In this document: piece by piece, positions 1 to 64,000 of the stretch
How positions within the stretch are numbered: the stretch's first letter is position 1
Layout of the letters: the number at the start of each line of letters is the position of its first letter
NCBI RefSeq assembly: GCF_026571515.1
Contig: NW_026857783.1
Location: 178,878 to 242,877, forward strand
Length of the DNA stretch: 64,000 bases
Origin: Ruditapes philippinarum
Taxonomy: Eukaryota
Reading direction: 5' to 3'
Made by a program: the position numbers and the translations under genes
Notes under the pieces: generated by a model
What the model was told of the DNA's origin: nothing
The model's database searches: none
The model's input: only the letters and a program-made list of their open reading frames with translations

Positions 1-139
1 GTACATTAAGAAACATTTTAGAATTATTGGAGCAGATATTGTAACACTTACGTAGATTAGGTCTATAAAAAGATTAACTTAAGACTCTAACCAATAATTG
101 AGTCTTAAATTTATACACTAACCAATAATGATGGGCATA

Positions 140-400
140 TGTGCTTGAGTGAATAAGGTCCTTGACTTCTTACTGCTAGCCCATCCCGGCTTGGGTTCAA
201 ATCCCACCAGTGACTTTGGATTAAGCTATTCAGCTAGCTTAGGGAACGTTGGTGGTTCTACTCCAATGCCTGTTTGTTCATGCATGGAGGGGCACCTGCA
301 GTCTTCTTTAACCAGTTAGCACTAGGAAAGTTGCCATATGACCTTTACAGTGTAGGTCCAATATAAAAACTGTACCCCAAAAAAAAGGAACTATAATGGA
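140..400 (+). repeat. SINE-like element with tRNA B-box-like motif (family A)
   Basis: GGGTTCAAATCCCACCAGTGACTTTGGATT B-box-like core; homologous copies at 3030-3200 and 60150-60400; tail ...aagttgccatatgacc recurs at 4385-4400. Confidence 0.5.
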
Positions 401-638
401 AAGCACTTCACTGTTAGATAGATTATGAAGTAAAAAGGAGAATGTCACCTATAATCTTATAGATTTTGGCACATTTTAGCTTGAAATTATTTGTTTTGAA
501 AAAAAACAACTGATGTAAGCAAGAGGTTAACATCAAGAATTAATCTCTTTCAATGGTTATATTATGTGCTAATACTTGTTGAATTTACTATTGACTGGTA
601 AAAAGTATTTTTCTATTAATACATATAAATGTAACTAG

Positions 639-776
639 ATGATGGTAGAGCTTGGATTAGAGAGTGGTAGTATGACAGAAGAGGTTGGTTGTCTGGTAGA
701 ACATATCTGGCTAGAGGCCAATGAAGAAGTGGAAAATGTCCTGTCCTGTGATGTCACAAGTATCAAAGAAGAACAG
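639..776 (+). CDS. PARP4: PARP4-like exon (PARP regulatory/helical domain, N part); window-first resolvable exon
   Basis: ORF MMVELGLESGSMTEEVGCLVEHIWLEANEEVENVLSCDVTSIKEEQ; acceptor tag|ATG at 637-638, donor CAG|gtactt at 777; phase 0 into next exon; weak similarity to PARP helical domain. Confidence 0.45.
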
Positions 777-1452
777 GTACTTAATATTTACATTGATTTA
801 AATTTTTTTAGCTCCTCCTGAGCACAAAGAGCATACATGTACTTCAAGGTGAATTCTTGTAAAAACTGATATTCATAGTCTGTGTTTTGCATTTAGCATA
901 TTGTGTTGTCATCCTCAATTTCTTTAAACACATTTCCTTATCACATGGTAGATTTTTACTAAACTGCAGGAATGATCCTGAAGGGACAGTCCATGAAAAT
1001 CATATATTAAATGATTTCAGTTTGATAAATATGTAGGTCACAGTACCTGAAAATAGACTTTAAAACTGAAGTCTTTAAAGATCTTCAATTCAGAAACTAC
1101 ATTGCCATAAGCTTTGATACTCGCATGTAGCAATACCTTATGGTTTTATACAAAAGTAATATTAACCATGACTACAGGGTCAAATTTGTCCGCCCTTGGG
1201 GTCATTTAGCTTACATAGACTATAAATATTTGTGTATGAACTACACAGCTTTGTGATTAGATATTTGGCATTTAGCATTGTGTTAGTACAGACTTCTACA
1301 AAAGTCATTTTATTCATGGTCCTGGGGCCCATCATGTAATATAATAGATTTACGTTGAAGACCAAAAAAAGCATATTTTGAGATAAGTGCATTCAAAGAT
1401 AAATTGTAGAATTAAACGAAAGTCATGAGGTAATTCTTCGGTAAATTTTCAG

Positions 1453-1626
1453 GTTGAAAAAGCAGAAGCCATTTTGAAACAGATCAAGTCAGCCCTAGAT
1501 ACGAATGATGATAGTAAAATACCCAAACTGATGTCGGATTTCCATTCTACACTACCTCATGATAAGCTGCATCAAGCAGTGACACCAACTAAATACTGGT
1601 TGTCAAGGAAACTGGACCTCTGCCAG
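1453..1626 (+). CDS. PARP4: PARP4-like exon, PARP alpha-helical (regulatory) domain
   Basis: VEKAEAILKQIKSALDTNDDSKIPKLMSDFHSTLPHDKLHQAVTPTKYWLSRKLDLCQ resembles PARP1 ...LSNRFYTLIPHDFG...; acceptor ttttcag|GTT, donor CAG|gtaagt. Confidence 0.75.
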
Positions 1627-2184
1627 GTAAGTTTTCTACTAAAATTTCCATGAAAAAAAAAAAATAAAATAGATTTTTTTTTTACGATTATACCTTTACC
1701 TTTTTTAGAATGAGATAAAATTAACAAAAAAAAAAAAAAAATCACAACATGCTAATTAAATCTTACAACTTCAATAATTATGTAAAAAAATTACTTGCAC
1801 AACCTGATTTTAGGGTGCTTTCTTAGTGCAAACATGACTATTTGAAGACTACTCGAAGTAAAGGAAGAGTTATTTTTCTCAGTCTAGTATCGGCATCGCC
1901 ATCACACTTTAGTCAAGTTTTTGGGTGCAAGTTGGTATCTCCAAAATTACTAAAGGAAATGGGTTGAAACTTCACTCACTTGTTCTTTGTGATTATCTTG
2001 CTTGATGGACACAGGTTCTTTAGTTCTTAGGTATCTTTTTATCAGAGTTATGCCCCTTTTCTTACTGTCAAGCACTGAGAATAGTCAATTTGGCTGTCTT
2101 ACGGACAGTTCTTATTCATATTGATTCTTGAAAACATGAACTTATTAATAGTCAGAAGTAAGACAAACTTATTTGTTTTTGCAG

Positions 2185-2345
2185 TTGGTAAGAGATATGA
2201 TATCTGTTAGTGAGGCCACAAACTTTGCCATGAGAACTAGCACAGTAGCTAAATATAGGTCTCTAAGATGTGGGATAGATTGTTTGAGCCCTTCTAGTAC
2301 AGAATACCACACAGTTAAACAGCTGGTCAGCGATTCAATAGTTGG
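2185..2345 (+). CDS. PARP4: PARP4-like exon, end of helical domain
   Basis: LVRDMISVSEATNFAMRTSTVAKYRSLRCGIDCLSPSSTEYHTVKQLVSDSIVG; acceptor tttttgcag|, donor GG|gtaagc; ends phase 2 and joins next exon in frame. Confidence 0.75.
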
Positions 2346-2489
2346 GTAAGCCTATTAAATTTGAATGATTCCCCAACATAAAAAAAACAACTTTTCTTTA
2401 AAATGCACAATATGTTTCAGAAATCCATATCTTTTTTAATTCTTTTTATAAATGTCATACTGTGGTTCATGAGTTTAATAACATTTTAA

Positions 2490-2708
2490 TAATGGATTAA
2501 GGGCATGTTAGATGTTTAACAACTGAACAAAGTAGCGCTGAATGTGCAGTATATGTGTCGTAAAGGTAGCAAAATGTAAACAAAGCAGTATTTTGACTTG
2601 CATACAAATTACTAACTCATTATATTTATATCCATTGCCAATAGAGCTAAAGGAGAAAAAGACAGTTCATGTATATGATAAATTAGTATTAATTTGGAAC
2701 CTGATACC

Positions 2709-2741
<33 letters not shown>

Positions 2742-2750
2742 TGATAGCAT
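2490..2750 (+). repeat. poly(A)-tailed SINE-like element (family B)
   Basis: catgttagatg..agtagcgctgaatgt..aatgtaaacaaagcagtattttgacttgcatacaaa.. plus A22 tail at 2708-2730; copies at 5425-5580 and 12312-12490. Confidence 0.55.
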
Positions 2751-3029
2751 TTCTTTGGCATAATGCACCTTTAAGCAACTTTTCTCCATTTCATGTTAAT
2801 TTCTAGTAAAAACATATGTATTGTAATTGATATAATATTACATAATGGTTTTAATGAAGTCAGAGGCACTTTTATTCCATGGAAAAGATATGCTCATTGA
2901 TATCAACAAGGTAGGATTGTTATGATAAGAATTTTATGCATACAACATTATCAGATGTGACATCATGTCACATGGATTTTGAATATTCACACATTTCTTT
3001 ATTTATCTGTTACTCACCAGAGATGAGCA

Positions 3030-3200
3030 TATTATACAGCCAAGGAAAGCATGACACCAAACGTTAAGTCACTTGCTCTTCATCTCTGTTGGTTCGAATC
3101 CCATCAGGGATTTGGATGTTTTAAGTGAGGAAAATACTTAGCTAGCTTGTTCTTCTCAGGTACCCACTGGTGTGTCAGATAATGGGCAAAGGAATACCAA
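3030..3200 (+). repeat. SINE-like element (family A copy)
   Basis: GGTTCGAATCCCATCAGGGATTTGGATG B-box-like motif; no A box or cloverleaf, so not a tRNA gene. Confidence 0.5.
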
Positions 3201-3204
3201 AGGT

Positions 3205-4385
3205 CTTTTTATGCCCCCACAATGTGGGAGCATATAGCGTTGCACTTGTCCGTCCGTCCGTCAGTCCGTCCGCACTCACAGGACAGTAATTATGTGGCTA
3301 GAGGGACAATAGGTAACTGTTCTTTCTCTTTGATGTCATTCATTCCGTAATGCTTTTATGTGGCTATTTTCTTTTGTGTGGCTAAAAAGAACAATAGAGA
3401 GAACAATAGAGTAGCCACATAATTACTGTCCTGTGAGAACTTCCGTCCGTACGTCCCGAAATCTTGTGAACGCAACTCCTCTTAAACCGGATGGCAGATT
3501 TTGCTTAAACAACATTAATGTGTATATGGTAGTAAAGGAAGGAATTTTTGCTGCGACCAAATTTAACAGAATTATGGCCCTTTGTTGATTTTTTCACTAT
3601 ATACTATGTAGAAATTTTGTGAACGCAACTCCTCTTAAACCGGATGGCAGATTTTGCTTAAACTTACAGGGATGAACAACCTTAATGTGTAGATGGTAGT
3701 AAAGGAAGGAATTTTTGCTGCGACCAAATTTAACAGAATTATGGCACTTTGTTGATTTTTTCACTATATACTATGTAGAAATTTTGTGAACGCAACTCCT
3801 CTTAAACCGGATGGCAGATTTTGCTTAAACTTACAGGGATGAACAACCTTAAGGTGTAGATGTTAGTAAAGGAAGGAATTTTTGCTGCGACCAAATTTAA
3901 CAGAATTATGGCCCTTTGTTGATTTTTTCACTAAATACTATGTAGAAATTTTGTGAATGCAACTCCTCTTAAACCGGATGGCAGATTTTGCTTAAACTTC
4001 CAGGGATGAACAACCTTAATGTGTAGATGGTAGTAAAGGAAGGAATTTTTGCTGCGACCAAATTTAACAGAATTATGGCCCTTTGTTGATTTTTTCACTA
4101 TATACTATGTAGAAATTTTGTGAATGCAACTCCTCTTAAACCGGATGGCAGATAATGCTTAAACTGGCAGGGATGAACAACCTTAATGTGTAGATGGTAG
4201 TAAAGGAAGGAATTTTTGCTGCGACCAAATTTAACAGAATTATGGCCCTTTGTTGATTTTTAGTTTTTCAACTTGTGGCACATGTAGTCCAAAAAATATT
4301 TGACCTAGAGTCATAAGATTGACAGAACAGTGGCGTGTGGGGGCATCCGTGTCCTATGGACACATTTCTAGTTCCATCAGTAAAG
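3205..4385 (+). mobile_element. non-autonomous TIR element (ATGCCCCCAC...GTGGGGGCAT) with (GTCC)n head, internal hairpin and 4.5 copies of a 180-bp satellite (3440-4260)
   Basis: termini atgcccccacaatgtggg (3211) and gtgggggcatccgtg (4340); inverted repeat cacaggacagtaattatgtggctag / tagccacataattactgtcctgtgag; near-identical element at 47440-48110. Confidence 0.6.
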
Positions 4386-4540
4386 CTAGAAAGTTGCCAT
4401 ATGATAATACAGTGTTGGTGTGACATACAAACAAAAATTAATTGAATGATAAAAGAGTTGATGATCTTGAATAAAATGAGTGACAAAAACATGACTAAAT
4501 ATTACTGTGCCATTTATATACATGTATATATATATTACAG

Positions 4541-4678
4541 AGATTGTCAGATCAATATTGTTGACATCTTTGCTGTAAATCGCCCGGTGGAGAGCAGCAA
4601 CTTCCTGTGGCATATCTCCAATAAACAACTTCTCTTCCACGCATCTAAAGCTAACAATATAGTTGGAATCTTATCCAG
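4541..4678 (+). CDS. PARP4: PARP catalytic domain exon (NAD-binding His block)
   Basis: DCQINIVDIFAVNRPVESSNFLWHISNKQLLFHASKANNIVGILSRGL parallels PARP1 YDLEVIDIF...[21 protein letters not shown] (H conserved, G to A); acceptor tatattacag|, donor CAG|gtaatt. Confidence 0.85.
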
Positions 4679-5424
4679 GTAATTACACAGATTGGTGAGC
4701 TATTTAAACTTTTTTATGGTAGATAATTATATAAAACATTACTGCGTGTTTGCAGTTAGACAATCAAACATGTATGTTACCTATATATACAGCTAATGCA
4801 AATTTGAGATTCTATTTCTACTTTTATCAAAGAAGGCAATAAATTTCCATATTATAAATTCTAAAGACTTGAATTGTTATTATATGGACATGTATAAACG
4901 GTTGTTTGCATTATAACCGTTATCAAGTGGCTTGTGTTAATAGGAGCTTACAGTCAGTTTTACTGGGCTATAGGAGAGGATCAGTGGTCAAGTGGTTATA
5001 CAGGTTCATTCCTTAACTACTCCACTAACAGTTCAAAATTTTAATGGTCTTTCATCTAAAAATAGCAAGGTCTCATGTATCTGTACTCTACACTTGGCAT
5101 GTAAAATAAATAGCTTATGGAACAGGTCAAATACTGCATCATTCATACAGTCCGCTAGAAATAAGAAAATATGCAGCATTGCAGATTGGGCAGCTGCACA
5201 CAACAGTTAGTAAAGTGAAGCAAAAAAAGAAAAATATTGGGCCATTTTACCTATATAATCTTGACCACAAATATACAAGCTGTAAGAATATTTTTCTTTA
5301 TTCTTCCTCAGGTTTCAAAGATTATTGCATCAGATTTAATGGCACATAATGCCTCAGAAACAAATAAAAAATTCTTTAAAAAGTTTGAGCATGTGCTTTA
5401 TAAAGTCTAAATAATGTCTTTAGA

Positions 5425-5580
5425 CCATGTTAGATGCTAAACACCAAAAGAGAGTAGTACTGAATGTGAAATTATGTTCATAAAAGTAGAAAAATGTAAA
5501 CAAAGCAGTAATTTGACTTCCATACAAAATACTAAATCACTATGACACTGTACTTGCCAAAAAAAAAAATGAACCAAAAG
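5425..5580 (+). repeat. SINE-like family B copy
   Basis: shares catgttagatgct..agtagtactgaatgtga..aatgtaaacaaagcagtaatttgacttccatacaaaatactaaatcac with 2490-2750; A11 tail. Confidence 0.5.
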
Positions 5581-5794
5581 ATGGTTCAGATTAGTATCCA
5601 GTGAGTAAATTTTCAGAAACTATAATTATCAGGTCACTAGAAATATAAAGCTTCTGAGAAAAAAAGATTGAAGAATGTATTGGGCATAATGGACAGGGAT
5701 AGGAATAGTCTATTGTACGGGCATCTTGCTTAAATTATAAAGAACCTTTTTGCATTGTTTATTATGAATTCTAAGTAATTAAGTTATATTTCAG

Positions 5795-5893
5795 AGGGTT
5801 GTTAATGCCGAGGGTTGTAGTGGAGGATCATGGAGGTACAAGGTCTGATCCTGGCATGTTGGGATCTGGTATTTACTTTGCAAGTGCTGCAAG
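5795..5893 (+). CDS. PARP4: PARP catalytic domain exon (GIYFA tyrosine block)
   Basis: LLMPRVVVEDHGGTRSDPGMLGSGIYFASAAR parallels PARP1 ...GYMFGKGIYFADM; acceptor tatttcag|, donor AAG|gtaatg; phase consistent. Confidence 0.85.
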
Positions 5894-6149
5894 GTAATGC
5901 TTTTGTAATTTTTGGTTTCAAATTGATATTTTAGATGATATTTTTCACATTTTGCTGTAAATTTATGTTTGAGTTTTTGCTAAATATTTTAATAAATTGT
6001 TATTTTTAATGGCTATTTTTTGTGTATATTAACAAAAATAATGTCTGGTCCAGAACTTTGTTGCTTTTTGCTGAATTTTAACTGTATGGAAGAATTGTAT
6101 TCCATCCTTAGACAATATGGCATGCTCAAGTTCCTCTTATATAGCAAGA

Positions 6150-6290
6150 GTATGCATAAATAGAGGATATTGAATGAGTGTATGTTTAATAACGAATTTA
6201 TTGAACAAGTTGAATAAAATTATTTTATGTGAGCCCCTGGAAAGCATAATAATATTTTCAACCAGTTCAATATATTCAGGTATGAACTTA
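6150..6290. repeat. palindromic MITE-like family C
   Basis: atattgaatgagtgtatgtttaataacgaatttattgaacaagttgaataaaatta; homologous to 19690-19850 and to hairpin element 60825-60970. Confidence 0.4.
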
Positions 6291-6650
6291 CACAAATTTA
6301 ATTATCACATACTGAAAATATATAGACCATTTGAAGCGAAAAAGTGCCAATTTTCATTGACACGCCTATAGTATAATGCTAATATTTAGCATGTCTTAAT
6401 GCTCTGTTTATATAACACAAATGACGTCACTTCAAAATATAATCACGGCTGTGCAATACCATGTTTACAAAGTTGTAAAAATGGCACTGGTATGTGATAA
6501 ACTAAATTTTGAATGTAGGTCATTATTACATTATACTTGTATTTTATTTCTAAGGAAAAGCATTAAACCTTTACAAAGGTCCATTTCTTTCTTCTTTTCA
6601 CAATAATTTTTTTGAAATGGTAGATTTGATTTTCTTTCTGCAATTTTTAG

Positions 6651-6834
6651 TACAAGTGTTGGTTATTCTCTGGCAAGTAAAACAAAAGGGTCAAGGTTTA
6701 TGCTGGTCAGTGAGGTTGCCTTGGGCAGGTGTATGGATACGTATCAGAAAGATTTGACCTTGACCTCTGCTCCAGAAGGTTATAACAGTGTACATGGTGT
6801 GAAATCTTCTCCAGGAGAACAATCTGCATTTAAG
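6651..6834 (+). CDS. PARP4: PARP catalytic domain exon
   Basis: STSVGYSLASKTKGSRFMLVSEVALGRCMDTYQKDLTLTSAPEGYNSVHGVKSSPGEQSAFK parallels PARP1 VSKSANYC...LLGEVALGNMYEL...KGKHSVKGLGKTTPDPSA; acceptor caatttttag|, donor AAG|gtacta. Confidence 0.85.
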
Positions 6835-7074
6835 GTACTATAATATATGATGTGTTTAGTTATCTAGGCTGTTGCACATCAATTTAATTTTTAGCTGTCT
6901 TTGATTTGAATCTGGAAATGTTCACTTACAGTTTAAGGGATTTTAATTTGAAAATATTATAGAAACCAATAGTGACCTTATGATGGCTGGACAAGCTCAT
7001 TTTTAGAAATTCAATAGTTTTAGGGTTAATAGTTACCCTTGAAGCTGGAGTGTCAGTCAATTTAATATTTTTGC

Positions 7075-7372
7075 ATTCGTCTCAGTGAGATATTATCCAT
7101 ATCTAACCAAATACTTGTTTAATAATCATTCCACTGACATATATAATTCATATCTAATCAAAAACTTGTTTTATAACAGGATTCTGATATTCCTCCAAGT
7201 GAGATATAATTCATATCTAATCAAAACTTGTTTTATAACAGGATTCTGTAATTTCTCTAAGTGAGATATAATTCATATCTAATCAAATCAAACACTCGTT
7301 TTATTACAGGATTTTGATATTCTTCCTAGTGAGATATTAGTGATATCTAATCAAAAACTAATTTTATTACAG
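7075..7372 (+). repeat. ~65-bp tandem repeat (4-5 units) duplicating the 3' splice-site region of exon 7373
   Basis: repeated gtgagatataattcatatctaatcaaaacttgttttataacag gattctgatattcctccaa; the last unit provides the real acceptor ttttattacag|GATGATGAG. Confidence 0.7.
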
Positions 7373-7526
7373 GATGATGAGTATGTGATATACAGCCCGA
7401 ATCAACAAAGACTGAAATATCTAGTAGAGTTTACTACAAAAACTGATGAAGTGAAGAGGACTTTTGAAGAGCTTGTAACCCTGGATGAAATGATGATATC
7501 TGATGATGAAGATTCTGATGTTATAA
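7373..7526 (+). CDS. PARP4: PARP catalytic domain exon (catalytic Glu block)
   Basis: DDEYVIYSPNQQRLKYLVEFTTKTDEV... parallels PARP1 [22 protein letters not shown]; acceptor ttttattacag|, donor A|gtatgt; ends phase 1. Confidence 0.85.
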
Positions 7527-8048
7527 GTATGTATATCATGAATAATTGTGAATTTGGTGCATGTATAATACAAATAAAAAGCAATGGGAATGGTTTTCCT
7601 TCAATGTATCTAAATATTCAAGGTTATATTGAAACATTCTGTTTGTTTCCACAGGAAAATATTTGAATGTTTTAAATTACAGAAACTGTGCAATTGTTGA
7701 ATTCTACACCAGCATCTTGTTACCTTCCTCCTGAAATTTAAGTTATAAATGTTATAAACTCATGAAAAAATAACCATGAAATATCAGACTGTAACCTGCA
7801 TTCTGTGTAAGATTCAGTTCTTTAAGGCCAGTGTAGTATTTCTCATTACATTTGTATGATATGTTTTGCTGTTTTTCACATCAGGAACCTTATAAGATTT
7901 AAATAATACTGAGGGCATACTAGAACAGGTGCAGAGTCAAAGGTCAAGGCTAGTCTCATCTCCGAGGCAGATTCAGATGTTAACCTTTTATAATTATGTG
8001 CATGTGTTTATTTATTGCAAAAATAACATTTTGTCATTGTCTTATTAG

Positions 8049-8179
8049 GTTTGAAAGATGTCAAGGACATTACAGACCCTATGTCAAAGGTCAAGGCCGG
8101 TCTTGTCTCCAAGGACGATGCACCGGTTAACCTTAAATCTGTACATGTTCGTGCTAAACTGATGGATTTGGCATCTGAG
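8049..8179 (+). CDS. PARP4: VIT (vault protein inter-alpha-trypsin) domain exon 1
   Basis: SLKDVKDITDPMSKVKAGLVSKDDAPVNLKSVHVRAKLMDLASE; acceptor cttattag|, donor GAG|gtaaat; phase 1 to 0. Confidence 0.8.
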
Positions 8180-8500
8180 GTAAATTATGTACATCTCTAC
8201 TGAGATGTCAGGGCAGAGAGAATTTTTGTGTGTTCAGGGTGGTTTTAGATAAAATACATGTAATTAATTGTAGGGTGGTTGTTAGTTAAACTGCCAATAT
8301 ATCCTCATTAATGATTTGAAACAACTTTTAAGAATGAATTTATTAGATTCAATGTGATAACTATATTTTCTTGAAAAAAAACATGTTTTAGTCATAAGAC
8401 ACTTATTAATAAGTTCAAAATTGATGTAGCTATGAAGACTTAAATGATATGCTCCTTTTTTCATTGTAAATTTGGGCTGACAGTTGATGTTGGAAATATT

Positions 8501-9235
8501 TATACCCCCGCACAACAAAGTTGTAAGGGGGTATACTGGAATCAGCTTGTCTGTCCGACCGTCCAGCTGTCTGGCCGTATGGCGTCCGTCGTTTTTTTCT
8601 TGTCCGCCCAATAACTTAAGAATCCTTTGACCCACAGTCTTCATATTTGGCATGGAAGTTAGTCATAATCAGTAGATGACCCCTATTGATTTTGAGGTCA
8701 CTGGGTCAAAGGTCAAGGTCACAGGGGCCTTGACTTCAAAAAGCTTGTCCGCCCAAAAACTTAAGGTTCCTTTGACCCACAGTCTTCATATTTGGCATGG
8801 AGGTTAGTCGTGATTAGTAGATGACCCCTATTGATTTTGAGGTCACCAGGTCAAAGGTCAAGGTCACAGGGGCCTTGACTTCAAAAAGCTTGTCCGCCCA
8901 AAAACTTAAGGTTCCTATGACCCACAGTCTTCATATTTGGCATGGAGGTTAGTCATGATTAGTAAATGATCCGTATTGATTTTGAGGTCACTGGGTCAAA
9001 GGTCAAGGTCACAGGGACCTTGTCAAAATAAAGCTTTTCCCCAATGCCTGTCCAGAGTGTATTGATTTTGACATTTTCACATTTGAAGCATGTAGAATAC
9101 ATAACTTAGCAATGCACTGGCTTAGTCACCTCAGATTTGGCAGGGTGGTTGTCCTTGAGTTCTAAATGGCCACTGTTGATTCTGACAAAGTGGTATGCGG
9201 GGGTATTCACGCCATGATAGTGGCAGTTCTAGTTT
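8501..9235 (+). mobile_element. TIR element (TATACCCCCG...CGGGGGTATT) carrying a 139-bp satellite (~3.5 units)
   Basis: 5' tatacccccgcacaacaaagttgtaagggggtatactggaatcagcttgtctgtccg; 3' ggtatgcgggggtattcacgccatgatagtggcagttctagttt; same family as 39347-41095. Confidence 0.6.
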
Positions 9236-9568
9236 ATGATAAAATATAAATCTGGCTAAAATATAAAAAAAGACTGTGCCACTGTTTTTCTAAACTGATT
9301 GCTACATTTGAATTATAATAGATATTGACAGACTTTTCCTTGGGCCATGTGAGTTATTTATCGTTTCTGCGAAGTGAATTATTAAATTAAAAGGAATTAT
9401 TGCACAATGAAAACTTATTTTGACTTTCACCTGTGCACTCACTATCTACCCTGCTTTATGAAGGAATGAAATGAGGCAGTGAAAAAATTCAAGAGCTTTA
9501 GAAAAGAGTGAAGTATATCATCAGATGAATCACAAGCAAAGTGTGCTAATGATAATCTTTTATTTTAG

Positions 9569-9793
9569 GTGGTTGTGTTGCAAGAATATGAAAACAACAG
9601 TAAGAACCCTCTAGAAGCAAAGTATGTATTCCCACTAGGAGATCTAGCTGCTGTTTGTGGGTTTGAAGCATTTATCAATGGAAAACATATCATTGGGGAA
9701 GTGAAGGAAAAAGAGCAAGCCCATAAAGAATATAAGAAGGCAATTAGTGAAGGGCATGGTGCTTATCTTATGGACCAAGATGAGGAAACTCCT
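9569..9793 (+). CDS. PARP4: VIT domain exon 2
   Basis: VVVLQEYENNSKNPLEAKYVFPLGDLAAVCGFEAFINGKHIIGEVKEKEQAHKEYKKAISEGHGAYLMDQDEETP; acceptor tattttag|, donor CCT|gtaagt; 75 codons phase 0. Confidence 0.85.
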
Positions 9794-10140
9794 GTAAGTA
9801 CAGTGAAACTGTATAAATGGTATAAAATATGATATTTGACCTGTATAAATGGTATATATAAATAAGATATGATATTGAAACCTGTATAAGTAGTATATTA
9901 AAATGGTATAATTTAGATATGATATTGGACCTTTATAAATGGTATGATCTTAGACCTGTATAGATAGTGTGTAAGTGTATAAATGTTATATCAGAATAAT
10001 GATATTTGACTTGTATAAATGGCATAATATTAGATATGATATTGGACCTGTATAAATGGTATGAAATGACATAATATTATGATATTGGACCATGAATTAA
10101 TGGTATAAGATAAGATATGATATATGACCTGTATAAATGG
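9794..10140 (+). repeat. ~60-bp tandem repeat (5 units) beginning at the 5' splice site of exon 9569-9793
   Basis: units tgatatttgacctgtataaatggtataaaatat...; first unit overlaps donor CCT|gtaagtacagtgaaactgtataaatggtat. Confidence 0.65.
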
Positions 10141-10876
10141 TTTAAAATTAGGTCTAATTTCAACATGATTAAAATTGGTGTATCAATTTGAATTAAATTT
10201 CAGTTTTGGACTTTTGGACAAGATGAATATGTCAGTAATTGTCAGTCAATACTACATTGTATTGATTTGTTTTAAAGTTAAATAATTTTCATGAGAGCTG
10301 GATATTCCCATCTGTACAAGAAAAGCATTGTCTGGTCCTTTTTCTTGCAAATTACAGTCATGTTAATTTAAGTTCAAATAGAATTAATCATATTAATATT
10401 TCCAGTTAAGCTGAGTTTACAATTTCATTCTTAATGGCAGAATAATGTCATTCAAAGCATGTGACTCATTCAACAATAGCTTTGTATAGCAGTGTCATGT
10501 AGACATATAGATATCTCTCTTATTCACTTTTAGTTTGAATTGAGTCTTTGATGAATGTATCACTGTATTGAATAAGAGTGTGACTTAAAATAGTGTTGGA
10601 ACATGCACAACACTAAATACTGTATTCCGGTATATACTGGAAAAGGTGCTTGAATGATTAAATTTTAAAATCTTTTGCCATTTCACCTGCCAAAATGCAT
10701 TTTGGAAAGTTTAATTCATCTCTTCCTACCAATTTATATAAGAACTTGAATGATAAATATAAGAATTGTTAAAAAAGAAAAAAAAAAGATTATTTTTCTA
10801 CTTTGTGATCATGATTTCTGCAAGTGTCTAACACTGTAGTGAGTTAAATCTATTGATTATCACTTCTTATTACCAG

Positions 10877-11038
10877 GATGTGTTTACAGTCAGCGTGGGC
10901 AACCTACCACCTGGGGCAACCGTGCTCATCAAGATCACATATGTGGCAGAGTTACAGGTGGAAGGGGAAATGATCAGCTTTAGGTTGCCCGGAAGTGTGG
11001 CTCCTTGGAAGAAAGATTCATTGAAGGAAACTACACAG
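10877..11038 (+). CDS. PARP4: VIT domain exon 3
   Basis: DVFTVSVGNLPPGATVLIKITYVAELQVEGEMISFRLPGSVAPWKKDSLKETTQ; acceptor ttattaccag|, donor CAG|gtatga. Confidence 0.85.
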
Positions 11039-11094
11039 GTATGATTTCTATCCTGTAGTTGGTGTTTTGACATTTTTCCATACTGAAGTTGTAT

Positions 11095-11240
11095 AATATA
11101 AGAAATATACTAGTCCTGATATGACTATGCACTGTCCTGCTGATTAGACTGTTCACTTCCCTGCTGACTGGTCTTTGCACTACCCTGCTGACTGGTCTTT
11201 GCACTGCCCTGCTGACTGGACTTTGCACTGCCTTGTACCA
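11095..11240 (+). repeat. 24-bp tandem repeat x5 (CTGCTGACTGGTCTTTGCACTRCC)
   Basis: ctgtcctgctgattagactgttcacttccctgctgactggtctttgcactaccctgctgactggtctttgcactgccctgctgactggactttgcactgcc, 57 bp after donor 11039. Confidence 0.7.
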
Positions 11241-11924
11241 ATTGATGAAGGTTGTGGTATAACTTGTGAGCAAATTTAAGAGGTTTTCTTTATCAAAACT
11301 GCTGAAACTTGGGCAGGTACCTGTAATAAGTCTGGTCAGACCATAAAGACTTTATGCTGGTGGTACAGCAAGCATGATAATTTTTTTGCTAAATAACGGT
11401 TTTTGACTTAACATGTTTTGAGTGCATGGCTGTGTGAAGCTTTGTATGGGTTGCTTGGTTCTGTTCTTATAGTGAAGGCCAGATGTCATTAGATAACTTA
11501 TATGTTAAAGAAGCTCAACTTAGGTTGAAAAGTCTAAGAACATTATATTTTAAACTGTTACATAATTTAACTGGTGCACTTTATATGGAAAAATATGCAA
11601 AAATTAATAAAAAAAATTACACTCTGTATTGAAAATGAAAATCAATTTTTCAGTGCAATTTTAAGCCCGCTTTGAGTTAAAAGCACTTTTAAATGCTTTT
11701 CATCTTTAGTCATTTTCATTTGCACAATAAAAATGATTATTCTGCTAAAATAGAGTGATCAATGATATGAAATTTTGCACACAAGTTAGTGTTGTATACC
11801 TTCAACAGTTGGTACACAAATCGTGATAAAGTATTTCCAGTCCCTCCATGTCAAAAAAACTTCTGAATCAGTAGAGTTGCTTTAAAAGGTTCATATGGAG
11901 AATTTCTTTTCTTTCTTGTTCCAG

Positions 11925-12038
11925 CATGAGACAGAAACCATAGAGGTTAAACAAGGGGAGACAAGTCTACAGGTTTCTGTAGAGATGCCCTTTGACATAA
12001 GGTCGATTGAATGTCCTTCACAAAAGATAAAGGTCAAG
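11925..12038 (+). CDS. PARP4: VIT domain C-terminal exon
   Basis: HETETIEVKQGETSLQVSVEMPFDIRSIECPSQKIKVK; acceptor tcttgttccag|, donor AAG|gtgagt; 38 codons. Confidence 0.7.
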
Positions 12039-12311
12039 GTGAGTTATCAATAGAAATTCAACACTCAAGGAAGACATATATTTGGAAGAATTTATTTAGA
12101 GTCTGAAGTAAAATTTAACTATGTTGCTTTATTAAAGTTATGAAGCATTTTCAGGTATTGTTTTTGTTTAAAAGAGATGTTGTTGATTGTTTGATTATGG
12201 ATAGACTTGGTTCTTTTATACAAGTAATTTGTTTCTTGATAAATGCCTCTGAAACAAAAAAATTGTACTTTTTTTAGATAGGGCAAACATAGTTTTATAA
12301 CATTTAATAAT

Positions 12312-12490
12312 GATTTAAGAGCATGTTAGATGCTTATCATCTAAAGAATGTAGTGCTGAACGTTAAATTATTTCTCTTGAAAAAAAACAAAATGTTAACA
12401 AAGTAGTATGTTGACTTACCTACAAAAGACTTTATCAAAATTAACTATACTTATTGCAAAATGCAAAAGAAACAAATGATGGTTCTGGTT
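12312..12490 (+). repeat. SINE-like family B copy
   Basis: gagcatgttagatgcttatcatctaaagaatgtagtgctgaacgttaaatt...atgttaacaaagtagtatgttgacttacctacaaaagact. Confidence 0.45.
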
Positions 12491-12741
12491 AATTGGTCAA
12501 TGAGTAACTTTTTGAAATTTTTTGAGGACATTTGAAAGCTTTTGAAGAATGAACATAAAGCATTTCTGTGATATAATGGGCCTTTTAGTACCTAAAACAT
12601 TTACAATTCTGGATATATCAAATATTTGTGTCGATAAAAACTTGTAAATTATGTTTTTAATGATGACTTGCTTTATGTAATGATAAAAAATAGACAAATT
12701 TACATAAAACATTCTCACAGTATTTGAAATATATTTTACAG

Positions 12742-12879
12742 AGGACATTAACAAAAGCAACAATTGAAATGTTGGAAGGAGAATCTATTGGGGATGGTTT
12801 CCAGCTTTTGATTGGTTTAGCTGAGATACATGTACCAAGAATGTGGGTGGAACGGAAACCAGACGATCAGAATCATCAG
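12742..12879 (+). CDS. PARP4: VIT-VWA linker exon
   Basis: RTLTKATIEMLEGESIGDGFQLLIGLAEIHVPRMWVERKPDDQNHQ; acceptor atattttacag|, donor CAG|gtgatt; MITE copy begins 26 bp downstream. Confidence 0.7.
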
Positions 12880-12905
12880 GTGATTGATTCTAATACAAAA
12901 TAAAT

Positions 12906-13128
12906 GAGCGGCATCATGACAAAACCAACATAATGCGACCAGCATTGATCCAGACCAGCCTGCGCATCCGTGCAGTTTGATCAGGATCCATGCTAGCAGT
13001 TTCTTTACTTGTTATAGGGTCTGTAGGCGAACAGCATGGATCCTGATCAGACTGCGCGGATGCACAGACTGGTCTGGATCCATGCTGGTTGCAAACCCAT
13101 GATGTTGGTTTTGTCATGGCGCGGCTCA
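12906..13128. mobile_element. MITE (family M), full copy with AAAT target-site duplication
   Basis: TIR gagcggcatcatgacaaaaccaacat ... atgttggttttgtcatggcgcggctc; internal palindromic core cctgcgcatccgtgcag / ctgcgcggatgcacag; flanks aaat|...|aaat. Confidence 0.8.
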
Positions 13129-13764
13129 AATGAGATTCAAGGATGCAATGTTGAGTTAAAATATTGGGGATATGTGTTTGTTTCTCTGTTCAATGCAGAA
13201 TGAATACCTAATCTGATGTATTTTGAACTATATAGCCAAGAATGAAAATAAAACGGCATGTGTTCATGACTAGAATATAATTTGATCTGTCAAACAGAAC
13301 AATAAATTTTCTACTTATTTCATGCTTTCCAGCTGTTTTCTGATTATTTCCTTGATTTCATAGCTACCACTTCATGACATCTTCAAATTATGACATCACA
13401 ATATCCAGGTTGATAAAAAAATAGTTGTGTAAAGTTTTTATCAAAGGATGTTTTTCAAAAATTAATGATCATGAATCTTTTATGTACTGACATGGAGTAT
13501 TGTTTAACAGATTATTTTTAAGAGCCATAGGTTCTTTTTATTTTTAGATATTTCTTAACCATGCCAATAAAAACAAAAGCTAAACAATTGGCATTTAGGA
13601 ATATATTAATTTACACATGTACAATTAAATGTCATGTCCCTGAAGAAAGAAAATTTGAAAATTGAAAGAAAATGCTAATTAACTTCTTGTTTACTCTATG
13701 ATTGTAAGAGATCATACAATTGTCAGATGTTTGTATATATTTTTTTCTTATCTTGTTTATAAAG

Positions 13765-13951
13765 GCATGCATGTTGGCATTTTACCCAGAATTTGAGGCG
13801 TGCGAGACGGATGATGTAAACATGATTCTACTGCTGGATCTGTCCAATTCTATGAAAGGAGATGCCATTGTTAGTGCCAAAAAAGTTTTACTGCTGACCC
13901 TTCAACATTTACCTTCCACCTGGAACTTTAATGTCATAGTGTTTGGAACAG
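13765..13951 (+). CDS. PARP4: VWA domain exon with MIDAS motif
   Basis: ACMLAFYPEFEACETDDVNMILLLDLSNSMKGDAIVSAKKVLLLTLQHLPSTWNFNVIVFGT; DLSNS is a DxSxS MIDAS motif; acceptor tttataaag|, donor G|gtgtgt. Confidence 0.85.
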
Positions 13952-14751
13952 GTGTGTGTGTCTTTGTGTGTATTTCTTAATCATAAGGTTAAACTGTTAG
14001 TCATTCAAGTGTTTTAATAGTAGTGGTATTGATAAAGAGACCATTTGCATCAGCACCATTCTAGAGAAAGGTAAAACAGTACATCAATGTTGTTTGACTT
14101 ATGTCTGTTCTGTTTTGCTGCTAAGTTGTCAATATGTTATGATATAAGAATCTTTCGATACCTTTACTACAACGCATTTTTAGACCTTTACGCAAATTAA
14201 GCATGGTAAGAGATAAAATTCTATAACTTATAATTTTTCAGTTACTTTTAGTCCTTTATTTCACTGTTTTAGTGTGTACAGGTGAGCTTCATAGGTCTTC
14301 CCTCGCCAGAGGTCAAGCTAAAAAGTTTTTTTTTAACAGTGTCACTTGAAATATAAAGACACTTAATAAAAACAAAACTTCACATTTATTAAACAGAACT
14401 TTTATCTTTTTCTTTGAGATTATTTTCAAGTCATCAGTAATGTTGGTTTACCCGTAACCTGGTGAATCTCTTAAATGTACCTCTCCAGCTTCCATTTTAG
14501 AATAGTCCACTATCAGTTTTGGGGATATCAAAATGAAATTTGAAGTTGCACAGTCAACAGACTGCACAGATATCCAGGCTGGCCTGTGTCTATACTGGTG
14601 ACAAAGTCAAAATACTTTAGATTCTAGCATGTGTAGGGTTCAAGTTGATATGAAAAGGTCAATGTTCATAAGACGGAGAAATAATCAAAGTAACAAATTT
14701 TTGACACATGTAGTTATTTTTAGTAACATTATGTAATTTTGTTTATTTCAG

Positions 14752-14825
14752 CCTGGAAAGAGTTGTTTCCCACTTGTGTAGCTAAAACTTCATCAAATAT
14801 GAAACAAGCATCAGAGTTTGTGATG
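14752..14825 (+). CDS. PARP4: VWA domain exon
   Basis: AWKELFPTCVAKTSSNMKQASEFVM; acceptor gtttatttcag|, donor ATG|gtaaat; phase 1 to 0. Confidence 0.65.
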
Positions 14826-14954
14826 GTAAATACACATGTATTTGTATAGAGAAAGTAAAGGAATTTTGTGACATTGCTCTTAATTTGTTTATGTCAAGCT
14901 TTGCTACTGACAGAAAAATAGGACCTTCACACTCATACGAGTGTATCTACAACA

Positions 14955-16105
14955 GGGTGTATCTTTGTTATACCCCCACAAACGAAGTTTAGGGGGGGTA
15001 TATAGGAGTCAGCTTGTCGGTCGGTTGGTCGGTCGGTCGGTCCACATCATGGTTTCCGGACGATAACTAGAGTTTGGAATGAGATATTGTAATCAGACTT
15101 GGTATATAGCAACCTTATGTGGAAACTCCGGTTGGTATTGCATTTGGACCCCCTGGAGTCAAGGTCAAGGTCAACGTTACTGAAAATAGAAAAATGGTTT
15201 CCGGACAATAACTACAGGTAGGAACGAGATATTGTTATCAAACTTGGTGTATAGCAAGCTTACATGAAGACCTGTGTTGGTATTGCATTTGGACCCCCTG
15301 AGGTCAAGGTCACCGTTACTAAAAATAGAAAAATGGTTTCCGGACAATAACTATGAATGAGATATTGTTATCAAACTTGGTGTATAGAAAGCTTATATGA
15401 AGACCTTGGTTGGTATTGCATTTGGACCCCCTGGGATCAAGGTCAAGGTCACCGTTATTTAATGGTTTCCGGACAATAACTACAGTTAGGAATGAGATAT
15501 TGTTATCAAACTTGGTGTATAGCAAGCTTATATAAAGACCTGGGTTGGTATTGCATTTGGACCCCCTGGGGTCATGGTCAAGGTCACTGTTACTAAAAAT
15601 AGAAAAATGGTTTCCAGACAGTTACTAGAGTTAGGAATGAGATATTGTTATCAAACTTGGGGTATAACAAGCTGATATGAAGACCTGGGTTGGTATTGCA
15701 TTTGGGCCCACTGGGGTCAAGGTCACTGTTACTAAAAATAGGAAAATGGTTTTCGGACAATAACTTGAGTTAGGAATGAGATATTGTAATCAAACTTGGT
15801 GTATAGCAAGCTTATATAAAGACCTGGGTTGGTATTGCATTTGGACCCCCTAGGGTCAAGGTCACCGATACAGTGTTACTAAAAATAGAAAAATGGTTTC
15901 CGGACAATAACTAGAGTTAGGAATGAGATATTGTTATCAAACTTTGTGAAAAGCAAGCTTATTCAGAGACCCCAGTTGGGATTACAATTAATTGAAATAT
16001 TTCTTTGTACACAGTTGATAGTTTGTGATCAATTTTTCTTCAGACTACTTACTTTTCAAAAAGTCAAAGTTGCTGGTGGGGGTATTAATCACCTTCAGTG
16101 ATAAG
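14955..16105 (+). mobile_element. TIR element (TTATACCCCCAC...GTGGGGGTATTA) with ~165-bp satellite x5
   Basis: 5' gttatacccccacaaacgaagtttagggggggtatataggagtcagcttgtcggtcggttggtcggtcgg; 3' gttgctggtgggggtattaatcaccttcagtgataag; internal unit ...ggtttccggacaataactagagttaggaatgagatattgttatcaaacttggtgtatagcaagctta... Confidence 0.6.
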
Positions 16106-16817
16106 TCTAGTTATTTTTTGGCACTAAAGGCCTTAAGGCAGTAATGTTTTTATCTTTGAATTTTACCTTTTACTGTTTCATGTAATAATTGATTGTACAG
16201 GGAAACTTCTGTAGTTCTTCTTTCTTATGAGAAGGAAGAACTATGTTTGTTGAAATTCACTGAGCCGTGATGCTATTAAATTTCACCTAGAAATCCAAAG
16301 CATTCAGAATGTATATGGGACATGCCATTTTGTTCTATGGACAGTGCCATTTTGATATAAGGTAGTTTTACTTTTAGTTTAGAGGTAAACACAGTTACTA
16401 GCAGCAGACTATAGGAAACAGTATGATTGTCATCATAGAACAGAAGAAGAAAAGTTTAGAAAAAAAAAGACAAAATTTAATGTATTATAATAAATGTCAT
16501 TTTGCGTGTATAAATTATTTCAGTAAATATATATTGTGACACCCCCACTTCCACCTTCAAATGGGACAAGTCTATCTGTTAATTGCATCAGAAAACATTG
16601 TATTGTCTATTTAAAGGTTGAATTGTCTGGCCCCTTTAAGACCATTTCTAGTCAAAGGAAACCACATCTGCATGACACTGCTTATTTTTTCCAGCTTCTA
16701 AACATGGACTCCTGTTTATAATCAAATGTATATTCATAAATTTAGTGTTGCCCTTGAAACAATTTTGGTAAGCTTAACTTGTTGAAGTAGCTAAATCTCA
16801 AGATAATGATATTTCAG

Positions 16818-17005
16818 AGCTTGTCTCCAACTATGGGTAACACAGAGGTTGTGAGGCCACTACATACATTCTACCTGATGAAACAGGAAAACTCCATGCA
16901 GAATGTGTTACTTATATCTGACGGACATATGAACAACACGGAACTGTTACTAAATAGTGTACGAACAAATTGCCAACATACCAGAGTGTTTACTGTAGGA
17001 GTCAG
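16818..17005 (+). CDS. PARP4: VWA domain exon
   Basis: SLSPTMGNTEVVRPLHTFYLMKQENSMQNVLLISDGHMNNTELLLNSVRTNCQHTRVFTVGV (VLLISDG... and VFTVGVG-type VWA blocks); acceptor atatttcag|, donor AG|gtaaat. Confidence 0.8.
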
Positions 17006-17745
17006 GTAAATCAATAAATACTTGGTTTAAACATATTTTTATTCAAAGTAATATATACATGTTAAAATTTACAATTTAAGCAGAAAGGAATTGGACCGAG
17101 AGCTACAATAGCTCATGGTAGTCCTCTCCTTTAACAAAAGCAATATGTTCATACATGTATATTACATGGCTTATCATAATTTTAATTAAACCCTATAAAG
17201 AAGGAAAATGAAGAGAAAAAAAATACAAATACATGTATGCAATTGATAGAAAATAATAAAGAGAAAGATGGAGAAAAGAGGAGTTTGCGGATGTTTCTAT
17301 ATCATTTGTCGTTTTGGTAGGAACATCATGTATGGAAAAAAAAACACTTTATTTTGAAGTGATAAGAAAATTGTTTGTGTTGATCAGGTATATGATTTAT
17401 AGGGATTTATAGATTGGTGAAAGTGGCAAGGAATCAAATAAGTTATAACTTGATTGCATTTTATAAAAGTGCATGTAATCATACTGTAGACAGGCTAAGA
17501 GCACATTTTTAAACAGATTTTTGAAGTTCTTATACATTCTTATTGTTCAGGTTTACCTGCTTTGTTATTAAAAATAATGTCCTAAAGATAATTTTTGTTA
17601 ATACATTATAGAAAAAGATAAGCATTTGGGCTTGATAACATATATCCCAAAGATATTTATATCGTTTATTAATGAGATGATACTTAAAAAAAAGTTGTAT
17701 AACATGAAATAAGGTAAAATACTTGAGGTTAGTGATTTGAGCATC

Positions 17746-17911
17746 AGCTCAGTCTGATCAGGATCCATGCTGTTCACTATCAGTTTCTCTACTTGTAATA
17801 GAGTTGGTAAGCGAACAGCATGGATCCTGATCAGACTGCGCGGATGCACAGGTTGATCTGGATCCATGCTGGTCACAAATGCGCAATGTTGGTTTTGTCG
17901 TGACGCGGCTC
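17746..17911. mobile_element. MITE family M, 5'-truncated copy abutting acceptor of exon 17928
   Basis: ...cagtctgatcaggatccatgctgttcactatcag...atgttggttttgtcgtgacgcggctc then atttatgtttttacag|TGG. Confidence 0.75.
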
Positions 17912-17927
17912 ATTTATGTTTTTACAG

Positions 17928-18027
17928 TGGCACAGCTGACAGACACATGTTGAGGGCTTTGGCTAGAGTTGGTGCAGGGTCCTTTGAGTACTTTGATACA
18001 AAAGTTAAATCTAAATGGGAAACAAAG
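17928..18027 (+). CDS. PARP4: VWA domain C-terminal exon
   Basis: SGTADRHMLRALARVGAGSFEYFDTKVKSKWETK; acceptor tgtttttacag| lies 14 bp after a MITE end; donor AAG|gtaaaa. Confidence 0.75.
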
Positions 18028-18391
18028 GTAAAAGTGATGGGCTGAGTATAGAAATAGTATGGTTAATTGTTTGTCATGTTGCTTAAGTTATTCCAAAATT
18101 CATGTTGTATTCCAGAAGACTGATACCTACAAACATTTCCAAAGATTTGTATGAAATAATTTTCTATTTTTCCATGAATATCTGTCAACTTCTCCTCAGA
18201 ATACATTGCATCAGTCTATGTAGGATAAAAAGACATCAGCCAAAAAATGTTTTCAACCAAATAGAAATTGAAAAATTTATCCAGCTTGGAGACTGCAGTT
18301 GATAAAGATCTGTAGAAATTGTACCCTCCCTGCAATTTGAGGTTCTTGTCTTTATTTTATCTATTATATCTAAATGTCTTTATTTAACAAG

Positions 18392-18562
18392 GTTAAATCT
18401 CAGATCAGCAAGGCCGCCCAGCCAGGTCTGACGTCAGTACAAGTGGAATGGGAACAGCATGGTGCCGATGTTCCACCTCCGGTTCAAGCCCCTCGACAAA
18501 TTACGGCCCTATTTAACGGTTCTCGTTCCGTGATATACGGATATGTTCCTAACTGTACAATG
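18392..18562 (+). CDS. PARP4: PARP4-like post-VWA exon
   Basis: VKSQISKAAQPGLTSVQVEWEQHGADVPPPVQAPRQITALFNGSRSVIYGYVPNCTM; acceptor tatttaacaag| is weak; donor ATG|gtaagt; 57 codons. Confidence 0.65.
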
Positions 18563-18926
18563 GTAAGTTCATTTTCTATTTTGTTTTCTGGTTGCTATAA
18601 TCTCTTATGGAGTATTAGAAATCTGTGTTTATATTTGCCACTTACATTTTTGTATTATATCTCCCTCTAAAAGTTATGATATTATAATTTATTTCCCTCT
18701 AAAATTATATTAATTTTGCCTTTAATATTTTTGAAAAAGACCATTGCTGGAGACTTACAACTAAATGCTCATGCAAATTTTATAAAAAAAAGAAAAGAAC
18801 TTTTTAACACATTATATTTGAATTTTATGCATCTAACTTGCATGCTATCTGTAGTATTAAATGGTAATTGTGCATAAAAATTAATATCCATATCCTCAAT
18901 ATAAGTATGAACTTCTGTAATTTTAG

Positions 18927-19007
18927 GCAACATTGAGAGCAAGTGTAGCTGGAGAAGAGGTCTCCACCATGGTATCAACCTCGGACCTCAGTATTACAAA
19001 TGGACAT
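18927..19007 (+). CDS. PARP4: PARP4-like post-VWA exon
   Basis: ATLRASVAGEEVSTMVSTSDLSITNGH; acceptor taattttag|, donor CAT|gtaaga; 27 codons. Confidence 0.6.
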
Positions 19008-19260
19008 GTAAGATTTTAAACTGTAGCATAGATTGATTATAAACTTCCCATAGCATGCCAAACATAATCATAAGTTGTTGTTTTAATATTAAAATTCAGA
19101 TATAACTTTTTTAACAATTTATCGAATATTTAGTATTGGGTCATTTGGTACGCTGACAATATATCATTATAAAATTTCTGTGAAAGTTAACTATACAGGC
19201 ATGACCTCACATGTATTTATTTAAAATTTGATAAATAGGCATAATAACTTTATTTTCCAG

Positions 19261-19341
19261 ATTTTACATCGTCTGACAGCAAGGGCAATAATCAGTGACT
19301 GGGAAAATGGAGTCTTGTCTGCTGACCGTACTGACCATGAG
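19261..19341 (+). CDS. PARP4: PARP4-like post-VWA exon
   Basis: ILHRLTARAIISDWENGVLSADRTDHE; acceptor tttattttccag|, donor GAG|gtacag. Confidence 0.65.
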
Positions 19342-19689
19342 GTACAGTAAAATTCCCCAAATCTGTGGGGTATTTATTATAGACATTTTTCACCAGTACA
19401 GGAACCATACTGTCCAGTCTTACCAGAATCATTTTTGACAGCAGTATTTCAACATTTTGACATCAGATTACTAGTACCAGTGAAATATGATTTATATCAT
19501 TCACTATATATGATCTCTAATTTATAAAAACACAGTCTTTTTATATGTTAGGCATAATAAAATTTTATCCTAAACATTTTCTTATATCAAATGTTGGTCA
19601 ATCACCAATATAACAGTCGATGTTTTGAAATATATAGTCATTCCAGCTCAACTTGACAATGAAAAAAGAGGCATAATGTTTTTTTAAGA

Positions 19690-19850
19690 TGATAAATTGC
19701 AGTCTATTATATATAGAGCATATTGAATGAGTGTTGGTTTAATACTAAATTTATTGAACGAGTTGAATAAAATCATATTATGCAAGCATAATATTTTTCT
19801 ATTCCACGAGTTAAATGAATTTAGTTTTGATTCTACACGAATATAGTATT
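19690..19850. repeat. palindromic MITE-like family C copy
   Basis: atattgaatgagtgttggtttaatactaaatttattgaacgagttgaataaaatcatattatgcaagcataatatttttctattccacgagttaaatgaatttag. Confidence 0.4.
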
Positions 19851-20096
19851 CTATTTGTCACACATATAAAAAAGAACGGTAAACTGTTAACAAGAGTCAC
19901 TTTTATTTGACGCACTATAGTGTAAAGCTAACAAGGCGCTTTAACGCTATGTTCATATATAGAGCGCCAATGACATCACATCAAAGTGTTATTACACAAG
20001 TGTTATATTGTTTTTAGTACATGGCTTTATTGTACTCCTGCACTATTAATTTAAAGAAGTAGGAAATTTCATGTATTTAATTATATTTTATTACAG

Positions 20097-20198
20097 ATAT
20101 TGAAGATGAACACTAAAGATTATATCATTGAGTTAAGTAAGGAGTACTCTATTGTCACTCAATTCACCAGCTTTGTTGCCATAGAAAAAAGAGACAAG
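20097..20198 (+). CDS. PARP4: PARP4-like exon with TSFVA motif typical of VIT/VWA-family C-terminal region
   Basis: ILKMNTKDYIIELSKEYSIVTQFTSFVAIEKRDK; acceptor ttttattacag|, donor AAG|gtatag. Confidence 0.7.
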
Positions 20199-20727
20199 GT
20201 ATAGTATTTCAATCTAAAATTTATAGTACTTGCATCAATGTTAGGGGGTTTTTTTTGTGTGCGGAGGTGGGGGTGAGTGGAGGGGATGGGGTGGTCAGGA
20301 GAGGTTTGTTGCATATCAGACTGGATCATCTAGAGTTAACCCACTAGATGCAAGATTTAAGATTACTTGCATACTTTGAACAATAAATTCCACTGTCATT
20401 ATGCATAAGTTGTATAAGTTGTAAATTTATGGGCAGCTGTAGAGAAATGGTGCTTAATAAAGATATGCGGTTCCTTTAAAAAAATTGATTATGGTTAAAA
20501 TGTAATAAAAACTCTGCTGTTACTAGTAATTATTGGTTTCAGCCTTATGGACTGTATTAAAATAATACATTTCTAGTAAAGTTTTAAAAACGATAATCAC
20601 AGCACAACAATTGTGTAATCCTTTGCGAAAAAGATTTTCTTTGCTAAATGCTCATTAGTTGACACAAAGTTAACACCAGTGAAAATAATGAAATTTCCAA
20701 ACAGAGCTGATATTACTTATGATGGTT

Positions 20728-21030
20728 TTTTTTTATGCCCCCTTTTATTGAGTTGGCACTGTCTGTCCGTATGTCTGTCTGTACATCCCCACTTACACAA
20801 CACAACTGTATCTTTGTCATGCATGGAGGGATTTTGAAATAACTTGACACAAGTGTCTACCACATCAAGACAATGTGTCATGTCCCTACTTTGAAGATCA
20901 AGTTCACACAGTTACAAGGTTCACATTCTCACAACTAGAGTTTAAAGGTACACACATTTGTGGCCGCACTGTAAATTTGTCATGCATTGAAGGTTTTAAA
21001 AAAATCAAAAAAAAAATCTTGTTTTTTATA
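20728..21030 (+). repeat. fragment of ATGCCCCC/(GTCT)n-headed element family, ending in A-rich tract that forms the polypyrimidine/acceptor context of exon 21040
   Basis: ttttatgcccccttttattgagttggcactgtctgtccgtatgtctgtctgtacatcc...; no matching 3' TIR, so truncated. Confidence 0.4.
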
Positions 21031-21039
21031 TTTCCAAAG

Positions 21040-21132
21040 GACGAGGAGAAGAAAGCAGTAGATGCCCCGGCTATGTCAGAACTAGTGGAGCGTGAAAATG
21101 TGGATCAACTTCAGTATATGGCATTTGAAGAG
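21040..21132 (+). CDS. PARP4: acidic linker exon
   Basis: DEEKKAVDAPAMSELVERENVDQLQYMAFEE; acceptor tatttccaaag| lies directly after a repeat-element fragment; donor GAG|gtaaga. Confidence 0.55.
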
Positions 21133-22245
21133 GTAAGATCAAAATAATAATTAGGTGGTTTGATGTTATAAGATTGTAGCTCATTCTTTATGTAAATTGA
21201 TTAACAAGTGTTTGCCACTACCATTTAACATGTTATATTTGAAGTAGCCAAAGCTATGGCCATTTTAGAAAATGATGAAGTAGCCAACTTTTTTACTAGG
21301 GGTGTAACTTGAATTGATCTGCAGAACAGTACAATCTCTGCAAAGCAGTACCCTTTGATAGGCAAAGCTTTTTGTTTTTGCAGAGTTTTTAGTCTAGATA
21401 AGTGCATTTTATTAAAAAAACCCTGCAAGCCTCCAGATGAGCCAAAATATTTAAAAAAAATAGTCTAACTTGGGGGAAATATACTTAGATTGTAAGATAA
21501 ATAGATTCAATATTTAAGTAATAATGTATATCTTTTATGAGCAATATATGACTTTGATTTTGCAGTATTTCATATCAACATATTTCTACTGCATTGCTAA
21601 TGCAGTAAGGGCTATTTTTGCATGTTTCCACCTATTTTTGGTAATTTACATGGATTGTTAGTGCAGTTTGCATTGTGTAAATTACTTTCTTTATTCAGTT
21701 TGCAATTATTTACTTTAAGATAACAGATTGTCATACAGGAATTGCATCACTGTATAATACTACAGAATAATAGATCTACAGCTATAAGAATAGTTCTAAC
21801 ACGCTTCACACTATTCCTCTATCAAAAAAATAGAGCAATCAAGTGCATTATTACAAGATATACAATGTATGCACAGCATAAAAAATTTGATTGCTTATGT
21901 GTCATGTGATGTTAGATAACTATGAAGTCAATAAACCAAATGACATCAAGAAAATTTCTTCTACGCTCAATTTAGTCTAACATATTTTTATCAATTCTCT
22001 TTTTATTAAGCATGTTATAATGGAAATAGATATATGTTTTTCTTGCATTAAAGTATAATAAAGCATGCTTTATCGTATTTAATCAGTGACAGGTTCATCG
22101 ACCTTCCTACGCATTTGAACTTGAACAGTGCATTATTCTACAACAGTGAACTCCACTAAATTTGATACAAATAAATGTAAATACCTAGTCCAATATTTAG
22201 GACAGTTAATACTCCAAATTATTATAATCTAATTTTGATTGACAG

Positions 22246-22395
22246 GATAATGACCTTGAGGCTTACTTTAAGAAACTAGATGATGAGCTAGATGAGATTG
22301 ATTCTGATGATGATAAAATCAGACTCCTTAAGGAAGGTTTCAAGCTTGTACGGATGATTCAAGATACAGACCAACAGACAGAGACAATACTGATG
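22246..22395 (+). CDS. PARP4: acidic/helical linker exon
   Basis: DNDLEAYFKKLDDELDEIDSDDDKIRLLKEGFKLVRMIQDTDQQTETILM; acceptor ttgattgacag|, donor ATG|gtttgt; 50 codons. Confidence 0.6.
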
Positions 22396-23014
22396 GTTTG
22401 TGGGATATATATACGCATATTAATTTGATAACTTTCCTCTTGTAGCTGAGGGGTTGCCTTAACGGGTTGAGGCATCAGAATTTCAGCTACCGTTTATCCC
22501 TAATTAAGAGGTGACAAAATGTGTAAGAATAGCTGGAGTCTATGCATCCCTTAGCTCCAGCAGTTGGGATGGTTTTGACCCCAGGTGTTGCTTTGAAGAT
22601 TGTAACACCCAAGGTCCTGTTTCGGTGCCTTTTAACCTAAACTTTGTTGGTGCGCCATAATATCAAACAAACAAATTATTAGATAACTTCTTCCAGGTTA
22701 TATGACATATTATGTAAATTGTAATTAATATAAGAATTTTGAACCAGCTGCTGGTACAGACCGGGATATCTAGCAAGAGGGTAACTGTTTTATGGCAGTA
22801 ACAAGGCTCTGTGTAGGGTGTAAGATTTTTCTAGAATCAGTGTAAATGGTAGAAAATCCTGTCTGACATGCACGAAAAAATATTGCAAAGGCTTTCTTTA
22901 CCATTTTATTCCTGAAAGAATTAAAATTTAAGATGGTTAAGAATAAAGCTTTTTTTCTCAATATTTGTGAACTGATCTGAAATCAGCTATTCATTTTATT
23001 ATCCTTGATTTCAG

Positions 23015-23087
23015 CTGGAAGAAGTGTTTGACAGTTTGGATATAGGTGATAAAGTGGACTTCAGTGAGACTTTTGGAATGGAAAGAA
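23015..23087 (+). CDS. linker exon preceding ubiquitin-like module
   Basis: LEEVFDSLDIGDKVDFSETFGMER; acceptor ttgatttcag|, donor A|gtaaga; ends phase 1, which exactly restores the UBL frame of the next exon. Confidence 0.5.
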
Positions 23088-23195
23088 GTAAGAATATATT
23101 TGTCTATATCAACCTTTAATAAGTTACTAGTACCTTTCTTTAATGTCAGATCATCTATAAGGGCCACCTTTTAATACACTTGAATACCTTTAAAT

Positions 23196-23430
23196 GAGCC
23201 GCGTCATGACAAAACCAACAAAGTGCGTTTGCGACCAGCATGAATCCAGACCAGCCTGCCCATCCGCGCAGTCTGATCAGGATCCATGCTGTTTGCTATC
23301 AGTTTCTCTACTTGTTATAGGGTTTGGAAGCGAACAGCATGGATCCTAATCAGACTGCGCGGATGCGCGGGCTGGTCTGGATACATGCTGGTCGCAAATG
23401 CATTATGTTGGTTTTGTTGTGACGCGGCTC
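23196..23430. mobile_element. MITE family M, full copy with AAAT TSD
   Basis: gagccgcgtcatgacaaaaccaacaaagtgcgtttgcgaccagcatgaatccagaccagcctgcccatccgcgcagtctgatcaggatccatgctg...gacgcggctc; flanks taaat|...|aaatt. Confidence 0.8.
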
Positions 23431-24349
23431 AAATTACGTTTTAATTATGTGGAAGCTTAGCAATATTTTGATTATGAAAGTACAAAAATGTTCTGTACTG
23501 GTTGGGGACCACCAAAAGCGGACAACCACCAAACCCGGACGGCCCCGAAAATGCTTAATATAGTATTTTCTTTGTTCAGTAGTTGTCAGTCACTTTTTTT
23601 TTTTTAACAATAAGTGCATGTTTCTTATATAATTTAGTAAATAAATTTATTTCAACCTCCGTAAATAGTAATATTTTAATGTCTATTTTAAGAATGTTGA
23701 TGTTGAAATTTGGGCATCAAAAAGCAATGCCTGATCTCATATACCAGCTATAATCATTTGCAAAGTAAACAATAGAATTTCCAAAACTTCAGCATTTGTT
23801 GCTGATATATTGTATATAATGTTAAAAATAAAAAATTAAAACACCCAAGCTTTTATATGAATTAAATCACGCCATGTACATATCTGGTACTGTAGTGTAG
23901 ACAATTTAGGTAATTTTGATACCCTCCTTGTCGAGCCTCAGATTTAAGTGTCAATACAATCAGAAATAATCTAACTAGTTCGTTAGTTAGGAGAAGAACC
24001 TAGCTGAACTGTGTCAAATTTTTAGGTCTCTGAGTTCGAAATTATGAAATCTGTATGGAAAATGTTCAAAAAGTGTCCAGTGATGGTCCCCGATGTTTAT
24101 TATAAAAAAGATAATAAAAAAAAAAATAATAATAATACCTAGAATGTACATGCTCATTATGTGAACCATATATACATGTTAAAAATTTTTATCAGAAAAT
24201 AACAGTATGTATTAATTCCATTTGAATATTATGCTTGTAGCTTATTTATCCAGAAGAAAGTTTCTGTATATAGGCCACCAATGTACTTAATATAATAATA
24301 TTATGAACTATTTTTCACTGGTTATAAACTTTTTTATTTATTGATCTAG

Positions 24350-24453
24350 GAAAGCCACCAAAACCAAAAAGTTCACATTTGTTTGTAAAAACTTTGACTG
24401 GCAAAACTGTGAATCTGGACTTGAATACTGACTGTACTATAGCTGACTTAAAG
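24350..24453 (+). CDS. ubiquitin-like domain, N-terminal half
   Basis: (R)KPPKPKSSHLFVKTLTGKTVNLDLNTDCTIADLK parallels ubiquitin MQIFVKTLTGKTITLEV; acceptor ttgatctag|, donor AAG|gtattt; no in-frame ATG, so it is an internal exon. Confidence 0.75.
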
Positions 24454-24529
24454 GTATTTAATTAAATTTCTTTTATCATTTGTTGGTTATGATTTATGAT
24501 TATGATACATTAACCTGTAACTTGCTAAA

Positions 24530-24790
24530 ACTTGTTGTTGTGTTTATTACTTCGGATCACGGCAGTAAGCCACATTGAATTTACCAGAGCACAGTTCAGC
24601 CACCGCATTGTTCTTGGACAGGCTGTCGAGCTGTTTATCAGTACTAATTGCTTTCACTTTTGCAAGCAAGTGATAACTTGTATACATGACAGAGCAGAGG
24701 TACAGTGCGAATGACTGTGGTCAATCACAACAAAAGTGACCTGCACCATCTGGGAATCGAACCTGGGTCGCCCAGCATATTTTTACATGC
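24530..24790 (-). repeat. tRNA-derived SINE-like element or tRNA pseudogene fragment on minus strand
   Basis: ctgggaatcgaacctgggtcgcc is the reverse complement of a GGTTCGATTCC T-arm/B-box; no intact cloverleaf or A box could be folded by eye. Confidence 0.35.
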
Positions 24791-25725
24791 CAGTACAAGT
24801 GATGGGGAAAAGTAATTTTTCTCTTAATGAATTAACATTTGTCTTTTATTCCCAAGAGACATATATAAATCAAAATAATTTAGAAAGAAATGTTCTTACT
24901 TTAAGCTTATCAATTTATCTAATGAAGCCTTTCTTATACCCCTGAATGTAGATTTTAATCTTTAACCTATTTGATCCAAATGTGATTTAGACTTTGACAC
25001 CACTTGTTTAGAACCAGCCTAGTCTGCACATCCATGCAGTCTGACCACAAGGGCTCTATACTGTGGGAAGTTCAATTTTCATATTATTAGCTTGACTATT
25101 TGCAGAATAATCGAGCTAATGCAGTCACCCATTTGTTGGCGTTGGTGTCCCTGTGGTTAAGTTTTTGCGTGTAAGCTGATATCTCCATAACTACTGAAGG
25201 GAATGGATTGAAACTTCACACACTTGTTCTCTGTGATTATCTAACATGATTGGCACAAGTCCAATAACTCTTATTTGCTTTTTTTGCATAATTATGCTCC
25301 TTTTTTACTTAGAAATTCTTGTTAAAGTTTTTGCTTGTAAGCTGGTATCTTCATAGGGTTTGTGCTTTTTTGGGGACAATTTAATGCTTTCATAATAAAG
25401 CAGTGATTTACTCGATAAGACATCTTAATAACAAGCCTTTGTACCTTTTTGGACAATTTTATGTATTCATATAGGTAAGTACATGTATTATTATACTCAA
25501 TGAAACACCCTTGTGACAACTTTTTCGATTGGTGGAGCGCTGCTGTCCTCCAACAGTTCTTATTTTTAAATTGAAATCCTTTAAACTTTGGCTGAACTGT
25601 TCCAGGGCAAATCTTTTTCACAATGTCAGCAGGTCAGGAGTTCAACAATGATTTATCATGATAGCTATCCAAGAGATATAAGTCCGTTCTTTTTTTAAAC
25701 ACCATTTATTTGTTGTACAATCAAG

Positions 25726-25870
25726 GCTATGATACAAGACAAAGAGGGTATACCTCCTGACCAGCAGAGACTGGTTTACGCTGGACGTCAGCTAGTAGAT
25801 GACTGGACATTGCAGGATTATGATATACAAAATGAGTCAATGTTACATCTTGTATTGAGATTAAGGGGCG
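25726..25870 (+). CDS. ubiquitin-like domain, C-terminal half
   Basis: [48 protein letters not shown](G) parallels ubiquitin [47 protein letters not shown]; acceptor caatcaag|, donor G|gtaagt. Confidence 0.85.
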
Positions 25871-26195
25871 GTAAGTCTGTATGTCTTAAATATAGAGTAA
25901 AGGGAGATAATGCATGTTTCAATAACATCAGTCATAGTTGAATCCTTTATTTATTGGAAAAAGAGCAAAAATAAAGGATGATAAAATAGGTGTATTGTCT
26001 AAACATTATGAAGTATAATGACAATTTTTCTAATTTATAATTCTTTTGTTTTAGTTATTTTTGTCATTGTATGAAAAAAAAGTTAATTTCATGAAAAGAC
26101 TAAAACACTCTTGAATATTTGAATATTTCAAGCATTTTACTGTCTGTATGGAAATTTGTTTAACTCCAGTGAAAATGGTTATTCATTTCTTACAG

Positions 26196-26248
26196 GACCA
26201 TCAGAAGATCAGGTACTTAAATTTAAGAAGGCAAGAGGACTTTTGAAG
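26196..26248 (+). CDS. short linker exon
   Basis: (G)PSEDQVLKFKKARGLLK; acceptor tttcttacag|, donor AAG|gtaaaa; phase 1 to 0. Confidence 0.5.
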
Positions 26249-26774
26249 GTAAAAACATAATTATAATTATGTATTGATTAAAATGAAATACACAGGTTTT
26301 TTGTCTTCACCATATGGCTATATAGAAATCACTTTATTTAAGAAACAATATATCCCAAACAGTGATTTTATTGCTCTATAAAATCACTGTTTGGAGTTTG
26401 GATGTGAGGAATTATATTACGTGGGCATATAATGATCCTTATCCGAACGGCAAACAGTGATTTTATCAGGCATGTGAATTTATTATTTAATGAGTTCAGA
26501 TTTTCATAACACTGACTTTATAACCTGTTTTTGTAAGGAAAAAGGCAGCAGTATTTCTCTGACAGTAGTTTCACCACTATTAGATTTGTATTGTTTGGGA
26601 ATTTATAGCTGATAGTAGTCAGATGAGGCCTTTCCTTTAGGCCAGAATTTTTAGGCCAAATTTTAGAGCATCTAGCTTGCGTAATCTTTAAACTAGTGCT
26701 TTGTCCTGGTGTCTAGAGACATTTTGATCTGTGTAGAATAACATTCCATTAACTTGAGTAAAATTATATTCCAG

Positions 26775-26834
26775 CATGAAAGAGAAGCCATGTCAAAGAT
26801 TTCTGCAGATGTTAATGAAACTAAAATGCTTTTA
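26775..26834 (+). CDS. Ykt6-like R-SNARE motif, N part
   Basis: [20 protein letters not shown] parallels Ykt6 [15 protein letters not shown]; acceptor atattccag|, donor TTA|gtaagt. Confidence 0.7.
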
Positions 26835-26869
26835 GTAAGTTCTCCTTTAGTGGCCCTATCATTGCTTTG

Positions 26870-27050
26870 TTTTATATAGCTGTTTACATTTCACTTTACT
26901 ATTACACTTTACTTTAATGATATGCATTTAATTACTATTACACTTTACTTTAATGATATGCATTTAATTACTATTACACTTTACTTTAATGATATGCATT
27001 TAATTACTATTACACTTTACTTTAATGATATGCATTTAATTAAAAAGAAA
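26870..27050 (+). repeat. 35-bp tandem repeat x~5
   Basis: tattacactttactttaatgatatgcatttaattac repeated head-to-tail. Confidence 0.75.
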
Positions 27051-27614
27051 TGAGGACACCGTTCTGGACTCACTGGTAATAATGCAGGCTGTCAACCAAT
27101 TTCTAAAATTATATTCCTTTATAAGTAAAATTATACCTATTTGCAAAAATACTTCCTATATTAAATTTTATAGTATATTCTCCAAAATTATTCCTGCGTT
27201 TGGACAAAAAGGTAATCTAAGTCCTGAAAAAAATAATGTTTTTTTGGCTTGCTATGCTGGCAATACCATTGGATTGTAATTCTAAGTAAACATCAAATCT
27301 TGTTCCTATATTATTTCATTATTTTGGCTTAAACAGGTCTAAAGCCAGTTAACAGGTTGAAAATGTTGACTTAATATCCATTCCCCTATTCTTTGTTTGA
27401 CAAAGTTACTGAGCATGGAAAGTTAGAGGTTCAATTTCTAAAATGATGCATTGCTGATTTTGAGTAATTGATTTTCCCAGCTTTAAATTTATTCAAAGTT
27501 TTTAAGATTTTAAAATCAAGATACAAAAATTGAGCTACGAACTGTATAGAGCCAAGTCAGACTGCATGGACAATCTTTATATGGCAAGTTGTATTTATGG
27601 TTTTTGAATTATAT

Positions 27615-27849
27615 GAGCCGCGTCATGACAAAACCAACATAACCCGTTTGCGACCAGCATGGATCCAGACCAGCCTGCACATCTTCGCAGTCTGATCAGG
27701 ATCCATGCTGTTCGCTTACCAACTCTATTACAAGTAGAGAAACTGATAGTCAACAGCATGGATCCTGATCAGACTGCGCGGATGCGCAGGCTGGTCTGGA
27801 TCTATGCTGGTCGCAAACCAATTCTGTTGTTTTTTTTGTGACGCGGCTC
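27615..27849. mobile_element. MITE family M, full copy with ATAT TSD
   Basis: gagccgcgtcatgacaaaaccaacataacccgtttgcgaccagcatggatccagaccagcctgcacatcttcgcagtctgatcaggatccatgctg...tgtgacgcggctc; flanks atat|...|atat. Confidence 0.8.
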
Positions 27850-28032
27850 ATATATACAGCTTAACAGATGAATTTACAGAGGTAAATCCCTTAGAGATAC
27901 AGAAACTAGTAGTCCAGTTAACTTCTGGCAGTCCAAGTTTCAAAAACATAAAGGTCTTTACATTGTAACCAAATGCATGCTTCCCCTGAAACTGAACAAT
28001 ATTTTAACCAATGTTTTTTTCTCTCTTTTTAG

Positions 28033-28134
28033 AATGAAAATATACAAGCAGTACTGGAAAGGGGAGAAAAATTAGATGAATTAGTAGAAAAGTCAGGAGA
28101 CCTAAGTTTACAGAGTCAAATGTTCTATAAAACT
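28033..28134 (+). CDS. Ykt6-like R-SNARE motif core (zero-layer Arg)
   Basis: [34 protein letters not shown] parallels Ykt6 [38 protein letters not shown]; acceptor ctctctttttag|, donor ACT|gtaagt; 34 codons. Confidence 0.85.
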
Positions 28135-29202
28135 GTAAGTTTATCACATATTATAGAATGTATCAAAGTAGTATACTCCTAATGCATTACCTCCCTTTGA
28201 AGACTATTTAAATGGGCTAGGACTCAAATGTAAACTGCATTGAAAATGAAGGTATTTGGTTTAGACCGAAGTGTGGCCAACTTTTCAGCTGAACAGAGCA
28301 CATTGTTAAGTGCTGAATAGGTGAGCTTAAATTGTGATGGCAGTGTGTCCGTCATTTGTCAATTTATCCGCAAGATCTAAACTTCTTGATGGATCTTGAC
28401 CAAACTTCACAGAAATGCCACTACAGAAGTTGTATAATGGTTTCAGTATGATGCATTTAAGTAGGTCAAAGGAGCTAAAAATATACTTTAAAAATGAAAT
28501 CTTTAAAAATATTTTCCTCACAAACTACAATGCCCAGTGCTAAGATATTTGGCATGTAGCATTACCTTGTCAACATCTACAAAACTAATATAAATCAGGC
28601 CCCAAGGATCAAAAATGGCTTGGCTTTAGGGTTCACTTAGTTTACATAGGGTTATATAGAAAAAAAATACATTTAAGTCTACTTTATGAAACTGCAATAG
28701 TGTAAAGAAAAATAAAATTGATGAGTATGAATCAATTAAAGTGATTTATTAAATTGGTGCATGTGTGCAGGTCCTGTTGGGTTATACAATTTCTTCTATT
28801 CACAAATTCTACATTTCTCAAAGGGATTTTAGCCGCACTTCAAAGAAAGATTATCAACATATCATATTTTCGGGATTTTATGAGGTAGAATTATGGCCCT
28901 TTTGTGTTTGTTTCTGCTCGCAGATGTAATTCTGATGAAAAACTGTTTTATAATCATTTTTTTCATAGTCCCTCATGTACAGACTCAATCAAACTAAATC
29001 TGTTTATTTTCATGTAATTTTCTTGTGATTAATGCCTTCGAGGGATCACACTTTCTCCAGATTTTTATACATCACAACAGCAGGTGTCAAGCATGTGAAG
29101 TACTGAATTGACTAGATTTCAATAAATCTCTGCAATAAAAGTATTTTACCCAAAGATGAGCATAGTATATCTTTTAAGTTTAAGATTTTTCCTTTATTGC
29201 AG

Positions 29203-29426
29203 GCTCGCAGCAGAATTGATGACGATATGGAAAGAATGAACGTATATGATGGAACATCTGAAGAAGAAGAATCTGAAGAGTCAGATTTTGAATGTTCAGA
29301 AACTCTTGGAGTTGAACAAGAATTTGGAGTAGATCTTACTGCTGAAGAAGAAAGAGAATATGATTCAGATGATTCGGAAGGAAATTCTGAAGATGAACTG
29401 TTACATGAAGGACTGCAGATGAACTT
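29203..29426 (+). CDS. acidic (E/D/S-rich) exon; ends at GTGAGT donor, alternatively at in-frame TGA 29428-29430
   Basis: ARSRIDDDMERMNVYDGTSEEEESEESDFECSETLGVEQEFGVDLTAEEEREYDSDDSEGNSEDELLHEGLQMN; acceptor cctttattgcag|; donor GTGAGT at 29427 overlaps stop TGA; phase 2 continuation is compatible with exon 33448. Confidence 0.6.
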
Positions 29427-30035
29427 GTGAGTTTTTGTAAAGGCTATTTAGCTTTTTTTATATTTAGCTAGATTATACATGTATGTAGCTTAATAATGAA
29501 GTGGCAGATGATAATTATTGTCCATGTGTATGTTCAGGTTTTTTTTACTGAACCATTAAGCTTTGTCAATATTTTTTAAATAACTTGGCACAATAATGTT
29601 TGTTCACCATCACGAAACAATATGTCATAATTTAAATTCACAATAAGATGTCAATAATTAGGAACCATTACTGTTTCATTCCATGGGCATTTTTTATTAT
29701 TTTAATTAGATTTTCCAACAAAAAGCTCAGGTAATAAGATAAGTGAATATGGACAGACAGGCATTAGAGTGTGCCTAAGTTGTTAGAGTGTGCCTAAGTT
29801 GTAAACATTAGGTTCTCAGTGTAACTGAATATTTCTGTAACTTGGCAGTTATAAAAAAAGGGCTTACATTCATTGTAATGACTATTACACCTTCAAATAC
29901 ATATCTCTACCAAAGGTAATAACTTAAAGGTCATTCCGACAAGTTTGTTGGTAGTACAATGTATGCGAATTATGTTCTGTTCCAATAACCTGAGGATTTG
30001 TGCTGGGATGAGATACCAGCAGGGAGTTTTTTAGC

Positions 30036-31700
30036 TCACCTGTCACAAAGTGACAGGGTGAGCTTTTGTGATCGCTTTTCGTCCGGCGTCTGTCCGGCGT
30101 CCGTCCGTCCGTAAACTTTTGCTTTAAAGGACATCTCCTCATAAACCACTGAGCCAATTTCATCCAAACTTCACAGGAATGTTCCTTTGGTGGTCACCTT
30201 GAAAAAATTGTTCAAAGAATTTAATTCCATGCAGAACTCTGGTTGCCATGGCAACCGAAAGAAAAATCTTTAAATATCTTCTTTTAAACAACCCTAAGAG
30301 CTAGAGCTAAGATATTTGGCATGAAACATCTTCTAGTGAGTGTTTACCAAGTTTGTTCAAATAAAAGCCCTGGGGTCAAAATTGGCCCCGCCCCAGGGGG
30401 TCATAGATTTTCCCTATATGCATATAGTAAAAACTTAAAAAATCTTCTTTTAAAGAACCCAAAGAGCTAGAGCTAAGATATTTGGCATGAAACATCTTCT
30501 AGTGAGTGTCTACCAAGTTTGTTTAAAAAAAAGCCCTGGGGTCAAAATTGGCCCCGCCCCAGGGGGTCATTGATTTTCCCTATATGCATATAGTAAAAAC
30601 TTAAAAAATCTTCTTTTAAAGAACCGAAAGAGCTAGAGCTAAGATATTTAGCATGAAACATGTTCTAATGGGTGTCTACCAAATTTGTTCAAATAAAAGA
30701 CCTGGGGTCAAAATTGGCCCCGCCCCAGGGGGTCATTGATTTTCCCTATATGCATATAGTAAAAAAATCTTCTTTTAAAGAAACCAAGAGCTAAGATATT
30801 TGGCATGAAACATCTTCTAGTGAGTGTCTACCAAGTTTGTTCAAATAAAAGCCCTGGGGTCAAAATTGGCCCCGCCCCATGGGGGGTCATAGATTTTCCC
30901 TATATGCATATAGTAAAAACTTAAAAAATCTTCTTTTAAAGAACCCAAAGTGCATAAGCTAAGATATTTGGCATGAAACATCTTCTAGTGAGTGTCTACT
31001 AAGTTTGTTTAAATAAAAGCCATGGGGTCAAAATTGGCCCCGCCCCAGGGGGTCATTGATTTTCCCTATATGCATAAAAATTATAGTAAAAACTTAAAAA
31101 ATCTTCTTTTAAAGAACCCAAAGAGCTAGAGCTAAGATATTTAGCATGAAACATGTTCTAATGGGTGTCTACCAAATTTGTTCAAATAAAAGCCCTGGGG
31201 TCAAAATTGGCCCCGCCCCGGGGGTCATTGATTTTCCTTATATGTGTATGGCAAAAACTTAAAAATCTTCTTTGAAAAAACCCATATAGCTAGAGATTAG
31301 ATATTAAGCATGAATCATCTTCTAATCAGTGTCTACAAAGTTTGTTTAAATAAAAGCCCCGGGGTCAAAATTGGCCCTGCCCCGGGGGTCATTGATTTTC
31401 CTTTTTTGTGTATAGCAAAAACTTAAAAATCTTCTTTGAAAAAACCCAAATAGCTAGAGTTTAGATATTAAGCATGAAACATCTTTTAGTAAATATCTAC
31501 AAAGTTTGTTCAAATAAAAGCCTGGGGGTCAAAACTGGCCCTGCCCCAGGGGTGTCATTGTTTTTAACTATATGTGTATAGTAAAAACTTAAAAAATCTT
31601 CTTTTAAAAAACCCAATGAGCTAGAACTTAGATGTTTAGCATGAAACATATCTGGCCCTCTTGTTTTAGATCTTGAGACAGCAAGATATTTTATGCCTAG
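30036..31700 (+). mobile_element. satellite-bearing element: perfect 33-bp hairpin head, (GTCCG)n tract, then ~9 units of a 165-180-bp satellite
   Basis: agctcacctgtcacaaagtgacagggtgagct hairpin at 30036-30068; tcgtccggcgtctgtccggcgtccgtccgtccg; unit ...gagctagagctaagatatttggcatgaaacatcttctagtgagtgtctaccaagtttgtt..aaagccctggggtcaaaattggccccgccccagggggtcattgattttccctatatgcatatagtaaaaac; related head at 61140-61320. Confidence 0.7.
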
Positions 31701-32216
31701 CCCCTTTAAAAGGTAGGGAGCATTGTGATTTTTGTAGGGATGTCCCCTGTAATCATGTCAATTAATGAATATAGTTCAAATATTACTTAAACCCAAAACA
31801 CAAACAAATTAATTAATTGCTATCATAGTCCAATCAGTAACTTTAAGTTTATTTACTCAAAAAGGACATTACATATGAGCATTAGCTGACCTTTAAGGTC
31901 AAAGGTCAGGGTCAAGGTCTGAATGACGCTTTGGGTAAAATCCTTGTTTGATCAGTATCTTGAGTTTGTGAATTGCCCATGATCAGTAGAAAACCCCTAC
32001 TTATTATGAGCTTATTTAATACTCAAGGTCACAGTGATGACCTTGTGTTACAAAGTACAGTACTCAAAAAGTCATACTTAACATAGTGGTTCTCTGGTGG
32101 AAACCTCTGCTTAGATGTTATATAAATATTTGTAATTATATTGGTTTGAATATTTTTGTTTTCTTTATAAGTTAATTTCCAATTTTGTTATCATCCAATT
32201 CGATGTTGAATGTATG

Positions 32217-32965
32217 TATACCGTATAAGTGGTTTTTTCTGCGGGCTCCAAATTCTGCGGTTTTTCCAAATTTTGGCATGTTTTTATTTCTGCGGACTTT
32301 ATTTCTGCGGCACAGTCTTTGGACAAAACGTGATTTAAATTCTGCGACTCATCTTTTCAAAGTCTAAGTCACATTACTCTTCCTATTTTATTTGCATTTA
32401 CACATTCGTATTAAAATTTTGTTTATCGTCGTCACTGCAAAACTATATAGTAATTACAAACAATTATATTGTTTGCTTGCAAACAAATATAATGTGCATA
32501 TTTGATCAGCGTGAAATGACGTGTGAAAAATATACCCCGGTAGTATCTTTAATTTAATAAAATTGATAGAAGTTTATCGTAAATCAGACAACAATTAATG
32601 TATACGACGATTATTTAGCAGTATAAGGGTTAAAATGATTTTAATGATTTAGTAGTTAACAAACCTTTTTAACGTACAGGCAAACACTATGATGTTTAAA
32701 TATCTTTATTCATAAATTGGCATAATTAACAGTAGGTACATCCTTTCAAGCATATATTACATACTTAGCCGAAATCAATTTTATATAACTCGATGACCCG
32801 CTAACCTTTATAATCCGTTAGTCGTTATTACTTTAGATGAAACAGGTCATAATGTAGGACACATATCGTTAAAAAAAACATGGAGAAATATTCTGCGGTT
32901 TTTATTTCTGCGGTGCTGAAACTGACCGCAGAAAACGCAGAAATAAAGTCACCGCAGAAAAAACC
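32217..32965. mobile_element. ~750-bp non-autonomous TIR element with perfect 28-bp TIRs and internal TTCTGCGG repeats
   Basis: left tataccgtataagtggttttttctgcgg (32217-32245), right ccgcagaaaaaaccacttatacggtata (32935-32965); AT-rich interior, no ORF. Confidence 0.7.
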
Positions 32966-33447
32966 ACTTATACGGTATATTATCAACTCAAGTCTTGCAA
33001 CTTATTTTGTCTTCTTCTTTTTTCAAGATTGATCTCATGTATGTCGGTGTTGAATGTATTATTATGAAATCAGCTTGTGTTATTATTTAATCTCTTGTAT
33101 TGTATTTTGTATATGGTTTTGTATATTGGCGAGGCTCACAGAGAAGACTGCTCACAGGGAAGACCGAGCTTGCCCAACTGTGTTGCCTCATTAAATAAAG
33201 TCGTTACTTACTTGCTTACTTACTTGCTTGCTTGCTTACAGTACAGTACAGTACAGTATTCTCAGTGATAGGTTTGTGAAAGTTATTCATCATAATACTA
33301 TTATTATGAATGTTTCTTATCAATATAATACATAGCATTTATAAATGTAAATATACTGTGGCAGGCAAATCATAAAAGTTCAGGCATATTAGTCTCCTGT
33401 CTGTATTTAGACACAATAAAAATTATTTTAAATTTATTTTATTTCAG

Positions 33448-33484
33448 CGAGTCAGACAATCAATTCAAAGGCTGGGCAATGGAG
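33448..33484 (+). CDS. 37-nt micro-exon (candidate)
   Basis: acceptor ttattttatttcag|, donor GAG|gtataa; with upstream phase 2 reads (F)ESDNQFKGWAME and hands phase 0 to exon 34059. Confidence 0.35.
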
Positions 33485-34058
33485 GTATAATTATCATTTT
33501 TACTAAAAAGAGTATAATTGATATAAATAATATAATATTATAAAAAACCTTTTTAAATCTTTAAGGCATGATTTCTTAACCCTTTGTAGCAGCCATATAT
33601 TGGCACATACCTGACTGTAACTTTGTTATTTATATTAGACATACAACATAATTACATATGATAGTTAATTTAAAGGCATTTACTATAGCTACCGGTACAT
33701 ATAGACATAGAGGGCAAAATAAATTAATGTAACCCCTAAAAATGAGCTTCAGGTGCCCTACAGTTTCGACAGAACATATTATAAAACATTTCAAAGATTG
33801 ATTACTCACATTGTTGTCATACTGTTTTGATTATACATGGATAGCAAAAAATCTATGTTTTTTAAAACTTACACATGTAAAAATAGAATTAAATGTTCTG
33901 GAACAAAATGTACAGTTGTAATATAGAAGGATTATTTACAATTTTGTGCATGTGCCGACACAAGCTTTATGGGAATTTTATAAACATAATGATTTCAATT
34001 TAAATACTTTGGTAGTCTGATTTTCATAAATATGCAAACATATTTCTAATTATTATAG

Positions 34059-34665
34059 ATGGCACAATCCTATGAGAAATTCTCGGCACAGGCAGAGGTA
34101 TCTACAAAAAGGCTTATGGATGTAGACACACATAAAGCTACGCCTGAATTAGAACAGATGTTAGATGCTGGAGCTGATACAATGTTTAAAAAAGTAAACT
34201 CCAAATCGGCAGCATATGACAGTGATGATGAATCTTGTGATGATGATATGGGATTTGATCTTTTTGGGGGGGATAGTTATGAAAAACAGGAAAGGTCTTC
34301 ACCTAGTCCTGTCTCACGTAAAACACATGGTGGAATGCTCAATCGTGACATACATTTAAGATCACCTATAGAGATAGAGAAAGAAGAGATTGTCCAGAAA
34401 GCTGTATCACATGTAAATGTAGATATGCTAGAGTGTAGTGAAGAGCCTGAATTTGCATACTGTTTGAGCATGGAAAAAGACTATACTGAACCTATGGAAG
34501 AGTGTTATGAAGATGATGACATTTATGAGAACCCTGAAGTTGAATATGAAGGTCAGAGGGGGACCTTTGCAGATTTGAGTCATGACTTATCTGCACGTGA
34601 ACAAATTACTATGAAAGCAAATGTAGTATCAAGTTTTGATAGTGAACCTCAGTTTGATGAAATTG
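34059..34665 (+). CDS. large acidic exon containing ribosomal P-stalk-tail-like motif
   Basis: 607-nt ORF MAQSYEKFSAQAEV...DSDDESCDDDMGFDLFGGDSYEKQERSSP...; acceptor tattatag|ATG; donor TTG|gtgagt at 34666; ATG sits at first exon position. Confidence 0.65.
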
Positions 34666-34894
34666 GTGAGTATACTCTAAAAGCAATAGTTTGATACAGG
34701 TTTTTATTGCTTAAGTCTTAGAAGTTAGAAATATTGTGTCTTAAATCTGTAAAACTATTATTGGACAGTGGGACACTACTTAGATATTTAGCATGAAACA
34801 TTGACTTGTAGACCTCTACAAAAATTGTTCACGCTATAACCCTGTGGTCAAAATTGCCCAACCCCAGGGATCATGGGTTTTCTTTGTATACATA

Positions 34895-35770
34895 TACAGT
34901 TGACTCTCAATAAGTCAAAATCGCTTAACTCAAAATTCCGCGTTAGTCGAAGAATTTCTAAAGTCCCGTCAAATTTCCTTCTTTATCTTTGTCTTTTTAC
35001 TCTGCTTAGGTCAAATTTTGACTTACTGAGACTCCTGTTTAGTCGAAAAGAAAATTTGGTCTTGTCAATTTAAGTCCAACATTTTTTCATCTCAATTAGT
35101 CGAAGTGTGAAAACAGCTGATTGATCAAAGGTCGGCGACATCAAGGTGAGAATTTGTCACTTGTGATTCACACGTTTCATAGTAATTTTAATTGCCGATC
35201 ATCATGTATTATTAACATGTTGTAAAAGTGGCTTTAATCGGTTTCAGGACTTAATTGGTTTTAACAGTTATATATCTAAATTAAGATTTAGTAACATTTC
35301 TTAAAGAAAGTTGACTCGTGCCAGTCTGACAGGTTTTAGTCAAATAACAGCCTAGGTATTGATGTTTGTTATCAACGTAAATGACATTTGTATAATTAAT
35401 GTTCCGTCATATTGCATACATTAATATGTACTTCCGGTTCACGATAGTTGCTTCTTTTGTTTTTGTCCGATGATCAATTCACTTCAAATATTAGATAAAT
35501 TTTTGAATGTTGAAATAAATATGTTATTGTGCTTTTATTATAATGAATTGTCATGAGTGCTTATTAAAAACATGTGCTTTACTGATGAATACTAACAAAC
35601 TTGCATTTAAGTCATTGCTACAAATGTTTGTGTTTCTTTGCACATGATTCAATCAGGCACATGTATATACATGTACGAATGTCAACGTAATCCACGTTAC
35701 TCAAATTTCGTTTATCTAGAAGTAAAATGCCCAGTCCCTTGGATTTCGAGTTACCGAGAGTCAACTGTAG
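34895..35770. mobile_element. ~870-bp TIR element (ACAGTTGACTCTC...GAGAGTCAACTGT) inserted into a copy of the 180-bp satellite unit
   Basis: left atacagttgactctcaataagtc, right cgagagtcaactgtag; flanking 34755-34894 and 35771-35900 resemble one unit of the 30-31.7 kb satellite; partial copy at 43555-43830. Confidence 0.6.
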
Positions 35771-36173
35771 TTATTTCTGTAAAATTCCTCTTTTTAAAAG
35801 CTAAAAGAGTTAGATCTTAGATATTTAGCATGAAATCTCTAAAAAAATTGTTCAAACTATGGCCCTGGGGTCAAATTTCGCTTATAGGTTTTCCTTTTAT
35901 ACATTTAGTAAATAATTTGAAAAACATTTCCTCCAGAACTATAAAGGTTAGGGCTTTGTGATTATATAACTGCACATTTGAACTCCATACCAGGCTGTAT
36001 TATAACACAGATCACTCAAAGTCAGGATCTATTTCCAAAATAAAAAGCCATATTACAAACATGCAGCATTGAATAATCACTCATACATAGGTAAATTTTA
36101 ATTTCAATGAAACAAAGATAATGTGAAGTATTGTAATTCTATAATAAAGACATTTTAATATGTTACATTTCAG

Positions 36174-36241
36174 TATCTGGACGGCCAAGCTTTGGTGGTG
36201 GTGGAATGCCTGATAGTGTGGAAATGGACCAGAAAAAAAAG
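36174..36241 (+). CDS. short exon (SFGGGG motif)
   Basis: (V)SGRPSFGGGGMPDSVEMDQKKK; acceptor tgttacatttcag|, donor G|gtaatt; phase 1 to 0 and in frame with the big exon at 41161. Confidence 0.5.
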
Positions 36242-36919
36242 GTAATTAATGATGTTTTGTAAAGTATATATATATGTGAGTCTAGCTAAAGATATATAAA
36301 AAAGAGTATTTTCTGGTGGTATTTCACATTGTGTAAAAAGACAGCTATAGTTCTGGCATAAGATGATTTCCACTGAATAATTGCATTTTCCTTTTTTTGA
36401 CAAAATTGACCAAAAATCCCCAATTTTATCTTGAAATTTCTCATACAATCTGTTTTAAACTAGCTTATCTCTTAAGTCTTATAAAGCTTATATTTTTATG
36501 AGAATCACTGTTCGTATTATTATGTAAATGTGTCTTAAAAGTGAGGTTTAATAGGGCCGTTAATCTTACTGAACTGAATGTTCTTATGTGCACCATTTCG
36601 ATTTTCCAAATTTTAAAGGCAAAGGATAAAGACACATAAAGCCTAAAATTTGTTCTTGTTTCTCAAAAGCTTTATATTTTTCGTGTTTTGGTACAGTTAA
36701 CAAAAGTACCTATACATTTAGCTGGGACATCTTTTGCTTCTTTATTATATAGGCAATAATAGTCCCTTTATAAAGATTTAGTATATTATATGGAAGTCAA
36801 AATACCACTTGTTTACATTTTGCCACCTTTGTGACAAATTGTTTGACATTCAGGTGATTATATTACCATCTCACATTAGCATGTTTACATACATAATTAC
36901 CCTCTTTATGGAATGAGAA

Positions 36920-38330
36920 ACCAAAACGAAGTTTGTGGGGGGGGGGGTATATAGGAGTCACCCAGTGGTCCGTCGGTCCAGTGTTCAGTTGCATTTTTTC
37001 TTGTCTGGAGCATAACCTGAAAACTAATGGTTGGAATTCAATACAACTTCATACAATGGTCAAGCACATTGAGAGGAAGTGCAGTGCACAAGAACCATAA
37101 CTCCATCTTGACTAATTACAGAGTTATTACCCTTTGTTATTTTTCCTTGTCTGGAGCATTACTTGAAAAGTACTGGTTGGAATTCAAAACAACTTCATAC
37201 AATGGTCAAGCACAATGAGGGGATGTGCAGTGCATAAGAATCATAACTCTATCTAAAGTATCTAAAGTAATTACAGAGTTGTTGCCCTTTGTTACTTTTC
37301 CATTGCTTTTTTTGTCAGGAGCATAACTTGAAGACTTATGGCAGGCAAGCACATTGAGAGGAAGTGCAGTGCACAAAAACCATAACTTCATTTTGACTAT
37401 TTAAAGAGTTATTGCCCTTTGTTACTTTTCCTTGTCCGGAGCATAACTTGAAAACTACTGGTTGTAATTCAATACAACTTTATACAATGGTCAAGCACAT
37501 TAAGAGGAAATTCAGTGCACAAGAACCATAACTCTGTCCAGAGTAATTATTGTGTTATTGCCCTTTGTTACTTTTCCATTGGTTTTTTTTTCCTGTCCAG
37601 AGCATAACTTGAAAACTACTAATTGGAATTCAGTACAATTTCATACAATGGTCAATATATTGAGAGGAAGCATAGTGCACAGAAACCATAATCCTTTCTT
37701 GACTCATTTAAGAGTTTTTGCCCTTTGTTACTTTTTATTATCCAGTGCATAACTTGAAGACTAAAGGTTGGAATTCAATGAAACATCATACAATGGTCAA
37801 GGGCAGTGAGATGAAGTGAAGTTCACAAGAACCATAACTCTATTTGGACTAATTACAGTTATTACCCATTGTTACTTGTTTTTGTCCAGTGCATAACTTG
37901 AAAACATTTAGTTGGAATTCAATACAACTTCATACAATGGACAAGCTCAATGAGAGGAAGTTTGATGTACAATAACCATAACTCCATCTTCAGTATTTTT
38001 AGAGTTAGTGCCCTTTGTTCCTTTTCCTTGTCCAGTGCATAACTTAAAAACTTTTGTTTAGAATTCAATGCAACTTCATACAATGGTCAAGCACAACGAG
38101 AGGAAGTGAAGTGCTTAAGAAGCGTAACTCTTTCTGGACTTTTTACAGACTAATTCAATAAAACTTCATCAATGGTCAACCACATTGAAAATAAATGCAA
38201 CATACAAGAACCACAACTATCTTTAATTGCCCACAACCATAACTCTATTTCAATTCTTTGACAAGGTATTCTCTTACTAGTATTTTCCTAATTTCTGAAG
38301 CAGTTTTGCGGGGGTATTATTAAATCACAT
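36920..38330 (+). repeat. ~155-bp satellite array (~8 units) inside 5'-truncated TIR element of the GGGGGTAT family
   Basis: head aaacgaagtttgtgggggggggggtatataggagtcacccagtggtccgtcggtcc; units ...caatggtcaagcacattgagaggaagtgcagtgcacaagaaccataactc..ttattgccctttgttacttttccttgtc..; tail tgcgggggtattattaaatcac. Confidence 0.65.
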
Positions 38331-38519
38331 TTAGTGATACATGTACTTCTAGTTTAATTCTGATTCATATATAATATGCCTTTAAGGAAAATATGATAGA
38401 AATACAGATGGGACAATTTTTCAACATTTGTAATAGCATTGCTATAACTTTTATATGAATAGCCTTACTAGTTTGAAGGTTAGGTTAAACCTAAAATATT
38501 GTATATCACAGGACATCTC

Positions 38520-38860
38520 CATCTTCAAATATGGACATAGCCTATGTCATAACTTTTAGGGGAAAATTTCAAAATTTGTAGTGGCTGAATAGCAAACAGT
38601 GCCAGAAATAGTGTATATTTCCATCTTCCAGTCTGGACATAGCCAATCCCATAACTTTTAGGGGAAATTTCAAAATTTGTAGTGGCTGAATAGCAAACAG
38701 TGCCAAAAATAGTGTATATTTCCATCTTCCAGTCTGGACATAGCCAATCCCATAACTTTTAGGGGAAAATTTAAAAATTTGTAGTGGTTGAATAGCAAAC
38801 AGTGCCAAAAATAGTGTATATTTCCATCTTCCAGTTTGGACATGGGAAATATTCAAAAAT
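38520..38860 (+). repeat. ~120-bp tandem repeat x3
   Basis: ccatcttccagtctggacatagccaatcccataacttttaggggaaatttcaaaatttgtagtggctgaatagcaaacagtgccaaaaatagtgtatattt repeated; explains the minus-strand ORFs at 38525-38952. Confidence 0.7.
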
Positions 38861-39346
38861 AGCAAACAGTGCCGACGGTAATCAGATGGCAGAATGACTG
38901 CCCCCTGATTGTAGTCTGTGCACTGGTCGCATTGCGTAGAAGCAGTTGCCATTGGCAGACTGTGAAATACTAATTATTTCTCCTGAAATTAAAATATTTC
39001 AAAATCATTAGTGCCTGAATAGCAAACAGTGCAGACCATGATCAACTTAAAACTTTTAAAACATTGCAGAAAAAAGTTTATTTAAATTTATGTTGTTTTA
39101 AGAAGTGGATAGTCTAAAACTTATCTTTTTGTATAAATCTATATGATGGATCCAAGATTAAAGTTAACTGTACGATTATAAACTTTCAATGACATAGTAA
39201 TAAAGCATTACATGTATGATAATGACTGAGACATTGATGTTACAACATGTGTGTTTATTTCTTTCTCTATTTATATAATAACATGTACATGTAAATGCAT
39301 GTTGACAGAATATAAGTTAACATTTTATTTAGGTGAGCAGTACTTT

Positions 39347-41095
39347 TTATACCTCCCAACAACGAAATTGTAAGGGGTGTATACTGGAATCAGCTTGTCT
39401 GTCCGTCCGTCAATCTGGCCATCCATTGGTTTTGGCTTGTACGCCCATTAACTTAAGATTCCTTTGACCAACAGCCTGCATAATTGACATGGAGGTTAGT
39501 CATGACTAGTAGATGACCCCTATTGATTTTGAGGTCACTAGGTCAAAGGTCAATGTTACCGGGACCTTGACTAAGAAAAGCTTGTCCGCCCAATAACTTA
39601 ATAAAGCTTTGACCCACAGTCTTTATATTTGCCATGGAGGTTAGTCATGATTAGTAGATGACCCCTATTGATTTTTAGGGCACTGGGTCAAAGGTCAAGG
39701 TCAAATGGACTTTGACTTCAAAAAATTTGTCCGCCCAATAACTTAAGAAACCTTTGACCCACAGTCTTCATATTTGGCATGGAGGTTAGTCATGATTAGT
39801 AGATGACCCCTATTGATTTTGAGGTCACTTGGTCAAAAGTCAAAGTCACAGGGGCCTTTACTATAAAAGCTTGTCCGCCAAATAACTTAAGTTTCCTTTA
39901 ACCACAGTCTTCATATTGGCCATGGAGGTTAGTCATGATTAGTAGATGACCCCTTTTGATTTTGAGGTCATTGGGTCAAAGGTCAAGGTCACAGAGACCT
40001 TGACATTAAAAAGTTTGTCCACCCAATAACTTAAGAAACCTTTGACCAACAGTCTTCATATTTGGCATGGAGGTTAGTCATGATTAGTAGATGACTCCTA
40101 TTGATTTTGAGGTCACTGGGTGAAAGGTTAAGGTCACAGAGGCCTTAACTATAAAAAGCTTGTCAGCCCAATAACTTAAGAAAGCTTTGACCCACAGTCT
40201 TCATATTTGGCAAGGAGGTTAGTCATGATTTGTAAATGACCCCTATAGATTTTGAAGTCACTAGGTCAAAGATCAATGTTACCCGAACCTTGACTAAGAA
40301 AAGCTTGTCCGCCCAATAACTTAAGAAAGCTTTGACCTAAAGTCTTTATATTTGCCATGCATGTTAGTCATGATAAATAGATGACCCCTATTGATTTTGA
40401 GGTCACTGGGTGAAAGGTTAAGGTCACAGGGGCCTTTACTATAAAAAGCTTGTCCGCCCAATAACTTAAGAAAGCTTTGACCTAAAGTCTTTATATTTGC
40501 CATGCATGTTAGTCATGATTAATAGATGACCTCTATAGATTTTGAGGTCACTGGGTCAAAGGTCAAGGTCACATGGACTTTGACTTCAAAAAGTTTGTCT
40601 GCCCAATAACTTAAGAAACCTTTGACCCACAGTCTTCATATTTGGCATGGAGGTTGATCATGACCATTAGGTGGCTCCTATTGATTTTTAGGTCACTGGG
40701 TCAAAGGTCAAGGTCACAGGGACCTTGATTAAAAAAGCTTTTCCCGTCAAATGCTTAAGAATGCTTTGGTCAACAGTCTTCATTTTTGTTATTGAGGTTG
40801 TTTATGACTAGTAGATGGCCTCTATTGATTTTTAGTTGACTGTGTCAAAGGTCAAGGTCACAGGGATTTTTACTAGAATAAGTTTGTCTTCTCAAATGCT
40901 TAAGAATGCCTGTCTGCAGTGTATTGATTTTGACATTCTCACATTTGAAGTATGTAGAATACATAACTTAGCAATGCACTGACTTAGTAACCACAGATTT
41001 GGCAGGGAGGTTGTCCTTGAGCTCTAAATGGCCACTGTTGATTCTGACAAAGAGGTATGCGGGGGTATTCACGCCATGACAGTGGTAGTTCTAGT
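39347..41095 (+). mobile_element. TIR element (TATACCTCCCAAC.../...GCGGGGGTATTCAC) with ~11 units of the 139-bp satellite; same family as 8501-9235
   Basis: 5' tatacctcccaacaacgaaattgtaaggggtgtatactggaatcagcttgtctgtccgtccgtc; 3' aagaggtatgcgggggtattcacgccatgacagtggtagttctagttt; ends 66 bp before acceptor of exon 41161. Confidence 0.65.
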
Positions 41096-41160
41096 TTTTT
41101 CAAAAGTATGAATCAAAATGCAGAACTAATATGAATAAGAGTTCTTTTTTTTGCATACAG

Positions 41161-42444
41161 AAAAAACCAGCAAGGAGAGCAATGAAGTCACATTTCAAAG
41201 CTCCTGAATCATCAAGTATTAGTTCACAAGCAGAAAAAGCAGAAACTGGCCTCCCTTCTCATCTTCATTTGAGTAATTGTTCCATGGCACCACAGTTGCA
41301 TCAGCTAATGGCACCACAATTGCAGCAAATGGCACCACAATTGCAGCCGCAAATGGCACCACAATTTCAGCAGCACATAGCACCACAGGTGCATCAACAA
41401 ATGGCACCACAATTGCAACAGCCACAACAACAGCTAGATATGCCACAACCTAATGCAAGAACTGATAAATTTATGTCTAGGTCTAAGCCTCCTAAATTTA
41501 TGTCTAGGTCTAAGCCTCTTGAAACTTATTCTGCATTGGAAAGGTCTGATGAATCATTGATGCATCAGATGGATAAAATTCCAACAGTGCATAATTATTT
41601 TTCAACAAGTTCTCCTTTTTCTCCTGCACCATTGAGTGCACCACCACCACCCCCACCTCCTCCAGGGGATACCCCAAGACCCACACCACAACTAGGGGTT
41701 GCTATTATTCCTTCATCTTTTCAAGTAGCATCTAGTTATCAAGCTCAGATACCAAGTTTTGGTTTTGGTGCAACAACGGGTGCATCACCACAACCCCCAC
41801 CTTCATCAAATAATGCGACTATACCACCCCCATGTCCTCCAATGCTTGCCCACAGATTCCAACCATCGAGAGCTCCAAGCTATTTATCTTTCGAAGTAGA
41901 GCCTAGATATGCAGCTAAAGCACCAAGTTTTGCTTTTAGTGCAACAACGGGTGCATCTCCACCACCACCACCTCCTTCAAAGGAAGCTCACAGACCACCA
42001 CCTCCACCAGGGGGTGCCCCCAGACCAACACCACCACCACCTCCAGGGGGTGCTCCCAGACCACCACCACCTCCAGGGGGTGCTCCCAGACCAGCACCAC
42101 CACCACCTCCAAGGGATGCTCCCAGACCTCCAGCTTCTCCAAGGGGTGCTCCTAGCCCTTCATCTTCTCTAGTAACATCTAGACATCCAGCTCCAGATCC
42201 AAGTTTTTCTTTTGGTGCAACAACTGGTGGATCTTTGGAAATGCTAAAAAGTTGTCCCAATATTAGCCCTATTAAGAGGATGATTGCAATGTCATTATCT
42301 AAATCTGCTGTTGATGATAATGATATGGAGTTTACCAAAGCCTCTAAGCAGGAAAGCAAAGAAATACCTGAGAAGAAAAGCATTGAAGCTCATGTTAGAA
42401 GAAATTATGGGGGAAGGAGGGTAGATATGCGTGAACTTCAAGAG
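41161..42444 (+). CDS. 1284-nt low-complexity exon: Q/P-rich MAPQLQQ repeats, FG-type PSFGFGATTGASP repeats, polyproline PPPPGGAPRP repeats
   Basis: long ORF in frame from acceptor ttttttttgcatacag| (41159-41160) to donor GAG|gtttgt (42445); 428 codons; repeat structure explains the overlapping antisense ORFs. Confidence 0.7.
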
Positions 42445-42519
42445 GTTTGTAAAACATAACACTTTTATAAGGTTTGACTTTCTTAATATACAGTACAGCT
42501 TTAACAATTTTTCCAAAGT

Positions 42520-43545
42520 CAGCTGATCCCTGCGATTTTTTTTATGGATGGATTGTCACCGCGACATCGCTGCAACAGTTATGACTTTCTGCTCATCCAC
42601 CTGATCGGGTGAAATTTGCGCTGCTGCATATCGTCGCCCCGGATCACTGTGGAAAATTGCAACCATATTTTGCTCTCTCATGTGATGATTTATCAATTAT
42701 TACACGTATTTACCTGCGTCCACGCAAAATTTGTCTCCTATAATATAATTGTGGACATTTGGAAATGTTAGCCCACAGTTCTCTGTTTAAAAAATGTTAA
42801 AATATTTAATTGTTATTTACCAAAATTCATTGCTGATTGTTGAAATTCCATTCTGCTAAAATACACAAAAACACTGGCAGCCAAAGTAGCATCCATAAAT
42901 AAATGAAAATTAATGTTTCCATTGTTTAATAATATACACAAACTTTACACACGAGATGACCTCAGAAAAATAACTTAGTCGGCTCTTCAAAAGAATCTGT
43001 AAATCTTTGATGTTTACACGTGTGTATCGCCTGTGGAATCATCAAAGAAGTGCCGACACTGAACTTGACTTCCATCCTTTGTCATCTTTTTTTTCCTGTC
43101 CAGAAAAATTACACGTGCTTAATTATTGCTCAAAAGTAAAAAAAAAAAATGTTGGATAATTATGGGGTCAATTATTGACATATTATTAAACGTTAAGTGC
43201 ATTAAATTTTAGATTGTTATATATTTTTTACATAAATGGAACTTCAAAATTACCAATTTTTATAGATATCAGATGATTTAACGGCTGTTATTTAAGCAAT
43301 AGATAAGTGTTATTGTTTTTTCTAACAAGGCCATGTACATTTACGTGAACATTTACCTGTACAGTATTTAAAATTATATGCAAATTGATCAAGGCGAATC
43401 TCTGTGATTTTCCACAGCGGATCGCGGTGTTTTTTATTACCAGTCTGCGGTGATTTGTTGCCACAACTGTTAATAGTATGTCTCCCGCGATTTTCTGTTC
43501 GCTGTTAAAAGTGTCCGCGGTGACTGAGCGGGAAGTGAAAAAATT
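42520..43545. mobile_element. ~1-kb element with ~150-bp terminal inverted repeats, AT-rich interior, no ORF
   Basis: 42551-42665 (..gtcaccgcgacatcgctgcaacagttatgac..ccggatcactgtggaaaattgc) is the reverse complement of 43403-43520 (..gattttccacagcggatcgcgg..ctgcggtgatttgttgccacaactgttaat..). Confidence 0.55.
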
Positions 43546-44999
43546 GTTTGAGCTGTACTGATACAGTTGACTCTCAGTACATCAAGTCCTGTCAAAATTT
43601 CTTCTTATATATTTGAACATCCTTTATGTCTAATCAAATTTTTACTCCAGATGGAGTAATTTTTATACTTAAAATTTTATAGTCCTGTTGTCCTGACAAT
43701 TAGATTTAAACCTTTTTTTTTTTTTACACAAAAAATTGAAACATTGAGACAGCCAATGATCAAAGATCGGAACATCAAGGTGAAATATTGTCATATTGGC
43801 TGACACATAAAGTATGATTGTTTATTGCTAGTACAATGTATATTAAAAACTACTGGTCATCATGTGGAATTGACATGCTCTAAATATTGCTTTACAGGTT
43901 TTAATACCTCCACTCTAGGGGGTGGGTGGGATTTAGATTTGTTCTTTGTCAGGCTGTCTGTCTGTGCGTGTGTTCTCATGTTGTGTCACATGTAGCTCTA
44001 AAAGTGCTTGAGCCAAAGTCAACTAACTTTAAAAGGAATGTTTATCAGCATGTGAAGCTGTGCACCTGGGGGGGGGGGGGGGTATGGGGATTAATTCAGT
44101 TTTGTCAGTGTTATTGCCCTTGACTTGGTAAAAATGGCCAATTTTCAATATGTGTCGCCTGTAGCCAAAAAGATATTTGACATGGAGTCTTGAATCTTTA
44201 CAGGAATGCTGGTCAGCATGTGTTATTCATTTGGGGAATAAATTTGTTGTTTTTATTCCCCAACCACTTAATGTTAAGGGGTGTCATGAAGAATTTCCTT
44301 TGCCTATCCCTATTTCATACCTTCCTACTGTATGTCAGTAGACTGACAAAACAGTGGAGTGTGGGAGCATCTGTGTTCTATGGACTCATTTCTTGTTTAC
44401 CGTAAGATACTTAAATCTCAGTTTTATTGAGAAAATTTATTATGCAAACATTATATGTTTTATTTGTTCTGTATAATATATGCATACATTAATGTATACT
44501 TCCAATTCAAGAGATTTCCTATATTTTGTTTTAATACAAATGGTGAAATATACCTTTTTTCCAGCAGGTGTTTTGGATATTGGTAAATCTAATATTAGTT
44601 ATATGATTGTGTGCATTTCAGATTGATAATTATCCTGCGTGCATTACATGAACATGTTCTGTTGATTATTTTCTTATTAAGTATTGATAAGTGATTCATA
44701 CACAGTGCACCAGTTAGCATTTAGAAGTAGACCTACAACTTTGTACAATCCCTCCATTTAAAACAGGTACAAAGTATTACAAGGCAATTAATTGCACCTT
44801 TTAAATCAAATTCCATTTATCTCAAAGTAAATTATGCCGGGTTCCTTGAAATTCTAGATACTCTCAGAGTAAACTGTTTGTATTTTATTTATGGTTAAAT
44901 GACTTTCTTTTATATTTATGAAATGGCCAAAAAAATATTCAAGATAATTTCCCATCCGTCTCCATTTTCGTGTCCGCTCTATAAATCCTATACCAATTG

Positions 45000-45440
45000 A
45001 AGGGATGTGCAGAACCCATGTTGCCCATGTGTCAGCTCAAGGTCAAGATCACAATTATTGAAGGTCAAATATCAAACAATCAAATTATAGACAGTATGTT
45101 GTGTCCGCTCTGTAAGTCTATACTAATGGAAAGATTTTCTTCAAACTTGGCTCAAATGTTCACCTCAACGAGGGGAGTTACTACCCTTTGTTCATTTTAC
45201 ATTTTGAAGTGTGTCTCGGACATAACTCTAAAACTATAAGAGATATGAACATGAAACTTTGTAGGTAGATAGATCTCATTGAGTAAATGTGTAGTGCACA
45301 AAAAAATTACTCTGCCTTGCTTAATTTTGGAGTTATTTCCCTTTGTTCATTTTTATACTTTGAACTTTGTCCTGGTCATAACTCTAAAATGATAAGAGAT
45401 ATCAACATTAAACTTTGTAGGTAGATAGATCTCTCGTTGT
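45000..45440 (+). repeat. ~155-bp tandem repeat x2.5
   Basis: ...gttcattttacattttgaagtgtgtctcggacataactctaaaactataagagatatgaacatgaaactttgtaggtagatagatctc... repeated; related to the 36920-38330 and 51290-51480 units. Confidence 0.55.
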
Positions 45441-45829
45441 TTCTTATTTCACTGGCTAGTGCTTCAAGCTCGGATCAAGTTAAGCCTAATGCACCTAAGC
45501 TTAACCATTTGGTTTCCATGAGATGATAATCAACCCTTTTGTTGTTAAATGGTCAAAGTCATCTACTTTGAATTTGCCTTGGACCATGTGAAGTTTTCAC
45601 CTTATGGATCACTTTAAATTTAAGTTTAATTATGTGGAGAGGCTATCAAGATGTAAAATTAATTAGTCTTTCTCAGTTGACAGTACCTGTAACAATTCAA
45701 GTAATAAGTAAAAATTGAAATTTTCATGCACAAAGACATCTGTTGCCACACAAAACACAACCAAAGCAAATGTCAAGTGATTTCAGTAAAGTAGAGAAAC
45801 ACTTCATTATATCACTGTTTCCTTTCAAG

Positions 45830-45959
45830 GATTCCCTGAATGTTTCTAAAGAGGACGAACTTGAACAAGAACTAAGAAAAGAAATGGAAGAAGAGAGGAG
45901 CAAACCACAGGTATCTTGGAGGGCAATGTCTATGCCTAGAAGTGAAAGAATATGTGATG
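45830..45959 (+). CDS. charged exon
   Basis: DSLNVSKEDELEQELRKEMEEERSKPQVSWRAMSMPRSERICD(G); acceptor tttcctttcaag|, donor G|gtaagt; only this donor (not CAG|gtatct at 45911) keeps downstream exons open. Confidence 0.5.
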
Positions 45960-46029
45960 GTAAGTGTATAAATAATGTAGAAAAAAACCCAGATTTATTT
46001 TGTGTTTAAGAGTTCTGAAGGCTCAGGGT

Positions 46030-46800
46030 GACATTTTTGGCCAGGTTCACCGTGAGATATAGTGCAAGGTTTCGATGGTTTTACAATGCACCTTATCTCC
46101 CTTGAAGTTTAATGATATGGTACAAAGCAAATTAACTTTAAATCGGAGAAGCAACTTCAAAGGAGCTAAGGATTGCAAATCCTGTGAAGTTTCACTGAAA
46201 TCCCCCAGCAGTTTTGGTGATGCAGCGTGGATAAGCTTATTCTACTAAAATATAGACCATTAAGGGGCCAAGACTTTGCACACAAAAAATCAAGCAGAAT
46301 ATCAAGAGGGTATGCACAACTAGGCTTGGTAGCAAACATAATCCTGTGAAGTTTCCCTGAAGTTTTGGTAATGAAGTGCGGACAAGCTTATTTTACCCGA
46401 AAATTGACCATTAAGAGACCATAAAAAGCAGAAAATCAAGACACTATGAACAACTCGGCTTTAATTTCACTTAAATCCCCCAGCGGTTTGGAGATGAAGC
46501 TCTGACAAGCTTATTTTACTCAATATTTGTCAATTAAGGGGCCATAATTTTGTAAAAAAATTTAAGGGAAAAATCAAGAGAGTATGCACAATTAAGCATA
46601 GCGACAAACAATATTGTGAAGTTTCACTGAAATCCCTCAAGTAATTAAGTTTGGTGATGAATCACTGACAAGCTTATTTTACTCGAAATTTGACCATTAA
46701 GGGGCCATAATAGTGCAAAACAAATTCAAGCAGAAAATCAATATACTATACACAAATAGGCTTGGTGACAAAAATAAATATAAAATTATATTTGTATAGT
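46030..46800 (+). repeat. ~150-bp satellite x~5, with inverted partial copy at 46960-47170
   Basis: units ...cctgtgaagtttcactgaaatcccccagcagttttggtgatgcagcgtggataagcttattctactaaaatatagaccattaaggggccaagactttgcacacaaaaaatcaagcagaatatcaagagggtatgcacaactaggcttggtagcaaaca...; related to the 61598-62410 unit. Confidence 0.6.
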
Positions 46801-47439
46801 TCCACTGATTGAAGAAGACAAATATTATTTTGTTAAACTTATTCAATAAATTCAGTTTGAAGCATACACTCTTACAACAATCTTTCATAGACTAATTAGG
46901 AAGATCATCAATAAACCTAAAGGTACATTATGCCTCAGAAGTCACTATTTTTATGCCAGTGAAGGAAGGCATATAGTAATTGCACTCACTGTCTGTCCAA
47001 TTCCATCCTTCCATATGTGCATCCAGTAATCTTTTCCGTGCTAAGTCATCTCTAACACTGCTGGGGGGATTTCAGTGAAACTAATCACAGGATTGGTTGT
47101 CACCAAGCCTAGTTGTGCATAGTACCTTGATATTCTGCTTGATTTTGCCCATTAATGGCCTATTTTAGATAAATAAAATTCAATTTAGAGCATGTTAACA
47201 AGGTAAAATAAGATAACAAAAATAAAAAGGTTTGGAGAAATAAAATGATAGCATTTTGGGGGCCTAATGGGCCTTAAATAATTAAAAATCATCCATGGAC
47301 AAATCCCTTGTGAATTAGTTTACATGTAATGTTGAGATTTTCTTAAAATGTCTACAACAGGTATATGTAACATTTTCTATAAAAACCACTGCATTTAAAC
47401 ATATTCAAGTTTCAGTATGAGTTTTATTATGCCCCCACA

Positions 47440-48110
47440 ATGTGGGAGCATATAGCGTTGCACTTGTCCGTTAGTCCGTCCGTCCGTCAGTTTGTCCAGC
47501 CGTACGTCCCGAAATCTTGTGAACGCAACTCCTCTTAAACCAGATGGCAGATTTTCCTTAAACTTACAGGGATGAACAACCTTAATGTGTAGATGGTAGT
47601 AAAGGAAGGAATTTTCGCTGCGACCAAATTTAACAGAATTATGGCCCTTTGTTGATTTTTTCACTAGATACTATGTAGAAATTTTTTGAACGCAACTCCT
47701 CTTAAACCGGATGGCAGATTTTGCTTAAACTTACAGGGATGAACAACCTTCAGGTGTAGATGGTAGTAAAGGAAGGAATTTTCGCTGCGACCAAATTTTA
47801 CAGAATTATGGCCCTTTGTTGATTTTTTCACTATATACTATGTAGAAATTTTGTGAACGCAACTCCTCTTAAACCGGATGGCAGATTTTGCTGAAACTTA
47901 CAGGGATGAACAACCTTCAGGTGTAGATGGTAGTAAAGGAAGGAATTTTGCTGCGACCAAATTTAACAGAATTATGGCCCTTTGTTGATTTTTAGCTTTC
48001 AACTTGTGGCACATGTAGTCCAAAAAATATTTGACCTAGAGTCATAAGATTGACAGAACAGTGGCGTGTGAGGGCATCCGTGTCCTATGGACACATTTCT
48101 AGTCTTTAAA
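47440..48110 (+). mobile_element. second copy of the ATGCCCCCAC...GTGAGGGCAT element with 3 units of the 180-bp satellite
   Basis: near-identical to 3205-4385 (ttattatgcccccacaatgtgggagcatatagcgttgcacttgtccg ... cagtggcgtgtgagggcatccgtgtcctatggacacatttctag). Confidence 0.65.
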
Positions 48111-48224
48111 TGTTTCTGTAGTCCTAAACTCACTTAATTTGTTAAATTGATTTAACTGCTTTGAATTTTAAAAAAAGGTCAGTATTAAAGTACAAAAATT
48201 AAGCAACCAAAAGTATATAGCGTG

Positions 48225-48815
48225 GTCAGACTGCACAGATGTTCAGGCTAGCCTGGTCAGACTGCATAGATGTTCAGAGCTAACTTGGTCAGACTGCACA
48301 GATGTTCAGGCTAGCCTGGTCAGACTGCACAGTTGTTCAGGCTAGCCTGGTCAGACTACACAGTTGTTCAGGCTAGCGTGGTCAGACTACACAGATGTTC
48401 AGGCTAGCCTGGTCAGACTGCACAGATGTTCAGGCTAGCCAGGTCAGACTGCATAGATGTTCAGGCAAGCCTGGTCAGACTGCATAGATGTTCAGGCTAC
48501 CCTGGTCAGACTGCATAGATGTTCAGACTAGCCTGGTCAGACTGCATAGATGTTCAGGCTACCCTGGTCAGACTGTGCATTTGTTTAGTCTAGCCTGATC
48601 AGACTGCACATATGTTCAGACTAGCCTGGTCAGACTTCACAGTTGTTCAGGCTAGCCTGTTCATACTGCACAGATGTTCAGGCTACCCTGGTCAGACTGT
48701 GCAGATGACCAGGCTAGCCTGATAAGACTGCACAGATGTTCAATCTAGCCTGGTCAGACTGCAGAGATGTTCAGGCTAACCTGGTCAAACTGCACAGATT
48801 TTCAGGCTAGCCTTG
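48225..48815 (+). repeat. 31-32-bp minisatellite, ~19 units, derived from MITE family M core
   Basis: unit cctggtcagactgcacagatgttcaggctag is ~24/31 identical to the MITE segment cctgatcagactgcgcggatgcgcaggctgg. Confidence 0.8.
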
Positions 48816-49007
48816 GTTTATATTTATTTTTATTTAAAAAAAAACAGGTTTAATGTCAAACCAAGATTTGTTGTTTTGGGCATTCTTAAGAGATCTTGTT
48901 TTCCTGTATTTTGTTATTGTCCTTGACTTTATGAAGTCTAATAATGAAGTTTGGTCAAACCACTCTAGCATGTGCATCTTTGTTCAGCTGTTTGTGCAGT
49001 TATAATT

Positions 49008-49212
49008 GAGCCGTGTCACAACAAAACCAACATAATTGGTTTACGACCAGCACAGTCTGATCAGGATCCATGCTGTTCGCTATCAGTATCTCTACTTGTT
49101 TTAGGGTTTGTAAGCGAACAGCATGGATCCTGATCAGATCTGGGGATGCACAGGCTGGTCTTGATCCATGCTAGTCGCAACCCATTATGTTGGTTTTGTC
49201 ATAGTGCGGCTC
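49008..49212. mobile_element. MITE family M (internally deleted copy)
   Basis: gagccgtgtcacaacaaaaccaacataattggtttacgaccagcacagtctgatcaggatccatgctg...atgttggttttgtcatagtgcggctc. Confidence 0.7.
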
Positions 49213-49343
49213 AAATATATTCATACTGTCTTCAATATTTCATGCAAACTTTAAACATTTCATCCTTTTGTTAATCTATTTCCTTGTCTGTAATAGTACT
49301 TTTTCACTTTATAATGTACACTTGTATTCAAATGATATTTTAG

Positions 49344-49418
49344 GCTCAATTATTAGCCAGGGGTTACGTTTTGGTGCGAGTCGTAAAGTTGTGGTTGAGA
49401 AAGAACAAGAGAAAAGAG
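49344..49418 (+). CDS. short exon
   Basis: (G)SIISQGLRFGASRKVVVEKEQEKR; acceptor gatattttag|, donor G|gtaaaa; phase 1 to 1. Confidence 0.4.
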
Positions 49419-49632
49419 GTAAAACTTTCCATGCTTTGTAGTAATTTTATTTTTTCATAGTGATATGTCAAAATTATATGTTTATGTCCATGCAAATGAT
49501 CAGTTCCTTAATTCCATGTAAGTAACCTTACTTTGCTGATATTGTACACCTGTGTTGAATTGGAAACCTTGATATAAGAACAAACACATAGTTATATGAG
49601 TGTAGTATATAAACAGGTATGGTTTACAAATG

Positions 49633-49871
49633 AGCCGCGTCATGACAAAACCAACATAATGGGTTTGCGACCAGCATGGGTCCAGACTAGCCTGCGCATC
49701 CGTGCAGTCTGAAAGGATCCATACTGTTCGCTATCAGTTTATTTACTTGTTACATGTATAGGGTCTGTGAGCAAACAGCATGGATCCTGATCAGACTGTG
49801 TGGATATGCAGGCTGGTATGGATCCATGCTGGTCGCAAACGCATTATGTTGGTTTTGTCGTGACGCGGCTC
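49633..49871. mobile_element. MITE family M, full copy
   Basis: gagccgcgtcatgacaaaaccaacataatgggtttgcgaccagcatgggtccagactagcctgcgcatccgtgcagtctgaaaggatcc...tcgtgacgcggctc. Confidence 0.8.
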
Positions 49872-50805
49872 AGTATTCAGTATTCAAAACATAGAAAGGC
49901 AAAGGAAACATTTGTTTTTATTGAACTTGTTACATTTCATAAGTTTCTTTAATAATCAAATTTCGAAATACCTAAATACGGCAGCCAACTTTTTATCTAC
50001 TTTTCCATAATTCTTTATGATTGCTCATTTTGAATGATAATGAAATAATTTGAAGTCCGAAATATTTCACTAACACACTATAGTTTCTTTATTTTCAATG
50101 CCCCCCAAGGGCCATACATTCTTTCAAAACAAGAGTGCTTTTAAAACCCCAGGTTGTGTTGTTTAATGTTAGTATATTTATGTCTAATATTTGTCATAAT
50201 GTCTTGATCAGTGTTAGCTTGACAAATTATATTTCAACACAACAAAAGAAATTGTATTATTTGGTATTTCCTTTTGTTGGCTTTTTTAGATTCCTAGATC
50301 TTCAAATAGGGCACAAAGAATATTTTGTTTTAGTTAGAAGTGCATAGAAATAACATTGCTAGCCTAAATGATTAGGTACTAGAGATTGGAGTTTGAATTG
50401 TGCAGAAAATGCTTGAAATTTGATAATTTAATGAAACAAATGAAAAACTTCCAACAGATAAGACTAAATTTGTAAAAGCATCCATCTTCGACCATGTCTG
50501 ACAAAATTATATATGAAATGGTGGTGTTTGTAGATCTCACTCCAGATTACGGCAAATAAAGCAACATTGCATTTACCAGTGCACAATTTAGCCACTGCTA
50601 ACTGAAAAGGTGCCAAAAAACATCTATAATTATATATAACAACAACAACCAATCAAATTGCCCGTTATATTCCATAATTAAATTTTATTTGTAAACAAAA
50701 TGCTGCAAATATTGCAAGATGATACATATTTCACCAACAATATCCAAAGATCATTTTTTTATTGTTTAACTGTTAATCTAATGATTCACTGTTCATTTTA
50801 TTCAG

Positions 50806-50927
50806 CAGAAATTTCTAGAGGAACTCGGCTATACGAGTATGGTATAGGAATGCAGATACCTTGTATCATCAGCGGACGTGGACTGGTGTTCCCTGATCTA
50901 GGTCAGGTTGTGAAAATGCAGAATCTG
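50806..50927 (+). CDS. C-terminal domain exon
   Basis: AEISRGTRLYEYGIGMQIPCIISGRGLVFPDLGQVVKMQNL; acceptor cattttattcag|, donor CTG|gtaagt. Confidence 0.55.
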
Positions 50928-52249
50928 GTAAGTACAATCAGGTAGCTTTTAGTGTAAAAGTATTGCTTTCAGACTATACAACCATGTATAATATAGTGCA
51001 GATACACTGATGTCCCAGTCCAATTTGTTTGACAAATGGATGCAATAAGTAATGTAAGCTTGGAAAAGTGTACTAGTAACTTGAACAAGGGTGAGCATAT
51101 AGTCGCCGCTTTGTCCGTCCGTGCATCCGCTCTCACGGGACAGTAAAAATGTGGCTAGTGGGACAATAGGTAATTGTTCTTTCTCTTTGATGTCATTCAT
51201 TCCACGATGCTTTTATGTGGCTATTTTCTTTTGTGTGGATAGAGAACAATAGAGTAGCCACATTATTACTGTCTCATTGGAACATAACTCGGACATAACT
51301 CTGAAACCGTAAGAGGTATCAACATGAAACTTTGTAGGAAGATTGGTCTCATTATATAGAAGTGCAGTGCAAAAGAACCATAACTCTGCCTTGCTTAATT
51401 TGGTTATAGTTATTGCCCTTTGTTCATTTTTATGCTTTGAACTATGTCTGTGACATAACTCTGACACTACATGAGGTATACTTACCTGTGTCCAAAACCT
51501 ATTCAGGGAGCATCACTTGGTTTAACTGCTTCTTGTCTTGACTATAAGAATAGTGCTTGAGCTTTCATATGCAAAAAGAGTAAGTTTTCATGCATCTGCA
51601 TCAACATATCACTTTAATTATGGTGTTGTGTGCAACTTCTTGAACAATTTCATGTCTCATGAGTCAAAGATATTTGCTTGAAACTTAAAAAGTTAAAAGT
51701 TTTTGAACCATAATTCAAGGTTTAATTCTCAAAGATGCAAAAAGTTAGTATGCATATTGACTGAATTATGGCCCTCTGAACTTTGAAAATTACTGGTTAA
51801 AGTTTATTTTTTCCAAGCCTTAAAACTCAATTTTGCTAGTCTAGGTATTCACTTGACTCTAGTATCATAACCAGGGGTCACTTTCCACTGCCCATAATTC
51901 TCGTGTGGATTAAAATATAGCCCTTCTTCCTGGTTCAGTTTAGTGTGCAAGATCTATTCACTTGAAGTCCTTAACACAGTCATGTGTTTCGGATCATAAT
52001 CACATGCTTATGTAAGTGAGGAGAACCTTTGAAAGTACTTTGTATATTATTTTATAAAAAAAAACTTGACACTTGTAACATCCATAAATGGCAATATGTC
52101 AAATATGCATGAGTACTCATTTTCGTTGCTTTGTCAAAACATACCGGTTACTATGATAACTAATTGACATTTGATTCTGATGATTCCATTGAAAACAAGT
52201 ACAATAAGCTGCTTTAATACAAAAAACAAATCATTGCTTTGTTTTACAG

Positions 52250-52349
52250 AATGGTTACTGGGAGATGAATGATAATTTGGAGAAATTACTCTGCATTGAC
52301 TTCAGTATCTGTAAATCTGTTCTGGAGACAGCTGGCTTAAAATCACTAG
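52250..52349 (+). CDS. C-terminal domain exon (NGYWE motif; possible VIT/VWA-family C-terminal/MVP-binding-like region)
   Basis: NGYWEMNDNLEKLLCIDFSICKSVLETAGLKSL(G); acceptor tttgttttacag|, donor TAG|gttggt. Confidence 0.55.
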
Positions 52350-52789
52350 GTTGGTATCATTTTATTGGCATTTTTCTAACCCTTTTCCTGTGTGATGGAA
52401 TTGCCGGATGATCAGTTGGAAATATTTCATTCACAGTTTAATGACATGCAATTCAAAATATAAAAAGTTGAGACAACCAACCTACAACCTAGTGCAGGGT
52501 TGTCACACTATTTCAAACGTTTCTCACCACAGTGTTGGAGCAGTACAAGATCCAGACCCTTCCAGAAATCATGATCACAAAGTAGAAAAATATTGTTTGA
52601 GCCTTTTTTTCGATAATTCTGATATTTTTTGATAGTTCTTATATTTTTCATTCATTATGATATATAAATCAGGAGATTGAGTATTTAATCATTGAAGGGC
52701 CTTGTCCAGAATTGTACCGGAATATGCTATTAAGTACTGTACTCCAACACTTTTTGTCCCCTACCGGTTTAACTGGAGGGGACTTTAGG

Positions 52790-53175
52790 TTTACCCTCCG
52801 TCCATCTGTCTGTCCGTCTGTCTGTCAGTCCATCAGTCCGTCCGTCCACAAAACTGGATCCCGCAATAACGCAAAAAGTACTGAAAATATTTTTATGAAA
52901 CTTGATATATGGATAGATGGCAGTATGGAGATTATGCACGTCTTTTTCTTTTCTTCCTATGTTGAAAATTCTGGTTGCTATGGCAACAAATAGTCTGAAA
53001 ATATGGCAAATTTAACACATAAACTGGATCCAGTGATAACTCAAAAAGTACTGAAAATATTTTTATGAAACTTGTAAAATGGATAGATGCCAGTCTGCAG
53101 ATTATGCACATCTTTTTCTTTTCTTCCTATGTTAAAAATTCTGGTTGCTATGGCAACAAATAGCCTGAATTTCAA
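52790..53175 (+). repeat. (GTCY)n head + ~180-bp tandem repeat x2
   Basis: ccgtccatctgtctgtccgtctgtctgtcagtccatcagtccgtccgtcc then two units aaactggatcc..ataac.caaaaagtactgaaaatatttttatgaaacttg...ttctggttgctatggcaacaaatag. Confidence 0.65.
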
Positions 53176-53987
53176 GATTTCTGATTTAAATTTTTCAGCT
53201 TTTTCACTATAAGTTCTTTATTTCTTAAGGTGTTTACTTCAAACTTTAAATATAAGTTTCTGGTCATCAACCACATCATATGTGACAAGGTTTACAACTC
53301 TAGCACAAAATCAGTATTACCACCCTTGAACTTAGAATTTTTATGAAAAAAAAAATGTCTTCTTTAAATAACTTCTTTATTTCCTAATGTATCTACTTCA
53401 AACTTCATATATATGTTTCTTATTATCACTCAACATTTTTGAGAAGGTTAAATACTCTAGCAAGACTATTTCCAGAATTATGTCCCCCTTGAACTTAGAT
53501 TTTTTTCGAGAAATTGGTATTTTTTGGTAACTTCTTCATTCCTTATAGGATTTACTTTAAAATCCCACATCATAATAATATGACAAGGTTGTATAAACAT
53601 AATTTCCTTACTAGGCAGGGAAACTTAACACATTACTGTGAAATAGACAAACTTAGAACTCAAAAGATTTAAGTTCATTCGTGTCATTTATTCACTGGTA
53701 AAATTGAAATCAGAATGTTGCTGGGGTTCTAATCGGTAGGGGACTTATGGATTGCTTGCAATACTATGATAATTGCTTGTTTACTCTCACTTGACTATTT
53801 TTAGCAGGGAAACGTTTACGATTAATGAATTTCATAAATAAATATTTCACTAATAAAAGTCCTTACTTAACACTAACAGAGATGTTATGATCATCTTGTG
53901 ATTTTGTTGATGGCAAGAAAACCTTAGTTTTGTGACAACTTCATGTCACTTGTATAATTATGATAATGATGATGTCATTTATTACAG

Positions 53988-54397
53988 GATTAAAATGCCA
54001 CGAGGAAATTCTTCACCTTATTTCCACCGCCATAGTACTGATGCAAATGTTCAAGCTTCTGTTGCCACAAGCGTTTCCTCGTAACTGTAAGCTATACTTC
54101 GATGACAGTCAGGATGCCGTCATGATCAAATTGGTGTCTGAAAAAATCGAAATTACAAAATTTGATCCGGCTGGTACAGACAGGGATACAGTAAGGACGG
54201 CAATAGATATGGCTTTTGAATTCTGGGTATGGGCAGATAAAAGACACCCACTGGTTTGTACGAGTCTAGAGCTGGGGTCAAACTGGTACGAATTTGTTGG
54301 ACGCTGTTTGAACTTGCATAGAGAAGGCATTAGCCCAAAAATACAGGAGAAAACAATGTTTGCGAAAAGCACTGTAAAACAACCGATTTTGGTATAA
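53988..54397 (+). CDS. terminal coding exon with TAA stop
   Basis: (G)LKCHEEILHLISTAIVLMQMFKLLLPQAFP...WVWADKRHPLVCTSLELGSNWYEFVGRCLNLHREGISPKIQEKTMFAKSTVKQPILV*; acceptor catttattacag|; total CDS 639-54397 is 6639 nt, a multiple of 3. Confidence 0.6.
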
Positions 54398-54504
54398 ACT
54401 GTTTAATGAGGTGAAACAGGAACTGATAAAAGATCAAATTTTGAAATATGCATATTTAACCAGGTTTTCCGAAGGAAAAAACTGGTTATTAGATTGAGGT
54501 ATGT

Positions 54505-55625
54505 CGGCGGGCGGGCGGATGGGCGGGCGGGTGGTCGGGCGGGCGTAAACAATTTCCTCTGTGCGCAACTCCTTCTACATTTTTCAACGGATTTTGACCA
54601 AACTTTCACAGAAGCTTTGTCATCAAGTGCCCTGGCGCATATTGTCGGGGTTTTGCGAGTGGATAATATTTGACCTAATTATGGCCCTTTGTTTTTTTTC
54701 CTTATATAGAATATATAGTGAACAATTTCTTCTGTGCGCAACTCCTTCTACATTTCTCAACGGATTTTGACCTAACTTTCACAGAAGCTTTTTAATCAAG
54801 TGCCCTCGGGCATATTGTCGGGGTTTTGCGATAGGATAATATTTGACCTAATTACGGCCCTTTGTTTTTTTTCCTTATAAAGGTTATATAGTGAACAATT
54901 TCTTCTGTGCGCAACTCCTCCTACATTTCTCCACGGATTTTGACCAAACTTTCACAGAAGCTTTGTCACCAAGTGCCCTGGGGCATATTGTCGGGGTTTT
55001 GCGATTGGATAATATTTGACCTAATTATTGCTTTTTTTTTTTTTTTCTTATATAGAATATATAGTGAACAATTTGTTCTGTGCTGAACCCCCTCTACAAT
55101 TCTCAACGGATTTTGTTCAAACTTTCACAGAAGCTTTGTCATCATGTGCCCTGGCGCATATTGTCAGGGTTTTGTGATTGGATAATATTTGACTTAATTA
55201 TGGCCCTTTGTTTTTTTTCCTTATACAGAATATATAGTGAACAATTTCTATCGTGTGCAAGTTCTCCTACATTTCTCGACGGATTTTGACCAACTTTTCA
55301 CAGAAGCTTTGTTATCAAGTGCCCTGGGGCATATTGTCGGGGTTTTGTGATTGGATAATATTTGACCTAATTATGGCCCTTTGTTTTTTTTCCTTATACA
55401 GAATTATCAATATATAGTGAACAAATTCTTCTGTGCTGAACTCGTCCTACATTTCTCAACGGATTTTGTTCAAACTTTCACAGAAGCTTTGTCACCAAGC
55501 GCCCTGGCACATATTGTCGGGGTTTGTGATTGGATAATTTTTGACCTAATTATGGCCCTTTGTTTTTTCCTTATACAGAATATATAGTGAACACTTCTTC
55601 AGTCGCAATTCCTCCTACATTATTC
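54505..55625 (+). repeat. (GGCGGGC)n head + ~175-bp satellite x7, immediately 3' of the terminal exon
   Basis: ggcgggcgggcggatgggcgggcgggtggtcgggcgggcg then units caatttcttctgtgcgcaactcc..acatttctcaacggattttgaccaaactttcacagaagctttgtcatcaagtgccctggcgcatattgtcggggttttgcgattggataatatttgacctaattatggccctttgtttttttt. Confidence 0.75.
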
Positions 55626-58600
55626 ATGTTTTACATTGCACATAGTTACATTGTTTGTTGCTTGTATTTGTATTTCAAATACAACATATTTATCTACAAT
55701 GGTGATAATTGAAAACCTGGTTTCATGGCATTGCCATGTTTCTTGTTATTTTTAAGTTTGCAAATATGCTTTATGATCATTTAACTGAATGAAAAGAAAA
55801 GGTTTTTCAGCATTATACTGTATAAGTGGTTATTTTGTTATGTGGAAATATTTGTGATATTTGCAAATTGAAATTATTCGTGCTAAAGAAATTTTTTTAT
55901 GCAAACTTTCTTCTATCATTTGCAAACACGTTTTCATACAGCATCTTACATGAATAAGTTTGACTGTTCAGGTACTGAGATTATTTTTTTCTCATTGCTT
56001 GTTTGTTTAAGTTCCGTTTTAACAAATCACAATTGTTTAAATAAAACAATATAATGTATTAATAACACAATAGGTTATTCATATAACAAAAGAAATTGTT
56101 TCAAAATATGACAAAAAAATGTGTAATCAGCTAGGTATTTATCATACTAACAATGTTTATTTCAAACAGTTATATAAATAATAAAAGTACGAGGGATGTC
56201 CGAAAAGTTCATATACTTCTTCATTTCTGATTGTATAACAATACATACATTGTACAAATTTTGTCAGGAAAGATATATATATTCTGCGAACACATTTATA
56301 AAAAAATACTGAACTGTGACTTACGTTTGTATTTTAACAGCATTTACATACAACATATATACATCGTCATGGAGCACTTTGACAACGTCAACGGCGTCAA
56401 TTTAACTTCATGTTTACCCACTATTCAATTTCTTCCGATTTCAACAGCCATTGTACCTGTCTGGCCTATACTTAATACATGTTATGTTGCTTTTACTTTA
56501 TGAATTTCATATTTTGAAATACTATTTTAAAACAAAAATGTCACTGGTTCCCAGTGTGTGAGATGTCTGTCTATTTCAAAGGTTGTTGTAACGCACTGTA
56601 CGATATTTCGCCCATGCTACCTTTGGTCGTCTTGGGCATTTCTTATACGATATACTGTCATCGCCGCTTCTTAATCTTGTTTGACATTTAAACACAAGTT
56701 GCCTTTAACATTTTATGGTTGGTTTTATTTTTAAAGTAAAGATTTAAATCTGAGTTGGTGCCATATTAGCGTTGCTATGAAGTTAAATATCATTACCTTG
56801 CTCTGTCCGTTTTTGCAACACAAAATTTATGCACCTTCGTTGCCAATAACCGTCGTTAACAAGCTGTTTATTTACGTATGACGTCATAATTTTCAGTAAA
56901 TATCATGTTATAGTATCTGATGATGTCGCAAAATTAAAACAAGAGTTTGTATTAAAATTACAACTTTGAGCAACTTATTATTCTAGTAGCTATCGTCATG
57001 AAATCAAAGTTCTCCGTGATTCGTTGATCATGTTGCCATGGTGATCGGCGCATTGCGAATATTACTTTTATCATGTTTTTTAATTTAGAAATATGTAGCA
57101 AATAAATACTTTAGCAAATTATTCAATCATTGTATTGATATGACAGCTTATTATAATTGTATAGCCTTGTCTACGAACTTTCCGGACAGCCCTCGTATTT
57201 AACAACTTAATAGAACAAATACAAAAACGGTATATTCTTAAATTGTATGTGCGTAATATATTTCGGCGCGCAAAAAGTCCACTTTCTGACATTCTCAAAA
57301 TTTTTGTGAGGCGTAAATATCCACTTATACAGTACATGAATACTGAAATGTACTGTTTATTTAATGAACTACTTCTGACGAAATCAGTTTTGTGGAGGAA
57401 GACAAAAAATATTATTTTGATTGGGTCAGAAAAGCTTTGAGATAAGTGTAAATGTTTTCTGTATTTAAAAATAATTTATATTTTTCTTGGTTTCAGGTGT
57501 AGTAGCATTGATTATATATAACTATCTATATTGTATTTTCACCTAAACATATATATGTATTTATAGCCACAAGAAAAAAGAAGTTCAATGAGTGCAAAAG
57601 ATTTTTTCAATACAAATTCGATTTTTTTTTCTAGAACTGTGATAAATTGTAATTTATTTATTTTTTGTTGACTTCCATAGTTATTGTATTTTTAGTTGTT
57701 TTGGTCTGAGTCAAACTTTGTGTCTTACTTTAGATCCTAAATTACCAGAGATTTAAGTTATTTTAAAAGGTACCAACTTGAAACGTGGTATACTTGGTTA
57801 TCGTGACAAGTTGCAATTGTAAGCATTACTTTCCCCTTATTCTTCTTTTTAGCTTGGAATATTTGTCAAAATTGCCTGTTAAGTAGAATGATTTTAAAAC
57901 TATGAAAGGTATCAACATAAAACTTGGCGTACTTGATTATTATGACAATGCACAGTTGTAAGACTATAGGTATTATCATTTCCCTTTTTTACCTGAATAT
58001 TGACAAAAATTGGTTATCTTAACAGACAAGTGTTAACAACCTATATATGGTGCTCTTATTTTGTATTTTGATATTGAATCCCTTAAAGCTGTATACCTCA
58101 AGATAGATCAAAATATTTCAAAAAAATTCAAATCTGAGAAAAATGTACTAAGATTTAAGGAAAAGATTCAAGATTTGAAGAAAAATTTGCATGTTATGGG
58201 CAATTAATGATTGATTTTTCAGTATTTATTACCATATTTATATTGCTTTCCTAACGCAGTAAATGTTATTTTCCAAAATTTTGACCTTATTTAATTATTT
58301 CTCGCGGGTTGTGAGTGCTATTTGTAATGTGTAGATTGCTTCATTTTGGTAACTTCATATTTTTTTACTTTTAAAAATTTCATGAACATTAGCATGAATC
58401 TGGAGGCGTGCTGCTTTAAACTGCATAATGGGTGTCATGTTTATCCATTTAAATGGTTTCGCTTGGCTTTTAGCCATTAACTGGTTAAAACTTTCAATAA
58501 ACAGTAACCAAGGTTAGCATTATACCAATAGTCAAACAATTTTAAGTATGGTTTTATTTATTACCTTTGTTCTACTCTGACTAGATACAACATTTTCTTT

Positions 58601-60149
58601 TTAATTTAGTCATACAGACCTGTTTTTTTTTCTCAGTTGCATGCTATCTAGTACGGTACAGCCTTAGCAGAAAATAATTGGACATCTTAATTGACATCTT
58701 GTTGAGTATAACAACATATGAAGTAAATGTTATATCTTGTCATAAAGAAGCAAAGTTAATGTTTAAAATTTAAGAGTACTTTTTGTATGGACGGTTAAAC
58801 ATTAAACCGATTATTATGTTGCTGTTTAAACGTTTAGCATATAAGCTAAACTTGACACCCCTACTTTGAATGGATTGTCCTTATTTCCAAGCAGGACAAA
58901 TCCATTACATAAAATCAGCATGTTAAGGATTTAAATGCTCTACTATTATTAAATACTGTAGTGATAAAAGTTATTTTCTTTTTATATTTATTTATAGGAA
59001 CTGCTGTATATATATAGTGTATATAATTGTATTTTTATTCTTTATGCTTTACAGTTATCATTGTAGATCTATTTGTTTACGCAGAATAAGTAATAATTTT
59101 GAATCGATTTAATAAATTTGAGGTTTTTTTTAGAATTTTTTACATGTTTTGAAGTGTGAATAAATAAATCAGATGTTTACCATGATCTTATTTTCTGTAA
59201 TTTACAAGTGAATGTTTCAAGCTTCTGAGTTTGGAACTGTCAGTTATCATTTTAAGGAACATCAAAATGTAAATTTTAAGTTTAAATCAGCCATCAGTAC
59301 AATTCCTACACAGCTTAGATAAGGTATATATCCAAATTGTTCAGGTTGTTGCCTTCACTTACATTGAACCTTTAGTCTTTGTTCTGTTGGAGTCATATCA
59401 TGGGTTAAGATTTCTCTCCTGTGAGGAGGATGTATCCAGCTTGACTTCTAACAAACCCCATCTTGGTTAAATCATACAGAATAGAGCACTGATCCAAGGC
59501 CTTGCTATACCAGTAAAGCTGAAAAGTTATCGCTTGGCTTTTACAGTGTTGGTATCATTTTAATTAAACATATCTATTTTACATCAATTTTTATAATTTT
59601 GGGGTTTGTTGATTTACACTTGGTCAAAAGAACTCATATTACAAAACTAATATGTTTAGTAATTCAAATATGACCTTTATTTAAATTTGACCATCAAGGT
59701 TAAATATTGAAATAAGCTTAGATTATCTTAACATTGTTGTGATTTATACAGAGATCAAGGTGAAGGTATTATAATTCCCTTCAATTTTCATATCTTTTGT
59801 TATTTATTTACAGATTTGATATTTACTTAGAGGAAAGAACACATGATAAAACTGACAATTTGAACTATTTTGATATGACTTTGACCTTTCATTGACTTGA
59901 CTATAGAAATTGGCTTAAATTGCCATAAATTTGTTATTTATGTATTCTTAGACAAAACAAAAGAACACTTATGACAATTGTACACTTGTGACAAAACTGA
60001 CAAGATGATAAATTCAAGTGTGACCTTGATGTTTGATTGACCTTGACTATGAAGGTCAAATATGAAATTTGAATTATATTTTGTCCTTGAAATTTATGTT
60101 TTCTTAGATTATTTTTTACTACAATATTCAATTCAATTTATCAATATGT

Positions 60150-60400
60150 CTACTTGTAAACCTTAATAGCTGAGTTAAGGTTACTGACTTCAATTATTTT
60201 GCTTACTACCTATTATATGGGTTTGAATCCCATCATGGACTTTGGATTCCTTCATGTGAGGAAACTCTAGAAGGTTGGTGGTCCTACTCTGGTGCATACT
60301 TGTAACTGTAATAATGTAGAGAGGGACACCTGGTGTCTTTCTATATTGGTCAAGCTAAACAGTAAATTTTAATGACCTGCTAACTGTTTGTGAGAAATAT
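60150..60400 (+). repeat. SINE-like family A copy
   Basis: gggtttgaatcccatcatggactttggattccttcatgtgaggaaactctagaaggttggtggtcctactctggtgcatac is homologous to 180-300 and 3090-3190. Confidence 0.45.
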
Positions 60401-60824
60401 ATGTCATAATTGGTTTGAATCAACATTTAATTGGTTAAATGGAAATATTATTCCTTACTGTTATGGAAACATAATGTGCTTTTGCTGAAAACCAAAATGT
60501 TTAAAGTTAGCCAACCTGCTTTTTGTACTATAAACAAACTTTAATTTGAATACAGAAGTATTTGTTATAAAATTTGGTGCTGTCTTATAATGTTATGTTA
60601 AAGTTACAGGGTTGAAAAAATTACAAAAATTATTTGTTATTTTAAAAAAAAGTATAATCCTTAATCATATACCTGTGCCGATTCTGCGACTGAAAATATG
60701 GTATTGCATGGCCATGCATATATTTTGACTTGACGTCATTAGCAAAAAATTTTATCGTTATACTATAGGCGCTTCAATGCAACTTATTTCACTTTAAATG
60801 GTCTTTATTTTGGGTATGTGATAA

Positions 60825-60970
60825 ATAGAATATTAAATTCATGTAAGTTCATTACTGAAATTTATTGAACTCATTGAACAAAATAATATTATGCTCGCCA
60901 GAGGCTCGCATAATATAATTTTATTCAACTCGTGCAATAAATTCAGTATTGAACTTGCACTTATACAATA
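60825..60970. repeat. hairpin (palindromic) MITE-like family C element
   Basis: ttcattactgaaatttattgaactcattgaacaaaataatattatgctcgcc | ggctcgcataatataattttattcaactcgtgcaataaattcagtattgaac; arms are near-perfect reverse complements. Confidence 0.55.
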
Positions 60971-61597
60971 TCCTCTATATAATTAATAAATGCAAAGTGT
61001 TTTCCTTTTCCACTTTTTTGCCCTAGGTAGTTTTTTTTTGTTTTTTTTTTTGTTGTTGTTGCTAGGGTCAATCTTCTAGAAAATCATGAATGTTATTCAC
61101 TTTAATACACCTGTTTCTACTTTGTTTTTAATTGTTTAAGCTCACCTGTGCCATTGTGAGCTTTTGTGATCGTTTTTCTTCTGGCGTGTGTCCGTAAACT
61201 TTTACTTTAAACTACATCTGCTCATCAACCACAAAGCCATTTTCATACAAACTTTACAGTTTTGTTCTGCAACGTGGCCGCCCAGCCACTGTTACAAAGG
61301 GATTCGTCTGAACCTGGCTTGAGGCTTTGATACACTTATTTTATAATGGAAGCTTGACAACGGAGGCGATAAACATTTAACACATTTTATTTAACTAGAA
61401 ACCTTAACAATGGAAATGGTAGCATATGGTGATTATTAAGAGTAAGTGTATAAGATGGTAATATTACGATAAATGTTCTGTTTAATAACAAGTATCCTTC
61501 TGTATATAAAGTTCACGAGTTCCTTCTTACTCTATAACAAGAGCGATCAGTAATCACATGTGTCGCCTCATAATGGCCAATTTCATGTTGGGACAAA

Positions 61598-62410
61598 TTT
61601 TGTGACAGACGGACAGACAGACGGACAGTGCACAACTAGACTTGGTACTGATCAATCATGTAAAGTTTGGATAAAATTGCACCAGTAGCTTATGAGGATT
61701 AGTCCGGACAAGCTTTTGCGTATCTGGCAACACACAGAAAAAAACACCTTTTTATCAAAGGGCCATAACTCAGGCAAAAATCATTCAACCGGAAAACTCG
61801 TGCAATATGCGCAAGGACTTGAGCTACAGATCAATCCTGTAAAGTTTCATTGAAATTACATAAGTGGTATAAGAGAACTAGTCCGGACAAACTTTAAAAA
61901 AAAAATTATTAAAGGGCCATAACTCTGACAAAAATCATTGAACCGGAAAATGCTGACAATATGCACAACTAGACTTGGTACTGATCATTCCTGTAAAGTT
62001 TGGATGAAATTGCACCAGTAGTTTATGAGGAGCAGTCCGGACAAGCTATTGTGTATCTGGCAACACACAGAAAAAAACACCTTTTTATCAAAGGGCCATA
62101 ACTCGGCCAAAAATCATTCAACCGGAAAACCCTTGCAATATGCGCAAGGACTTGAGCTACAGATCAATCCTGTAAAGTTTCATTGAAATTGCATTAGTGG
62201 TATAAGAGTAGTAGTCCGGACAAACTTTTAAATTAAAAATTATTAAAGGGCCATAACTCTGACAAAAATCATTGAACCGGAAAATGCTGACAATATGCAC
62301 AACTAGACTTGATACTGATCATTCCTGTAAAGTTTGGATGAAATTGCACCAGTAGTTTATGAGGGGTAGTCCGGACAAGTTTTGTGACGGACGGACAGAC
62401 AGACGACGGA
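61598..62410 (+). repeat. ~330-bp tandem repeat x2.4 flanked by direct (GACGGACAGACA)-type repeats
   Basis: ttttgtgacagacggacagacagacggacag at 61598 and ttttgtgacggacggacagacagacgacgg at 62380 bracket units tgcacaactagacttggtactgatca.tcctgtaaagtttggat.aaattgcaccagtag.ttatgagg..agtccggacaagc... Confidence 0.7.
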
Positions 62411-62799
62411 GAAGTGATCCCTATATGTCGCCACTACTCCGTAGAGGCGACACAAAAATACTTCAGTTCAACTTAAGATAATATATGTGAAAGAAATAGT
62501 CACTTATTTAGTATATAAGTTATTCCACTGAATGTTTATGTTCAATTTGATATGATTATGGTTGTGTCAGTTAGTTAAAAGTCAGCTTGATAACATCTTC
62601 ACCAGTGTAAGAGAGCAATCGTCACTTTATCACGTTATTGTTGATTAAGAATAAAGATATCTAAGTGTTCATCTTTTGTTCATCTCGGCGAGTACACTTC
62701 TTCCAGGTTTTAAACATTAGTGAAAAAGGAGTACTTTATATTTGTAAAAGGTCCATAGTCTTTAGTGTGTCTCTTTATTTAAGGTACTCTTCAACAATA

Positions 62800-63960
62800 C
62801 TTATATATATAAATGAGGTTACTATCAAAAGTTAATCCCCTTGACGGTTCTGTAGAAATGAGAGGATTTTATTACTGCTTGTAGCACTGTATTGACCGTA
62901 GTATGTACATTAAATTCTGAGATGTTTGACAATAATGTTACTTCCTCAATCTCTCTTGTAACTATAGTGAGGTGGTAGCTCTAGAAGAATAGTATCTGAC
63001 GGTAATTGGTCAGATAGACGGTAGGATACCACAAGAAGTAGTAGTGTATAGTTTCTTCTCACAGATATAATGGTAAATTGCAACAGGACGGTAAAGTAAC
63101 ACTTTGGATATCAACGATGAGCAAATTTCCACACACTTATTTATAAATGCGACGGAATAGTAGATCAAAAACCAATCACACTGATGACACTTGTAGAAAT
63201 AATTCTATTTCAATATATTGACCGATATGGTTTTGTAGTCGATATTTAACACAGATGGTATTATATGTTGTTGGGAATTTCAACAGCACCACTTCTTTAT
63301 TAAGGTTAAAAACAGACTCCTTACTCAATAATTGTTGACGGTTCTCACTTAGAAATTCATTCCTATCGGCGACACTGTAGCACTGAATATATATTTATCC
63401 TTAAATGACACTTTACGGTAATTAAAGACATCACACACTTGCAGAATTATAACTATTTGATTATGGATCAGATTATAAAAGGCACTTATACTGACGGTTA
63501 TTCACAATAAAGATGACACTTAAGCACACAATAAAACACTGATGATCCCTTATGTAATTACTTAGAATATAATTAAGATGACGGTAACCAACACTGACGA
63601 CGTTCCTCTCCGTTGGTAGTAACACTTTACATTAATTATATTTATGAAGCACTGATATTAATTAGATCAGGTGATCTTTATTGCTGCATTAATTTCTTAC
63701 ACATTACCACACTAAGATATTTGTATATCCATGAAAAAGCACTGACGGTTATATTGAACACTTCCTTTGGATTTCACATTCACTCACATAACGGCACTTT
63801 ACCCTTAAAACAGCTTAATAATGACGGTATTTTAATCACTGAAGCACCGACGGTTCTTATGGTCATTGACGGAACTATAATCACTTAAACACTGACGGTT
63901 GTTCTGGTCACTGACGGTAATTTCGGACCTTAAATTTTAACTTTATTTAACGGTACAAAA
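62800..63960 (+). repeat. degenerate satellite / motif array with ~20 copies of (A/G)CACTGACGGT(A/T), runs to window end
   Basis: e.g. aacactgacggttgttctggtcactgacggtaatttcgg, gcactgacggttatattg, agatgacggtaaccaacactgacgacgtt, ttgacggttctc, tctgacggtaattggtcagatagacggtag; spacing ~20-90 bp. Confidence 0.55.
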
Positions 63961-64000
63961 ACTACGGTTTTAAGAAAAATTATTTAAAACATTTTTTCCT

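Follow-up and report, generated by a model that had tools for sequence, protein, structure and literature searches.

A probable PARP4 gene of the clam Ruditapes philippinarum with copies of host-protein modules in its tail

Exon chain, 5' end and conserved core

The 64,000-nucleotide stretch of Ruditapes philippinarum contig NW_026857783.1 analysed here (the window) carries, at 639-54397 on the + strand, a chain of 38 exons that we read, with rather better than even confidence, as one PARP4 (vault poly-ADP-ribose polymerase) gene of this heterodont bivalve, of which the 3' ~90% is present, with a tail that would act as an interaction platform. When rebuilt independently from homology and splice sites, the chain came to 38 exons and 6639 nt, enough for 2212 aa plus the TAA at 54395-54397 (2213 codons), with no internal stop and GT-AG borders at every intron. 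The first-pass annotation had reached the same numbers, and the three junctions that it singled out (23087>24350, 29426>33448 and 42444>45830) are all present in the rebuilt model. A phase-matched chain is weak proof by itself, since a naive dynamic-programming chain closed too, via spurious filler exons. Naive chaining can always close in this AT-rich sequence through small filler exons inside repeats, and a homology search with wrongly picked C-terminal exons returned no match, as would suit a downstream part that is a run of frames open by chance or a pseudogene in decay. However, homology lies behind almost every exon of the rebuilt chain, the splice sites are canonical throughout, comparison with Mercenaria (pN/pS) indicates purifying selection on the core and the ubiquitin-like (UBL) module, and the open frames of 428 and 202 codons far exceed background (the longest stop-free stretch on the minus strand has 134 codons). 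The chain is therefore not attributed to chance, because of its Mercenaria exon matches, PARP4 C-terminus matches, long open frames and Pfam domains; with the exon matches, the rebuilt chain and the C-terminal matches (tblastn, hhalign) an artefact is effectively refuted and hardly credible.

The gene start previously placed at 639 was rejected. Position 639 is an internal acceptor (aactag/ATGATG) corresponding to Mercenaria residue 258, and an in-frame stop lies directly upstream of its ATG. Since this ATG is not a start codon, the gene is 5'-truncated by the window, and ~257 N-terminal residues, including BRCT, are expected upstream. The first exon in the window (639-776, aa 1-46) is an internal PARP4 exon that matches aa 258-303 of the Mercenaria PARP4-like protein P0001.

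The core is 82% identical to P0001, and 25 exons pair one-to-one with Mercenaria PARP4-like exons (tblastn). The encoded regions are, in order, the PARP helical domain, a catalytic domain in which H-Y-E is intact, VIT, vWA with MIDAS, the tail and the C-terminal domain. The PARP regulatory (helical) domain (Pfam PARP_reg, aa 41-113) is coded by exon 2 (1453-1626, aa 47-104; matched to P0001 by tblastn) and ends in exon 3 (2185-2345, aa 105-158), where the catalytic domain (Pfam PARP, aa 142-319, 120.8 bits) begins. The latter continues through exon 4 (4541-4678, aa 158-204), with the His of H-Y-E in LLFHASK, exon 5 (5795-5893, aa 204-237), with the Tyr in GSGIYFAS, and exon 6 (6651-6834, aa 237-298), and ends in exon 7 (7373-7526, aa 299-350), with the Glu in DDEYVIY. 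VIT (Pfam, aa 378-490, 126.6 bits) starts in exon 8 (8049-8179, aa 350-393), continues in exon 9 (9569-9793, aa 394-468; 97% identity to Mercenaria, pN 0.017 vs pS 0.77) and ends in exon 10 (10877-11038, aa 469-522; 98% identity to Mercenaria). After exons 11 (11925-12038, aa 523-560) and 12 (12742-12879, aa 561-606), the vWA domain (Pfam VWA/VWA_3, aa 625-780) is spread over exons 13 (13765-13951, aa 607-669, with the MIDAS motif DLSNS), 14 (14752-14825, aa 669-693), 15 (16818-17005, aa 694-756) and 16 (17928-18027, aa 756-789), where it ends. It is followed by exons 17 (18392-18562, aa 790-846), 18 (18927-19007, aa 847-873), 19 (19261-19341, aa 874-900), 20 (20097-20198, aa 901-934, with an FTSFVAIEKR motif) and 21 (21040-21132, aa 935-965), then by exon 22 (22246-22395, aa 966-1015), a fast-evolving linker (43% identity to Mercenaria, pN 0.38), and exon 23 (23015-23087, aa 1016-1040), the last before the UBL. 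Exons 11, 12, 14 to 21 and 23 each match a Mercenaria exon. The Pfam check confirmed PARP_reg, PARP, VIT, VWA, ubiquitin and Synaptobrevin.

Ubiquitin, SNARE and P-stalk copies in the tail

Between the vWA and the MVP-binding domain lies a long, mostly disordered and fast-evolving tail that consists partly of copies of abundant host proteins: a ubiquitin copy, a YKT6 SNARE motif and a P-stalk C-terminal peptide, together with acidic stretches and Q-, FG- and polyproline repeats. The N-terminal half of the UBL is coded by exon 24 (24350-24453, aa 1040-1074), which matches Mercenaria and Pfam, and the C-terminal half by exon 25 (25726-25870, aa 1075-1123), which ends in LRLRGG followed by Pro. 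The module scores 84.7 bits with Pfam ubiquitin and is 69% identical to ubiquitin, from which it differs by K48R, K63N and the Pro after RLRGG; with these changes the copy is predicted neither to be released nor to form K48/K63 chains. Exon 25 compared with Mercenaria gives pN 0.113 and pS 0.793 (saturated), which points to clear purifying selection. The Mercenaria model splices into the UBL at the same junction as 23087>24350, and, the window aside, 10 public PARP4 models from molluscs carry the UBL, that of the bivalve Mercenaria and nine from gastropods. The combination of PARP-VIT-VWA with ubiquitin-like and SNARE-like modules had been proposed as new; with these 10 models, PARP4 plus ubiquitin is already represented in the databases, even though no paper describing such a fusion was found in the literature searched.

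Exon 26 (26196-26248, aa 1123-1140) codes for a linker, GPSEDQVLKFKKARGLLK, that resembles Mercenaria GPGDEPVLKRRIARS. The SNARE motif is divided between two phase 0-0 exons: exon 27 (26775-26834, aa 1141-1160; splice sites ccag and gtaagt), a cassette for the YKT6-type N-terminal half recovered by tblastn with human YKT6, and exon 28 (28033-28134, aa 1161-1194), for the C-terminal half with the zero-layer Arg (LERGEKLD). The motif scores 32.3 bits with Pfam Synaptobrevin (cut-off 26.4) and matches YKT6 in the PDB (6j74_C, E 2.3e-7). Exon 29 (29203-29426, aa 1195-1269) closes it with ARSR, passes into an acidic Glu/Asp/Ser stretch and shares its phase with Mercenaria.

The 37-nt micro-exon 30 (33448-33484, aa 1269-1281) has a Mercenaria counterpart at L001 ~73989 that carries an ESD.N motif and agrees with it in phase (2/1, then 0). 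The large acidic exon 31 (34059-34665, aa 1282-1484), whose counterpart is Mercenaria exon 83803-84603, shows a pN of 0.50, and its only conserved island is a mimic of the ribosomal P-stalk C-terminal tail, DSDDESCDDDMGFDLFGG (34218-34271; SESEESEEEMGFSLF in Mercenaria), the remainder being unalignable. The motif is present in the window model, six other mollusc and three fish PARP4 models, and by blastp in a fourth fish PARP4 (P0075); that of Aplysia reaches 25.9 bits with Pfam Ribosomal_60s, under the 28.1-bit cut-off. The UBL, YKT6-type SNARE and P-stalk mimic named in the first-pass annotation are thus real and in frame, according to the Pfam, PDB and tblastn matches and the Mercenaria comparison, but its fallback of a stand-alone UBL-SNARE gene found no support.

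The C-terminal domain and the number of genes

Exon 32 (36174-36241, aa 1484-1506) corresponds to the annotated last exon of Mercenaria, with common phases (1/2, then 0); intron phases are shared at both 29426/33448-33484/34059 and 34665/36174-36241/41161. Exon 33 (41161-42444, aa 1507-1934), the largest, is a 428-codon open frame with MAPQLQQ repeats, three PSF[GAS]F[GS]ATTG FG-like repeats and PPPPPGGAPRP repeats. It matches (E 7e-24) a Pro-rich exon that lies, unannotated, beyond the 3' end of the Mercenaria model, and resembles the PARP4 tails of Patiria and Rhopilema; PARP4 of starfish, jellyfish, hydroid, chiton and fish likewise has Pro-rich/FG-like stretches directly before the MVP-binding domain. 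Exon 34 (45830-45959, aa 1935-1978) codes for a charged stretch and QVSWRAMSMP, an RxxSxP motif, with 88% identity to P0126; its Mercenaria counterpart reads QVSWRAESVP (L001 101102) and lies, like the Pro-rich exon, downstream on the same strand. Exon 35 (49344-49418, aa 1978-2003) is weakly supported, by phase and splice sites, as the sole phase-compatible 75-nt candidate in its intron with good splice sites and outside repeats. By eye alone, without an alignment statistic, it looks like shark PARP4 LAFGSVQREKEDTEK.

The MVP-binding domain starts in exon 36 (50806-50927, aa 2003-2043, ending VVKMQNL), which aligns to fish IKIFQMQHSEGYWE and is 64% identical to P0164, the similarity stopping at the donor. 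It continues in exon 37 (52250-52349, aa 2044-2077, NGYWEMNDNLEKLL to AGLKSLG), supported by splice sites, 91% identity to P0135 and tblastn matches to fish, shark and jellyfish PARP4. The remainder, including HPLVCTSLELGSNWYEF, is coded by exon 38 (53988-54397, aa 2077-2212 plus the TAA), which fish PARP4 matches at E 9e-7 (tblastn) and for which an exhaustive search gave 57 matches; the ones inspected were PARP4 C-termini. Exons 36 to 38 together match the C-terminus of PARP4 from vertebrates and cnidarians, and hhalign assigns the domain a probability of 98.9% (E 3.5e-17). What had been taken for a foreign hydrophobic domain is instead, judging from these alignments, the canonical PARP4 MVP-binding domain, formed by the C-terminal 180 aa, and its position in the last exons therefore joins the entire span into one gene. 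In vertebrates this domain binds MVP and anchors PARP4 inside the vault. Conservation of the PARP4-binding residues of MVP is, however, reported to be confined to vertebrates (Lodwick 2025, PMC12280208), so vault anchoring in molluscs is not assured.

It is quite unlikely, in our assessment, that the span instead holds two transcription units, a PARP4-UBL-SNARE-acidic gene ending at ~36.2 kb and a Pro/FG and MVP-binding-domain gene from ~41.1 kb. Annotations split in this way, into a 5' 'PARP4-like' and a misnamed 3' model, are found in Aplysia (where the 5' model is, however, flagged partial), Pinctada, Littorina, Ylistrum, Plakobranchus and Elysia, and together with the short Mercenaria model they could mean that the long transcript is seldom or never made. 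The Mercenaria model does stop after the counterpart of exon 36174-36241, before the Pro-rich exon, but its annotated stop falls in donor read-through, the peptide encoded by the read-through has no conserved counterpart in the window, and an apparent frameshift in the Mercenaria Pro-rich exon would break gene prediction. An in-frame ATG lies just 5' of the Pro-rich-exon acceptor in the window (MNKSSFFCIQ/KKP) and in Mercenaria (MFSYLQ/KKK), although in both species the acceptor is good and its phase fits the preceding exon. Moreover, the MVP-binding domain is the defining PARP4 C-terminus in vertebrates and cnidarians, and merged models from core to MVP-binding domain exist in Potamilus (2363 aa) and Liolophura (2150 aa), from the vWA onward in Argopecten, and in Branchiostoma belcheri as well; P0127 holds UBL, P-stalk mimic and MVP-binding domain within one model. 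A single gene, as first claimed, is the favoured reading on the strength of the chain, Mercenaria orthology, the C-terminal domain and the merged models, with a single transcript proposed from comparative evidence and predicted splice junctions.

Host-protein copies and the proposed role of the tail

Other animal PARP4 tails contain actin residues 1-65, the 14-3-3 C-terminal half, the HSP70 substrate-binding domain, the histone H3 tail or Pol II CTD heptads; a SNAP-25 SNARE motif occurs in those of Mercenaria and Engraulis, and an R-SNARE-like helix in that of Branchiostoma belcheri. The window gene is thus one case of a pattern seen more widely among animal PARP4 genes. The 14-3-3 fusion has already been reported (Perina 2014, PMC4245714) and was the only one of these copies found in the literature searched, where the wider pattern was not found described.

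The copies might have no function at all. Very highly expressed genes are the likeliest to leave retrocopies that are accidentally exonised in a tolerant disordered linker, and the donors here (ubiquitin, actin, 14-3-3, HSP70, histone H3, RPLP and SNAREs) are abundant transcripts. The very fast evolution of the rest of the tail, exemplified by the large acidic exon, the symmetric phase of the SNARE cassettes, typical of exon shuffling, and the difference between the two clams, with a SNAP-25-type motif in Mercenaria PARP4 at the place of the YKT6-type motif in the window, are also in keeping with accidental fragments tolerated in one PARP4 gene. We nevertheless consider this unlikely. The UBL is constrained and common to bivalve and gastropod PARP4, the P-stalk motif is a conserved island found repeatedly in molluscs and fish, distant phyla have modules of the same kinds, and the fragments are non-random, being docking or modification epitopes (H3 tail, CTD heptads, SNARE motifs, the last ~11 P-protein residues).

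The likely role of the tail is that of an interaction or bait platform. The copied modules would serve as interaction surfaces through which the tail binds the usual docking partners of ubiquitin, SNAREs or the P-stalk. Such partners, which might be the host's own proteins or else toxins and effectors of pathogens, would thereby be drawn close to the ADP-ribosyltransferase domain, into the vault, or both.

Compared with YKT6 itself, the window retains the complete SNARE motif, without the longin domain and without the lipid anchor. Positive selection acts on the tail of mammalian PARP4, for which a role in pathogen recognition, as a contact surface, has been proposed (Daugherty 2014, PMC4038475). 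Exon 33 corresponds in position to human PARP4 exon 30, and the tail described here may represent, in molluscs, the rapidly evolving 'exon 30' interface that has been suggested for the mammalian protein.

PARP4 identity and the exon chain

The window is AT-rich (~34% GC), with numerous satellite arrays and SINE-like repeats, and protein-like stop-free stretches on its + strand span 0.6-54.4 kb, including open frames of 454 and 211 codons; on the minus strand the longest stop-free stretch, of 134 codons, is located in repeats. A naive dynamic-programming chain built from codon bias and splice-site scores closed over 1453-54397, partly by way of fillers inside SINEs and satellites, and after comparison with homologues the filler exons at 25606-25632, 27674-27793, 29849-30057, 43953-44081, 47885-47920, 48417-48442 and 49795-49815 were discarded. 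Because the naive chain could be closed through such repeat-borne exons, a phase-matched chain alone is weak evidence for a gene. The model was instead rebuilt on homologues. The first 23 kb, roughly concatenated and used as query, recovered only PARP4 proteins, the best being the PARP4-like protein of Mercenaria mercenaria (P0001, 1778 aa), which shows 82% identity across 100% of the query, exon for exon, and tblastn of this orthologue onto the window placed 25 exons between 639 and 25872. Fixing the boundaries gave 36 exons and 6504 nt, to which exon 26775-26834 was added by a YKT6-guided search and exon 49344-49418 by a scan for phase-compatible 75-nt exons. The final chain comprises 38 exons, 6639 nt and 2212 codons plus a TAA at 54395-54397, and all of its introns are GT-AG. 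This independent rebuild arrived at the same exon count, length and stop as the first-pass annotation, which had been made from the sequence alone and whose overall interpretation, one giant mosaic PARP4-like gene, was largely right but has to be amended as to where the gene starts, what its C-terminal parts are and whether the architecture is new to the databases.

As for the start, that annotation let the gene begin at 639, but the ATG found there is preceded by an acceptor (aactag|ATGATG) and by an in-frame stop, and the window starts at about residue 258 of the Mercenaria protein, which carries a BRCT domain. Judged by this alignment, 639 is the start of an internal exon, and the BRCT-encoding exons are predicted to lie upstream of the window. 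Pfam agrees with the PARP helical and catalytic, VIT and VWA domains previously assigned to the first ~23 kb (PARP, 120.8 bits; PARP_reg; VIT, 126.6 bits; VWA_3, 72.5 bits). The H-Y-E triad is legible in the window model as LLFHASK, GIYFAS and DDEYVIY, the MIDAS motif DxSxS takes the form DLSNS in exon 13, and all best matches of the protein are PARP4. An Rfam search of the window returned no RNA family.

The introns and the 3' flank contain tandem repeats. Satellite arrays, with periods of 145, 166/167, 31, 139 and 173 bp, occupy 39435-40888, 8599-9022, 30263-31649, 3508-4261, 47511-47993, 48218-48813, 15049-15962 and 54548-55621; the 145-bp and 167-bp families are each found in more than one intron, and the 173-bp array begins about 150 bp past the stop codon. 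A SINE-like element, with the translation ..MDPDQTARM.RLVWIHAG.., recurs in introns throughout, on both strands (12917-13200, 17601-17909, 23194-23441, 27534-27965, 48969-49130 and 49691-49891), and is common to Mercenaria (90073-90437 of L001, the locus of P0001). It was a source of false exons in naive chaining.

The C-terminal end and the extent of the gene

The PARP4 tails of jellyfish, hydroid, starfish, shark and fish align, also by tblastn, to 52250-52349 (..NGYWEMNDNLEKLL..AGLKSLG) and 53988-54397 (..HPLVCTSLELGSNWYEF..) of the window. Local Pfam gave PF26156 for no protein, fish PARP4 included, and hhalign was used in its place for the MVP-binding domain: a profile of seven PARP4 C-termini from fish, shark, jellyfish and hydroid matched the last 210 residues of the window protein with a probability of 98.9% and an E of 3.5e-17. 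On the strength of this profile match, exons 36-38 encode the canonical PARP4 MVP-binding domain (PARP4_MVP-ID) and not, as was first thought, a foreign hydrophobic C-terminal module; the gene therefore extends to 54397. When the last 278 residues were searched exhaustively with HMMER, 57 proteins were recovered; those checked were PARP4 C-termini.

The orthologous locus of Mercenaria likewise speaks for a single gene. The annotated model uses the junction into the ubiquitin-like domain (UBL), and the intron phases of its micro-exon and large acidic exon equal those of 33448-33484 and 34059-34665 in the window. Its annotated last exon (L001 92300-92379) is the counterpart of 36174-36241 and ends at AAG|GTATCTGATTAA, which places the Mercenaria stop codon in donor read-through. 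About 6 kb downstream, on the same strand, in phase and behind a good acceptor, lies an unannotated Pro-rich exon (L001 98050-99499) that matches 41161-42444 of the window at an E of 7e-24, and the QVSWRAESVP that follows it matches QVSWRAMSMP of the window. The Mercenaria model stops before the Pro-rich exon and has no MVP-binding domain, but the Pro-rich and QVSWRA exons are visible within the 10 kb of DNA downstream, and the model seems to be truncated. An apparent frameshift in the Pro-rich exon, around L001 98534-98610, may account for the predictor stopping short. In tblastx of the window tail against this locus the matches were dominated by shared repeats. An in-frame ATG occurs 6-10 codons before the acceptor of the Pro-rich exon in both clams (window 41131, MNKSSFFCIQ|KKP; L001 ~98104, MFSYLQ|KKK); it may mark an internal alternative first exon or be a chance occurrence in AT-rich DNA.

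The alternative, that the window holds two transcription units, draws on database annotation, in which PARP4 is split in Aplysia, Pinctada, Littorina, Ylistrum, Plakobranchus and Elysia. In Aplysia (L002/L004, KB941528.1 820902-869453 and 879520-890750) and Pinctada (L003/L005, VSWD01000007.1) the model for the 5' part of PARP4 and the one that carries the MVP-binding domain are separated by 10-22 kb and share a strand, and in the other four the two models are on one contig, again on the same strand. The 3' models are named 'POM121' in Aplysia, 'rpb1' in Plakobranchus, 'SRRM1-like' in Elysia, 'uncharacterized' in Littorina and Ylistrum and 'hypothetical' in Pinctada. Against two units stand models merged from the core to the MVP-binding domain: that of Potamilus streckersoni (2363 aa, BRCT through MVP-binding domain), a PARP4-like protein of Liolophura sinensis (2150 aa), eight isoforms of an Argopecten irradians PARP4-like protein (vWA through MVP-binding domain) and the PARP4 of Branchiostoma belcheri. 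Another merged model, P0127, unites a UBL, DDDMGFGLFD and the MVP-binding domain. AATAAA at 23.6-24.1 kb is uninformative, since the same signal occurs throughout the window at a density of ~1.2/kb. Two units are, in our judgement, distinctly improbable; the comparisons suggest that the span is very probably a single gene, and that the separately named models with an MVP-binding domain probably represent 3' halves of PARP4 genes. In all, seven mollusc genomes (Mercenaria and the six just mentioned) have PARP4 models that appear cut short or divided, and in the six split cases the misnamed or uncharacterised 3' halves conceal the architecture from domain surveys.

Host-protein copies in the PARP4 tail

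In vertebrate and cnidarian PARP4 (human Q9UKK3 type; P0032, P0040 and P0061 among the database proteins compared) the order of domains equals that of the window: helical and catalytic domains, VIT, vWA, a long disordered and fast-evolving region with Pro-rich and FG-like stretches, and the MVP-binding domain. What the window tail adds to this plan is a domain of the ubiquitin family, a SNARE motif of the YKT6 type and a strong copy of the P-stalk tail. All three had been read from the sequence alone, and each is borne out: the in-frame UBL by Pfam, the Ykt6-type helix by a Pfam score above cut-off together with a PDB match to YKT6, and the P-stalk mimic by the same motif in mollusc and fish PARP4.

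The UBL (aa 1050-1123, exons 24-25) scores 84.7 bits with PF00240 over 72/72 positions and is 69% identical to ubiquitin. K6, K11, K27 and K33 are kept, the chain-forming K48 and K63 are replaced (K48R, K63N), and the LRLRGG end is followed by Pro and then by more than 1000 residues, which leaves it no free C-terminus for conjugation. Between the window and Mercenaria, pN is 0.113 and pS 0.793 (saturated) for the UBL, on par with the catalytic domain (0.135 and 0.689), and purifying selection on the UBL follows. The downstream modules, the UBL among them, had been taken for an undescribed PARP4 architecture, but a UBL is already present in ten public mollusc PARP4 models, one from a bivalve and nine from gastropods. 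UBA52, RPS27A and polyubiquitin likewise hold a near-canonical ubiquitin in frame with another protein; unlike these, the UBL of the window is internal, has Pro after GG, lacks K48 and K63 and is interrupted by an intron at K27|A28. These features argue for retention and not release, and Ub-Pro fusions resist most deubiquitinases. By analogy with such fusions in general, from which cleavage resistance would follow, the UBL is most likely kept in the protein. In the Mercenaria orthologue the position of the UBL, its intron and the RLRGGP all equal those of the window, the exon structure is shared, and the core is 82% identical.

Eighteen residues past the UBL, two phase 0-0 exons (26775-28134) encode a YKT6-type SNARE motif (aa 1141-1198), with 32.3 bits for PF00957 Synaptobrevin (cut-off 26.4), an E of 2.3e-7 to YKT6 in the PDB, 51% identity to human YKT6 over 55 aa and a zero-layer Arg in LERGEKLD. 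Pfam found no longin domain in the window model, the motif coming straight after the UBL linker, and there is no C-terminal anchor, neither CCAIM lipidation nor TM helix, as the motif continues into ..FYKTARSRIDDDMERMN.., an acidic stretch. Because longin domain and membrane anchor are absent, we regard it as a copy of the motif and not as a member of the R-SNARE family. At the same spot, also 18 residues past the UBL, Mercenaria has a motif of the SNAP-25 C-terminal type (PDB E 2.8e-5) that is fused to the linker exon (L001 60942-61061), whereas the YKT6-type motif of the window sits on two separate, putative cassette exons. When each type was looked for in the other species, the window showed no remnant resembling SNAP-25, and Mercenaria no exon resembling YKT6. 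In Potamilus a SNAP-25-like helix is plausible by eye, but an E of 0.01 was not reached.

The P-stalk mimic lies in exon 31 (34059-34665), where the acidic peptide DSDDESCDDDMGFDLFGG, a copy of ..SDDDMGFGLFD, has the ..[DE]n-MGFGLFD form of the ribosomal P1/P2 C-terminus and resembles the human P2 tail. It is internal and lacks the N-terminal dimerisation domain, Pfam having found no Ribosomal_60s domain in the window protein, and is therefore a mimic only. It is also the sole conserved island of exon 31, the rest of which is 29% identical to Mercenaria (pN 0.50); the orthologue likewise shows an acidic stretch and the motif EEEMGFSLFE. A motif scan found the mimic in the window model, six other mollusc and three fish PARP4 models, and blastp added a further fish protein, P0075. 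After the mimic, 34470-34560 (..EPEFAYCLSMEKDYTEPMEECYEDDDIYENPEVEYEGQ..) is Tyr/Glu-rich with YENP- and YEGQ-type motifs, and Mercenaria has a stretch of similar composition (EFYAETYEPEDLLEED..LYEDVYADTD).

The largest exon (exon 33, 41161-42444; Q/FG/Pro repeats at aa 1507-1934) carries repeats of three kinds, MAPQLQQ, PSF[GAS]F[GS]ATTG (three copies) and PPPPPGGAPRP, and stands shortly before the MVP-binding domain like human exon 30 (Daugherty 2014, PMC4038475), of which it is the positional counterpart. The FG/polyproline repeats described for it in the first-pass annotation are present, but they are not peculiar to it: similar polyproline or FG stretches ahead of the MVP-binding domain also occur in starfish, jellyfish, hydroid and chiton PARP4, and with only three FG-type repeats the window shows no match to Pfam Nucleoporin_FG, a profile that chiton PARP4 does match (35.5 bits). 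Further on, 45830-45959 (QVSWRAMSMPRSER) contains RxxSxP, the form of a 14-3-3 mode-1 site, which reads WRAESVP in Mercenaria; the tails of scallop, pearl oyster and Elysia, too, have VSWRK or VSWRT ahead of their MVP-binding domain.

Copies of other abundant host proteins are found in the tails of other PARP4 proteins. Actin residues ~1-65 recur, at 57-73% identity and with up to 41.8 bits for Pfam Actin, in jellyfish, oysters, mussel, pearl oyster, acorn worm and brittle star, the C-terminal half of 14-3-3 in amphioxus and hemichordates (75.9 bits in Ptychodera), the HSP70 substrate-binding domain in Pinctada and Magallana (122.6 bits), RNA polymerase II CTD heptads in Aplysia, Plakobranchus, Elysia and one fish, and SNAP-25 motifs in an anchovy PARP4-like protein, while Branchiostoma belcheri combines a 14-3-3 helix, a P-stalk mimic and an R-SNARE-like helix. 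Littorina and Batillaria carry the N-terminal tail of histone H3 with lysines replaced (RTNQTARMSTGGKAP, SRTRQTARRSTGGRAPR): K4N and K9M in the Littorina protein (P0007, aa 1332-1352) and K4R, K9R and K14R in that of Batillaria (P0004, aa 1558-1574). These lysine-replaced copies recall non-modifiable or inhibitor-like H3 peptides. Reference sequences of ubiquitin, actin, 14-3-3, H3, P2, calmodulin, HSP70, CTD and SNAREs served for comparison, and Pfam or PDB independently bear out each of these copies apart from the H3 tail and the CTD, both of which are legible directly in the sequences. The window protein itself gave no match to 14-3-3, actin, H3 or calmodulin. A calmodulin-like end in a Pinctada protein (P0008, aa 1402-1549; 81% identical, with the natural C-terminus and located after the actin fragment) was left uncounted, as the gene predictor may have wrongly joined a nested calmodulin gene to PARP4.

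PARP4-like proteins with a 14-3-3 domain were described previously from amoebae, lancelet and sea urchin, and the addition was regarded as a signalling domain and not as an instance of a broader pattern (Perina 2014, PMC4245714). That fusion, which we could confirm in Branchiostoma and Ptychodera, resembles the window gene in that part of an abundant but unrelated host protein has been inserted into PARP4 after the vWA, but the window has ubiquitin, a SNARE motif and a P-stalk tail in place of a detectable 14-3-3. It is the sole host-protein fusion to PARP4 that we found in print: a search of full-text literature, with most subscription journals outside its scope, turned up no paper that reports a PARP4 module derived from ubiquitin, SNAREs, the P-stalk, actin, H3, HSP70 or the CTD. 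The main value of the window gene lies in the broader pattern to which it points, which was not found in print.

A proposed role for the tail

The identity of the gene, its architecture, its modules and their conservation are established, and the modules are likely to serve as docking surfaces: proteins that bind ubiquitin, SNAREs, the P-stalk or the other proteins copied would be brought by the tail to the ADP-ribosyltransferase, the vault, or both. In the vault itself, the PARP4 C-terminus is anchored at the waist and the remaining protein is disordered in the lumen, though it has been doubted that invertebrate MVP binds PARP4 (Lodwick 2025, PMC12280208). The function of PARP4 and of the vault particle has been a question for decades, and work in mammals had pointed to only one disordered exon, exon 30, which is under recurrent positive selection and was proposed to contact pathogen factors, for ADP-ribosylation or for delivery to vaults (Daugherty 2014, PMC4038475). 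The recognisable host copies in the tails of molluscs and other invertebrates replace this vague interface by a concrete list of ligands that can be tested: ubiquitin binders, deubiquitinases, SNARE-cleaving or SNARE-binding proteins, P-stalk-binding toxins and GTPases.

As a tentative possibility, the hypervariable tail of animal PARP4 may be an array of integrated decoys, that is, host copies that pathogen toxins or effectors dock on, modify or cleave. The modules seen are ubiquitin, the actin N-terminus with the D-loop, 14-3-3, the HSP70 substrate-binding domain, the H3 tail, the Pol II CTD, the P-stalk tail and the YKT6- and SNAP-25-type SNARE motifs. Tethered to the ADP-ribosyltransferase and, via the MVP-binding domain, to the vault, such an array would capture pathogen factors, which would then be ADP-ribosylated or sequestered. 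A rival account, neutral exonisation of fragments from highly expressed genes, appears to us rather unlikely. If the decoy reading is true, vaults and PARP4 would gain a concrete and testable innate-immune function, and the difference between YKT6 and SNAP-25 in two related clams would mark an arms race.

Defence-linked proteins in which a host protein or motif targeted by pathogens has been copied are known from the integrated decoys of plant NLRs and from the 'tripwire' sequences of NLRP1 and CARD8. PARP4 is not an NLR, and its output would be ADP-ribosylation or vault sequestration instead of NLR activation; membership in this class is not claimed. What the PARP4 tail would have in common with these decoys and tripwires, as a resemblance only, is the concept of the host copy and its fast turnover between lineages.

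What the first reader, a model, noticed from the sequence alone, without database searches (positions are those of the whole stretch)
3205..48110. Superfamily of TIR-bounded, satellite-carrying non-autonomous elements (ATGCCCCCAC..GTGGGGGCAT / TATACCCCCG..CGGGGGTATA)
At least eight members share one architecture. These are 3205-4385, 8501-9235, 14955-16105, 20728-21030, 36920-38330, 39347-41095, 43915-44395 and 47440-48110. Each has a terminal C5/G5-containing inverted repeat, a short hairpin, a (GTCC/GTCT)n microsatellite, then 2-12 units of a 140-180-bp satellite. Element families that move satellite arrays around a genome are one proposed route of satellite DNA dispersal (Helitron/MITE-associated satellites are described in bivalves). 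Here the termini look like TIRs, not Helitron ends.
Basis: partly seen in the sequence, partly recalled or inferred. Interest (0 to 1): 0.5.

Follow-up and report, generated by a model that had tools for sequence, protein, structure and literature searches.

The report
Satellite-carrying non-autonomous Helentrons (HINEs)
The eight elements are real mobile-DNA copies that carry short satellite arrays, but they fit a well-described class, non-autonomous rolling-circle Helentrons (HINEs, the pearl/DTC84/Cg_HINE type known from bivalves), not a new inverted-repeat transposon superfamily.

Summary
All eight listed elements exist within about 13 bp of the stated coordinates. At least seven more copies or fragments lie in the window, about 22% of it in total.

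Each intact copy has this order:
- a T-rich flank;
- a 10-12 bp subterminal inverted repeat (ATGCCCCCACA or ATACCCCCGCA);
- its complement forming a 5' hairpin;
- a (GTCY)n microsatellite;
- 2-10 monomers of 139-173 bp;
- the 3' subterminal repeat;
- a short hairpin;
- a conserved YTCTWGT terminus 22-36 bp beyond the 3' repeat.

The ends are therefore asymmetric and are not true terminal inverted repeats. A related metagenome contig lacks element 8500-9233 precisely. The empty site reads TTTT; the filled site adds only two T's and shows no other target duplication. Two true TIR MITEs in the same window serve as contrast; one has a clear TA duplication at its empty site.

This anatomy matches published HINEs (Thomas 2014; Cg_HINE 2020), which were once also called MITEs. 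No Rep/helicase partner was found, so membership rests on structure alone.

One unexplained extra: 14 of 15 copies share the orientation of the PARP4-like host gene.

Verdict: new members of a known kind, low interest.

The parts
3209..4372 (+). E1, complete HINE, family ATGCCCCCACA
   Evidence: 5' subTIR 3211-3221; IR 3223-3233; (GTCC)n from 3248; 167-bp array ~3465-4262 (4.9 units); 3' subTIR 4336-4346; hairpin GTGTCC-TAT-GGACAC 4349-4363; terminus TTCTAGT 4366-4372. A foreign MITE is nested at 3275-3437.
8500..9233 (+). E2, complete HINE, family ATACCCCCGCA; empty site found
   Evidence: subTIR 8502-8512; IR 8525-8534; microsatellite ~8545-8590; 145-bp array 8599-9022; diverged monomer in the right flank ~9100-9185; 3' subTIR 9196-9206; hairpin 9211-9224; TTCTAGT 9227-9233. 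Precisely absent from metagenome contig L004.
14968..16111 (+). E3, complete HINE, subTIR ATACCCCCAC
   Evidence: subTIR 14970-14979; IR 14992-15001; (GTCG)n 15028-15043; 139-bp array 15049-15962 (6.5 units); 3' subTIR 16076-16085; hairpin ATCAC-N5-GTGAT 16088-16102; GTCTAGT 16105-16111.
20733..21022 (+). E4, degenerate copy directly upstream of an exon
   Evidence: Has ATGCCCCC at 20735, a (GTCT/GTCC) microsatellite at ~20757-20780 and two diverged repeat units 163 bp apart. It has no IR, 3' subTIR or hairpin. A possible TCTTGT end lies at ~21016-21022.
25078..25560 (+). E14, HINE-like fragment not in the finding
   Evidence: Has a 5' hairpin TAGCTTGACTATT/AATAATCGAGCTA and a degenerate (GTTGGC)n tract. 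It is 90% identical to a copy at a different site in L001. The 3' end was not identified.
30032..31664 (+). E9, HINE lacking a recognisable 3' end, not in the finding
   Evidence: Has a 5' hairpin TAGCTCACCTGTCAC/GTGACAGGGTGAGCT (fold z -5.5), a microsatellite at 30081-30110 and a 166-bp array x8.4 at 30263-31649. The same 5' module occurs in L001. No 3' subTIR was found.
34770..36000 (+). E13, decayed E9-like monomer array, interrupted by an unrelated MITE
   Evidence: L001 601-786, collinear with this stretch of the window, is 67-73% identical to E9 monomers in + orientation. The mariner-like MITE at 34897-35767 is not part of it.
36915..38353 (+). E5, HINE with lost or mutated 5' subTIR
   Evidence: IR 36937-50; microsatellite 36968-36979; ~8 monomers of 146-160 bp; 3' subTIR TGCGGGGGTAT 38307-38317 (the same as E2/E6); hairpin ATCAC-N5-GTGAT 38324-38338 (the same as E3); TTCTAGT 38347-38353.
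39347..41095 (+). E6, HINE of the E2 family with a mutated 5' subTIR
   Evidence: 5' ATACCTCCCAA 39349-39359; microsatellite 39397-39412; 145-bp array x10 at 39435-40888; 3' subTIR 41058-41068; weakened hairpin 41073-41086; TTCTAGT 41089-41095.
43902..44396 (+). E7, old degenerate copy with an E1-like 3' end
   Evidence: 5' ATACCTCCAC 43904-43913; (GTCT)n ~43950; two units 168 bp apart; 3' TGTGGGAGCAT 44360-44370; decayed hairpin 44373-44387; TTCTTGT 44390-44396.
47427..48103 (+). E8, complete HINE, same family as E1
   Evidence: Homology to E1 starts exactly at TTATGCC and stops exactly at CTAGT. subTIR 47429-47439; 167-bp array x2.9 at 47511-47993; 3' subTIR 48067-48077 (1 mismatch); hairpin 48080-48094; terminus 48097-48103.
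52754..53780 (+). E10, complete HINE with an unrelated subTIR, not in the finding
   Evidence: subTIR GTCCCCTACCG 52756-52766 pairs with CGGTAGGGGAC 53734-53744; IR 52775-52783; (GTCY)n 52797-52847; 170-bp array 52847-53169; palindrome ATTGCTTGCAAT 53751-53762; TGCTTGT 53774-53780.
54456..55746 (+). E11, complete HINE with an unrelated subTIR, not in the finding
   Evidence: subTIR AACCAGGTTTTC 54458-54469 pairs with GAAAACCTGGTT 55711-55722; IR 54474-54487; (GGCG)n 54506-54545; 173-bp array x6.2 at 54548-55621; hairpin CATGGC-ATT-GCCATG 55724-55738 (z -2.7); TTCTTGT 55740-55746. Its monomer is homologous to E1's.
61137..61260 (+). E15, decayed E9-like 5' fragment
   Evidence: 83% identical to the E9-type 5' module in L001. 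Sequence read.
61537..62456 (-). E12, complete HINE and the only minus-strand copy, not in the finding
   Evidence: On the minus strand: subTIR TGTGTCGCCTC 62454-62444 pairs with GAGGCGACACA 61569-61559; (GTCY)n on both sides of a 333-bp (2 x 155) array at 61629-62386; CTCTTGT end at 61543-61537. Its monomer is the reverse complement of the E11/E1 type.

Best explanation
These are HINEs, non-autonomous Helentrons. Helentrons are the endonuclease-encoding branch of the rolling-circle Helitron transposons.

Shown here: the modular anatomy, the asymmetric ends, the conserved 3' terminus across families with unrelated repeats, discrete insertion into a T-run, and arrays that travel with the flanks.

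Inferred mechanism, from the published Helentron/Helitron model:
1. A Rep/helicase protein encoded elsewhere in the genome recognises the 5' subterminal repeat and hairpin and nicks there.
2. It displaces one strand, and transfer ends at the 3' repeat, hairpin and YTCTWGT signal.
3. The single-stranded (probably circularised) copy is integrated between T's without a conventional target duplication.

The satellite array is internal cargo. In the E2/E6 family it arose by tandem duplication of the element's own internal sequence. Monomer number then changes by slippage or unequal exchange between fixed first and last monomers.

Flanking modules and arrays have been reshuffled between families. 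E5 combines the E2-type 3' repeat with the E3-type hairpin. Homologous monomers occur behind unrelated termini in E1, E11 and E12.
For: 1. Architecture. The order subTIR, IR, (GTCY)n, 139-173 bp repeats, 3' subTIR, palindrome is seen in 10 copies. It matches feature by feature the HINE definition of Thomas 2014 and Cg_HINE, which has an 11-12 bp subTIR, a 7-12 bp IR, a GTCY/GTCC/GTCK microsatellite and a 3' palindrome.

2. Asymmetry. The 5' subTIR starts 2 nt from the end. The 3' subTIR ends 22-36 nt before the terminus. E1/E8 and E2/E6 homology runs through that tail and stops exactly at CTAGT.

3. Conserved 3' terminus. TTCTAGT, GTCTAGT, TTCTTGT, TGCTTGT and CTCTTGT occur in families whose subTIRs are unrelated (ATRCCCCC, GTCCCCTACCG, AACCAGGTTTTC, TGTGTCGCCTC). 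A hairpin is always at the same place but with different stem sequences.

4. Empty site. L004 reads ggaaataTTTTatgataaa where the window reads ggaaataTTT[E2]TTTatgataaa. Flanks of all complete copies are T or TT, and no longer duplication exists.

5. Contrast in the same window. A mariner-like MITE (34897-35767) has truly terminal repeats and a TA duplication at its empty site in L001.

6. SubTIRs start with ATACCC, as do those of the Drosophila Helentron families that partner DINE-1: ATACCCTTGCAAG and ATACCCGTTACTC.

7. The same 5' module occurs in other sequences: seven contigs found by the metagenome scan (L006-L012) and a distant PARP4 orthologue from an ENA assembly (L003). Two are array-less minimal elements ending GGGGGTAT + hairpin + CTCT(A/T)GT.

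8. No tRNA-like head was found, and no open reading frame of 70 aa or more resembling a transposase or Rep/helicase was seen by eye (not domain-searched).
Against: - No autonomous Rep/helicase(-endonuclease) partner with these termini was found. The defining genetic link is therefore untested; the tools gave no access to the host genome.
- The filled E2 site has two more T's than the empty site. That is formally compatible with a TT target duplication, as older MITE interpretations proposed.
- Individual 3' hairpins are short and not significant on their own (z -0.1 to -2.7).
- Only one empty site was obtained.
- Flank sequences could not be compared with Repbase/Dfam or with Cg_HINE consensus sequences; Table S2 is illegible in the held copy.
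Confidence: 0.88

Rival explanations
1. A family of cut-and-paste TIR transposon derivatives (MITEs) with a TT target-site duplication.
For: - There are 10-12 bp inverted repeats near both ends.
- Most copies are flanked by TT on both sides.
- The E2 filled site has exactly two more T's than the empty site.
- DTC84 and pearl were described this way.
Against: - The 3' repeat is 22-36 bp internal. The tail beyond it (hairpin + YTCTWGT) is conserved within and across families and has no counterpart at the 5' end.
- E8, a young copy, is flanked by TT on the left and TC on the right.
- Two metagenome copies lack a 5' TT.
- According to PMC7492417, pearl has been re-categorised as a non-autonomous Helentron.
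- True TIR elements in the same window look different.
Confidence: 0.07
2. These are not mobile. Dispersed satellite arrays would have been copied around the locus by segmental duplication or recombination, and the shared flanks would be part of the duplicated block.
For: All copies lie within one 64-kb locus, and 14 of 15 share one orientation.
Against: - Homology between paralogues stops at sharply defined ends, and the flanks beyond them are unrelated.
- E2 is precisely absent from a related contig.
- The same end modules occur at other sites in L001 and L003 and in the L006-L012 contigs found by the metagenome scan.
Confidence: 0.02
3. SINE-like retroposons carrying tandem repeats, copied through an RNA intermediate.
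For: They are short, non-coding, abundant and located in introns.
Against: - No tRNA-like head was found.
- There is no poly(A) or A-rich tail.
- No variable-length target duplication is seen.
- Inverted repeats and a 3' hairpin are not SINE features.
Confidence: 0.02

Closest known systems
Cg_HINE elements of Crassostrea gigas (Repbase Helitron-N*_CGi; Vojvoda Zeljko et al. 2020, PMC7492417)
   Same: - The same module order: 11-12 bp subTIR, nearby complementary IR, GTCY/GTCC/GTCK microsatellite, central satDNA-like repeats with Repbase-aligned spans of ~146-181 bp, 3' subTIR followed by a palindrome.
- T-rich/TT insertion sites and no target duplication.
- Some elements carry two consecutive arrays, which E10 may also do (read by eye, not quantified).
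- Different flanks are combined with related or unrelated monomers.
- Copies occur inside gene introns.
   Different: - The host is different: an unnamed mollusc whose nearest named PARP4 hits are Tegillarca and Pomacea.
- Sequence identity of the flanks to Cg_HINE could not be tested.
- Only one literature monomer (C. gigas CL1) was compared, and it gave no clear match to any array here; the best score was z 3.7 with E10.
- Cg_HINEs were reported in both orientations, whereas 14 of 15 copies here share one orientation.
pearl (CvA/CvE/CvG, C. virginica), the related M. galloprovincialis element and DTC84 (Donax trunculus; PMC3879986)
   Same: - Flank L, ~160-bp core repeats, a tetranucleotide ACGG/ACAG microsatellite (the reverse complement of GTCY/CCGT here) and flank R.
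- An 11-bp inverted motif, terminal at one end and subterminal at the other.
- AA (= TT) at the ends.
   Different: - They were described as MITEs with an AA target duplication. According to PMC7492417, pearl was later re-categorised as a non-autonomous Helentron.
- DTC84 has a fixed order of monomer variants, which was not seen here.
DINE-1/INE-1 and their autonomous Helentron-40/-60 partners in Drosophila (Thomas et al. 2014, PMC4067079)
   Same: - SubTIR, IR, microsatellite, central repeats and a 3' stem-loop.
- TT target preference.
- SubTIRs begin with ATACCC (ATACCCTTGCAAG, ATACCCGTTACTC), as does ATACCCCCGCA here.
   Different: - Only the first 6 nt of the subTIR are shared.
- No conserved DINE-1 core was examined.
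- No autonomous partner has been identified here.
Canonical Helitrons
   Same: They have a 3' hairpin a few bases from the end, and a 3' CTAG fits the CTRR end rule. They create no target duplication and are presumed to move by rolling-circle transposition.
   Different: Canonical Helitrons start with TC, lack inverted repeats and insert between A and T. These elements start with T(T)AT, have subTIRs and sit in T-runs.

Membership tests
HINE (non-autonomous Helentron) | 10-15 bp subterminal inverted repeats: the 5' copy a few nt from the end, the 3' copy tens of nt from the end | tested here: met
   The 5' subTIR starts 2 nt from the end. The 3' subTIR ends 22-36 nt before the terminus in E1, E2, E3, E6, E8, E10, E11 and E12, with 10-12 bp complementarity. 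Boundaries were fixed by paralogue comparison.
HINE (non-autonomous Helentron) | Short palindrome or stem-loop between the 3' subTIR and the 3' terminus | tested here: met
   A 4-6 bp stem lies at the same position in every complete copy. Stem sequences differ between families (GTGTCC/GGACAC, ATCAC/GTGAT, CATGGC/GCCATG, ATTGC/GCAAT). Each is individually weak (z -0.1 to -2.7).
HINE (non-autonomous Helentron) | IR complementary to the 5' subTIR, followed by a microsatellite and optional central tandem repeats (DINE-1/Cg_HINE layout) | tested here: met
   The 5' hairpins have z about -5 for E2, E3 and E9, and -2.1 for E1. (GTCY)n or (GGCG)n follows, then arrays. Array-less relatives occur in the metagenome contigs L009 and L011.
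HINE (non-autonomous Helentron) | Insertion into T-rich/TT sites without target-site modification | tested here: inconclusive
   There is one empty site: TTTT becomes TTT[E2]TTT, a gain of two T's. Flanks of the other copies are T or TT only. This excludes any non-T duplication but cannot separate 'element carries the T's' from 'TT duplication'. Published HINEs have the same ambiguity.
HINE (non-autonomous Helentron) | No coding capacity | tested here: met
   ORFs of 70 aa or more that overlap the elements are short, run through repeat sequence, and none looked like a transposase or Rep/helicase by eye (no domain search was run). No tRNA was found.
HINE (non-autonomous Helentron) | An autonomous Helentron (Rep + PIF1-like helicase + AP endonuclease) sharing the subTIRs and 3' end | not testable with these tools
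   There is no such ORF in the window or in L006. The other fetched loci were not screened specifically for Rep/helicase.
TIR (cut-and-paste) MITE | Inverted repeats at the very termini of both ends | tested here: not met
   The element continues 22-36 bp past the 3' repeat, and that conserved tail has no counterpart at the 5' end.
TIR (cut-and-paste) MITE | Fixed-length target-site duplication flanking every copy | tested here: inconclusive
   Only T-runs match. A TT duplication fits E1, E2, E3, E6, E10 and E11 but not E8 (TT/TC) or E7 (TA/TT). The positive control, the MITE at 34897-35767, shows a clean TA duplication.
Canonical Helitron | 5' TC, 3' CTRR, insertion between A and T, no inverted repeats | tested here: not met
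   The 3' CTAG fits CTRR and a 3' hairpin is present. However, the 5' end is T(T)AT(A/G)CC, subTIRs are present and the target is a T-run.

The most novel reading that the evidence does not exclude
HINE insertion or retention may be strand-specific relative to host-gene transcription, or relative to replication direction. That would be expected if a single-stranded rolling-circle intermediate integrates into only one exposed strand. In this window 14 of 15 copies, from at least six unrelated-terminus families and of very different ages, lie in the sense orientation of the PARP4-like gene. T-run availability on the two strands is about equal.
Probability: 0.25. Interest if true: 0.45.

Novelty: new member of a known kind. 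Interest (0 to 1): 0.2.

Why it matters
It matters little beyond annotation. The result adds another mollusc locus, with 22% of 64 kb covered, to the established picture that Helentron-derived HINEs carry dispersed satellite-like arrays in bivalves.

Useful details:
- A clean orthologous empty site.
- A 3' YTCTWGT terminus shared by families with unrelated subterminal repeats, which points to the 3' tail as a common recognition signal.
- Evidence that one array grew from the element's own internal sequence.
- Mixing of termini and monomers between families.

The orientation bias would be of moderate interest for the integration mechanism or for intron selection, but only if it holds genome-wide.

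Tried and rejected
- **Literal sequence search.** I searched 8 million papers for six element motifs and found nothing.
- **Host identification and more empty sites.**
  - The species-specific exon search gave only one short metagenome contig.
  - The VIT exon search gave L004, which was useful, and two Mb-scale ENA contigs, L002 and L003. Their introns are too diverged to align; only exons match, at 72-81%.
  - A concatenated query of seven other exons or ORFs next to E1, E4, E6, E7/E8, E9 and E10/E11 returned only distant PARP4 proteins. No second empty site was obtained.
- **Metagenome scan.** A scan with the shared E2/E3/E6 5' module gave seven related elements. L006, the longest contig and the only one whose ORFs were listed, had no Rep/helicase ORF.
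- **Possible link to Cg170.** My eyeball impression that the E9 166-bp monomer resembles oyster Cg170/CL1 did not reach significance with the scoring used, so I dropped it.
- **Right flanks as diverged monomers.** This holds only for E2/E6 (z 9.6), not for E1 or E3.
- **SINE reading.** No tRNA-like sequence was found.
- **T-run availability as the cause of the orientation bias.** Rejected, because T-runs and A-runs are about 1:1.
- **L003 HINE.** The 3' end of the copy in L003 could not be located.

Full report
**Observation.** The window is AT-rich animal DNA (GC about 33%). It carries a PARP4-like gene on the + strand:
- a PARP catalytic exon at about 6644-6803;
- a VIT exon at 9569-9832;
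- a VWA exon at about 13720-13980;
- large exons at 34059-34694 and 41131-42459.

All eight listed elements are real. ATGCCCCCAC occurs three times against 0.03 expected, always at element ends. TATACCCCCG occurs once against 0 expected. Tandem Repeats Finder reports 139-167 bp arrays at the stated places. E4 and E7 keep only about 1.5-2 decayed units.

**Anatomy.** Reading the ends and locating the motifs gives one layout. From 5' to 3' it is:
1. a T-rich flank;
2. T(T)AT(G/A)CCCCC(A/G)CA, a 10-11 bp repeat;
3. 1-12 nt later, its complement, forming a stable 5' hairpin (z about -5 for E2 and E3, -2.1 for E1);
4. a (GTCY)n microsatellite;
5. the tandem array;
6. a unique right flank;
7. the inverted copy of the repeat;
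8. a 4-6 bp stem hairpin;
9. TTCTAGT or GTCTAGT.

The 3' inverted copy ends 26-36 nt before the true terminus in the listed elements.

The true ends come from paralogue comparison. E1/E8 and E2/E6 identity begins exactly at TTAT and stops exactly at CTAGT, and the flanks beyond are unrelated. The elements are therefore bounded asymmetrically and not by terminal inverted repeats.

**More copies than reported.**
- E10 (52754-53780), E11 (54456-55746) and E12 (61537-62456, minus strand) are complete elements with the same layout.
- Their repeats are unrelated to those of the listed elements: GTCCCCTACCG, AACCAGGTTTTC and TGTGTCGCCTC. E11 also has a different microsatellite, (GGCG)n.
- All three end in TGCTTGT, TTCTTGT or CTCTTGT.
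- E9 (30032-31664), E13, E14 and E15 are partial copies.

Together these elements cover about 14.4 kb, or 22% of the window. The shared YTCTWGT tail and the position-conserved but sequence-variable hairpin, across families with unrelated repeats, are the strongest internal sign of one transposition machinery that reads an asymmetric 3' end.

**Mobility and target.**
- A JGI metagenome contig, L004, has a VIT exon identical in protein and introns about 88-89% identical. It aligns to window 7757-8501 and then directly to 9230-10026.
- At the junction L004 reads ggaaataTTTTatgataaa. The window reads ggaaataTTT[ATACCCCC...TTCTAG]TTTatgataaa.
- E2 is therefore a discrete insertion into a T-run. It adds two T's and nothing else.
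- All other complete copies are flanked by T or TT, and no longer direct repeat exists.
- Published HINEs behave the same way, including the unresolved question of whether the extra T's belong to the element.
- As a contrast in the same window, an 871-bp element at 34897-35767 is absent from contig L001. It has truly terminal repeats (CAGTTGACTCTC/GAGAGTCAACTG) and a clean TA duplication.

**Arrays as cargo.**
- The E1 and E8 arrays begin and end at the same monomer phase. Both end in the same truncated 144-bp last unit and differ only in internal copy number, 4.9 against 2.9, with 92-99% monomer identity. The array therefore transposes with its flanks and then changes length.
- In E2/E6 the 'unique' right flank contains a diverged monomer (z 9.6), so that array arose from the element's own sequence.
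- Monomers fall into two homology groups that cut across terminus types: {E1/E8, E11, E12 reverse complement, weakly E5} and {E2/E6, E3}.
- E5 combines the E2-type 3' repeat with the E3-type hairpin. This indicates modular reshuffling.

**Comparison with known families.**
- Thomas et al. 2014 define HINEs by 12-15 bp subterminal repeats close to the 5' end and tens of bp from the 3' end, a 3' palindrome, optional microsatellites and tandem repeats, and T-rich targets without target modification.
- Vojvoda Zeljko et al. 2020 describe oyster Cg_HINEs with an 11-12 bp subTIR, an IR, GTCY/GTCC/GTCK microsatellites, central repeats and a 3' palindrome. Insertion is at TT and no duplication is made.
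- Every structural feature is met here.
- The repeats also start with ATACCC, like the Drosophila Helentron-40/-60 repeats that partner DINE-1.
- The pearl and DTC84 elements of bivalves have the same modules and were first called MITEs with an AA duplication. That is the reading the first-stage reader reached. According to PMC7492417, pearl was later re-categorised as a non-autonomous Helentron.
- The same 5' module occurs in the seven contigs found by the metagenome scan, L006-L012, two of which carry array-less minimal elements. It also occurs in L003, a distant PARP4 orthologue from an ENA assembly.

**Limits.**
- No Rep/helicase partner was found in the window or in L006.
- Only one empty site was obtained. 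Searches for more failed.
- The host is an unnamed mollusc. The nearest named PARP4 hits are from Tegillarca, Pomacea and Candidula.

**Verdict.** These are new members of a known kind and of low interest.

The one unexplained point is orientation. Fourteen of 15 copies lie in the sense orientation of the host gene (binomial p about 0.001), while T-runs and A-runs are equally frequent.

Noticed in passing
whole window; elements listed under parts: 14 of 15 HINE-like copies, from several unrelated-terminus families and of different ages, share the + orientation of the PARP4-like host gene. Only E12, which probably lies beyond the last exon, is on the minus strand. Binomial p is about 0.001. T-runs and A-runs outside the elements are about 1:1, so target availability does not explain it.
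   Followed up: partly
window 3275-3437: A 163-bp MITE with perfect 26-bp terminal inverted repeats (CTCACAGGACAGTAATTATGTGGCTA) is nested in the microsatellite of E1. It is absent from the paralogous copy E8. Its target duplication was not resolved.
   Followed up: partly
window 34897-35767: An 871-bp non-coding element has terminal repeats CAGTTGACTCTC/GAGAGTCAACTG and a TA duplication, so it is Tc1/mariner-like. It is absent from the related metagenome contig L001 and is inserted into a decayed 166-bp-type array.
   Followed up: yes
L001 1460-1767 versus window ~36507: The related contig L001 carries a HINE-like 5' module (TAGCTCGACTATT hairpin + (GTCGGC)n), followed by an E9-type 5' module. 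The window has neither at that site, so this is an insertion polymorphism in the opposite direction. Only one junction is visible.
   Followed up: partly
window 1-~54400, + strand: The host gene is PARP4-like (vault PARP), with PARP catalytic, VIT and VWA exons, a ubiquitin-like ORF at 25729-25941 and a Pro/Gln-rich 442-aa exon at 41131-42459. E4 and E6 end within about 10-55 bp of the downstream exons at ~21030 and ~41150.
   Followed up: partly
window 48218-48813; also 25010-25060, 12914-13129 (-), 17598-17876 (-): A 31-bp minisatellite x19 (TAGCCTGGTCAGACTGCACAGATGTTCAGGC) lies just downstream of E8. By eye, similar 'cagtctgaccac / MDPDQT'-type sequence recurs at three other places, which would suggest a separate dispersed repeat family. 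The similarity was not quantified.
   Followed up: no
window 38518-38843 and 26896-27042: Two tandem repeats have no HINE features: 102 bp x3.2 (94% identity) between E5 and E6, and a perfect 36 bp x4.1.
   Followed up: no
window 61603-61626 and 62385-62407: E12 has (GTCY)n tracts on both sides of its 333-bp higher-order (2 x 155 bp) array. The other copies have one on the 5' side only.
   Followed up: no

Follow-up and report, generated by a model that had tools for sequence, protein, structure and literature searches.

This locus raises the question of how a splice acceptor is chosen when an intron ends in several tandem copies of what looks like one and the same acceptor, and whether the additional copies do anything for the gene that carries them. 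The window, that is, the whole stretch of Ruditapes philippinarum DNA that was analysed, is 64,000 nt long, and the intron belongs to a gene on the + strand at about 1450-12040. At least 10 exons were recognised in this gene, and a 10-exon model that includes the acceptor at 7373 gave, when the exons were joined at AG/GT boundaries (here and below a slash within a motif marks the splice boundary), a 514-aa reading frame without stops. Pfam assigns to the predicted product a PARP catalytic domain (PF00644, E=8e-36) and, after it, a VIT domain (PF08487, E=1e-38). Its best solved relatives in the PDB are human PARP4 chains (E=5e-48), the alignment being gapless across the 6834/7373 junction, and its best named protein match comes from the bivalve Solemya velum. 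Because PARP and VIT domains occur together and the top human PARP4 matches run gapless through the junction, the host gene is, as judged from its sequence, a bivalve orthologue of PARP4 (vault PARP). The part of the gene under study is organised as follows.

6651 to 6834, + strand: upstream exon of the PARP catalytic domain, ending in …GVKSSPGEQSAFK (peptide …SAFK), from the stop-free model; donor AAG/GTACTA at 6834/6835
6835 to 7372, + strand: intron in phase 0, 538 nt long, whose last 307 nt are a tandem array
7373 to 7526, + strand: genuine exon of 154 nt, beginning with DDEYVIYSPNQQRLKYLVEF… (DDEYVIY…), gapless in alignment to human PARP4; donor TAA/GTATGT

The array adjoins the genuine acceptor, whose AG lies at 7371-7372, so that the exon begins at 7373. 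The preliminary description of this region had assigned the acceptor of the catalytic exon to the last repeat unit, an assignment that the position of the AG, the stop-free frame and the gapless alignment to human PARP4 confirmed. The Glu codon of DDEYVIY, a motif which bears the catalytic Glu of PARPs, is GAG at 7379-7381 and lies within this exon. Regarding the other end of the intron, the donor at 6834/6835 (AAG/GTACTA) is weak, being complementary to U1 at only 5 of 9 positions, and its score falls below those of three of the four intronic GTGAGA look-alikes listed below. The nine modelled introns of the gene measure 522-2195 nt.

To delimit the array, three kinds of repeat analysis were combined. 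TRF reported a repeat at 7141-7375 with a period of 62, 3.7 copies, 83% matches and a score of 313. A direct-repeat search found five copies from 7067 onwards at spacings of 51, 63, 62 and 68, and MAFFT also extended the array to five units from about 7066, so that two further degenerate copies carry it 5′ beyond the TRF range, to 7066. With the five units in register and copy-versus-copy E-values of 1e-8 to 1e-48 in an internal blastn comparison, the tandem duplication of an acceptor-bearing unit that had been described before is upheld; the array is real and far beyond chance. The measured period of 62-68 bp replaces the value of about 65 bp given earlier for the unit. On the 3′ side the array ends at 7375, which is 3 nt (GAT) inside exon 7373-7526. 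Its units are listed below.

7066 to 7116, + strand: U0, the outermost, truncated unit, 51 nt; donor-like TCA/GTGAGATAT (GT at 7085, donor score 3.8) and CTAAC, not followed by an acceptor AG
7117 to 7179, + strand: U1, degenerate; donor-like site lost (CTGACATAT), 3′ half intact and ending in the first decoy acceptor, ttttataacag/, with AG at 7178-7179
7180 to 7241, + strand: U2, full cassette; 19-nt pseudo-exon GATTCTGATATTCCTCCAA, donor-like GTGAGATAT at 7199, CTAAT, second decoy AG at 7240-7241
7242 to 7309, + strand: U3, full cassette, 68 nt; 6-nt ATCAAA micro-duplication, donor-like GTGAGATAT at 7261, third decoy AG at 7308-7309
7310 to 7372, + strand: U4, full cassette, 63 nt; donor-like site at 7329, its 3′ end being the genuine branch/pyrimidine/AG module

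The sequence …TTTTAT(A or T)ACAG/GAT is present four times, namely at the decoys starting at 7180, 7242 and 7310 and at the genuine 7373, which sets the number of decoy acceptors at three and not at the four or five previously counted. GTGAGATAT also occurs four times, starting at 7085, 7199, 7261 and 7329, and AAGTGAGA was found in two units only. A complete succession of acceptor, 19 nt and donor-like site exists in U2, U3 and U4 only. The 19-nt spacing reported by the preliminary description is correct in all three of these cassettes, and its picture of the repeat unit fits them; it does not fit U0, which has no acceptor, or U1, which has no donor-like site (there is no AG between U0 and U1, and U1 is also without the GT). 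The 39-mer quoted as the content of each unit, ttttataacag/GATTCTGATATTCCTCCAA/gtgagatat, was found once when up to 3 mismatches were allowed, the other two cassettes having diverged from it.

Pairwise identities over the units range from 76 to 90%. U0 is 76-83% and U4 81-85% identical to the other units, U3 and U2 share 90%, and the part of U1 at 7141-7179 is 97% identical to U2. The central units are the most alike and the edge units U0 and U4 the most diverged, a pattern that is usual for an array turning over by unequal exchange. Similarity past 7375 was not significant, and the array end was therefore set at this position: global alignments of U2, U3 and U4 with the first 62 nt of the exon gave p=0.66, 0.17 and 0.005 (the last being 0.02 against window controls, in a shifted register), which is unconvincing after multiple testing. 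The last 3 nt of the repeat being exonic, the segment that was duplicated must have reached across the junction. The idea that the unit is the whole exon in collapsed form was rejected as well, since the comparison of the pseudo-exon GATTCTGATATT…/GTGAGAT with the exon 3′ end GATTCTGATGTTATAA/GTATGT gave a local score of 19, a value that 31% of the shuffled sequences and 28% of the other pieces of the window also reached. Structured RNAs, snoRNAs and miRNAs were looked for in the units on both strands. Fold z-scores were between −1.7 and +0.8, the sole Rfam match was SNORD52 with E=0.88, well under the gathering score, and a 6-bp stem AGATAT…ATATCT in the unit is too weak to count.

The look-alike splice sites were then scored. 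Using a leave-one-out weight matrix derived from the gene's own ten acceptors, which ranks sites only roughly, the decoy acceptors obtained 3.2 (7180), 2.9 (7242) and 5.7 (7310), compared with 1.2 for the genuine 7373 and a span of −3.5 to 8.6 for the real sites. Using a generic metazoan donor matrix with approximate frequencies, which too gives only a rough ranking, the donor look-alikes obtained 7.6 (7199), 6.0 (7261) and 5.6 (7329), compared with 4.0 for the real donor upstream (AAG/GTACTA) and 4.7 for that of the next exon. The branch-like motif CTAAT, which is CTAAC in U0, is located 22-28 nt 5′ of the AG of each unit and 23 nt from the genuine site, and 22-28 nt is a normal branch-point distance. 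By these measures the decoys look like complete and competitive 3′ splice-site modules that score no worse than true sites. Since the decoy scores match or beat those of the true sites, exclusive use of 7373 is not guaranteed, and the same scores make it plausible that the decoys would be used at a low level, mostly giving products with early stops.

In the introns of the gene, the array excluded, a GT with a score of 5.6 or more turns up once in about 450 nt, and about 13% of 62-nt units would thus contain one by chance. The four donor-like copies descend from one motif and are not independent events, and nothing requires selection to account for the cassette. In addition, the pseudo-exons have a purine fraction of 0.32-0.37 and no GAA or GAG, compared with a purine fraction of 0.60 and 7.1 GAR per 100 nt in exon 7373-7526, which in its GAR density shares the top position among the modelled exons with exon 9569-9793.

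The coding consequences of using the upstream sites were predicted from the exon model and are listed one by one.

Acceptor 7310 alone, +63 nt: in frame and without a stop; would put DFDILPSEILVISNQKLILLQ ahead of DDEYVIY (+21 aa)
Acceptor 7242, +131 nt: out of frame, reaching a TAA after 9 codons
Acceptor 7180, +193 nt: likewise out of frame, again with a TAA after 9 codons
One 19-nt micro-exon, +19 nt: out of frame, running into a stop after 7 codons
All three micro-exons, +57 nt: reading frame kept, no stop

Use of 7180 or 7242 would presumably lead to NMD. The expectation that inclusion of the 19-nt pieces disrupts the frame holds for a single micro-exon and fails for the three together. 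What had been overlooked is that acceptor 7310 alone yields an in-frame, stop-free extension; U4 is entirely open reading frame and in phase with exon 7373-7526.

Taken together, we regard the array as probably a neutral, lineage-specific intronic minisatellite that arose by repeated tandem duplication of the 3′ end of the intron; its lack of function, the mechanism of duplication and the reason why the last copy wins are what we infer, as set out here. A segment of about 62 bp at the end of the intron, which contained a branch-like CTAAT, a tract rich in pyrimidines, CAG and the exon's first 3 nt, would have been duplicated head-to-tail several times, presumably through replication slippage or unequal exchange. 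The entire 3′ splice-site module would have been copied in this way, which would leave each intact copy acceptor-like, and the donor look-alike GTGAGAT would have been present by chance in the founding unit and multiplied along with the segment. Under exon definition, enhancers within the exon reinforce an acceptor, as does a donor lying at a suitable distance beyond it; exons that are very short are recognised poorly, and introns of about 45 nt, with only about 20 nt between donor and branch, are too short for most animal spliceosomes. Splicing would stay with the exon-adjacent copy, the only one with a real, purine-rich exon of 154 nt and a real donor behind it. Behind each decoy lie 19 pyrimidine-rich nt, splicing there would call for introns of 43-49 nt, and use of the decoys is expected to amount to low-level noise.

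The comparison with related clams bears on the age of the array. The closest relatives were two Logan contigs, L001 and L007, which come from the runs SRR32575150 and SRR32575148, and two homology searches and three exact look-ups gave nothing closer; a data paper assigns both runs to Meretrix clams (PMC12229300). The Meretrix exon matches the window exon at about 80% of nucleotides, as estimated by eye in the alignment, and the exon peptides are 61% identical, which marks Meretrix as a relative of the bivalve of the window, though not a close one. In both contigs an intron of 369 nt is present at the identical position, without the array. The window intron showed no significant homology to the Meretrix intron, the CAGGATTC motif of the latter included (p=0.13 and 0.75). 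The DDEY codons of the exon are identical in Meretrix and are therefore ancestral. Distant metagenome PARPs have no intron at this site, and F[K/S/E]-DDEYVIY is kept without insertion in all relatives compared, including Meretrix and human PARP4. The orthologous intron in L001 has a direct repeat of its own at 417-517, unrelated to the clam array described here (34 nt, 82% identity, spacing 67), which suggests independent repeat turnover in the same intron.

Tandem repeats are common around the array, making up 16% of the window in 20 arrays, and five of the nine modelled introns of the gene hold one. Within this gene, a minisatellite of ~40-bp units at 9803-10152 starts 10 nt past the donor of a VIT-domain exon (9793/9794); its units' CCTGTATAA recalls CCT/GTAAGT, but an origin as a copy of the exon-8 donor junction was rejected, the similarity not being significant (p=0.24). 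Elsewhere, a perfect 36-bp array of 4.1 copies at 26896-27042 must be very recent because of its 100% identity, a 31-bp unit is repeated 19 times at 48218-48813, and a cluster of coding-like 24-66-bp repeats occupies 41284-42169, where one consensus unit (CCACCACCACC…) suggests a Pro-rich stretch. A 145-bp array and a 167-bp array are each found at two places (8599-9022 and 39435-40888; 3508-4261 and 47511-47993, respectively), and the window contains several further arrays of 140-175 bp. The 145-bp and 167-bp arrays are thus dispersed and probably element-borne repeats as described for bivalves (PMC7492417).

The main alternative to neutrality is that the young repeat, having multiplied a 3′ splice-site module, now acts on PARP4, be it through the in-frame acceptor 7310 with its 21 additional residues near DDEYVIY or through titration of splicing factors, so that copy number would set the share of productive mRNA as in a VNTR "splicing rheostat"; we consider such a role decidedly unlikely. 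Its components can be weighed separately. Partial use of the acceptor at 7309/7310, which would add 21 residues (DFDILPSEILVISNQKLILLQ) directly before the DDEYVIY of PARP4 in an isoform that escapes NMD, is unlikely in our view, even though this acceptor scores highest of the four (5.7, compared with 1.2 for the genuine site), a CTAAT of its own lies 28 nt before it, and an open extension of 63 nt in frame is to be expected of an alternative acceptor in use. The alignments of PARP1 and PARP2 break off just ahead of the junction, which suggests, without showing it, that length varies there within the family. On the other hand, an insertion at this point occurs in no relative, Meretrix and human PARP4 included, the peptide is hydrophobic and repeat-derived, the extension is low in purine and GAR, and an open frame together with a length divisible by 3 is by our estimate roughly a 1-in-10 coincidence. 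The titration component holds that the cassettes are decoys which would engage U2AF/U2 and U1 non-productively and thereby cause intron retention or isoforms with premature termination codons, the copy number acting as a rheostat that tunes PARP4 output. We judge it to be highly unlikely. The acceptor and donor look-alikes are of good quality (2.9-5.7 and 5.6-7.6), within or above the range of real sites, and are accompanied by branch-like motifs, the real donor of the intron is weak (4.0), and splicing can be modulated by tandem-repeat length (PMC10078293). Human cells provide documented cases of decoy exons driving intron retention (PMC6097662, PMC7373989), but these are found mainly in introns >1 kb (PMC7373989), and the host intron has 538 nt. 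Moreover, with presence in the nearest available relative taken as our own proxy for selection, the orthologous intron of Meretrix was seen to lack the array, and the oldest-looking units, U0 and U1, have lost their sites, which argues against selection keeping the decoys.

Two further explanations concern the path of splicing and the source of the repeat. The preliminary description had proposed that the intron might be removed stepwise via the upstream AGs, by recursive splicing or by chained splicing of cryptic 19-nt micro-exons. The repeated look-alikes of acceptors and donors are all that speaks for it, along with the in-frame result of including all three 19-nt pieces, and we give it hardly any credence. 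Recursive splicing juxtaposes acceptor and donor (AG/GT) and is a device of long introns (PMC8605326). Here GAT stands after each of the four AGs, the donor-like GT comes 19 nt further on, no AG/GT is juxtaposed, and the junction AAG/GATTCT regenerates no donor, in an intron of just 538 nt. The chained micro-exon route would leave introns of 43, 49 and 44 nt, compared with a minimum of 522 among the nine modelled ones, with the branch-like A only about 20 nt from the donor and with pyrimidine-rich pseudo-exons devoid of GAR. Likewise, a mobile element might have landed beside the exon, with the array as its internal repeat now supplying the acceptor of the exon. Satellite-like arrays carried by elements abound in bivalve genomes (PMC7492417), and two other arrays of the window each recur at two places, but neither the 62-bp unit nor the rest of the intron has a second copy within the 64 kb, the array has no inverted repeats around it, a single scan of viral contigs gave no match, and the repeat runs into the first codon of the exon, which makes this origin very improbable.

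If the array is neutral, as we favour, it matters little and is one more intronic minisatellite in a window of which tandem repeats make up a sixth. It would still be of modest value as a natural experiment in splice-site choice, with four near-equivalent branch/pyrimidine/AG modules placed 62-68 nt apart of which only the last stands before a real exon. If the upstream copies were used, alternative acceptors would have come from tandem duplication in a single step, and with them possibly unproductive isoforms or new segments of the protein. For annotators the locus is a warning that models of site strength may choose 7310 over 7373. As an intronic minisatellite that overlaps a splice site, the array is a feature of an ordinary kind. 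What makes it mildly interesting is that whole acceptor modules have been multiplied and that the nearest decoy is in frame.

Among known systems, the array is like the intronic minisatellites and VNTRs associated with splicing (PMC10078293, PMC4039745) in being head-to-tail, intronic and near a splice site, with a unit of tens of bp that could alter the choice of branch site or acceptor. It differs from them in that the clam unit holds a complete 3′ splice-site module, so that whole acceptors are multiplied instead of a binding motif or a spacer. Decoy exons (Parra et al., 2018, PMC6097662; PMC7373989) share with it intronic pieces that are flanked by an acceptor and a donor look-alike and are not meant for the mRNA; such exons as described are single and mostly in introns >1 kb, whereas here 19-nt pieces are repeated in an intron of 538 nt and the repeat is absent in Meretrix. 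Recursive splice sites or ratchet points (PMC8605326, PMC6110457) likewise bring an acceptor and a donor motif close together within an intron. There the motifs are juxtaposed as AG/GT in very long introns, in contrast to a distance of 19 nt, no regenerated donor and a short intron here.

The nearest parallel in the same gene family is found in Meretrix. Contig L007 has at 2239-2309 a tandem duplication of 32 bp, with 2.2 copies and 97% matches, which runs across the donor junction of the exon whose orthologue in the window is 8049-8179; its first copy reads ACTCATGGATCTAGCATCAGAG/GTAGGTATTA, and in the second, intronic copy, ATAGGTATTA, the GT has become AT. Both cases are short tandem duplications across a splice junction of PARP4 in which the copy next to the exon still serves as the functional site. 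They differ in that the window array concerns an acceptor and not a donor, has about five copies, is older (76-90% identity) and still contains three intact decoys. The Meretrix duplication represents a second, independent duplicated splice junction in PARP4, and such duplications evidently arise and persist in the PARP4 genes of bivalves.

Follow-up and report, generated by a model that had tools for sequence, protein, structure and literature searches.

In the window analyzed here (a 64,000-nucleotide stretch of the Ruditapes philippinarum genome, contig NW_026857783.1), six sequences represent a non-autonomous class II (cut-and-paste) element, a 235-bp foldback MITE that most likely belongs to the Sola superfamily, Sola1 group. 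We give this assignment a probability of about 0.6, since the copies combine AWWT target duplications with a Sola1-like terminus. The element has the features by which we recognized a MITE: it is short and non-coding, has terminal inverted repeats (TIRs) and a target-site duplication (TSD) of fixed length, and occurs in dispersed copies.

Six copies of one foldback element

The sequence-only reading had proposed six copies of one element of ca. 235 bp, and this was confirmed by repeat searches far beyond chance expectation. A profile built from the copies hit these six loci in the window and no others (E-values 1e-84 to 2e-59). The 24-nt terminus GAGCCGCGTCATGACAAAACCAAC occurred 10 times at ≤3 mismatches (0.00 expected from shuffled sequences), and the core GCGCATCCGCGCAG seven times at ≤2 mismatches (0.01 expected). 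Four of the initial start coordinates (12906, 23196, 27615, and 49008) were retained, and the other two were corrected from 17746 to 17738 and from 49633 to 49632. The copies and their flanks are as follows.

12906-13127, + strand: MITE copy 1, 222 bp, two small internal deletions, in a PARP4-like intron; TSD AAAT at 12902-12905 and 13128-13131
17738-17911, + strand: MITE copy 2, 174 bp, 5'-truncated (consensus ~62-235, first ~61 nt missing); right flank ATTT at 17912-17915
23196-23430, + strand: MITE copy 3, 235 bp, full length, between PARP4-like exons ~20088-20201 and 24358-24453; TSD AAAT at 23192-23195 and 23431-23434
27615-27849, - strand: MITE copy 4, 235 bp, full length; TSD ATAT at 27611-27614 and 27850-27853
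49008-49212, + strand: MITE copy 5, 205 bp, 28-nt deletion inside the left nested hairpin; flanks AATT and AAAT (one mismatch)
49632-49871, + strand: MITE copy 6, 240 bp, 6-nt insertion in the center; flanks AAAT and AGTA, TSD not preserved

Copy 4 was assigned the opposite orientation because its central ~33 bp are inverted relative to the other copies, and copy 2, which has no left terminus, is therefore not mobilizable. Pairwise identity among the six was 83.6 to 91.0%, at the low end of the 85 to 95% estimated by eye. The copies lie 6.0 to 10.2% from the family consensus (copy 5 being the most diverged, at 10.2%) and none are near-identical, so that the description of the family as recently active was overstated.

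Foldback-type MITEs lack coding capacity and are built almost wholly of two long inverted arms with a short center between them. The consensus obtained here has this architecture, with two arms of ~101 bp, complementary at 99 of 101 positions, around a center of ~33 bp. From the outside inward, a 35-bp terminus (GAGCCGCGTCATGACAAAACCAACATAATGGGTTT) is followed by a 66-nt self-complementary module with the apex CTGCGC-ATCC-GCGCAG and by the unique center, after which module and terminus return in mirror image. The inverted repeat, initially described as a 24-bp TIR, really spans the ~101 bp of each arm. The DNA fold energy was -113.9 kcal/mol, versus -34.4 ± 3.5 for shuffled sequences (z = -22.5), and the 66-nt hairpins nested in each arm gave fold z values of -8 and -11. 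All reading frames of the consensus are interrupted by stops, and no protein, tRNA, or Rfam match was found for the 235-bp element.

Three further features of the window resemble the hairpin module of the MITE arm.

14556-14611, no strand assigned: diverged solitary hairpin module of ~57 bp, as in each MITE arm (nhmmer E 8.6e-6)
25006-25067, no strand assigned: diverged solitary hairpin module of the MITE arm (nhmmer E 6.9e-6)
48218-48813, no strand assigned: 31-bp minisatellite, 19 copies of the unit TAGCCTGGTCAGACTGCACAGATGTTCAGGC

The minisatellite lies 195 bp upstream of copy 5. Its unit is similar to the palindromic core within each arm of the MITE (CCTGATCAGACTGCGCGGATGCGCAGGCTGG), and the array probably arose when the hairpin module of an older related element expanded.

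SINEs and pearl/DINE-1-like repeats are the classic “MITE-like” elements of bivalves. Bivalve genomes are rich in them and the window holds several tandem arrays of similar style, but the anatomy of the element contradicts an origin as a SINE or other retroposon, or as a Helitron-related repeat of the pearl/DINE-1 type. We consider such an origin extremely unlikely: the element has no tRNA-like head, A-tail, internal tandem core, or microsatellite. The pearl/DTC84 elements (PMC3879986), abundant in bivalves, do link interspersed elements to tandem arrays, a parallel to the 31-bp minisatellite. However, they have a central tandem core with a microsatellite and subterminal inverted repeats, none of which are seen in the MITE, and their inverted repeats of 10 to 20 bp and putative AA duplication differ from its ~101-bp arms and 4-bp AWWT duplication.

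Target duplications and copies beyond the window

Related copies were recovered by searching a protein database with translated MITE frames. This yielded 437 spurious MITE-derived ORFs and 10 DNA loci, from metagenomes containing DNA from this bivalve or a close relative, and the family is thus high-copy and dispersed elsewhere. These metagenome copies were chosen from the best-scoring matches, and their low divergence is therefore biased. Full copies with matching termini were present in seven of the loci (L004-L010), and one of these also carried a 135-bp deletion derivative with a single module (L005:3842-3976), as expected if the transposase requires only the termini.

The target duplication is 4 bp long and has the form AWWT. 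Within the window, the three clean duplications first reported among five full copies (AAAT/AAAT, AAAT/AAAT, and ATAT/ATAT) were verified in copies 1, 3, and 4. The sequence-only reading had named the TSD pattern in advance as the point on which it could be refuted, and the pattern holds outside the window: the duplication was perfect in 9 of 14 DNA copies (imperfect in the other five), and flanks were concordant in 13 of 17 additional read-through ORFs. All four AWWT types (AAAT, ATAT, ATTT, and AATT) occur, including ATTT pairs, and together they cover almost all flanks; AWWT makes up only 5.2% of the 4-mers in the window. The agreement between the two sides has P ~3e-6 under a null model restricted to AWWT and, for the DNA copies alone, P = 3e-17 against the window background. 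Junction codons point the same way: the left side reads WWT in 38 of 40 cases, and 33 of the 35 right sides listed start with A.

The copies resemble one another right up to the element termini and no further, and their 300-bp flanks had nothing in common except for the physical overlap of the neighboring copies 5 and 6. Since similarity ends there and the flanks are unrelated, the copies are insertions, not duplications, and the view of a MITE family whose copies were inserted one by one, each with its own 4-bp duplication, stands. That they might instead stem from segmental or tandem duplication of the gene region is suggested by the short distance between copies 5 and 6 (420 bp) and by the many tandem arrays in the window. 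However, the absence of flank similarity over 300 bp between copies refutes this reading, one copy is inverted, and the element appears in unrelated contexts at ten other loci; we regard its chance as next to nil.

The duplications also bear on the superfamily. TTAA, which characterizes Kolobok and Sola3 (and also piggyBac), was absent among the 14 DNA copies and 19 ORF-derived pairs, which speaks against these groups. Tc1/mariner and PIF/Harbinger produce duplications of 2 bp (TA) and 3 bp (TWA), respectively. Moving the boundary by one base to allow for these lengths gave a worse fit; in virtually every clean copy the tetranucleotide has A at position 1 and T at position 4.

Judging from the family, the two identical termini would be recognized by a Sola1 DDD transposase whose gene lies elsewhere in the genome. 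The enzyme would excise the element and insert it into an AWWT tetranucleotide by a cut staggered by 4 bp, and repair of this cut would generate the AAAT, ATAT, ATTT, or AATT duplications.

Copies in the introns of a PARP4-like gene

The six copies had been placed mostly in introns of one large gene. For copies 1 to 3 this is well supported, with ORFs of PARP4 orthologs colinear with the window from 651 to 20201 and then at 24358-24453 and 25717-25869. Copies 4 to 6 probably lie in introns of the same gene; here the evidence is a weak C-terminal match at 53996-54316 (E 8e-4; pairwise 2e-5). Two exons adjoin the element.

12742-12879, + strand: PARP4-like exon, the donor of which precedes copy 1 (tblastn of PARP4 homologues)
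17928-18027, + strand: PARP4-like VWA exon, the acceptor region of which adjoins copy 2 (PARP4 homologues and frame continuity)

The distances to the splice sites given from the sequence alone proved exact. The first exon ends at 12879 with the donor GT at 12880-12881, and the first 26 nt of the intron precede copy 1, which begins at 12906. Copy 2 ends at 17911, 14 nt before the acceptor AG (17926-17927) of the exon starting at 17928. The exon upstream of the latter ends with GTC AG|gtaaat at 17005, and the frame across the 17005/17928 junction reads FTVGVS|GTADRH, as it does in the VWA domains of PARP4. Within a usable distance, just two URAY/yUnAy candidates were present: UGAC, whose A (17903) falls in the MITE terminus, and CUCAU, whose A (17912) is the first flanking base. 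The earlier suggestion of a branch point at the MITE edge is a reasonable one.

Copies lying in AT-rich introns of the PARP4-like gene would be transcribed with the pre-mRNA and spliced out. Since their insertion they have decayed, with CpGs lost fastest and copy 2 losing its left end. Because it ends 14 nt from the acceptor AG, the right terminus of copy 2 very probably provides this intron with its branch point and some of its pyrimidine tract. A further proposal is that the intronic copies are more than neutral passengers. That this terminus has been co-opted as branch point and pyrimidine tract and, in addition, that the ~100-bp hairpins feed dsRNA pathways is speculative and rather unlikely as a whole. 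If true, a Sola1-type foldback MITE family would influence how the RNAs of bivalve host genes are spliced and processed. The dsRNA pathways meant are A-to-I editing or endogenous siRNAs.

A host function could also be the reason for the presence of the hairpins, as structured-RNA genes (microRNA or siRNA precursors, or intronic regulatory hairpins) kept by selection. Copies transcribed in pre-mRNA would form very stable hairpins of ~100 bp, and five of the six, judged by the element center, are in the orientation of the gene; because the arms are palindromic, however, the RNA hardly depends on orientation. We consider this explanation very unlikely given the lack of an Rfam match, the free decay of the copies (6 to 10% from the consensus, with deletions and one truncation), and the TSDs and hundreds of dispersed copies, which are signatures of transposition.

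The MITE is an ordinary genomic parasite that will not surprise transposon specialists. Its value is in annotation, as a high-copy foldback MITE with a defined consensus, to be masked in the bivalve genome, and the same consensus provides a handle for finding the autonomous Sola1 partner. Copy 2 lies so near an acceptor that the element very probably provides the branch-point region, one ordinary consequence of MITEs in genes, and the long hairpins sitting inside pre-mRNA are a second. DNA transposons and MITEs dominate bivalve genomes, in which Sola elements have already been reported (PMC10294476).

Transposase superfamily and comparison with known elements

A 4-bp AWWT duplication is given as the hallmark of Sola1 in PMC3845634, citing Bao et al. 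2009. The termini were compared with those of three bivalve Sola1 families, as represented in a curated library (PMC10294476 supplement). Against the Anadara kagoshimensis Sola1 terminus in that library (GACTGCCGTCATGAGAAAAGGGCC), 14 of 20 anchored positions were identical (shuffle p ~3e-4), and two MITE variants (L001 and L003) carry CATGAGAAAA at positions 10 to 19, identical to the Anadara sequence. Under the strict Repbase rule for assigning non-autonomous elements, which allows at most one mismatch at positions 1 to 11 (PMC4455052), the MITE does not qualify, as GAGCCGCGTCA and GACTGCCGTCA, the latter from the nearest Anadara Sola1 terminus, differ at 4 of the first 11. By tblastn, neither the window nor the 12 fetched loci showed similarity to a Sola1 transposase, and the link to the transposase runs through TSD and terminus only, because no autonomous partner was found in either.

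The absence of an autonomous partner from the window and the 12 fetched loci also leaves room for another transposase making 4-bp A/T-rich duplications, either Sola2 or, less likely, Ginger2 or a further group, a possible alternative that we rate well below Sola1. For Sola2 elements the flanking duplications are AWWT, ATAT, AAAT, or ATTT (PMC3627910), bivalves carry these elements (14 curated families), and Sola2 can begin with GAGC, some Dictyostelium ends starting with GAGCATTT or GAATATTT after AAAT. However, the Dictyostelium termini have only the first two to four bases in common with the MITE, whereas its terminal positions 7 to 19 (CGTCATGA-AAAA; CATGAGAAAA in variants) match the bivalve Sola1 termini of the library. 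The Sola2 ends in this comparison were dictyostelid only, with GA(G/A) alone common to the MITE. Ginger2 prefers TATA, which was not seen among the MITE flanks.

Among known systems, the dictyostelid Sola2 elements DFa and PPa (PMC3627910) share with the MITE 4-bp A/T-rich duplications, and some of their ends read GAGC or GAAT; they are, however, amoeba elements of 10 to 15 kb with TIRs of 12 to 22 bp and show no further similarity. The classical Foldback of Drosophila has long, internally repetitive arms and 9-bp duplications, unlike this small element with its 4-bp AWWT duplications and Sola1-like tips. Also comparable to the Sola1-type MITE proposed here are the Sola1_NA elements of Bombyx mori and Rhodnius prolixus (PMC3845634), likewise short (248 to 709 bp) and non-coding, with TIRs, a preference for 4-bp AWWT or AWDT, and tens to hundreds of copies that depend on Sola1 transposase in trans. 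The termini of the two differ (GGACCGTTTATTTTGAAAG... versus GAGCCGCGTCATGACAAAAC...), the insect TIRs span ~28 to 36 bp in contrast to a near-complete foldback with nested hairpins, and the host phyla are different. The Anadara kagoshimensis Sola1 (Martelossi et al. 2023, PMC10294476), as it appears in the library, also has a bivalve host, but it is an autonomous, transposase-bearing element of ~5 kb, and beyond position ~20 it is unrelated to the non-coding MITE (GGGCCCTTA versus CCAACATAA). The Anadara Sola1 elements are not its direct parent.

A foldback element in six copies

Six decayed copies of a foldback MITE family, of probable Sola1 type, lie in a PARP4-like bivalve gene of >50 kb, with copies 4 to 6 placed there tentatively by a weak match. 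The copies were defined by reading the sequence, by mutual alignment, and by a profile search of the window, which returned exactly six loci, as the sequence-only reading had it. Pairwise identity in the alignment ranges from 83.6 to 91.0%. Allowing ≤3 mismatches, the 24-nt terminus occurs 10 times in the window (both strands) and never in dinucleotide-preserving shuffles, while the core GCGCATCCGCGCAG is found seven times against 0.01 expected.

MITE copies in the window
12906-13127, copy 1, 222 bp
17738-17911, copy 2, 174 bp, element's first ca. 61 nt absent
23196-23430, copy 3, 235 bp
27615-27849, copy 4, 235 bp, inverted relative to the other five (by centre)
49008-49212, copy 5, 205 bp, 28 nt lost within one module
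49632-49871, copy 6, 240 bp

The first ca. 25 nt of the element read GAGCCGCGTCATGACAAAACCAAC. The 24-bp terminal inverted repeat (TIR) proposed earlier has a real terminus but an understated length, since 99 of the first 101 nt of the consensus are complementary to the last 101 nt, around a centre of ca. 33 nt. With arms so nearly alike, only this centre reveals the orientation of a copy. As single-stranded DNA, copy 3 forms one long hairpin of -113.9 kcal/mol (shuffles, -34.4 +/- 3.5; z = -22.5). Each arm also contains a 66-nt self-complementary module (z = -8.1 and -10.7), whose apex, CTGCGC-ATCC-GCGCAG, is what had been described as a palindromic core. The loss in copy 5 and a 135-bp single-module derivative at a metagenome locus (L005:3842-3976) are deletions of the type that nested palindromes invite.

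Relatives were sought in metagenome, viral, and prokaryotic genome collections, where an exact scan for the 24-nt terminus (three degenerate positions) gave no match. A scan with the conserved arm core retrieved three contigs of one JGI metagenome carrying diverged relatives (L001 to L003) and matched no prokaryotic genome. Gene callers produce spurious ORFs across such repeats on metagenome contigs, and we exploited this as a protein-search route: the three forward translations of the consensus matched 437 "hypothetical proteins" (E <= 1e-3), nearly all from JGI metagenomes. Seven of these ORFs were traced to DNA, and the resulting loci (L004 to L010) carry copies with the MITE termini and centre, 3.4 to 6.4% from the consensus. 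A different repeat is common to one metagenome contig and the window at 95 to 96% identity, so these metagenomes contain bivalve DNA, either from the species of the window or from a close relative. Full-text literature searches with pieces of the MITE sequence and with the metagenome sample accessions returned nothing relevant. Some metagenome copies lie ca. 0.5 to 2 kb from exon-like ORFs of unrelated genes (L007:3359-3682, CUB domain; L008:191-658, APCDDC domain), as would fit an element that favours genic regions or is tolerated there.

Target sites and age of the copies

Outside the element, the 300-bp flanks of the six copies have no mutual similarity, except where those of copies 5 and 6, which are neighbours, physically overlap, and the profile alignments end at the MITE termini. 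The 4-bp target-site duplications (TSDs) reported at three of the copies were recovered (AAAT/AAAT at copies 1 and 3, ATAT/ATAT at copy 4), those of copies 5 and 6 being imperfect. Among the 14 DNA copies with both ends, nine have identical flanking tetranucleotides (six AAAT and three ATAT), and in the remainder the two flanks are one to three bases apart. Whole-element read-through ORFs with both junction codons decodable numbered 19, and the two flanks agreed in 15, five of them ATTT pairs. Two of the 19 come from DNA loci in the preceding tally, which leaves 13 concordant among 17 new pairs. AAAT and ATTT occur at about the same frequency, as symmetric element ends would predict. Within the 120 retrieved ORFs, WWT (W = A/T) precedes the element in 38/40 junction codons, and the flank after it begins with A in 33/35 of the cases listed.

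The target is therefore AWWT, duplicated on insertion. This class makes up 5.2% of tetranucleotides in the window, and 22 concordant pairs out of 31 would have P ~3e-6 even with both flanks drawn independently from AWWT sites. Duplications of 2 or 3 bp with shifted element boundaries fitted more poorly and were rejected. The AWWT duplication holds beyond the window, and the unrelated flanks contradict an origin of the copies by segmental duplication. The interpretation as a MITE family was essentially right, and we give it a probability of about 0.95.

The family has clearly been prolific. The copies do not bear out the proposal that it was recently active: those in the window are 6.0 to 10.2% from a 13-copy consensus (4.1 to 7.8% at non-CpG positions), none are nearly identical, one is truncated, and at two the TSD is gone. 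The metagenome copies, at their lower divergence, had been chosen from among the best matches. Faster loss of CpG would fit germline methylation. At CpG positions, change reaches 12.5 to 27% in the six copies assigned to the gene body, against 0 to 22% in L004 to L010, and non-CpG divergence is modestly higher in the window; the CpG contrast may reflect gene-body methylation or just the biased pick of metagenome copies.

The PARP4-like gene and its repeat-rich introns

The large gene, on the + strand, resembles PARP4 and has PARP catalytic, VIT, and VWA regions; its best named relative, "poly [ADP-ribose] polymerase 4-like" of Crassostrea gigas, is 69% identical to it over the VIT part, which places the window in a bivalve outside that genus. 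PARP4 homologues match exons from 1438 to 20198, and ORFs of two orthologous PARP4 loci (L011 and L012) are colinear with 651-20201, followed by 24358-24453 and 25717-25869. These two loci come from compact, GC-richer genomes without the MITE and inform gene structure, not empty sites. An exon at 25699-25938 (+) encodes a ubiquitin-like domain (Pfam ubiquitin, 4e-18) ending in LRLRGG; because its 25717-25869 segment is colinear with the L011 ORF (E 3e-16), the PARP4-like protein appears to carry this domain after VWA. Farther downstream, 53996-54316 gives a weak C-terminal match, to an ORF flagged PARP4_MVP-ID in its source index (E 8e-4; pairwise, 2e-5), and Pfam left the weak MVP-interaction-domain match at this segment unconfirmed. 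All six copies had been placed mostly in introns of the large gene. The colinear exon matches make copies 1 to 3 intronic, and copies 4 to 6 would fall within the gene only on condition that the weak C-terminal match is correct.

The two copies said to hug splice sites do so. Copy 1 starts 26 nt into the intron after the exon end at 12879 (donor GTGATT). From the end of copy 2 at 17911 the sequence runs ATTTATGTTTTTAC-AG up to the exon, which begins at 17928. The frame across this intron joins ...FTVGV-S (AG/gtaaat at 17005) to GTADRHML. Within 40 nt of the acceptor, only two branch-point-like motifs stand at a workable distance.

Candidate branch points upstream of exon 17928
A at 17903, UGAC, within the MITE terminus, 25 nt from the exon
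A at 17912, CUCAU, first flanking base, 16 nt from the exon

Since the insertion must have displaced the original branch point, we infer that the MITE end now supplies one; the earlier placement of the branch point at the MITE edge is a fair reading, and the branch-point region of this intron, which ends at 17927, probably comes from copy 2. That two of the six copies lie so close to a splice site (30 nt or less) exceeds chance only weakly: ca. 7% of intronic sequence (a rough estimate for the well-annotated part) is as near to a junction, and AWWT targets are common in T-rich acceptor regions.

Between copies 5 and 6 (ca. 130 nt downstream of the former and 212 nt upstream of the latter) lies an exon-like ORF at 49343-49419 (+), ttttag/GCTCAATT...AAAAGAG/gtaaaa, for which a homologue search found none. 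A 442-aa ORF at 41131-42459 (+) is rich in Q and P: MAPQLQQ repeats come first, then repeated PPPPPGGAPR units (30/36/66-bp tandem repeats). Pfam matched nothing in it, and it is either a separate gene or a very large exon, of low complexity, of the PARP4-like gene.

The window also has many short tandem arrays with units of 140 to 170 bp, two of them at two distant places each. Bivalve tandem-repeat elements of the pearl/DINE-1-like, Helitron-associated kind have been described with this pattern. These arrays and the MITEs make the PARP4-like introns very repeat-rich.

Tandem arrays in the window
3508-4261 and 47511-47993, 167-bp unit
8599-9022 and 39435-40888, 145-bp unit
15049-15962, 139-bp unit
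30263-31649, 166-bp unit
36995-38148, 146/160-bp unit
54548-55621, 173-bp unit
61629-62386, 333-bp unit

A 36-bp unit repeated 4.1 times with 100% identity at 26896-27042, 570 bp upstream of copy 4, is a very young tandem duplication. A 31-bp minisatellite (48218-48813; 19 units, 86% matches) lies 195 bp upstream of copy 5. The unit is similar to the palindromic core in the MITE arm, differing by changes of the CpG-to-TpG/CpA type, and the left edge of the array, GCAACCAAAAGTATATAGC, is like the stem of a hairpin module related to that of the MITE but older, so the array looks like an expansion from within an older MITE-related element. Solitary, diverged hairpin modules of ca. 57 bp (CCAGyATrGAnCC-AGnCCAGCCTG-CrCAT..GyGCAG-TCTGACCAGG...ATACTG) stand outside full MITEs at 14556-14611 and 25006-25067 in the window and at L004:6678-6748, L001:2490-2565, and L001:1783-1825, so at least one older repeat family has the module as well.

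Comparison with known transposons

Rfam matched no family over the window and no tRNA was found, which speaks against the element being a SINE or any known structured RNA. The "MITE-like" pearl/DTC84 elements of bivalves have tandem cores, a microsatellite, 10- to 20-bp inverted repeats, and an AA duplication (PMC3879986); the MITE has none of these, and this identity was rejected.

According to PMC3845634, which cites Bao et al. 2009, a 4-bp AWWT TSD is a hallmark of Sola1; it occurs likewise in Sola2 (PMC3627910); Sola1, Sola2, and Sola3 have all been reported from bivalves (PMC10294476). In the portion of the curated bivalve TE libraries examined, no entry had the MITE terminus, and tblastn with the Anadara Sola1 transposase core matched neither the window nor any fetched locus. 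The termini were compared with three Sola1 consensus sequences of Anadara kagoshimensis from part of the class II library of PMC10294476.

Termini of Anadara kagoshimensis Sola1 consensus sequences
First, GACTGCCGTCATGAGAAAAGGGCCCTTA, perfect TIR
Second, GTGTCAGCGCATGAGAAAAAGGGGCTTA
Third, GACGTTCCGCAAGCGAAAAGGGCCCTTA

The MITE and Anadara Sola1 differ at four of positions 1 to 11 and thus fail the strict Repbase rule, which allows at most one mismatch there. Over 20 anchored positions, the MITE terminus GAGCCGCGTCATGACAAAACCAACATAA agrees with the first of these termini at 14 (shuffle p ~3e-4). The string CATGAGAAAA, at positions 10 to 19 of the diverged relatives L001 and L003, is identical in Anadara Sola1; within 400 kb of the library text, its only two occurrences fall in the first ca. 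20 nt of the Sola1 consensus sequences _21 and _22, and its reverse complement occurs once, at the 3' end of _21. The Sola2 ends compared, which are dictyostelid, have only GA(G/A) in common with the MITE. We consider membership in the Sola superfamily likely, and the Sola1 group a somewhat favoured assignment within it. DNA transposons and MITEs dominate bivalve genomes (PMC10294476), and a foldback MITE family is ordinary for such a genome.

Follow-up and report, generated by a model that had tools for sequence, protein, structure and literature searches.

The window analysed here, a stretch of 64,000 nucleotides from a Ruditapes philippinarum contig (NW_026857783.1), opens within a PARP4 gene on the forward (+) strand, and all features described below lie on that strand. 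The gene begins upstream of the window, which enters it at about residue 250, so the BRCT region falls outside. Exons of the PARP4 core, spread between positions 615 and 20198, encode the helical/WGR region, the ART domain, VIT (9569-9793 and 10877-11038) and vWA (13762-13950 and 16815-17003), up to the end of the ITIH-like region (last exon, 20097-20198). The H-Y-E catalytic triad of the ART domain is found in LFHAS (4632), GIYFA (5868) and DDEYVIY (7373). Mapping eight PARP4-like proteins by tblastn identified 18-21 colinear exons, with 55-66% overall identity to PARP4 of molluscs, echinoderms and chordates. The top database matches for these upstream exons are all PARP4 and carry PF08487, PF13757 and PF00092. 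The last exon conserved with other PARP4s, which contains the motif 'VD.L.YMGW', is 21040-21132 (DEEKKAVDAPAMSELVERENVDQLQYMAFEE; phase 0 to 0). More than 1200 PARP4 residues precede the ubiquitin cassette that is the subject of this study.

The far end of the gene was identified with a profile of the MVP-interaction domain (MVPID) built from vertebrate PARP4 C-termini. Two exons match: 52250-52349 (NGYWEMNDNLEKLLCIDFSICKSVLETAGLKSL plus a g; phase 0 to 1; profile positions 41-79, E=8.7e-4, match 52208-52408) and the terminal exon, 53988-54397, which takes one nucleotide from the previous exon and ends with a TAA stop at 54395-54397 (E=4.8e-11, match 53936-54394). The two exons are colinear and join in phase. 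The terminal one has 16 database relatives, including a Haliotis 'PARP4-like' protein and an Aplysia model with a match to PF26156 (PARP4_MVP-ID). Since the catalytic and VIT-vWA exons lie upstream and MVPID at 52.2-54.4 kb, the ubiquitin domain falls in the linker, which in mammals lacks order and has evolved under strong positive selection (PMC4038475). As predicted from these exons, the cassette is inside the gene of a PARP4 (vault PARP) orthologue.

The ubiquitin cassette and its reading frame

Two internal exons with AG/GT borders, 24350-24453 (104 nt) and 25726-25870 (145 nt), encode the ubiquitin domain. The first (phase 1 to 0) specifies (R)KPPKPKSSH followed by ubiquitin residues 3-27 (LFVKTLTGK...IADLK); the second (phase 0 to 1, donor GTAAGT) specifies residues 28-75 (AMIQDKEG...LHLVLRLRG) and the first base of the G76 codon. 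Their splicing gives ...SSHLFVKTLTGKTVNLDLNTDCTIADLK, continued past the junction by 48 further residues and the (G), so as to end in LRLRGG. The final Gly codon is split between the g at 25870 and the 'ga' of the next exon (26196); Gly-Gly also results if the donor is read through.

Upstream of the first cassette exon the frame is closed by a TAA at 24325-24327, and no in-frame ATG occurs between this stop and the end of the exon, as the initial annotation had noticed. The same annotation held that the frame is restored only through the exon at 23015-23087 (73 nt; LEEVFDSLDIGDKVDFSETFGMER plus an a; phase 0 to 1), which lends the single base that frames the cassette (a+ga at the junction with 24350, giving Arg). 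A scan of 21.2-24.3 kb bears this out: 23015-23087 is the only phase 0 to 1 AG...GT open segment with usable splice signals. The arrangement would have been called into question by a rival first exon between 23.1 and 24.35 kb; the ATG-started alternatives in that interval amount to a 13-nt 'MFCT' with a weak donor. The bridging exon had been described as PARP4-like. By position it is; by sequence it is not, having no homologue in other PARP4s. The idea that it represents a degenerate 14-3-3 remnant was rejected, the similarity being not significant.

A single uninterrupted frame of 318 codons runs across nine consecutive exons, from 20097 to 29426, and Gly-Gly is directly continued by coding sequence, as had been proposed. 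Taken together, these data confirm, at the level of the predicted exons, an internal, split ubiquitin domain that is phase-locked to the upstream PARP4 exons and whose Gly-Gly is followed by more coding sequence. The cassette measures 249 nt and is symmetric (phase 1-1), which makes in-frame skipping possible as well; in this respect it behaves like a symmetric phase 1-1 shuffling unit. A tRNA-derived SINE in the intron between the two exons was considered and discarded (ARAGORN finds no tRNA, and the piece is single-copy within the window).

The reading of the two exons as a complete ubiquitin domain with a C-terminal LRLRGG was likewise upheld. The cassette matches Pfam PF00240 over profile positions 1-72 of 72 (E=3e-25, 88.2 bits, cut-off 25.4) and aligns without gaps to ubiquitin residues 2-76 (phmmer against PDB, 95 bits), with identity at 51 of 75 positions (68%); over the part encoded by exon 2, identity to ubiquitin 26-76 reaches 76%. 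When the domain is included in homologue searches, polyubiquitins dominate the matches, again at about 68% identity to ubiquitin. NEDD8 and SUMO were rejected as identities for the cassette, ubiquitin being clearly the best match. Identity of this order across the whole domain suggests that it adopts the beta-grasp fold. The cassette is nonetheless not ubiquitin proper, for the chain-forming lysines are replaced (K29M, K48R, K63N) and Gly-Gly continues into Pro and more protein. Residues L8, H68 and V70 are retained, and I44 is conservatively changed to V.

The cassette in other molluscs and the modules beyond it

PF00240 is found at the same position in nine gastropod PARP4 models made by independent pipelines, the ubiquitin domain of the gastropod proteins lying about 15 residues past the 'VD.L.YMGW' motif. 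Phase-1 introns bound the cassette in the window, in Nucella and in Aplysia, the genes of the latter two entering it through a phase-1 intron. In an alignment of ten sequences (ubiquitin and nine cassettes), identity of the cassettes to ubiquitin ranges from 36 to 68%. Invariant positions are T7, G10, K27, P37, Q41, G47, D52, L56, L69, V70, R72, L73, R74 and G75; thus, R72-L73-R74-G75 is present in 10/10 sequences, and G76 is kept in 9/10. Conservation is highest in the RLRG(G) tail and in the TLTG loop, while the I44-patch positions vary. Pro directly follows Gly-Gly in four lineages (the window, Gigantopelta, Littorina and Nucella), and the cassettes of heterobranch gastropods have GGG at the junction.

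The C-terminal modules that the initial annotation placed beyond Gly-Gly are present and are identified as a YKT6 SNARE motif, a look-alike of the ribosomal P-stalk tail, an FG/poly-Pro exon and MVPID. The exon completing G76 (26196-26248, phase 1 to 0) puts Pro directly after Gly-Gly and continues with PSEDQVLKFKKARGLLK. It is followed by the YKT6-like SNARE motif, recognised by phmmer against PDB and by Pfam Synaptobrevin and split between 26775-26834 (HEREAMSKISADVNETKMLL) and 28033-28134 (NENIQAVLERGEKLDELVEKSGDLSLQSQMFYKT, carrying the zero-layer Arg). The motif corresponds to YKT6 residues 135-192 only (E=1e-13, with LERGEKL; PF00957, E=4.5e-13, 49.3 bits, cut-off 26.4). As the match begins at residue 135, the longin domain is absent, and past FYKTAR the sequence runs SRIDDDMERM..., with neither the Cys motif (CCAIM) nor a hydrophobic stretch. 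The end of the motif (ARSR) and an acidic stretch occupy 29203-29430, where the exon either ends at 29426 in phase 2 (donor CTT/GTGAGT) or runs into an in-frame TGA (29428-29430). The position of this stop codon, directly past the donor at 29427, means that a short isoform devoid of the vault anchor is possible.

Further downstream lie two large exons. The first, acidic, spans 34059-34665 (phase 0 to 1; 202-codon ORF, coding log-odds 85 bits) and includes at 34239-34274 the P-stalk C-tail look-alike, DDDMGFDLFGGD, a motif that 8 mollusc and 2 fish proteins also have in their PARP4 tails, so that it spans molluscs to fish. The second, Gln-rich with MAPQLQQ repeats, spans 41161-42444 (1284 nt, phase 0 to 0; 428-codon ORF, coding log-odds 90 bits). 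It contains six poly-Pro runs and three FG-like repeats of the form PSF[GAS]F[GS]ATTG (at 41752, 41923 and 42199), and has a counterpart in an Aplysia model (P0254, see below). Both exons and the MVPID exons share one strand and follow, in the expected order, the frame that extends from 20097 to 29426. Scans of 29.4-52.2 kb did not find the small exons linking 29426, the large exons and the MVPID exons; for the join between 29426 (phase 2) and 34059 (phase 0), a strict scan gave a single, unconvincing 40-nt candidate. An exon-chaining program written for this purpose selected the large exons, which scored high for coding, and missed the 52250 exon. The small exons it proposed, among them 45830-45959, comprise implausible micro-exons and repeat-derived pieces and were not trusted. 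Used alone as query, the downstream exons retrieved no homologue at E<=0.01, and thus could not be linked through a close relative.

Synteny in Aplysia bears on the same point. The Aplysia PARP4 model ends in the ubiquitin domain and a P-tail; the next model, which starts no new strand and is separated from it by 10 kb free of called genes, lies downstream and contains poly-Pro, FG repeats, CTD-like heptads and MVP-ID on the same strand. This arrangement supports the view that the ubiquitin part and the MVP-ID part would belong to one gene. A search of the Nucella locus identified no MVPID within the gene and 2 kb beyond.

PARP4 tails of other invertebrates contain fragments of further proteins: residues 2-54 of actin, the final third of 14-3-3, the tail of histone H3 and part of HSP70. 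In profile positions, the fragments extend over 2-54 of 410 for actin, 124-217 of 223 for 14-3-3, 9-47 of 89 for Synaptobrevin, 67-88 of 88 for Ribosomal_60s and 417-517 of 599 for HSP70. The module content of the linker varies by lineage; a search of this window for pieces of actin, H3, 14-3-3, calmodulin, HSP70, CTD, tubulin tail, Rho and histones found none. On these sequence comparisons, the ubiquitin cassette is shown to be one bead in a string of cassettes copying short pieces of very conserved cytosolic proteins.

Comparison with known systems

The domain order of the gene is that of vertebrate PARP4/vPARP: ART with H-Y-E, the ITIH-like VIT-vWA region, a long linker and a C-terminal MVP-interaction domain. 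The two differ in the linker, described as featureless in vertebrates and occupied here by ubiquitin, YKT6 SNARE, P-stalk and FG/poly-Pro cassettes. Appended domains are themselves not new to this family. Perina et al. reported in 2014 that PARP4-like (clade 5) proteins carry 14-3-3 in organisms from amoebae to amphioxus, sea urchin and Capsaspora included, and that others carry actin or actin-binding domains or, in Acanthamoeba, ubiquitin-related domains (PMC4245714). The mollusc ubiquitin cassette is not described in that study. Nor are the added pieces noted there as fragments (actin 2-54, 14-3-3 124-217), placed between the ITIH-like region and MVPID, or read as look-alikes.

UBA52, RPS27A, polyubiquitin and FAU also have ubiquitin, or a close Gly-Gly-ending relative, in frame with another protein. 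In these genes the ubiquitin part is N-terminal and identical or nearly so to ubiquitin, and the residue that follows permits co-translational cleavage. The PARP4 cassette differs on each count, being internal, 68% identical and followed by Pro, and so does not qualify as a fusion precursor. In cytopathogenic pestiviruses, a ubiquitin insert frees NS3. Their polyprotein resembles the present case in that ubiquitin lies inside it and that cleavage after Gly-Gly would free the downstream part (PMC8310069). The viral insert, however, is a recombinant with exact host ubiquitin, whereas the PARP4 cassette is cellular, diverged, conserved in molluscs and has Pro at the junction. Integral ubiquitin-like domains (RAD23, parkin, the UBLs of USPs and of TBK1/IKK) share with it the fact that the ubiquitin fold is kept in the mature protein. 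Such domains usually share 15-35% identity with ubiquitin and have no RLRGG tail; the PARP4 cassette, in contrast, is 68% identical and keeps it.

A last parallel is offered by integrated decoys and tripwires (plant NLR-IDs, NLRP1, CARD8), defence-linked proteins in which a pathogen's target or cleavage motif is copied in a fast-evolving region and modification of the copy constitutes the signal (PMC7857732, PMC13037943). In PARP4 the copies are clear and their content lineage-variable, and the region that carries them may likewise be a fast-evolving part of a defence-linked protein; unlike the NLR and inflammasome decoys, it would present an array of many look-alikes on a vault-tethered ADP-ribosyltransferase. 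We know of no effector, cleavage or signalling output for PARP4.

Possible roles of the cassette

PARP4 and the vault particle have long lacked an assigned function, and the sole evolutionary clue so far has been that the linker between enzyme and vault anchor evolves fast in mammals. The invertebrate linker, far from featureless, is made of parts that can be traced to ubiquitin, YKT6, the ribosomal stalk, actin, 14-3-3 and other proteins. The vague idea of a 'host-pathogen interface' thereby becomes concrete, as each piece names candidate readers: deubiquitinases (DUBs), SNARE-cleaving proteases, ribosome-inactivating proteins and actin-directed toxins.

The initial annotation had raised two options, a non-cleavable integral domain and a site of DUB-like processing; Gly-Gly-Pro, the loss of K29, K48 and K63 and the invariant RLRGG point to a module that is probably retained rather than constitutively cleaved. 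A proline after ubiquitin is known to hamper DUBs, and fusions that stay uncleaved come under attack at K29 (PMC8605321). With Pro at the junction and the three lysines replaced, the cassette should escape both general host DUBs and extension of degradation chains. At the same time, the invariant RLRG and near-invariant G76 argue that some tail-binding enzyme continues to recognise the tail; given that tail and TLTG loop are the best-conserved parts, the reader is probably an enzyme that grips the ubiquitin tail. Of the roles considered, the likeliest, which we advance tentatively, is that the cassette is retained and displayed as bait for ubiquitin-directed enzymes of pathogens. The ubiquitin copy would stay in the mature protein, unlike the ubiquitin of ordinary fusions, which gets clipped off. 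Deubiquitinases of viruses or bacteria, and toxins that modify ubiquitin, would take the copy as a target to bind, modify or cut, and a cut at LRLRGG would part the catalytic half from the vault anchor, so reporting the intruder. In mammals, viral proteolysis has been proposed to take place in the PARP4 linker and to change its association with the vault (PMC10450202). The positive selection on that linker, the fragment nature of the neighbouring modules and the fact that YKT6 is a known toxin substrate, of BoNT/X (PMC5543303), also count in favour of the bait. Several points speak against the bait. Proline at P1′ would hinder many pathogen DUB-type proteases too, and the GGG of heterobranch gastropods means that a cleavage-resistant junction is not universal. 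The P-stalk motif and 14-3-3 are old and widespread, which suits a conserved partner with housekeeping duties more than it does an arms race. In addition, the link between the pieces and toxin targets is putative and may hold for 'any abundant conserved protein', and PARP4 may be called defence-linked on account of positive selection in mammals, not of function.

No pathogen is needed if the cassette serves docking within the cell, as a permanent ubiquitin-like handle by which ubiquitin-binding proteins of the host (proteasome receptors, UBA/UIM proteins, p97 adaptors) are brought to PARP4 or the vault interior, with the SNARE, P-stalk and poly-Pro pieces recruiting their normal partners. This is a possible, if doubtful, role. 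In its favour, the fold is complete, with L8, H68 and V70 kept and a conservative change at I44; a non-cleavable junction and lost chain lysines recall many integral UBL domains; some linker motifs are ancient and widely conserved; and Perina et al. took the appended domains to connect these proteins with ubiquitination and the cytoskeleton (PMC4245714). Yet it is the RLRGG tail, normally lost from integral UBLs, that is best conserved here, and the I44 patch that varies. Moreover, the neighbouring modules are fragments unable to fold like their parent proteins, and their content shifts between lineages. Another role would be that of a processing site, at which host DUBs cut after RLRGG, constitutively or on signal, and free the enzyme half, then ending in ubiquitin, from the half with SNARE, P-tail and MVPID, much as in ubiquitin-ribosomal fusion genes or the pestivirus inserts. 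RLRG is invariant and Gly-Gly nearly so across molluscs, the heterobranch GGG can be cut by DUBs, and pestiviruses already use an internal ubiquitin to signal cleavage (PMC8310069). At least one host enzyme class, Unp/USP4, reportedly cleaves the ubiquitin-proline bond (a finding attributed to Gilchrist, in 1997). We nevertheless regard processing as unlikely: the one residue that impairs general DUB cleavage is conserved at P1′ in four lineages, the cassettes are just 36-68% identical to ubiquitin, and all known genes for ubiquitin-fusion precursors have ubiquitin at the N-terminus, never inside.

Each of these roles presupposes that the exons are part of PARP4. They could instead form a separate small gene lying within an intron of PARP4, or a ubiquitin pseudogene in decay that looks spliceable by chance, in line with the transcript-derived protein of the closest relative (P0121) ending before any ubiquitin-like domain and with the bridging exon having no homologue. 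Such an origin is highly improbable in view of the missing in-frame ATG and of the lack of a plausible first exon, of two intact exons with AG/GT borders and a frame open into the YKT6 motif, and of the cassette recurring in the nine independently derived gastropod models, with the same intron phase in Nucella and Aplysia.

The bait reading can be extended, more speculatively and with rather low expectation, to the whole linker, which would then be an integrated-decoy array of short copies of the host proteins most often attacked, or used as cofactors, by toxins and viral enzymes. Its members would be the ubiquitin tail, the actin D-loop region, SNARE motifs, the ribosomal P-stalk tail and the histone H3 tail, along with 14-3-3, calmodulin, FG repeats and Pol II CTD heptads. 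The decoys would be shown inside or on the vault, and an attack, such as LRLRGG cleavage, would unhook or activate the ADP-ribosyltransferase. If this were true, the vault, whose function has been obscure for decades, would be an effector-triggered immune sensor, and the array would explain positive selection on the same linker in mammals. Should the pieces turn out to be ordinary docking motifs, they would still provide a useful map of PARP4 partners, of modest general interest.

Public gene models of mollusc PARP4 are often truncated or split in the linker; one Aplysia half bears the name 'POM121'.

The ubiquitin cassette and the PARP4 gene

The window has a eukaryotic, AT-rich composition (~33% G+C), with short exons, long introns and numerous repeats. 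A homologue search with all of its non-ubiquitin exons matched PARP4 proteins exclusively; eight of these are colinear with 18-21 exons between 0.6 and 21 kb of the window, and the H-Y-E catalytic motifs are intact. The cassette is encoded by two plus-strand exons with AG/GT borders, 24350-24453 (104 nt) and 25726-25870 (145 nt). Spliced together, they yield KPPKPKSSH-LFVKTLTGKTVNLDLNTDCTIADLK, then 48 residues and a final Gly whose codon is split between the g at 25870 and "ga" at 26196 (Gly-Gly is also encoded if the donor after 25870 is read through). The match covers the whole Pfam ubiquitin model (profile positions 1-72 of 72, E=3e-25, 88 bits for a cut-off of 25), and the alignment to PDB sequences is gapless over ubiquitin residues 2-76, with a score of 95 bits per repeat. 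The cassette differs from ubiquitin at 24 of 75 positions. NEDD8 was ruled out as its closest identity, ubiquitin being nearer in sequence.

Upstream, the PARP4-conserved exons 20097-20198 (ending ...SIVTQFTSFVAIEKRDK) and 21040-21132 (the last such exon, ending ...VERENVDQLQYMAFEE), both on the plus strand, run from phase 0 to phase 0. Exon 23015-23087 is entered in phase 0, and its one leftover base makes Arg together with "ga". The initial annotation held that this exon supplies the cassette frame, and indeed a scan of 21.2-24.3 kb for open AG...GT segments with usable signals leading from phase 0 to phase 1 returned this exon only. Its description as PARP4-like holds by position but not by sequence, no other PARP4 having a homologue of it. 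As also annotated, the first cassette exon has no in-frame ATG: none occurs between the TAA at 24325, which closes the frame upstream, and the exon end. The search for a separate, ATG-started first exon in 23.1-24.35 kb produced only a 13-nt "MFCT" with a weak donor. The nine exons from 20097 to 29426 form one 318-codon frame which, together with the full-length Pfam match and the AG/GT borders, bears out the split internal ubiquitin domain. The earlier structural description was thus right, and the interpretation as a whole is supported in part. The ubiquitin copy is built into the PARP4 reading frame, between the enzyme half and the vault anchor. At 249 nt (104+145), the cassette is symmetric (1-1), so shuffling or skipping it could leave the frame intact.

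The exon completing the final Gly (26196-26248, plus strand) reads G-PSEDQVLKFKKARGLLK. It is followed on the same strand by a YKT6 SNARE motif encoded at 26775-26834, 28033-28134 and 29203-29214 (HEREAMSKISADVNETKMLL, NENIQAVLERGEKLDELVEKSGDLSLQSQMFYKT and ARSR..., respectively). The motif corresponds to YKT6 residues 135-192 (E=1e-13, far better than VAMP4, VAMP8 or VAMP7), gives a 49-bit Pfam Synaptobrevin match and has the zero-layer Arg, without longin domain or lipid anchor. Because this homology spans three exons, it validates the exon chain after ubiquitin. Exon 29203 is acidic after the SNARE end and has a good donor (CTT/GTGAGT, phase 2), with an in-frame TGA two bases on (29427-29430). 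Were this donor left unspliced, the product would be a shorter isoform (PARP4-UBL-SNARE-acidic tail) lacking the vault anchor. Phase 2 is incompatible with phase 0 of the next large exon, 34059; small exons joining 29426 to 34059, or 34665 to 41161, were sought in the window and not found.

Between the SNARE exons and the anchor, two exons stand out for their very long ORFs and strong coding scores. The acidic exon (34059-34665, plus strand) carries DDDMGFDLFGGD at 34239-34274, which closely copies the very C-terminal end of ribosomal stalk P proteins (SDDDMGFGLFD) but is placed internally. The Gln-rich exon (41161-42444, plus strand, 428 codons) contains MAPQLQQ-type repeats and three FG-nucleoporin-like PSF[GAS]F[GS]ATTG repeats, along with six runs of poly-Pro (66-nt tandem unit at 41959-42152). 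Sequence search found no database homologues of the downstream linker exons, 41161-42444 included. The anchor was located with a profile of the MVP-interaction domain (MVPID), which docks PARP4 in the vault (PMC12280208, PMC10450202), built on the C-terminal 190 residues of PARP4 from 32 vertebrate sequences. It matched two colinear plus-strand ORFs, 52208-52408 (E=8.7e-4) and 53936-54394 (E=4.8e-11). The corresponding exons are 52250-52349 and 53988-54397; their junction keeps the phase and the second closes with a TAA stop, which indicates a gene extending over at least 54 kb of the window. The domain is absent from all mollusc PARP4 models among the matches, so public models generally end early in the linker.

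Gene order in Aplysia californica provides independent support for one long PARP4 gene. On KB941528.1 (820,902-890,750), a partial PARP4 model ends in a UBL and two P-stalk motifs. Downstream of it on the same strand, across 10 kb free of called genes, lies RefSeq "nuclear envelope pore membrane protein POM 121" (XP_005096629.2, P0254 in our protein set), which combines poly-Pro, FG repeats, ~8 Pol II CTD-like YSPTSPA heptads and a C-terminal PARP4 MVPID. XP_005096629.2 is almost certainly the 3′ half of the Aplysia PARP4 gene.

Cassettes and fragments in other PARP4 tails

PF00240 was found in nine gastropod PARP4-like models from eight species (Gigantopelta, Batillaria with two models, Littorina, Nucella, Bulinus, Elysia, Plakobranchus and Aplysia). 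The cassette lies ~15 residues past a "VD.L.YMGW" motif in caenogastropods and follows a 14-3-3-like helical stretch in the other gastropods. Between 36% and 68% of its residues are identical to ubiquitin. In an alignment of ubiquitin with nine cassettes, 14 positions never vary (T7, G10, K27, P37, Q41, G47, D52, L56, L69, V70, R72, L73, R74, G75), making the RLRG(G) tail and the TLTG loop the most constant parts; I44, K48 and H68 vary. Molluscan cassettes have IADLK, VAELK or IADFK in place of ubiquitin IENVK, which favours one origin over repeated capture. Phase-1 introns flank the cassette in the window, Nucella and Aplysia, the latter two having it as one exon (55933-56170 of Nucella locus L001, 42355-42621 of Aplysia locus L003). 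The phase-0 intron at K27/A28 (window 24454-25725), which contains repeat-like sequence, is not present in either, reflecting a lineage-specific gain in the window or a loss in Nucella/Aplysia. In a neighbour-joining tree of the PARP4 core, the window falls inside Mollusca, with the transcript-derived protein P0121 (66% identical) and apart from the sampled gastropods and pteriomorph bivalves.

Comparison of invertebrate PARP4 tails with a panel of conserved proteins and Pfam identified fragments, not complete domains. Actin (profile positions 2-54 of 410) occurs in Mytilus, Pinctada, two Saccostrea, Magallana, a brittle star and an acorn worm; 14-3-3 (124-217 of 223) in amphioxus, acorn worm and Gigantopelta, more weakly in others; HSP70 (417-517) in Magallana; and calmodulin in Pinctada, possibly through model fusion. 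The Synaptobrevin/YKT6 motif is shared by the window and the oyster Saccostrea cucullata, whose PARP4 tail (P0130) has a similar SNARE motif. The P-stalk tail (Ribosomal_60s, 67-88 of 88) is found in eight mollusc proteins and in the fishes Cyprinodon tularosa (P0192, "DDMGFGLFDDD") and Amphiprion ocellaris (P0181), and may have long been conserved in PARP4 linkers. Look-alikes of histone H3 residues 2-22 (RTNQTARMSTGGKAPAR; RTRQTARRSTGGRAPR; 76% identical) lie downstream of the ubiquitin cassette in the gastropods Littorina saxatilis (P0133, ~1331-1351) and Batillaria (P0128, ~1481-1490 and ~1558-1574). Perina et al. 2014 (PMC4245714) had listed PARP4-like proteins carrying extra domains: 14-3-3, actin and, in Acanthamoeba, ubiquitin-related ones; the general architecture was therefore already known, and the window gene is a variant of it. 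We found no literature describing the fragmentary nature of the tail pieces, placing them between the ITIH-like region and the vault anchor, reporting YKT6, P-stalk, H3, FG or CTD pieces in PARP4, or treating its linker as decoys.

Possible roles of the cassette

Pro directly follows Gly-Gly (position P1′) in the window, Gigantopelta, Littorina and Nucella. Pro at P1′ impairs cleavage by cellular deubiquitinases (DUBs), and uncleaved fusions are attacked through ubiquitin K29 (PMC8605321). From the Pro in four lineages, we infer that the ubiquitin copy is not removed constitutively. The window cassette carries K29M, K48R and K63N, and K29 is also missing in Littorina and Nucella; these losses would fit a module selected to stay attached without becoming a degradation signal. 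The tail is the most conserved part, though dispensable for a purely structural UBL, so a partner gripping RLRGG is probably still relevant. Conserved tail, Pro junction, lysine losses, fragment neighbours and lineage-to-lineage turnover lead us to favour, on sequence grounds, a role as a displayed look-alike that pathogens' ubiquitin-directed enzymes would read; a cut at RLRGG would then sever the catalytic half from the vault anchor. A putative association with toxins is that the parent proteins of the linker pieces are well-known targets or cofactors, namely of ricin-type toxins (P-stalk tail), ACD and protealysin-type toxins (actin K50 and the D-loop), ExoS-type toxins (14-3-3), adenylate-cyclase toxins (calmodulin) and picornaviral 2A proteases (FG nucleoporins). 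YKT6 is a target of BoNT/X (PMC5543303). The look-alike role is supported by two published points: the equivalent linker of mammals is under positive selection (PMC4038475), and it has been suggested that viruses may cleave that linker, altering vault association (PMC10450202).

Against the look-alike role, Pro at P1′ would be an obstacle to many pathogen proteases as well, and the GGG at the heterobranch junction is a weakness. The P-stalk and 14-3-3 pieces, being both old and widespread, fit a conserved cellular partner. As a rival reading, an ordinary docking UBL recruiting host ubiquitin receptors or vault cargo is somewhat less likely than the look-alike. Host processing at RLRGG, regulated or constitutive, as in ubiquitin-fusion genes or pestivirus ubiquitin inserts, gains from a report that USP4/Unp cuts ubiquitin-proline bonds, but is improbable in the face of the Pro junction. 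Finally, that the UBL exons constitute a separate gene or pseudo-exons is very hard to credit, given the missing ATG and plausible first exon, the continuous frame and the cassette's presence in gastropod PARP4 orthologues. The cassette exposes a structured, look-alike-rich linker in PARP4.

Repeats in the introns and 3′ flank

Six copies of a palindromic MITE-like family (~237 bp, 103-nt arms 90% complementary) all lie in PARP4 introns, at 12905-13128, 17741-17912, 23195-23431 (between exon 23015-23087 and the cassette), 27614-27850, 49007-49213 and 49631-49872. Tandem satellite arrays of 139-173-bp units are abundant in the introns and 3′ flank (3508-4261, 8599-9022, 15049-15962, 30263-31649, 39435-40888, 47511-47993, 54548-55621), some sharing their unit: 145 bp at 8.6 and 39.4 kb, 167 bp at 3.5 and 47.5 kb. 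The intron directly after the first SNARE exon contains a perfect four-fold 36-bp repeat (26896-27042).
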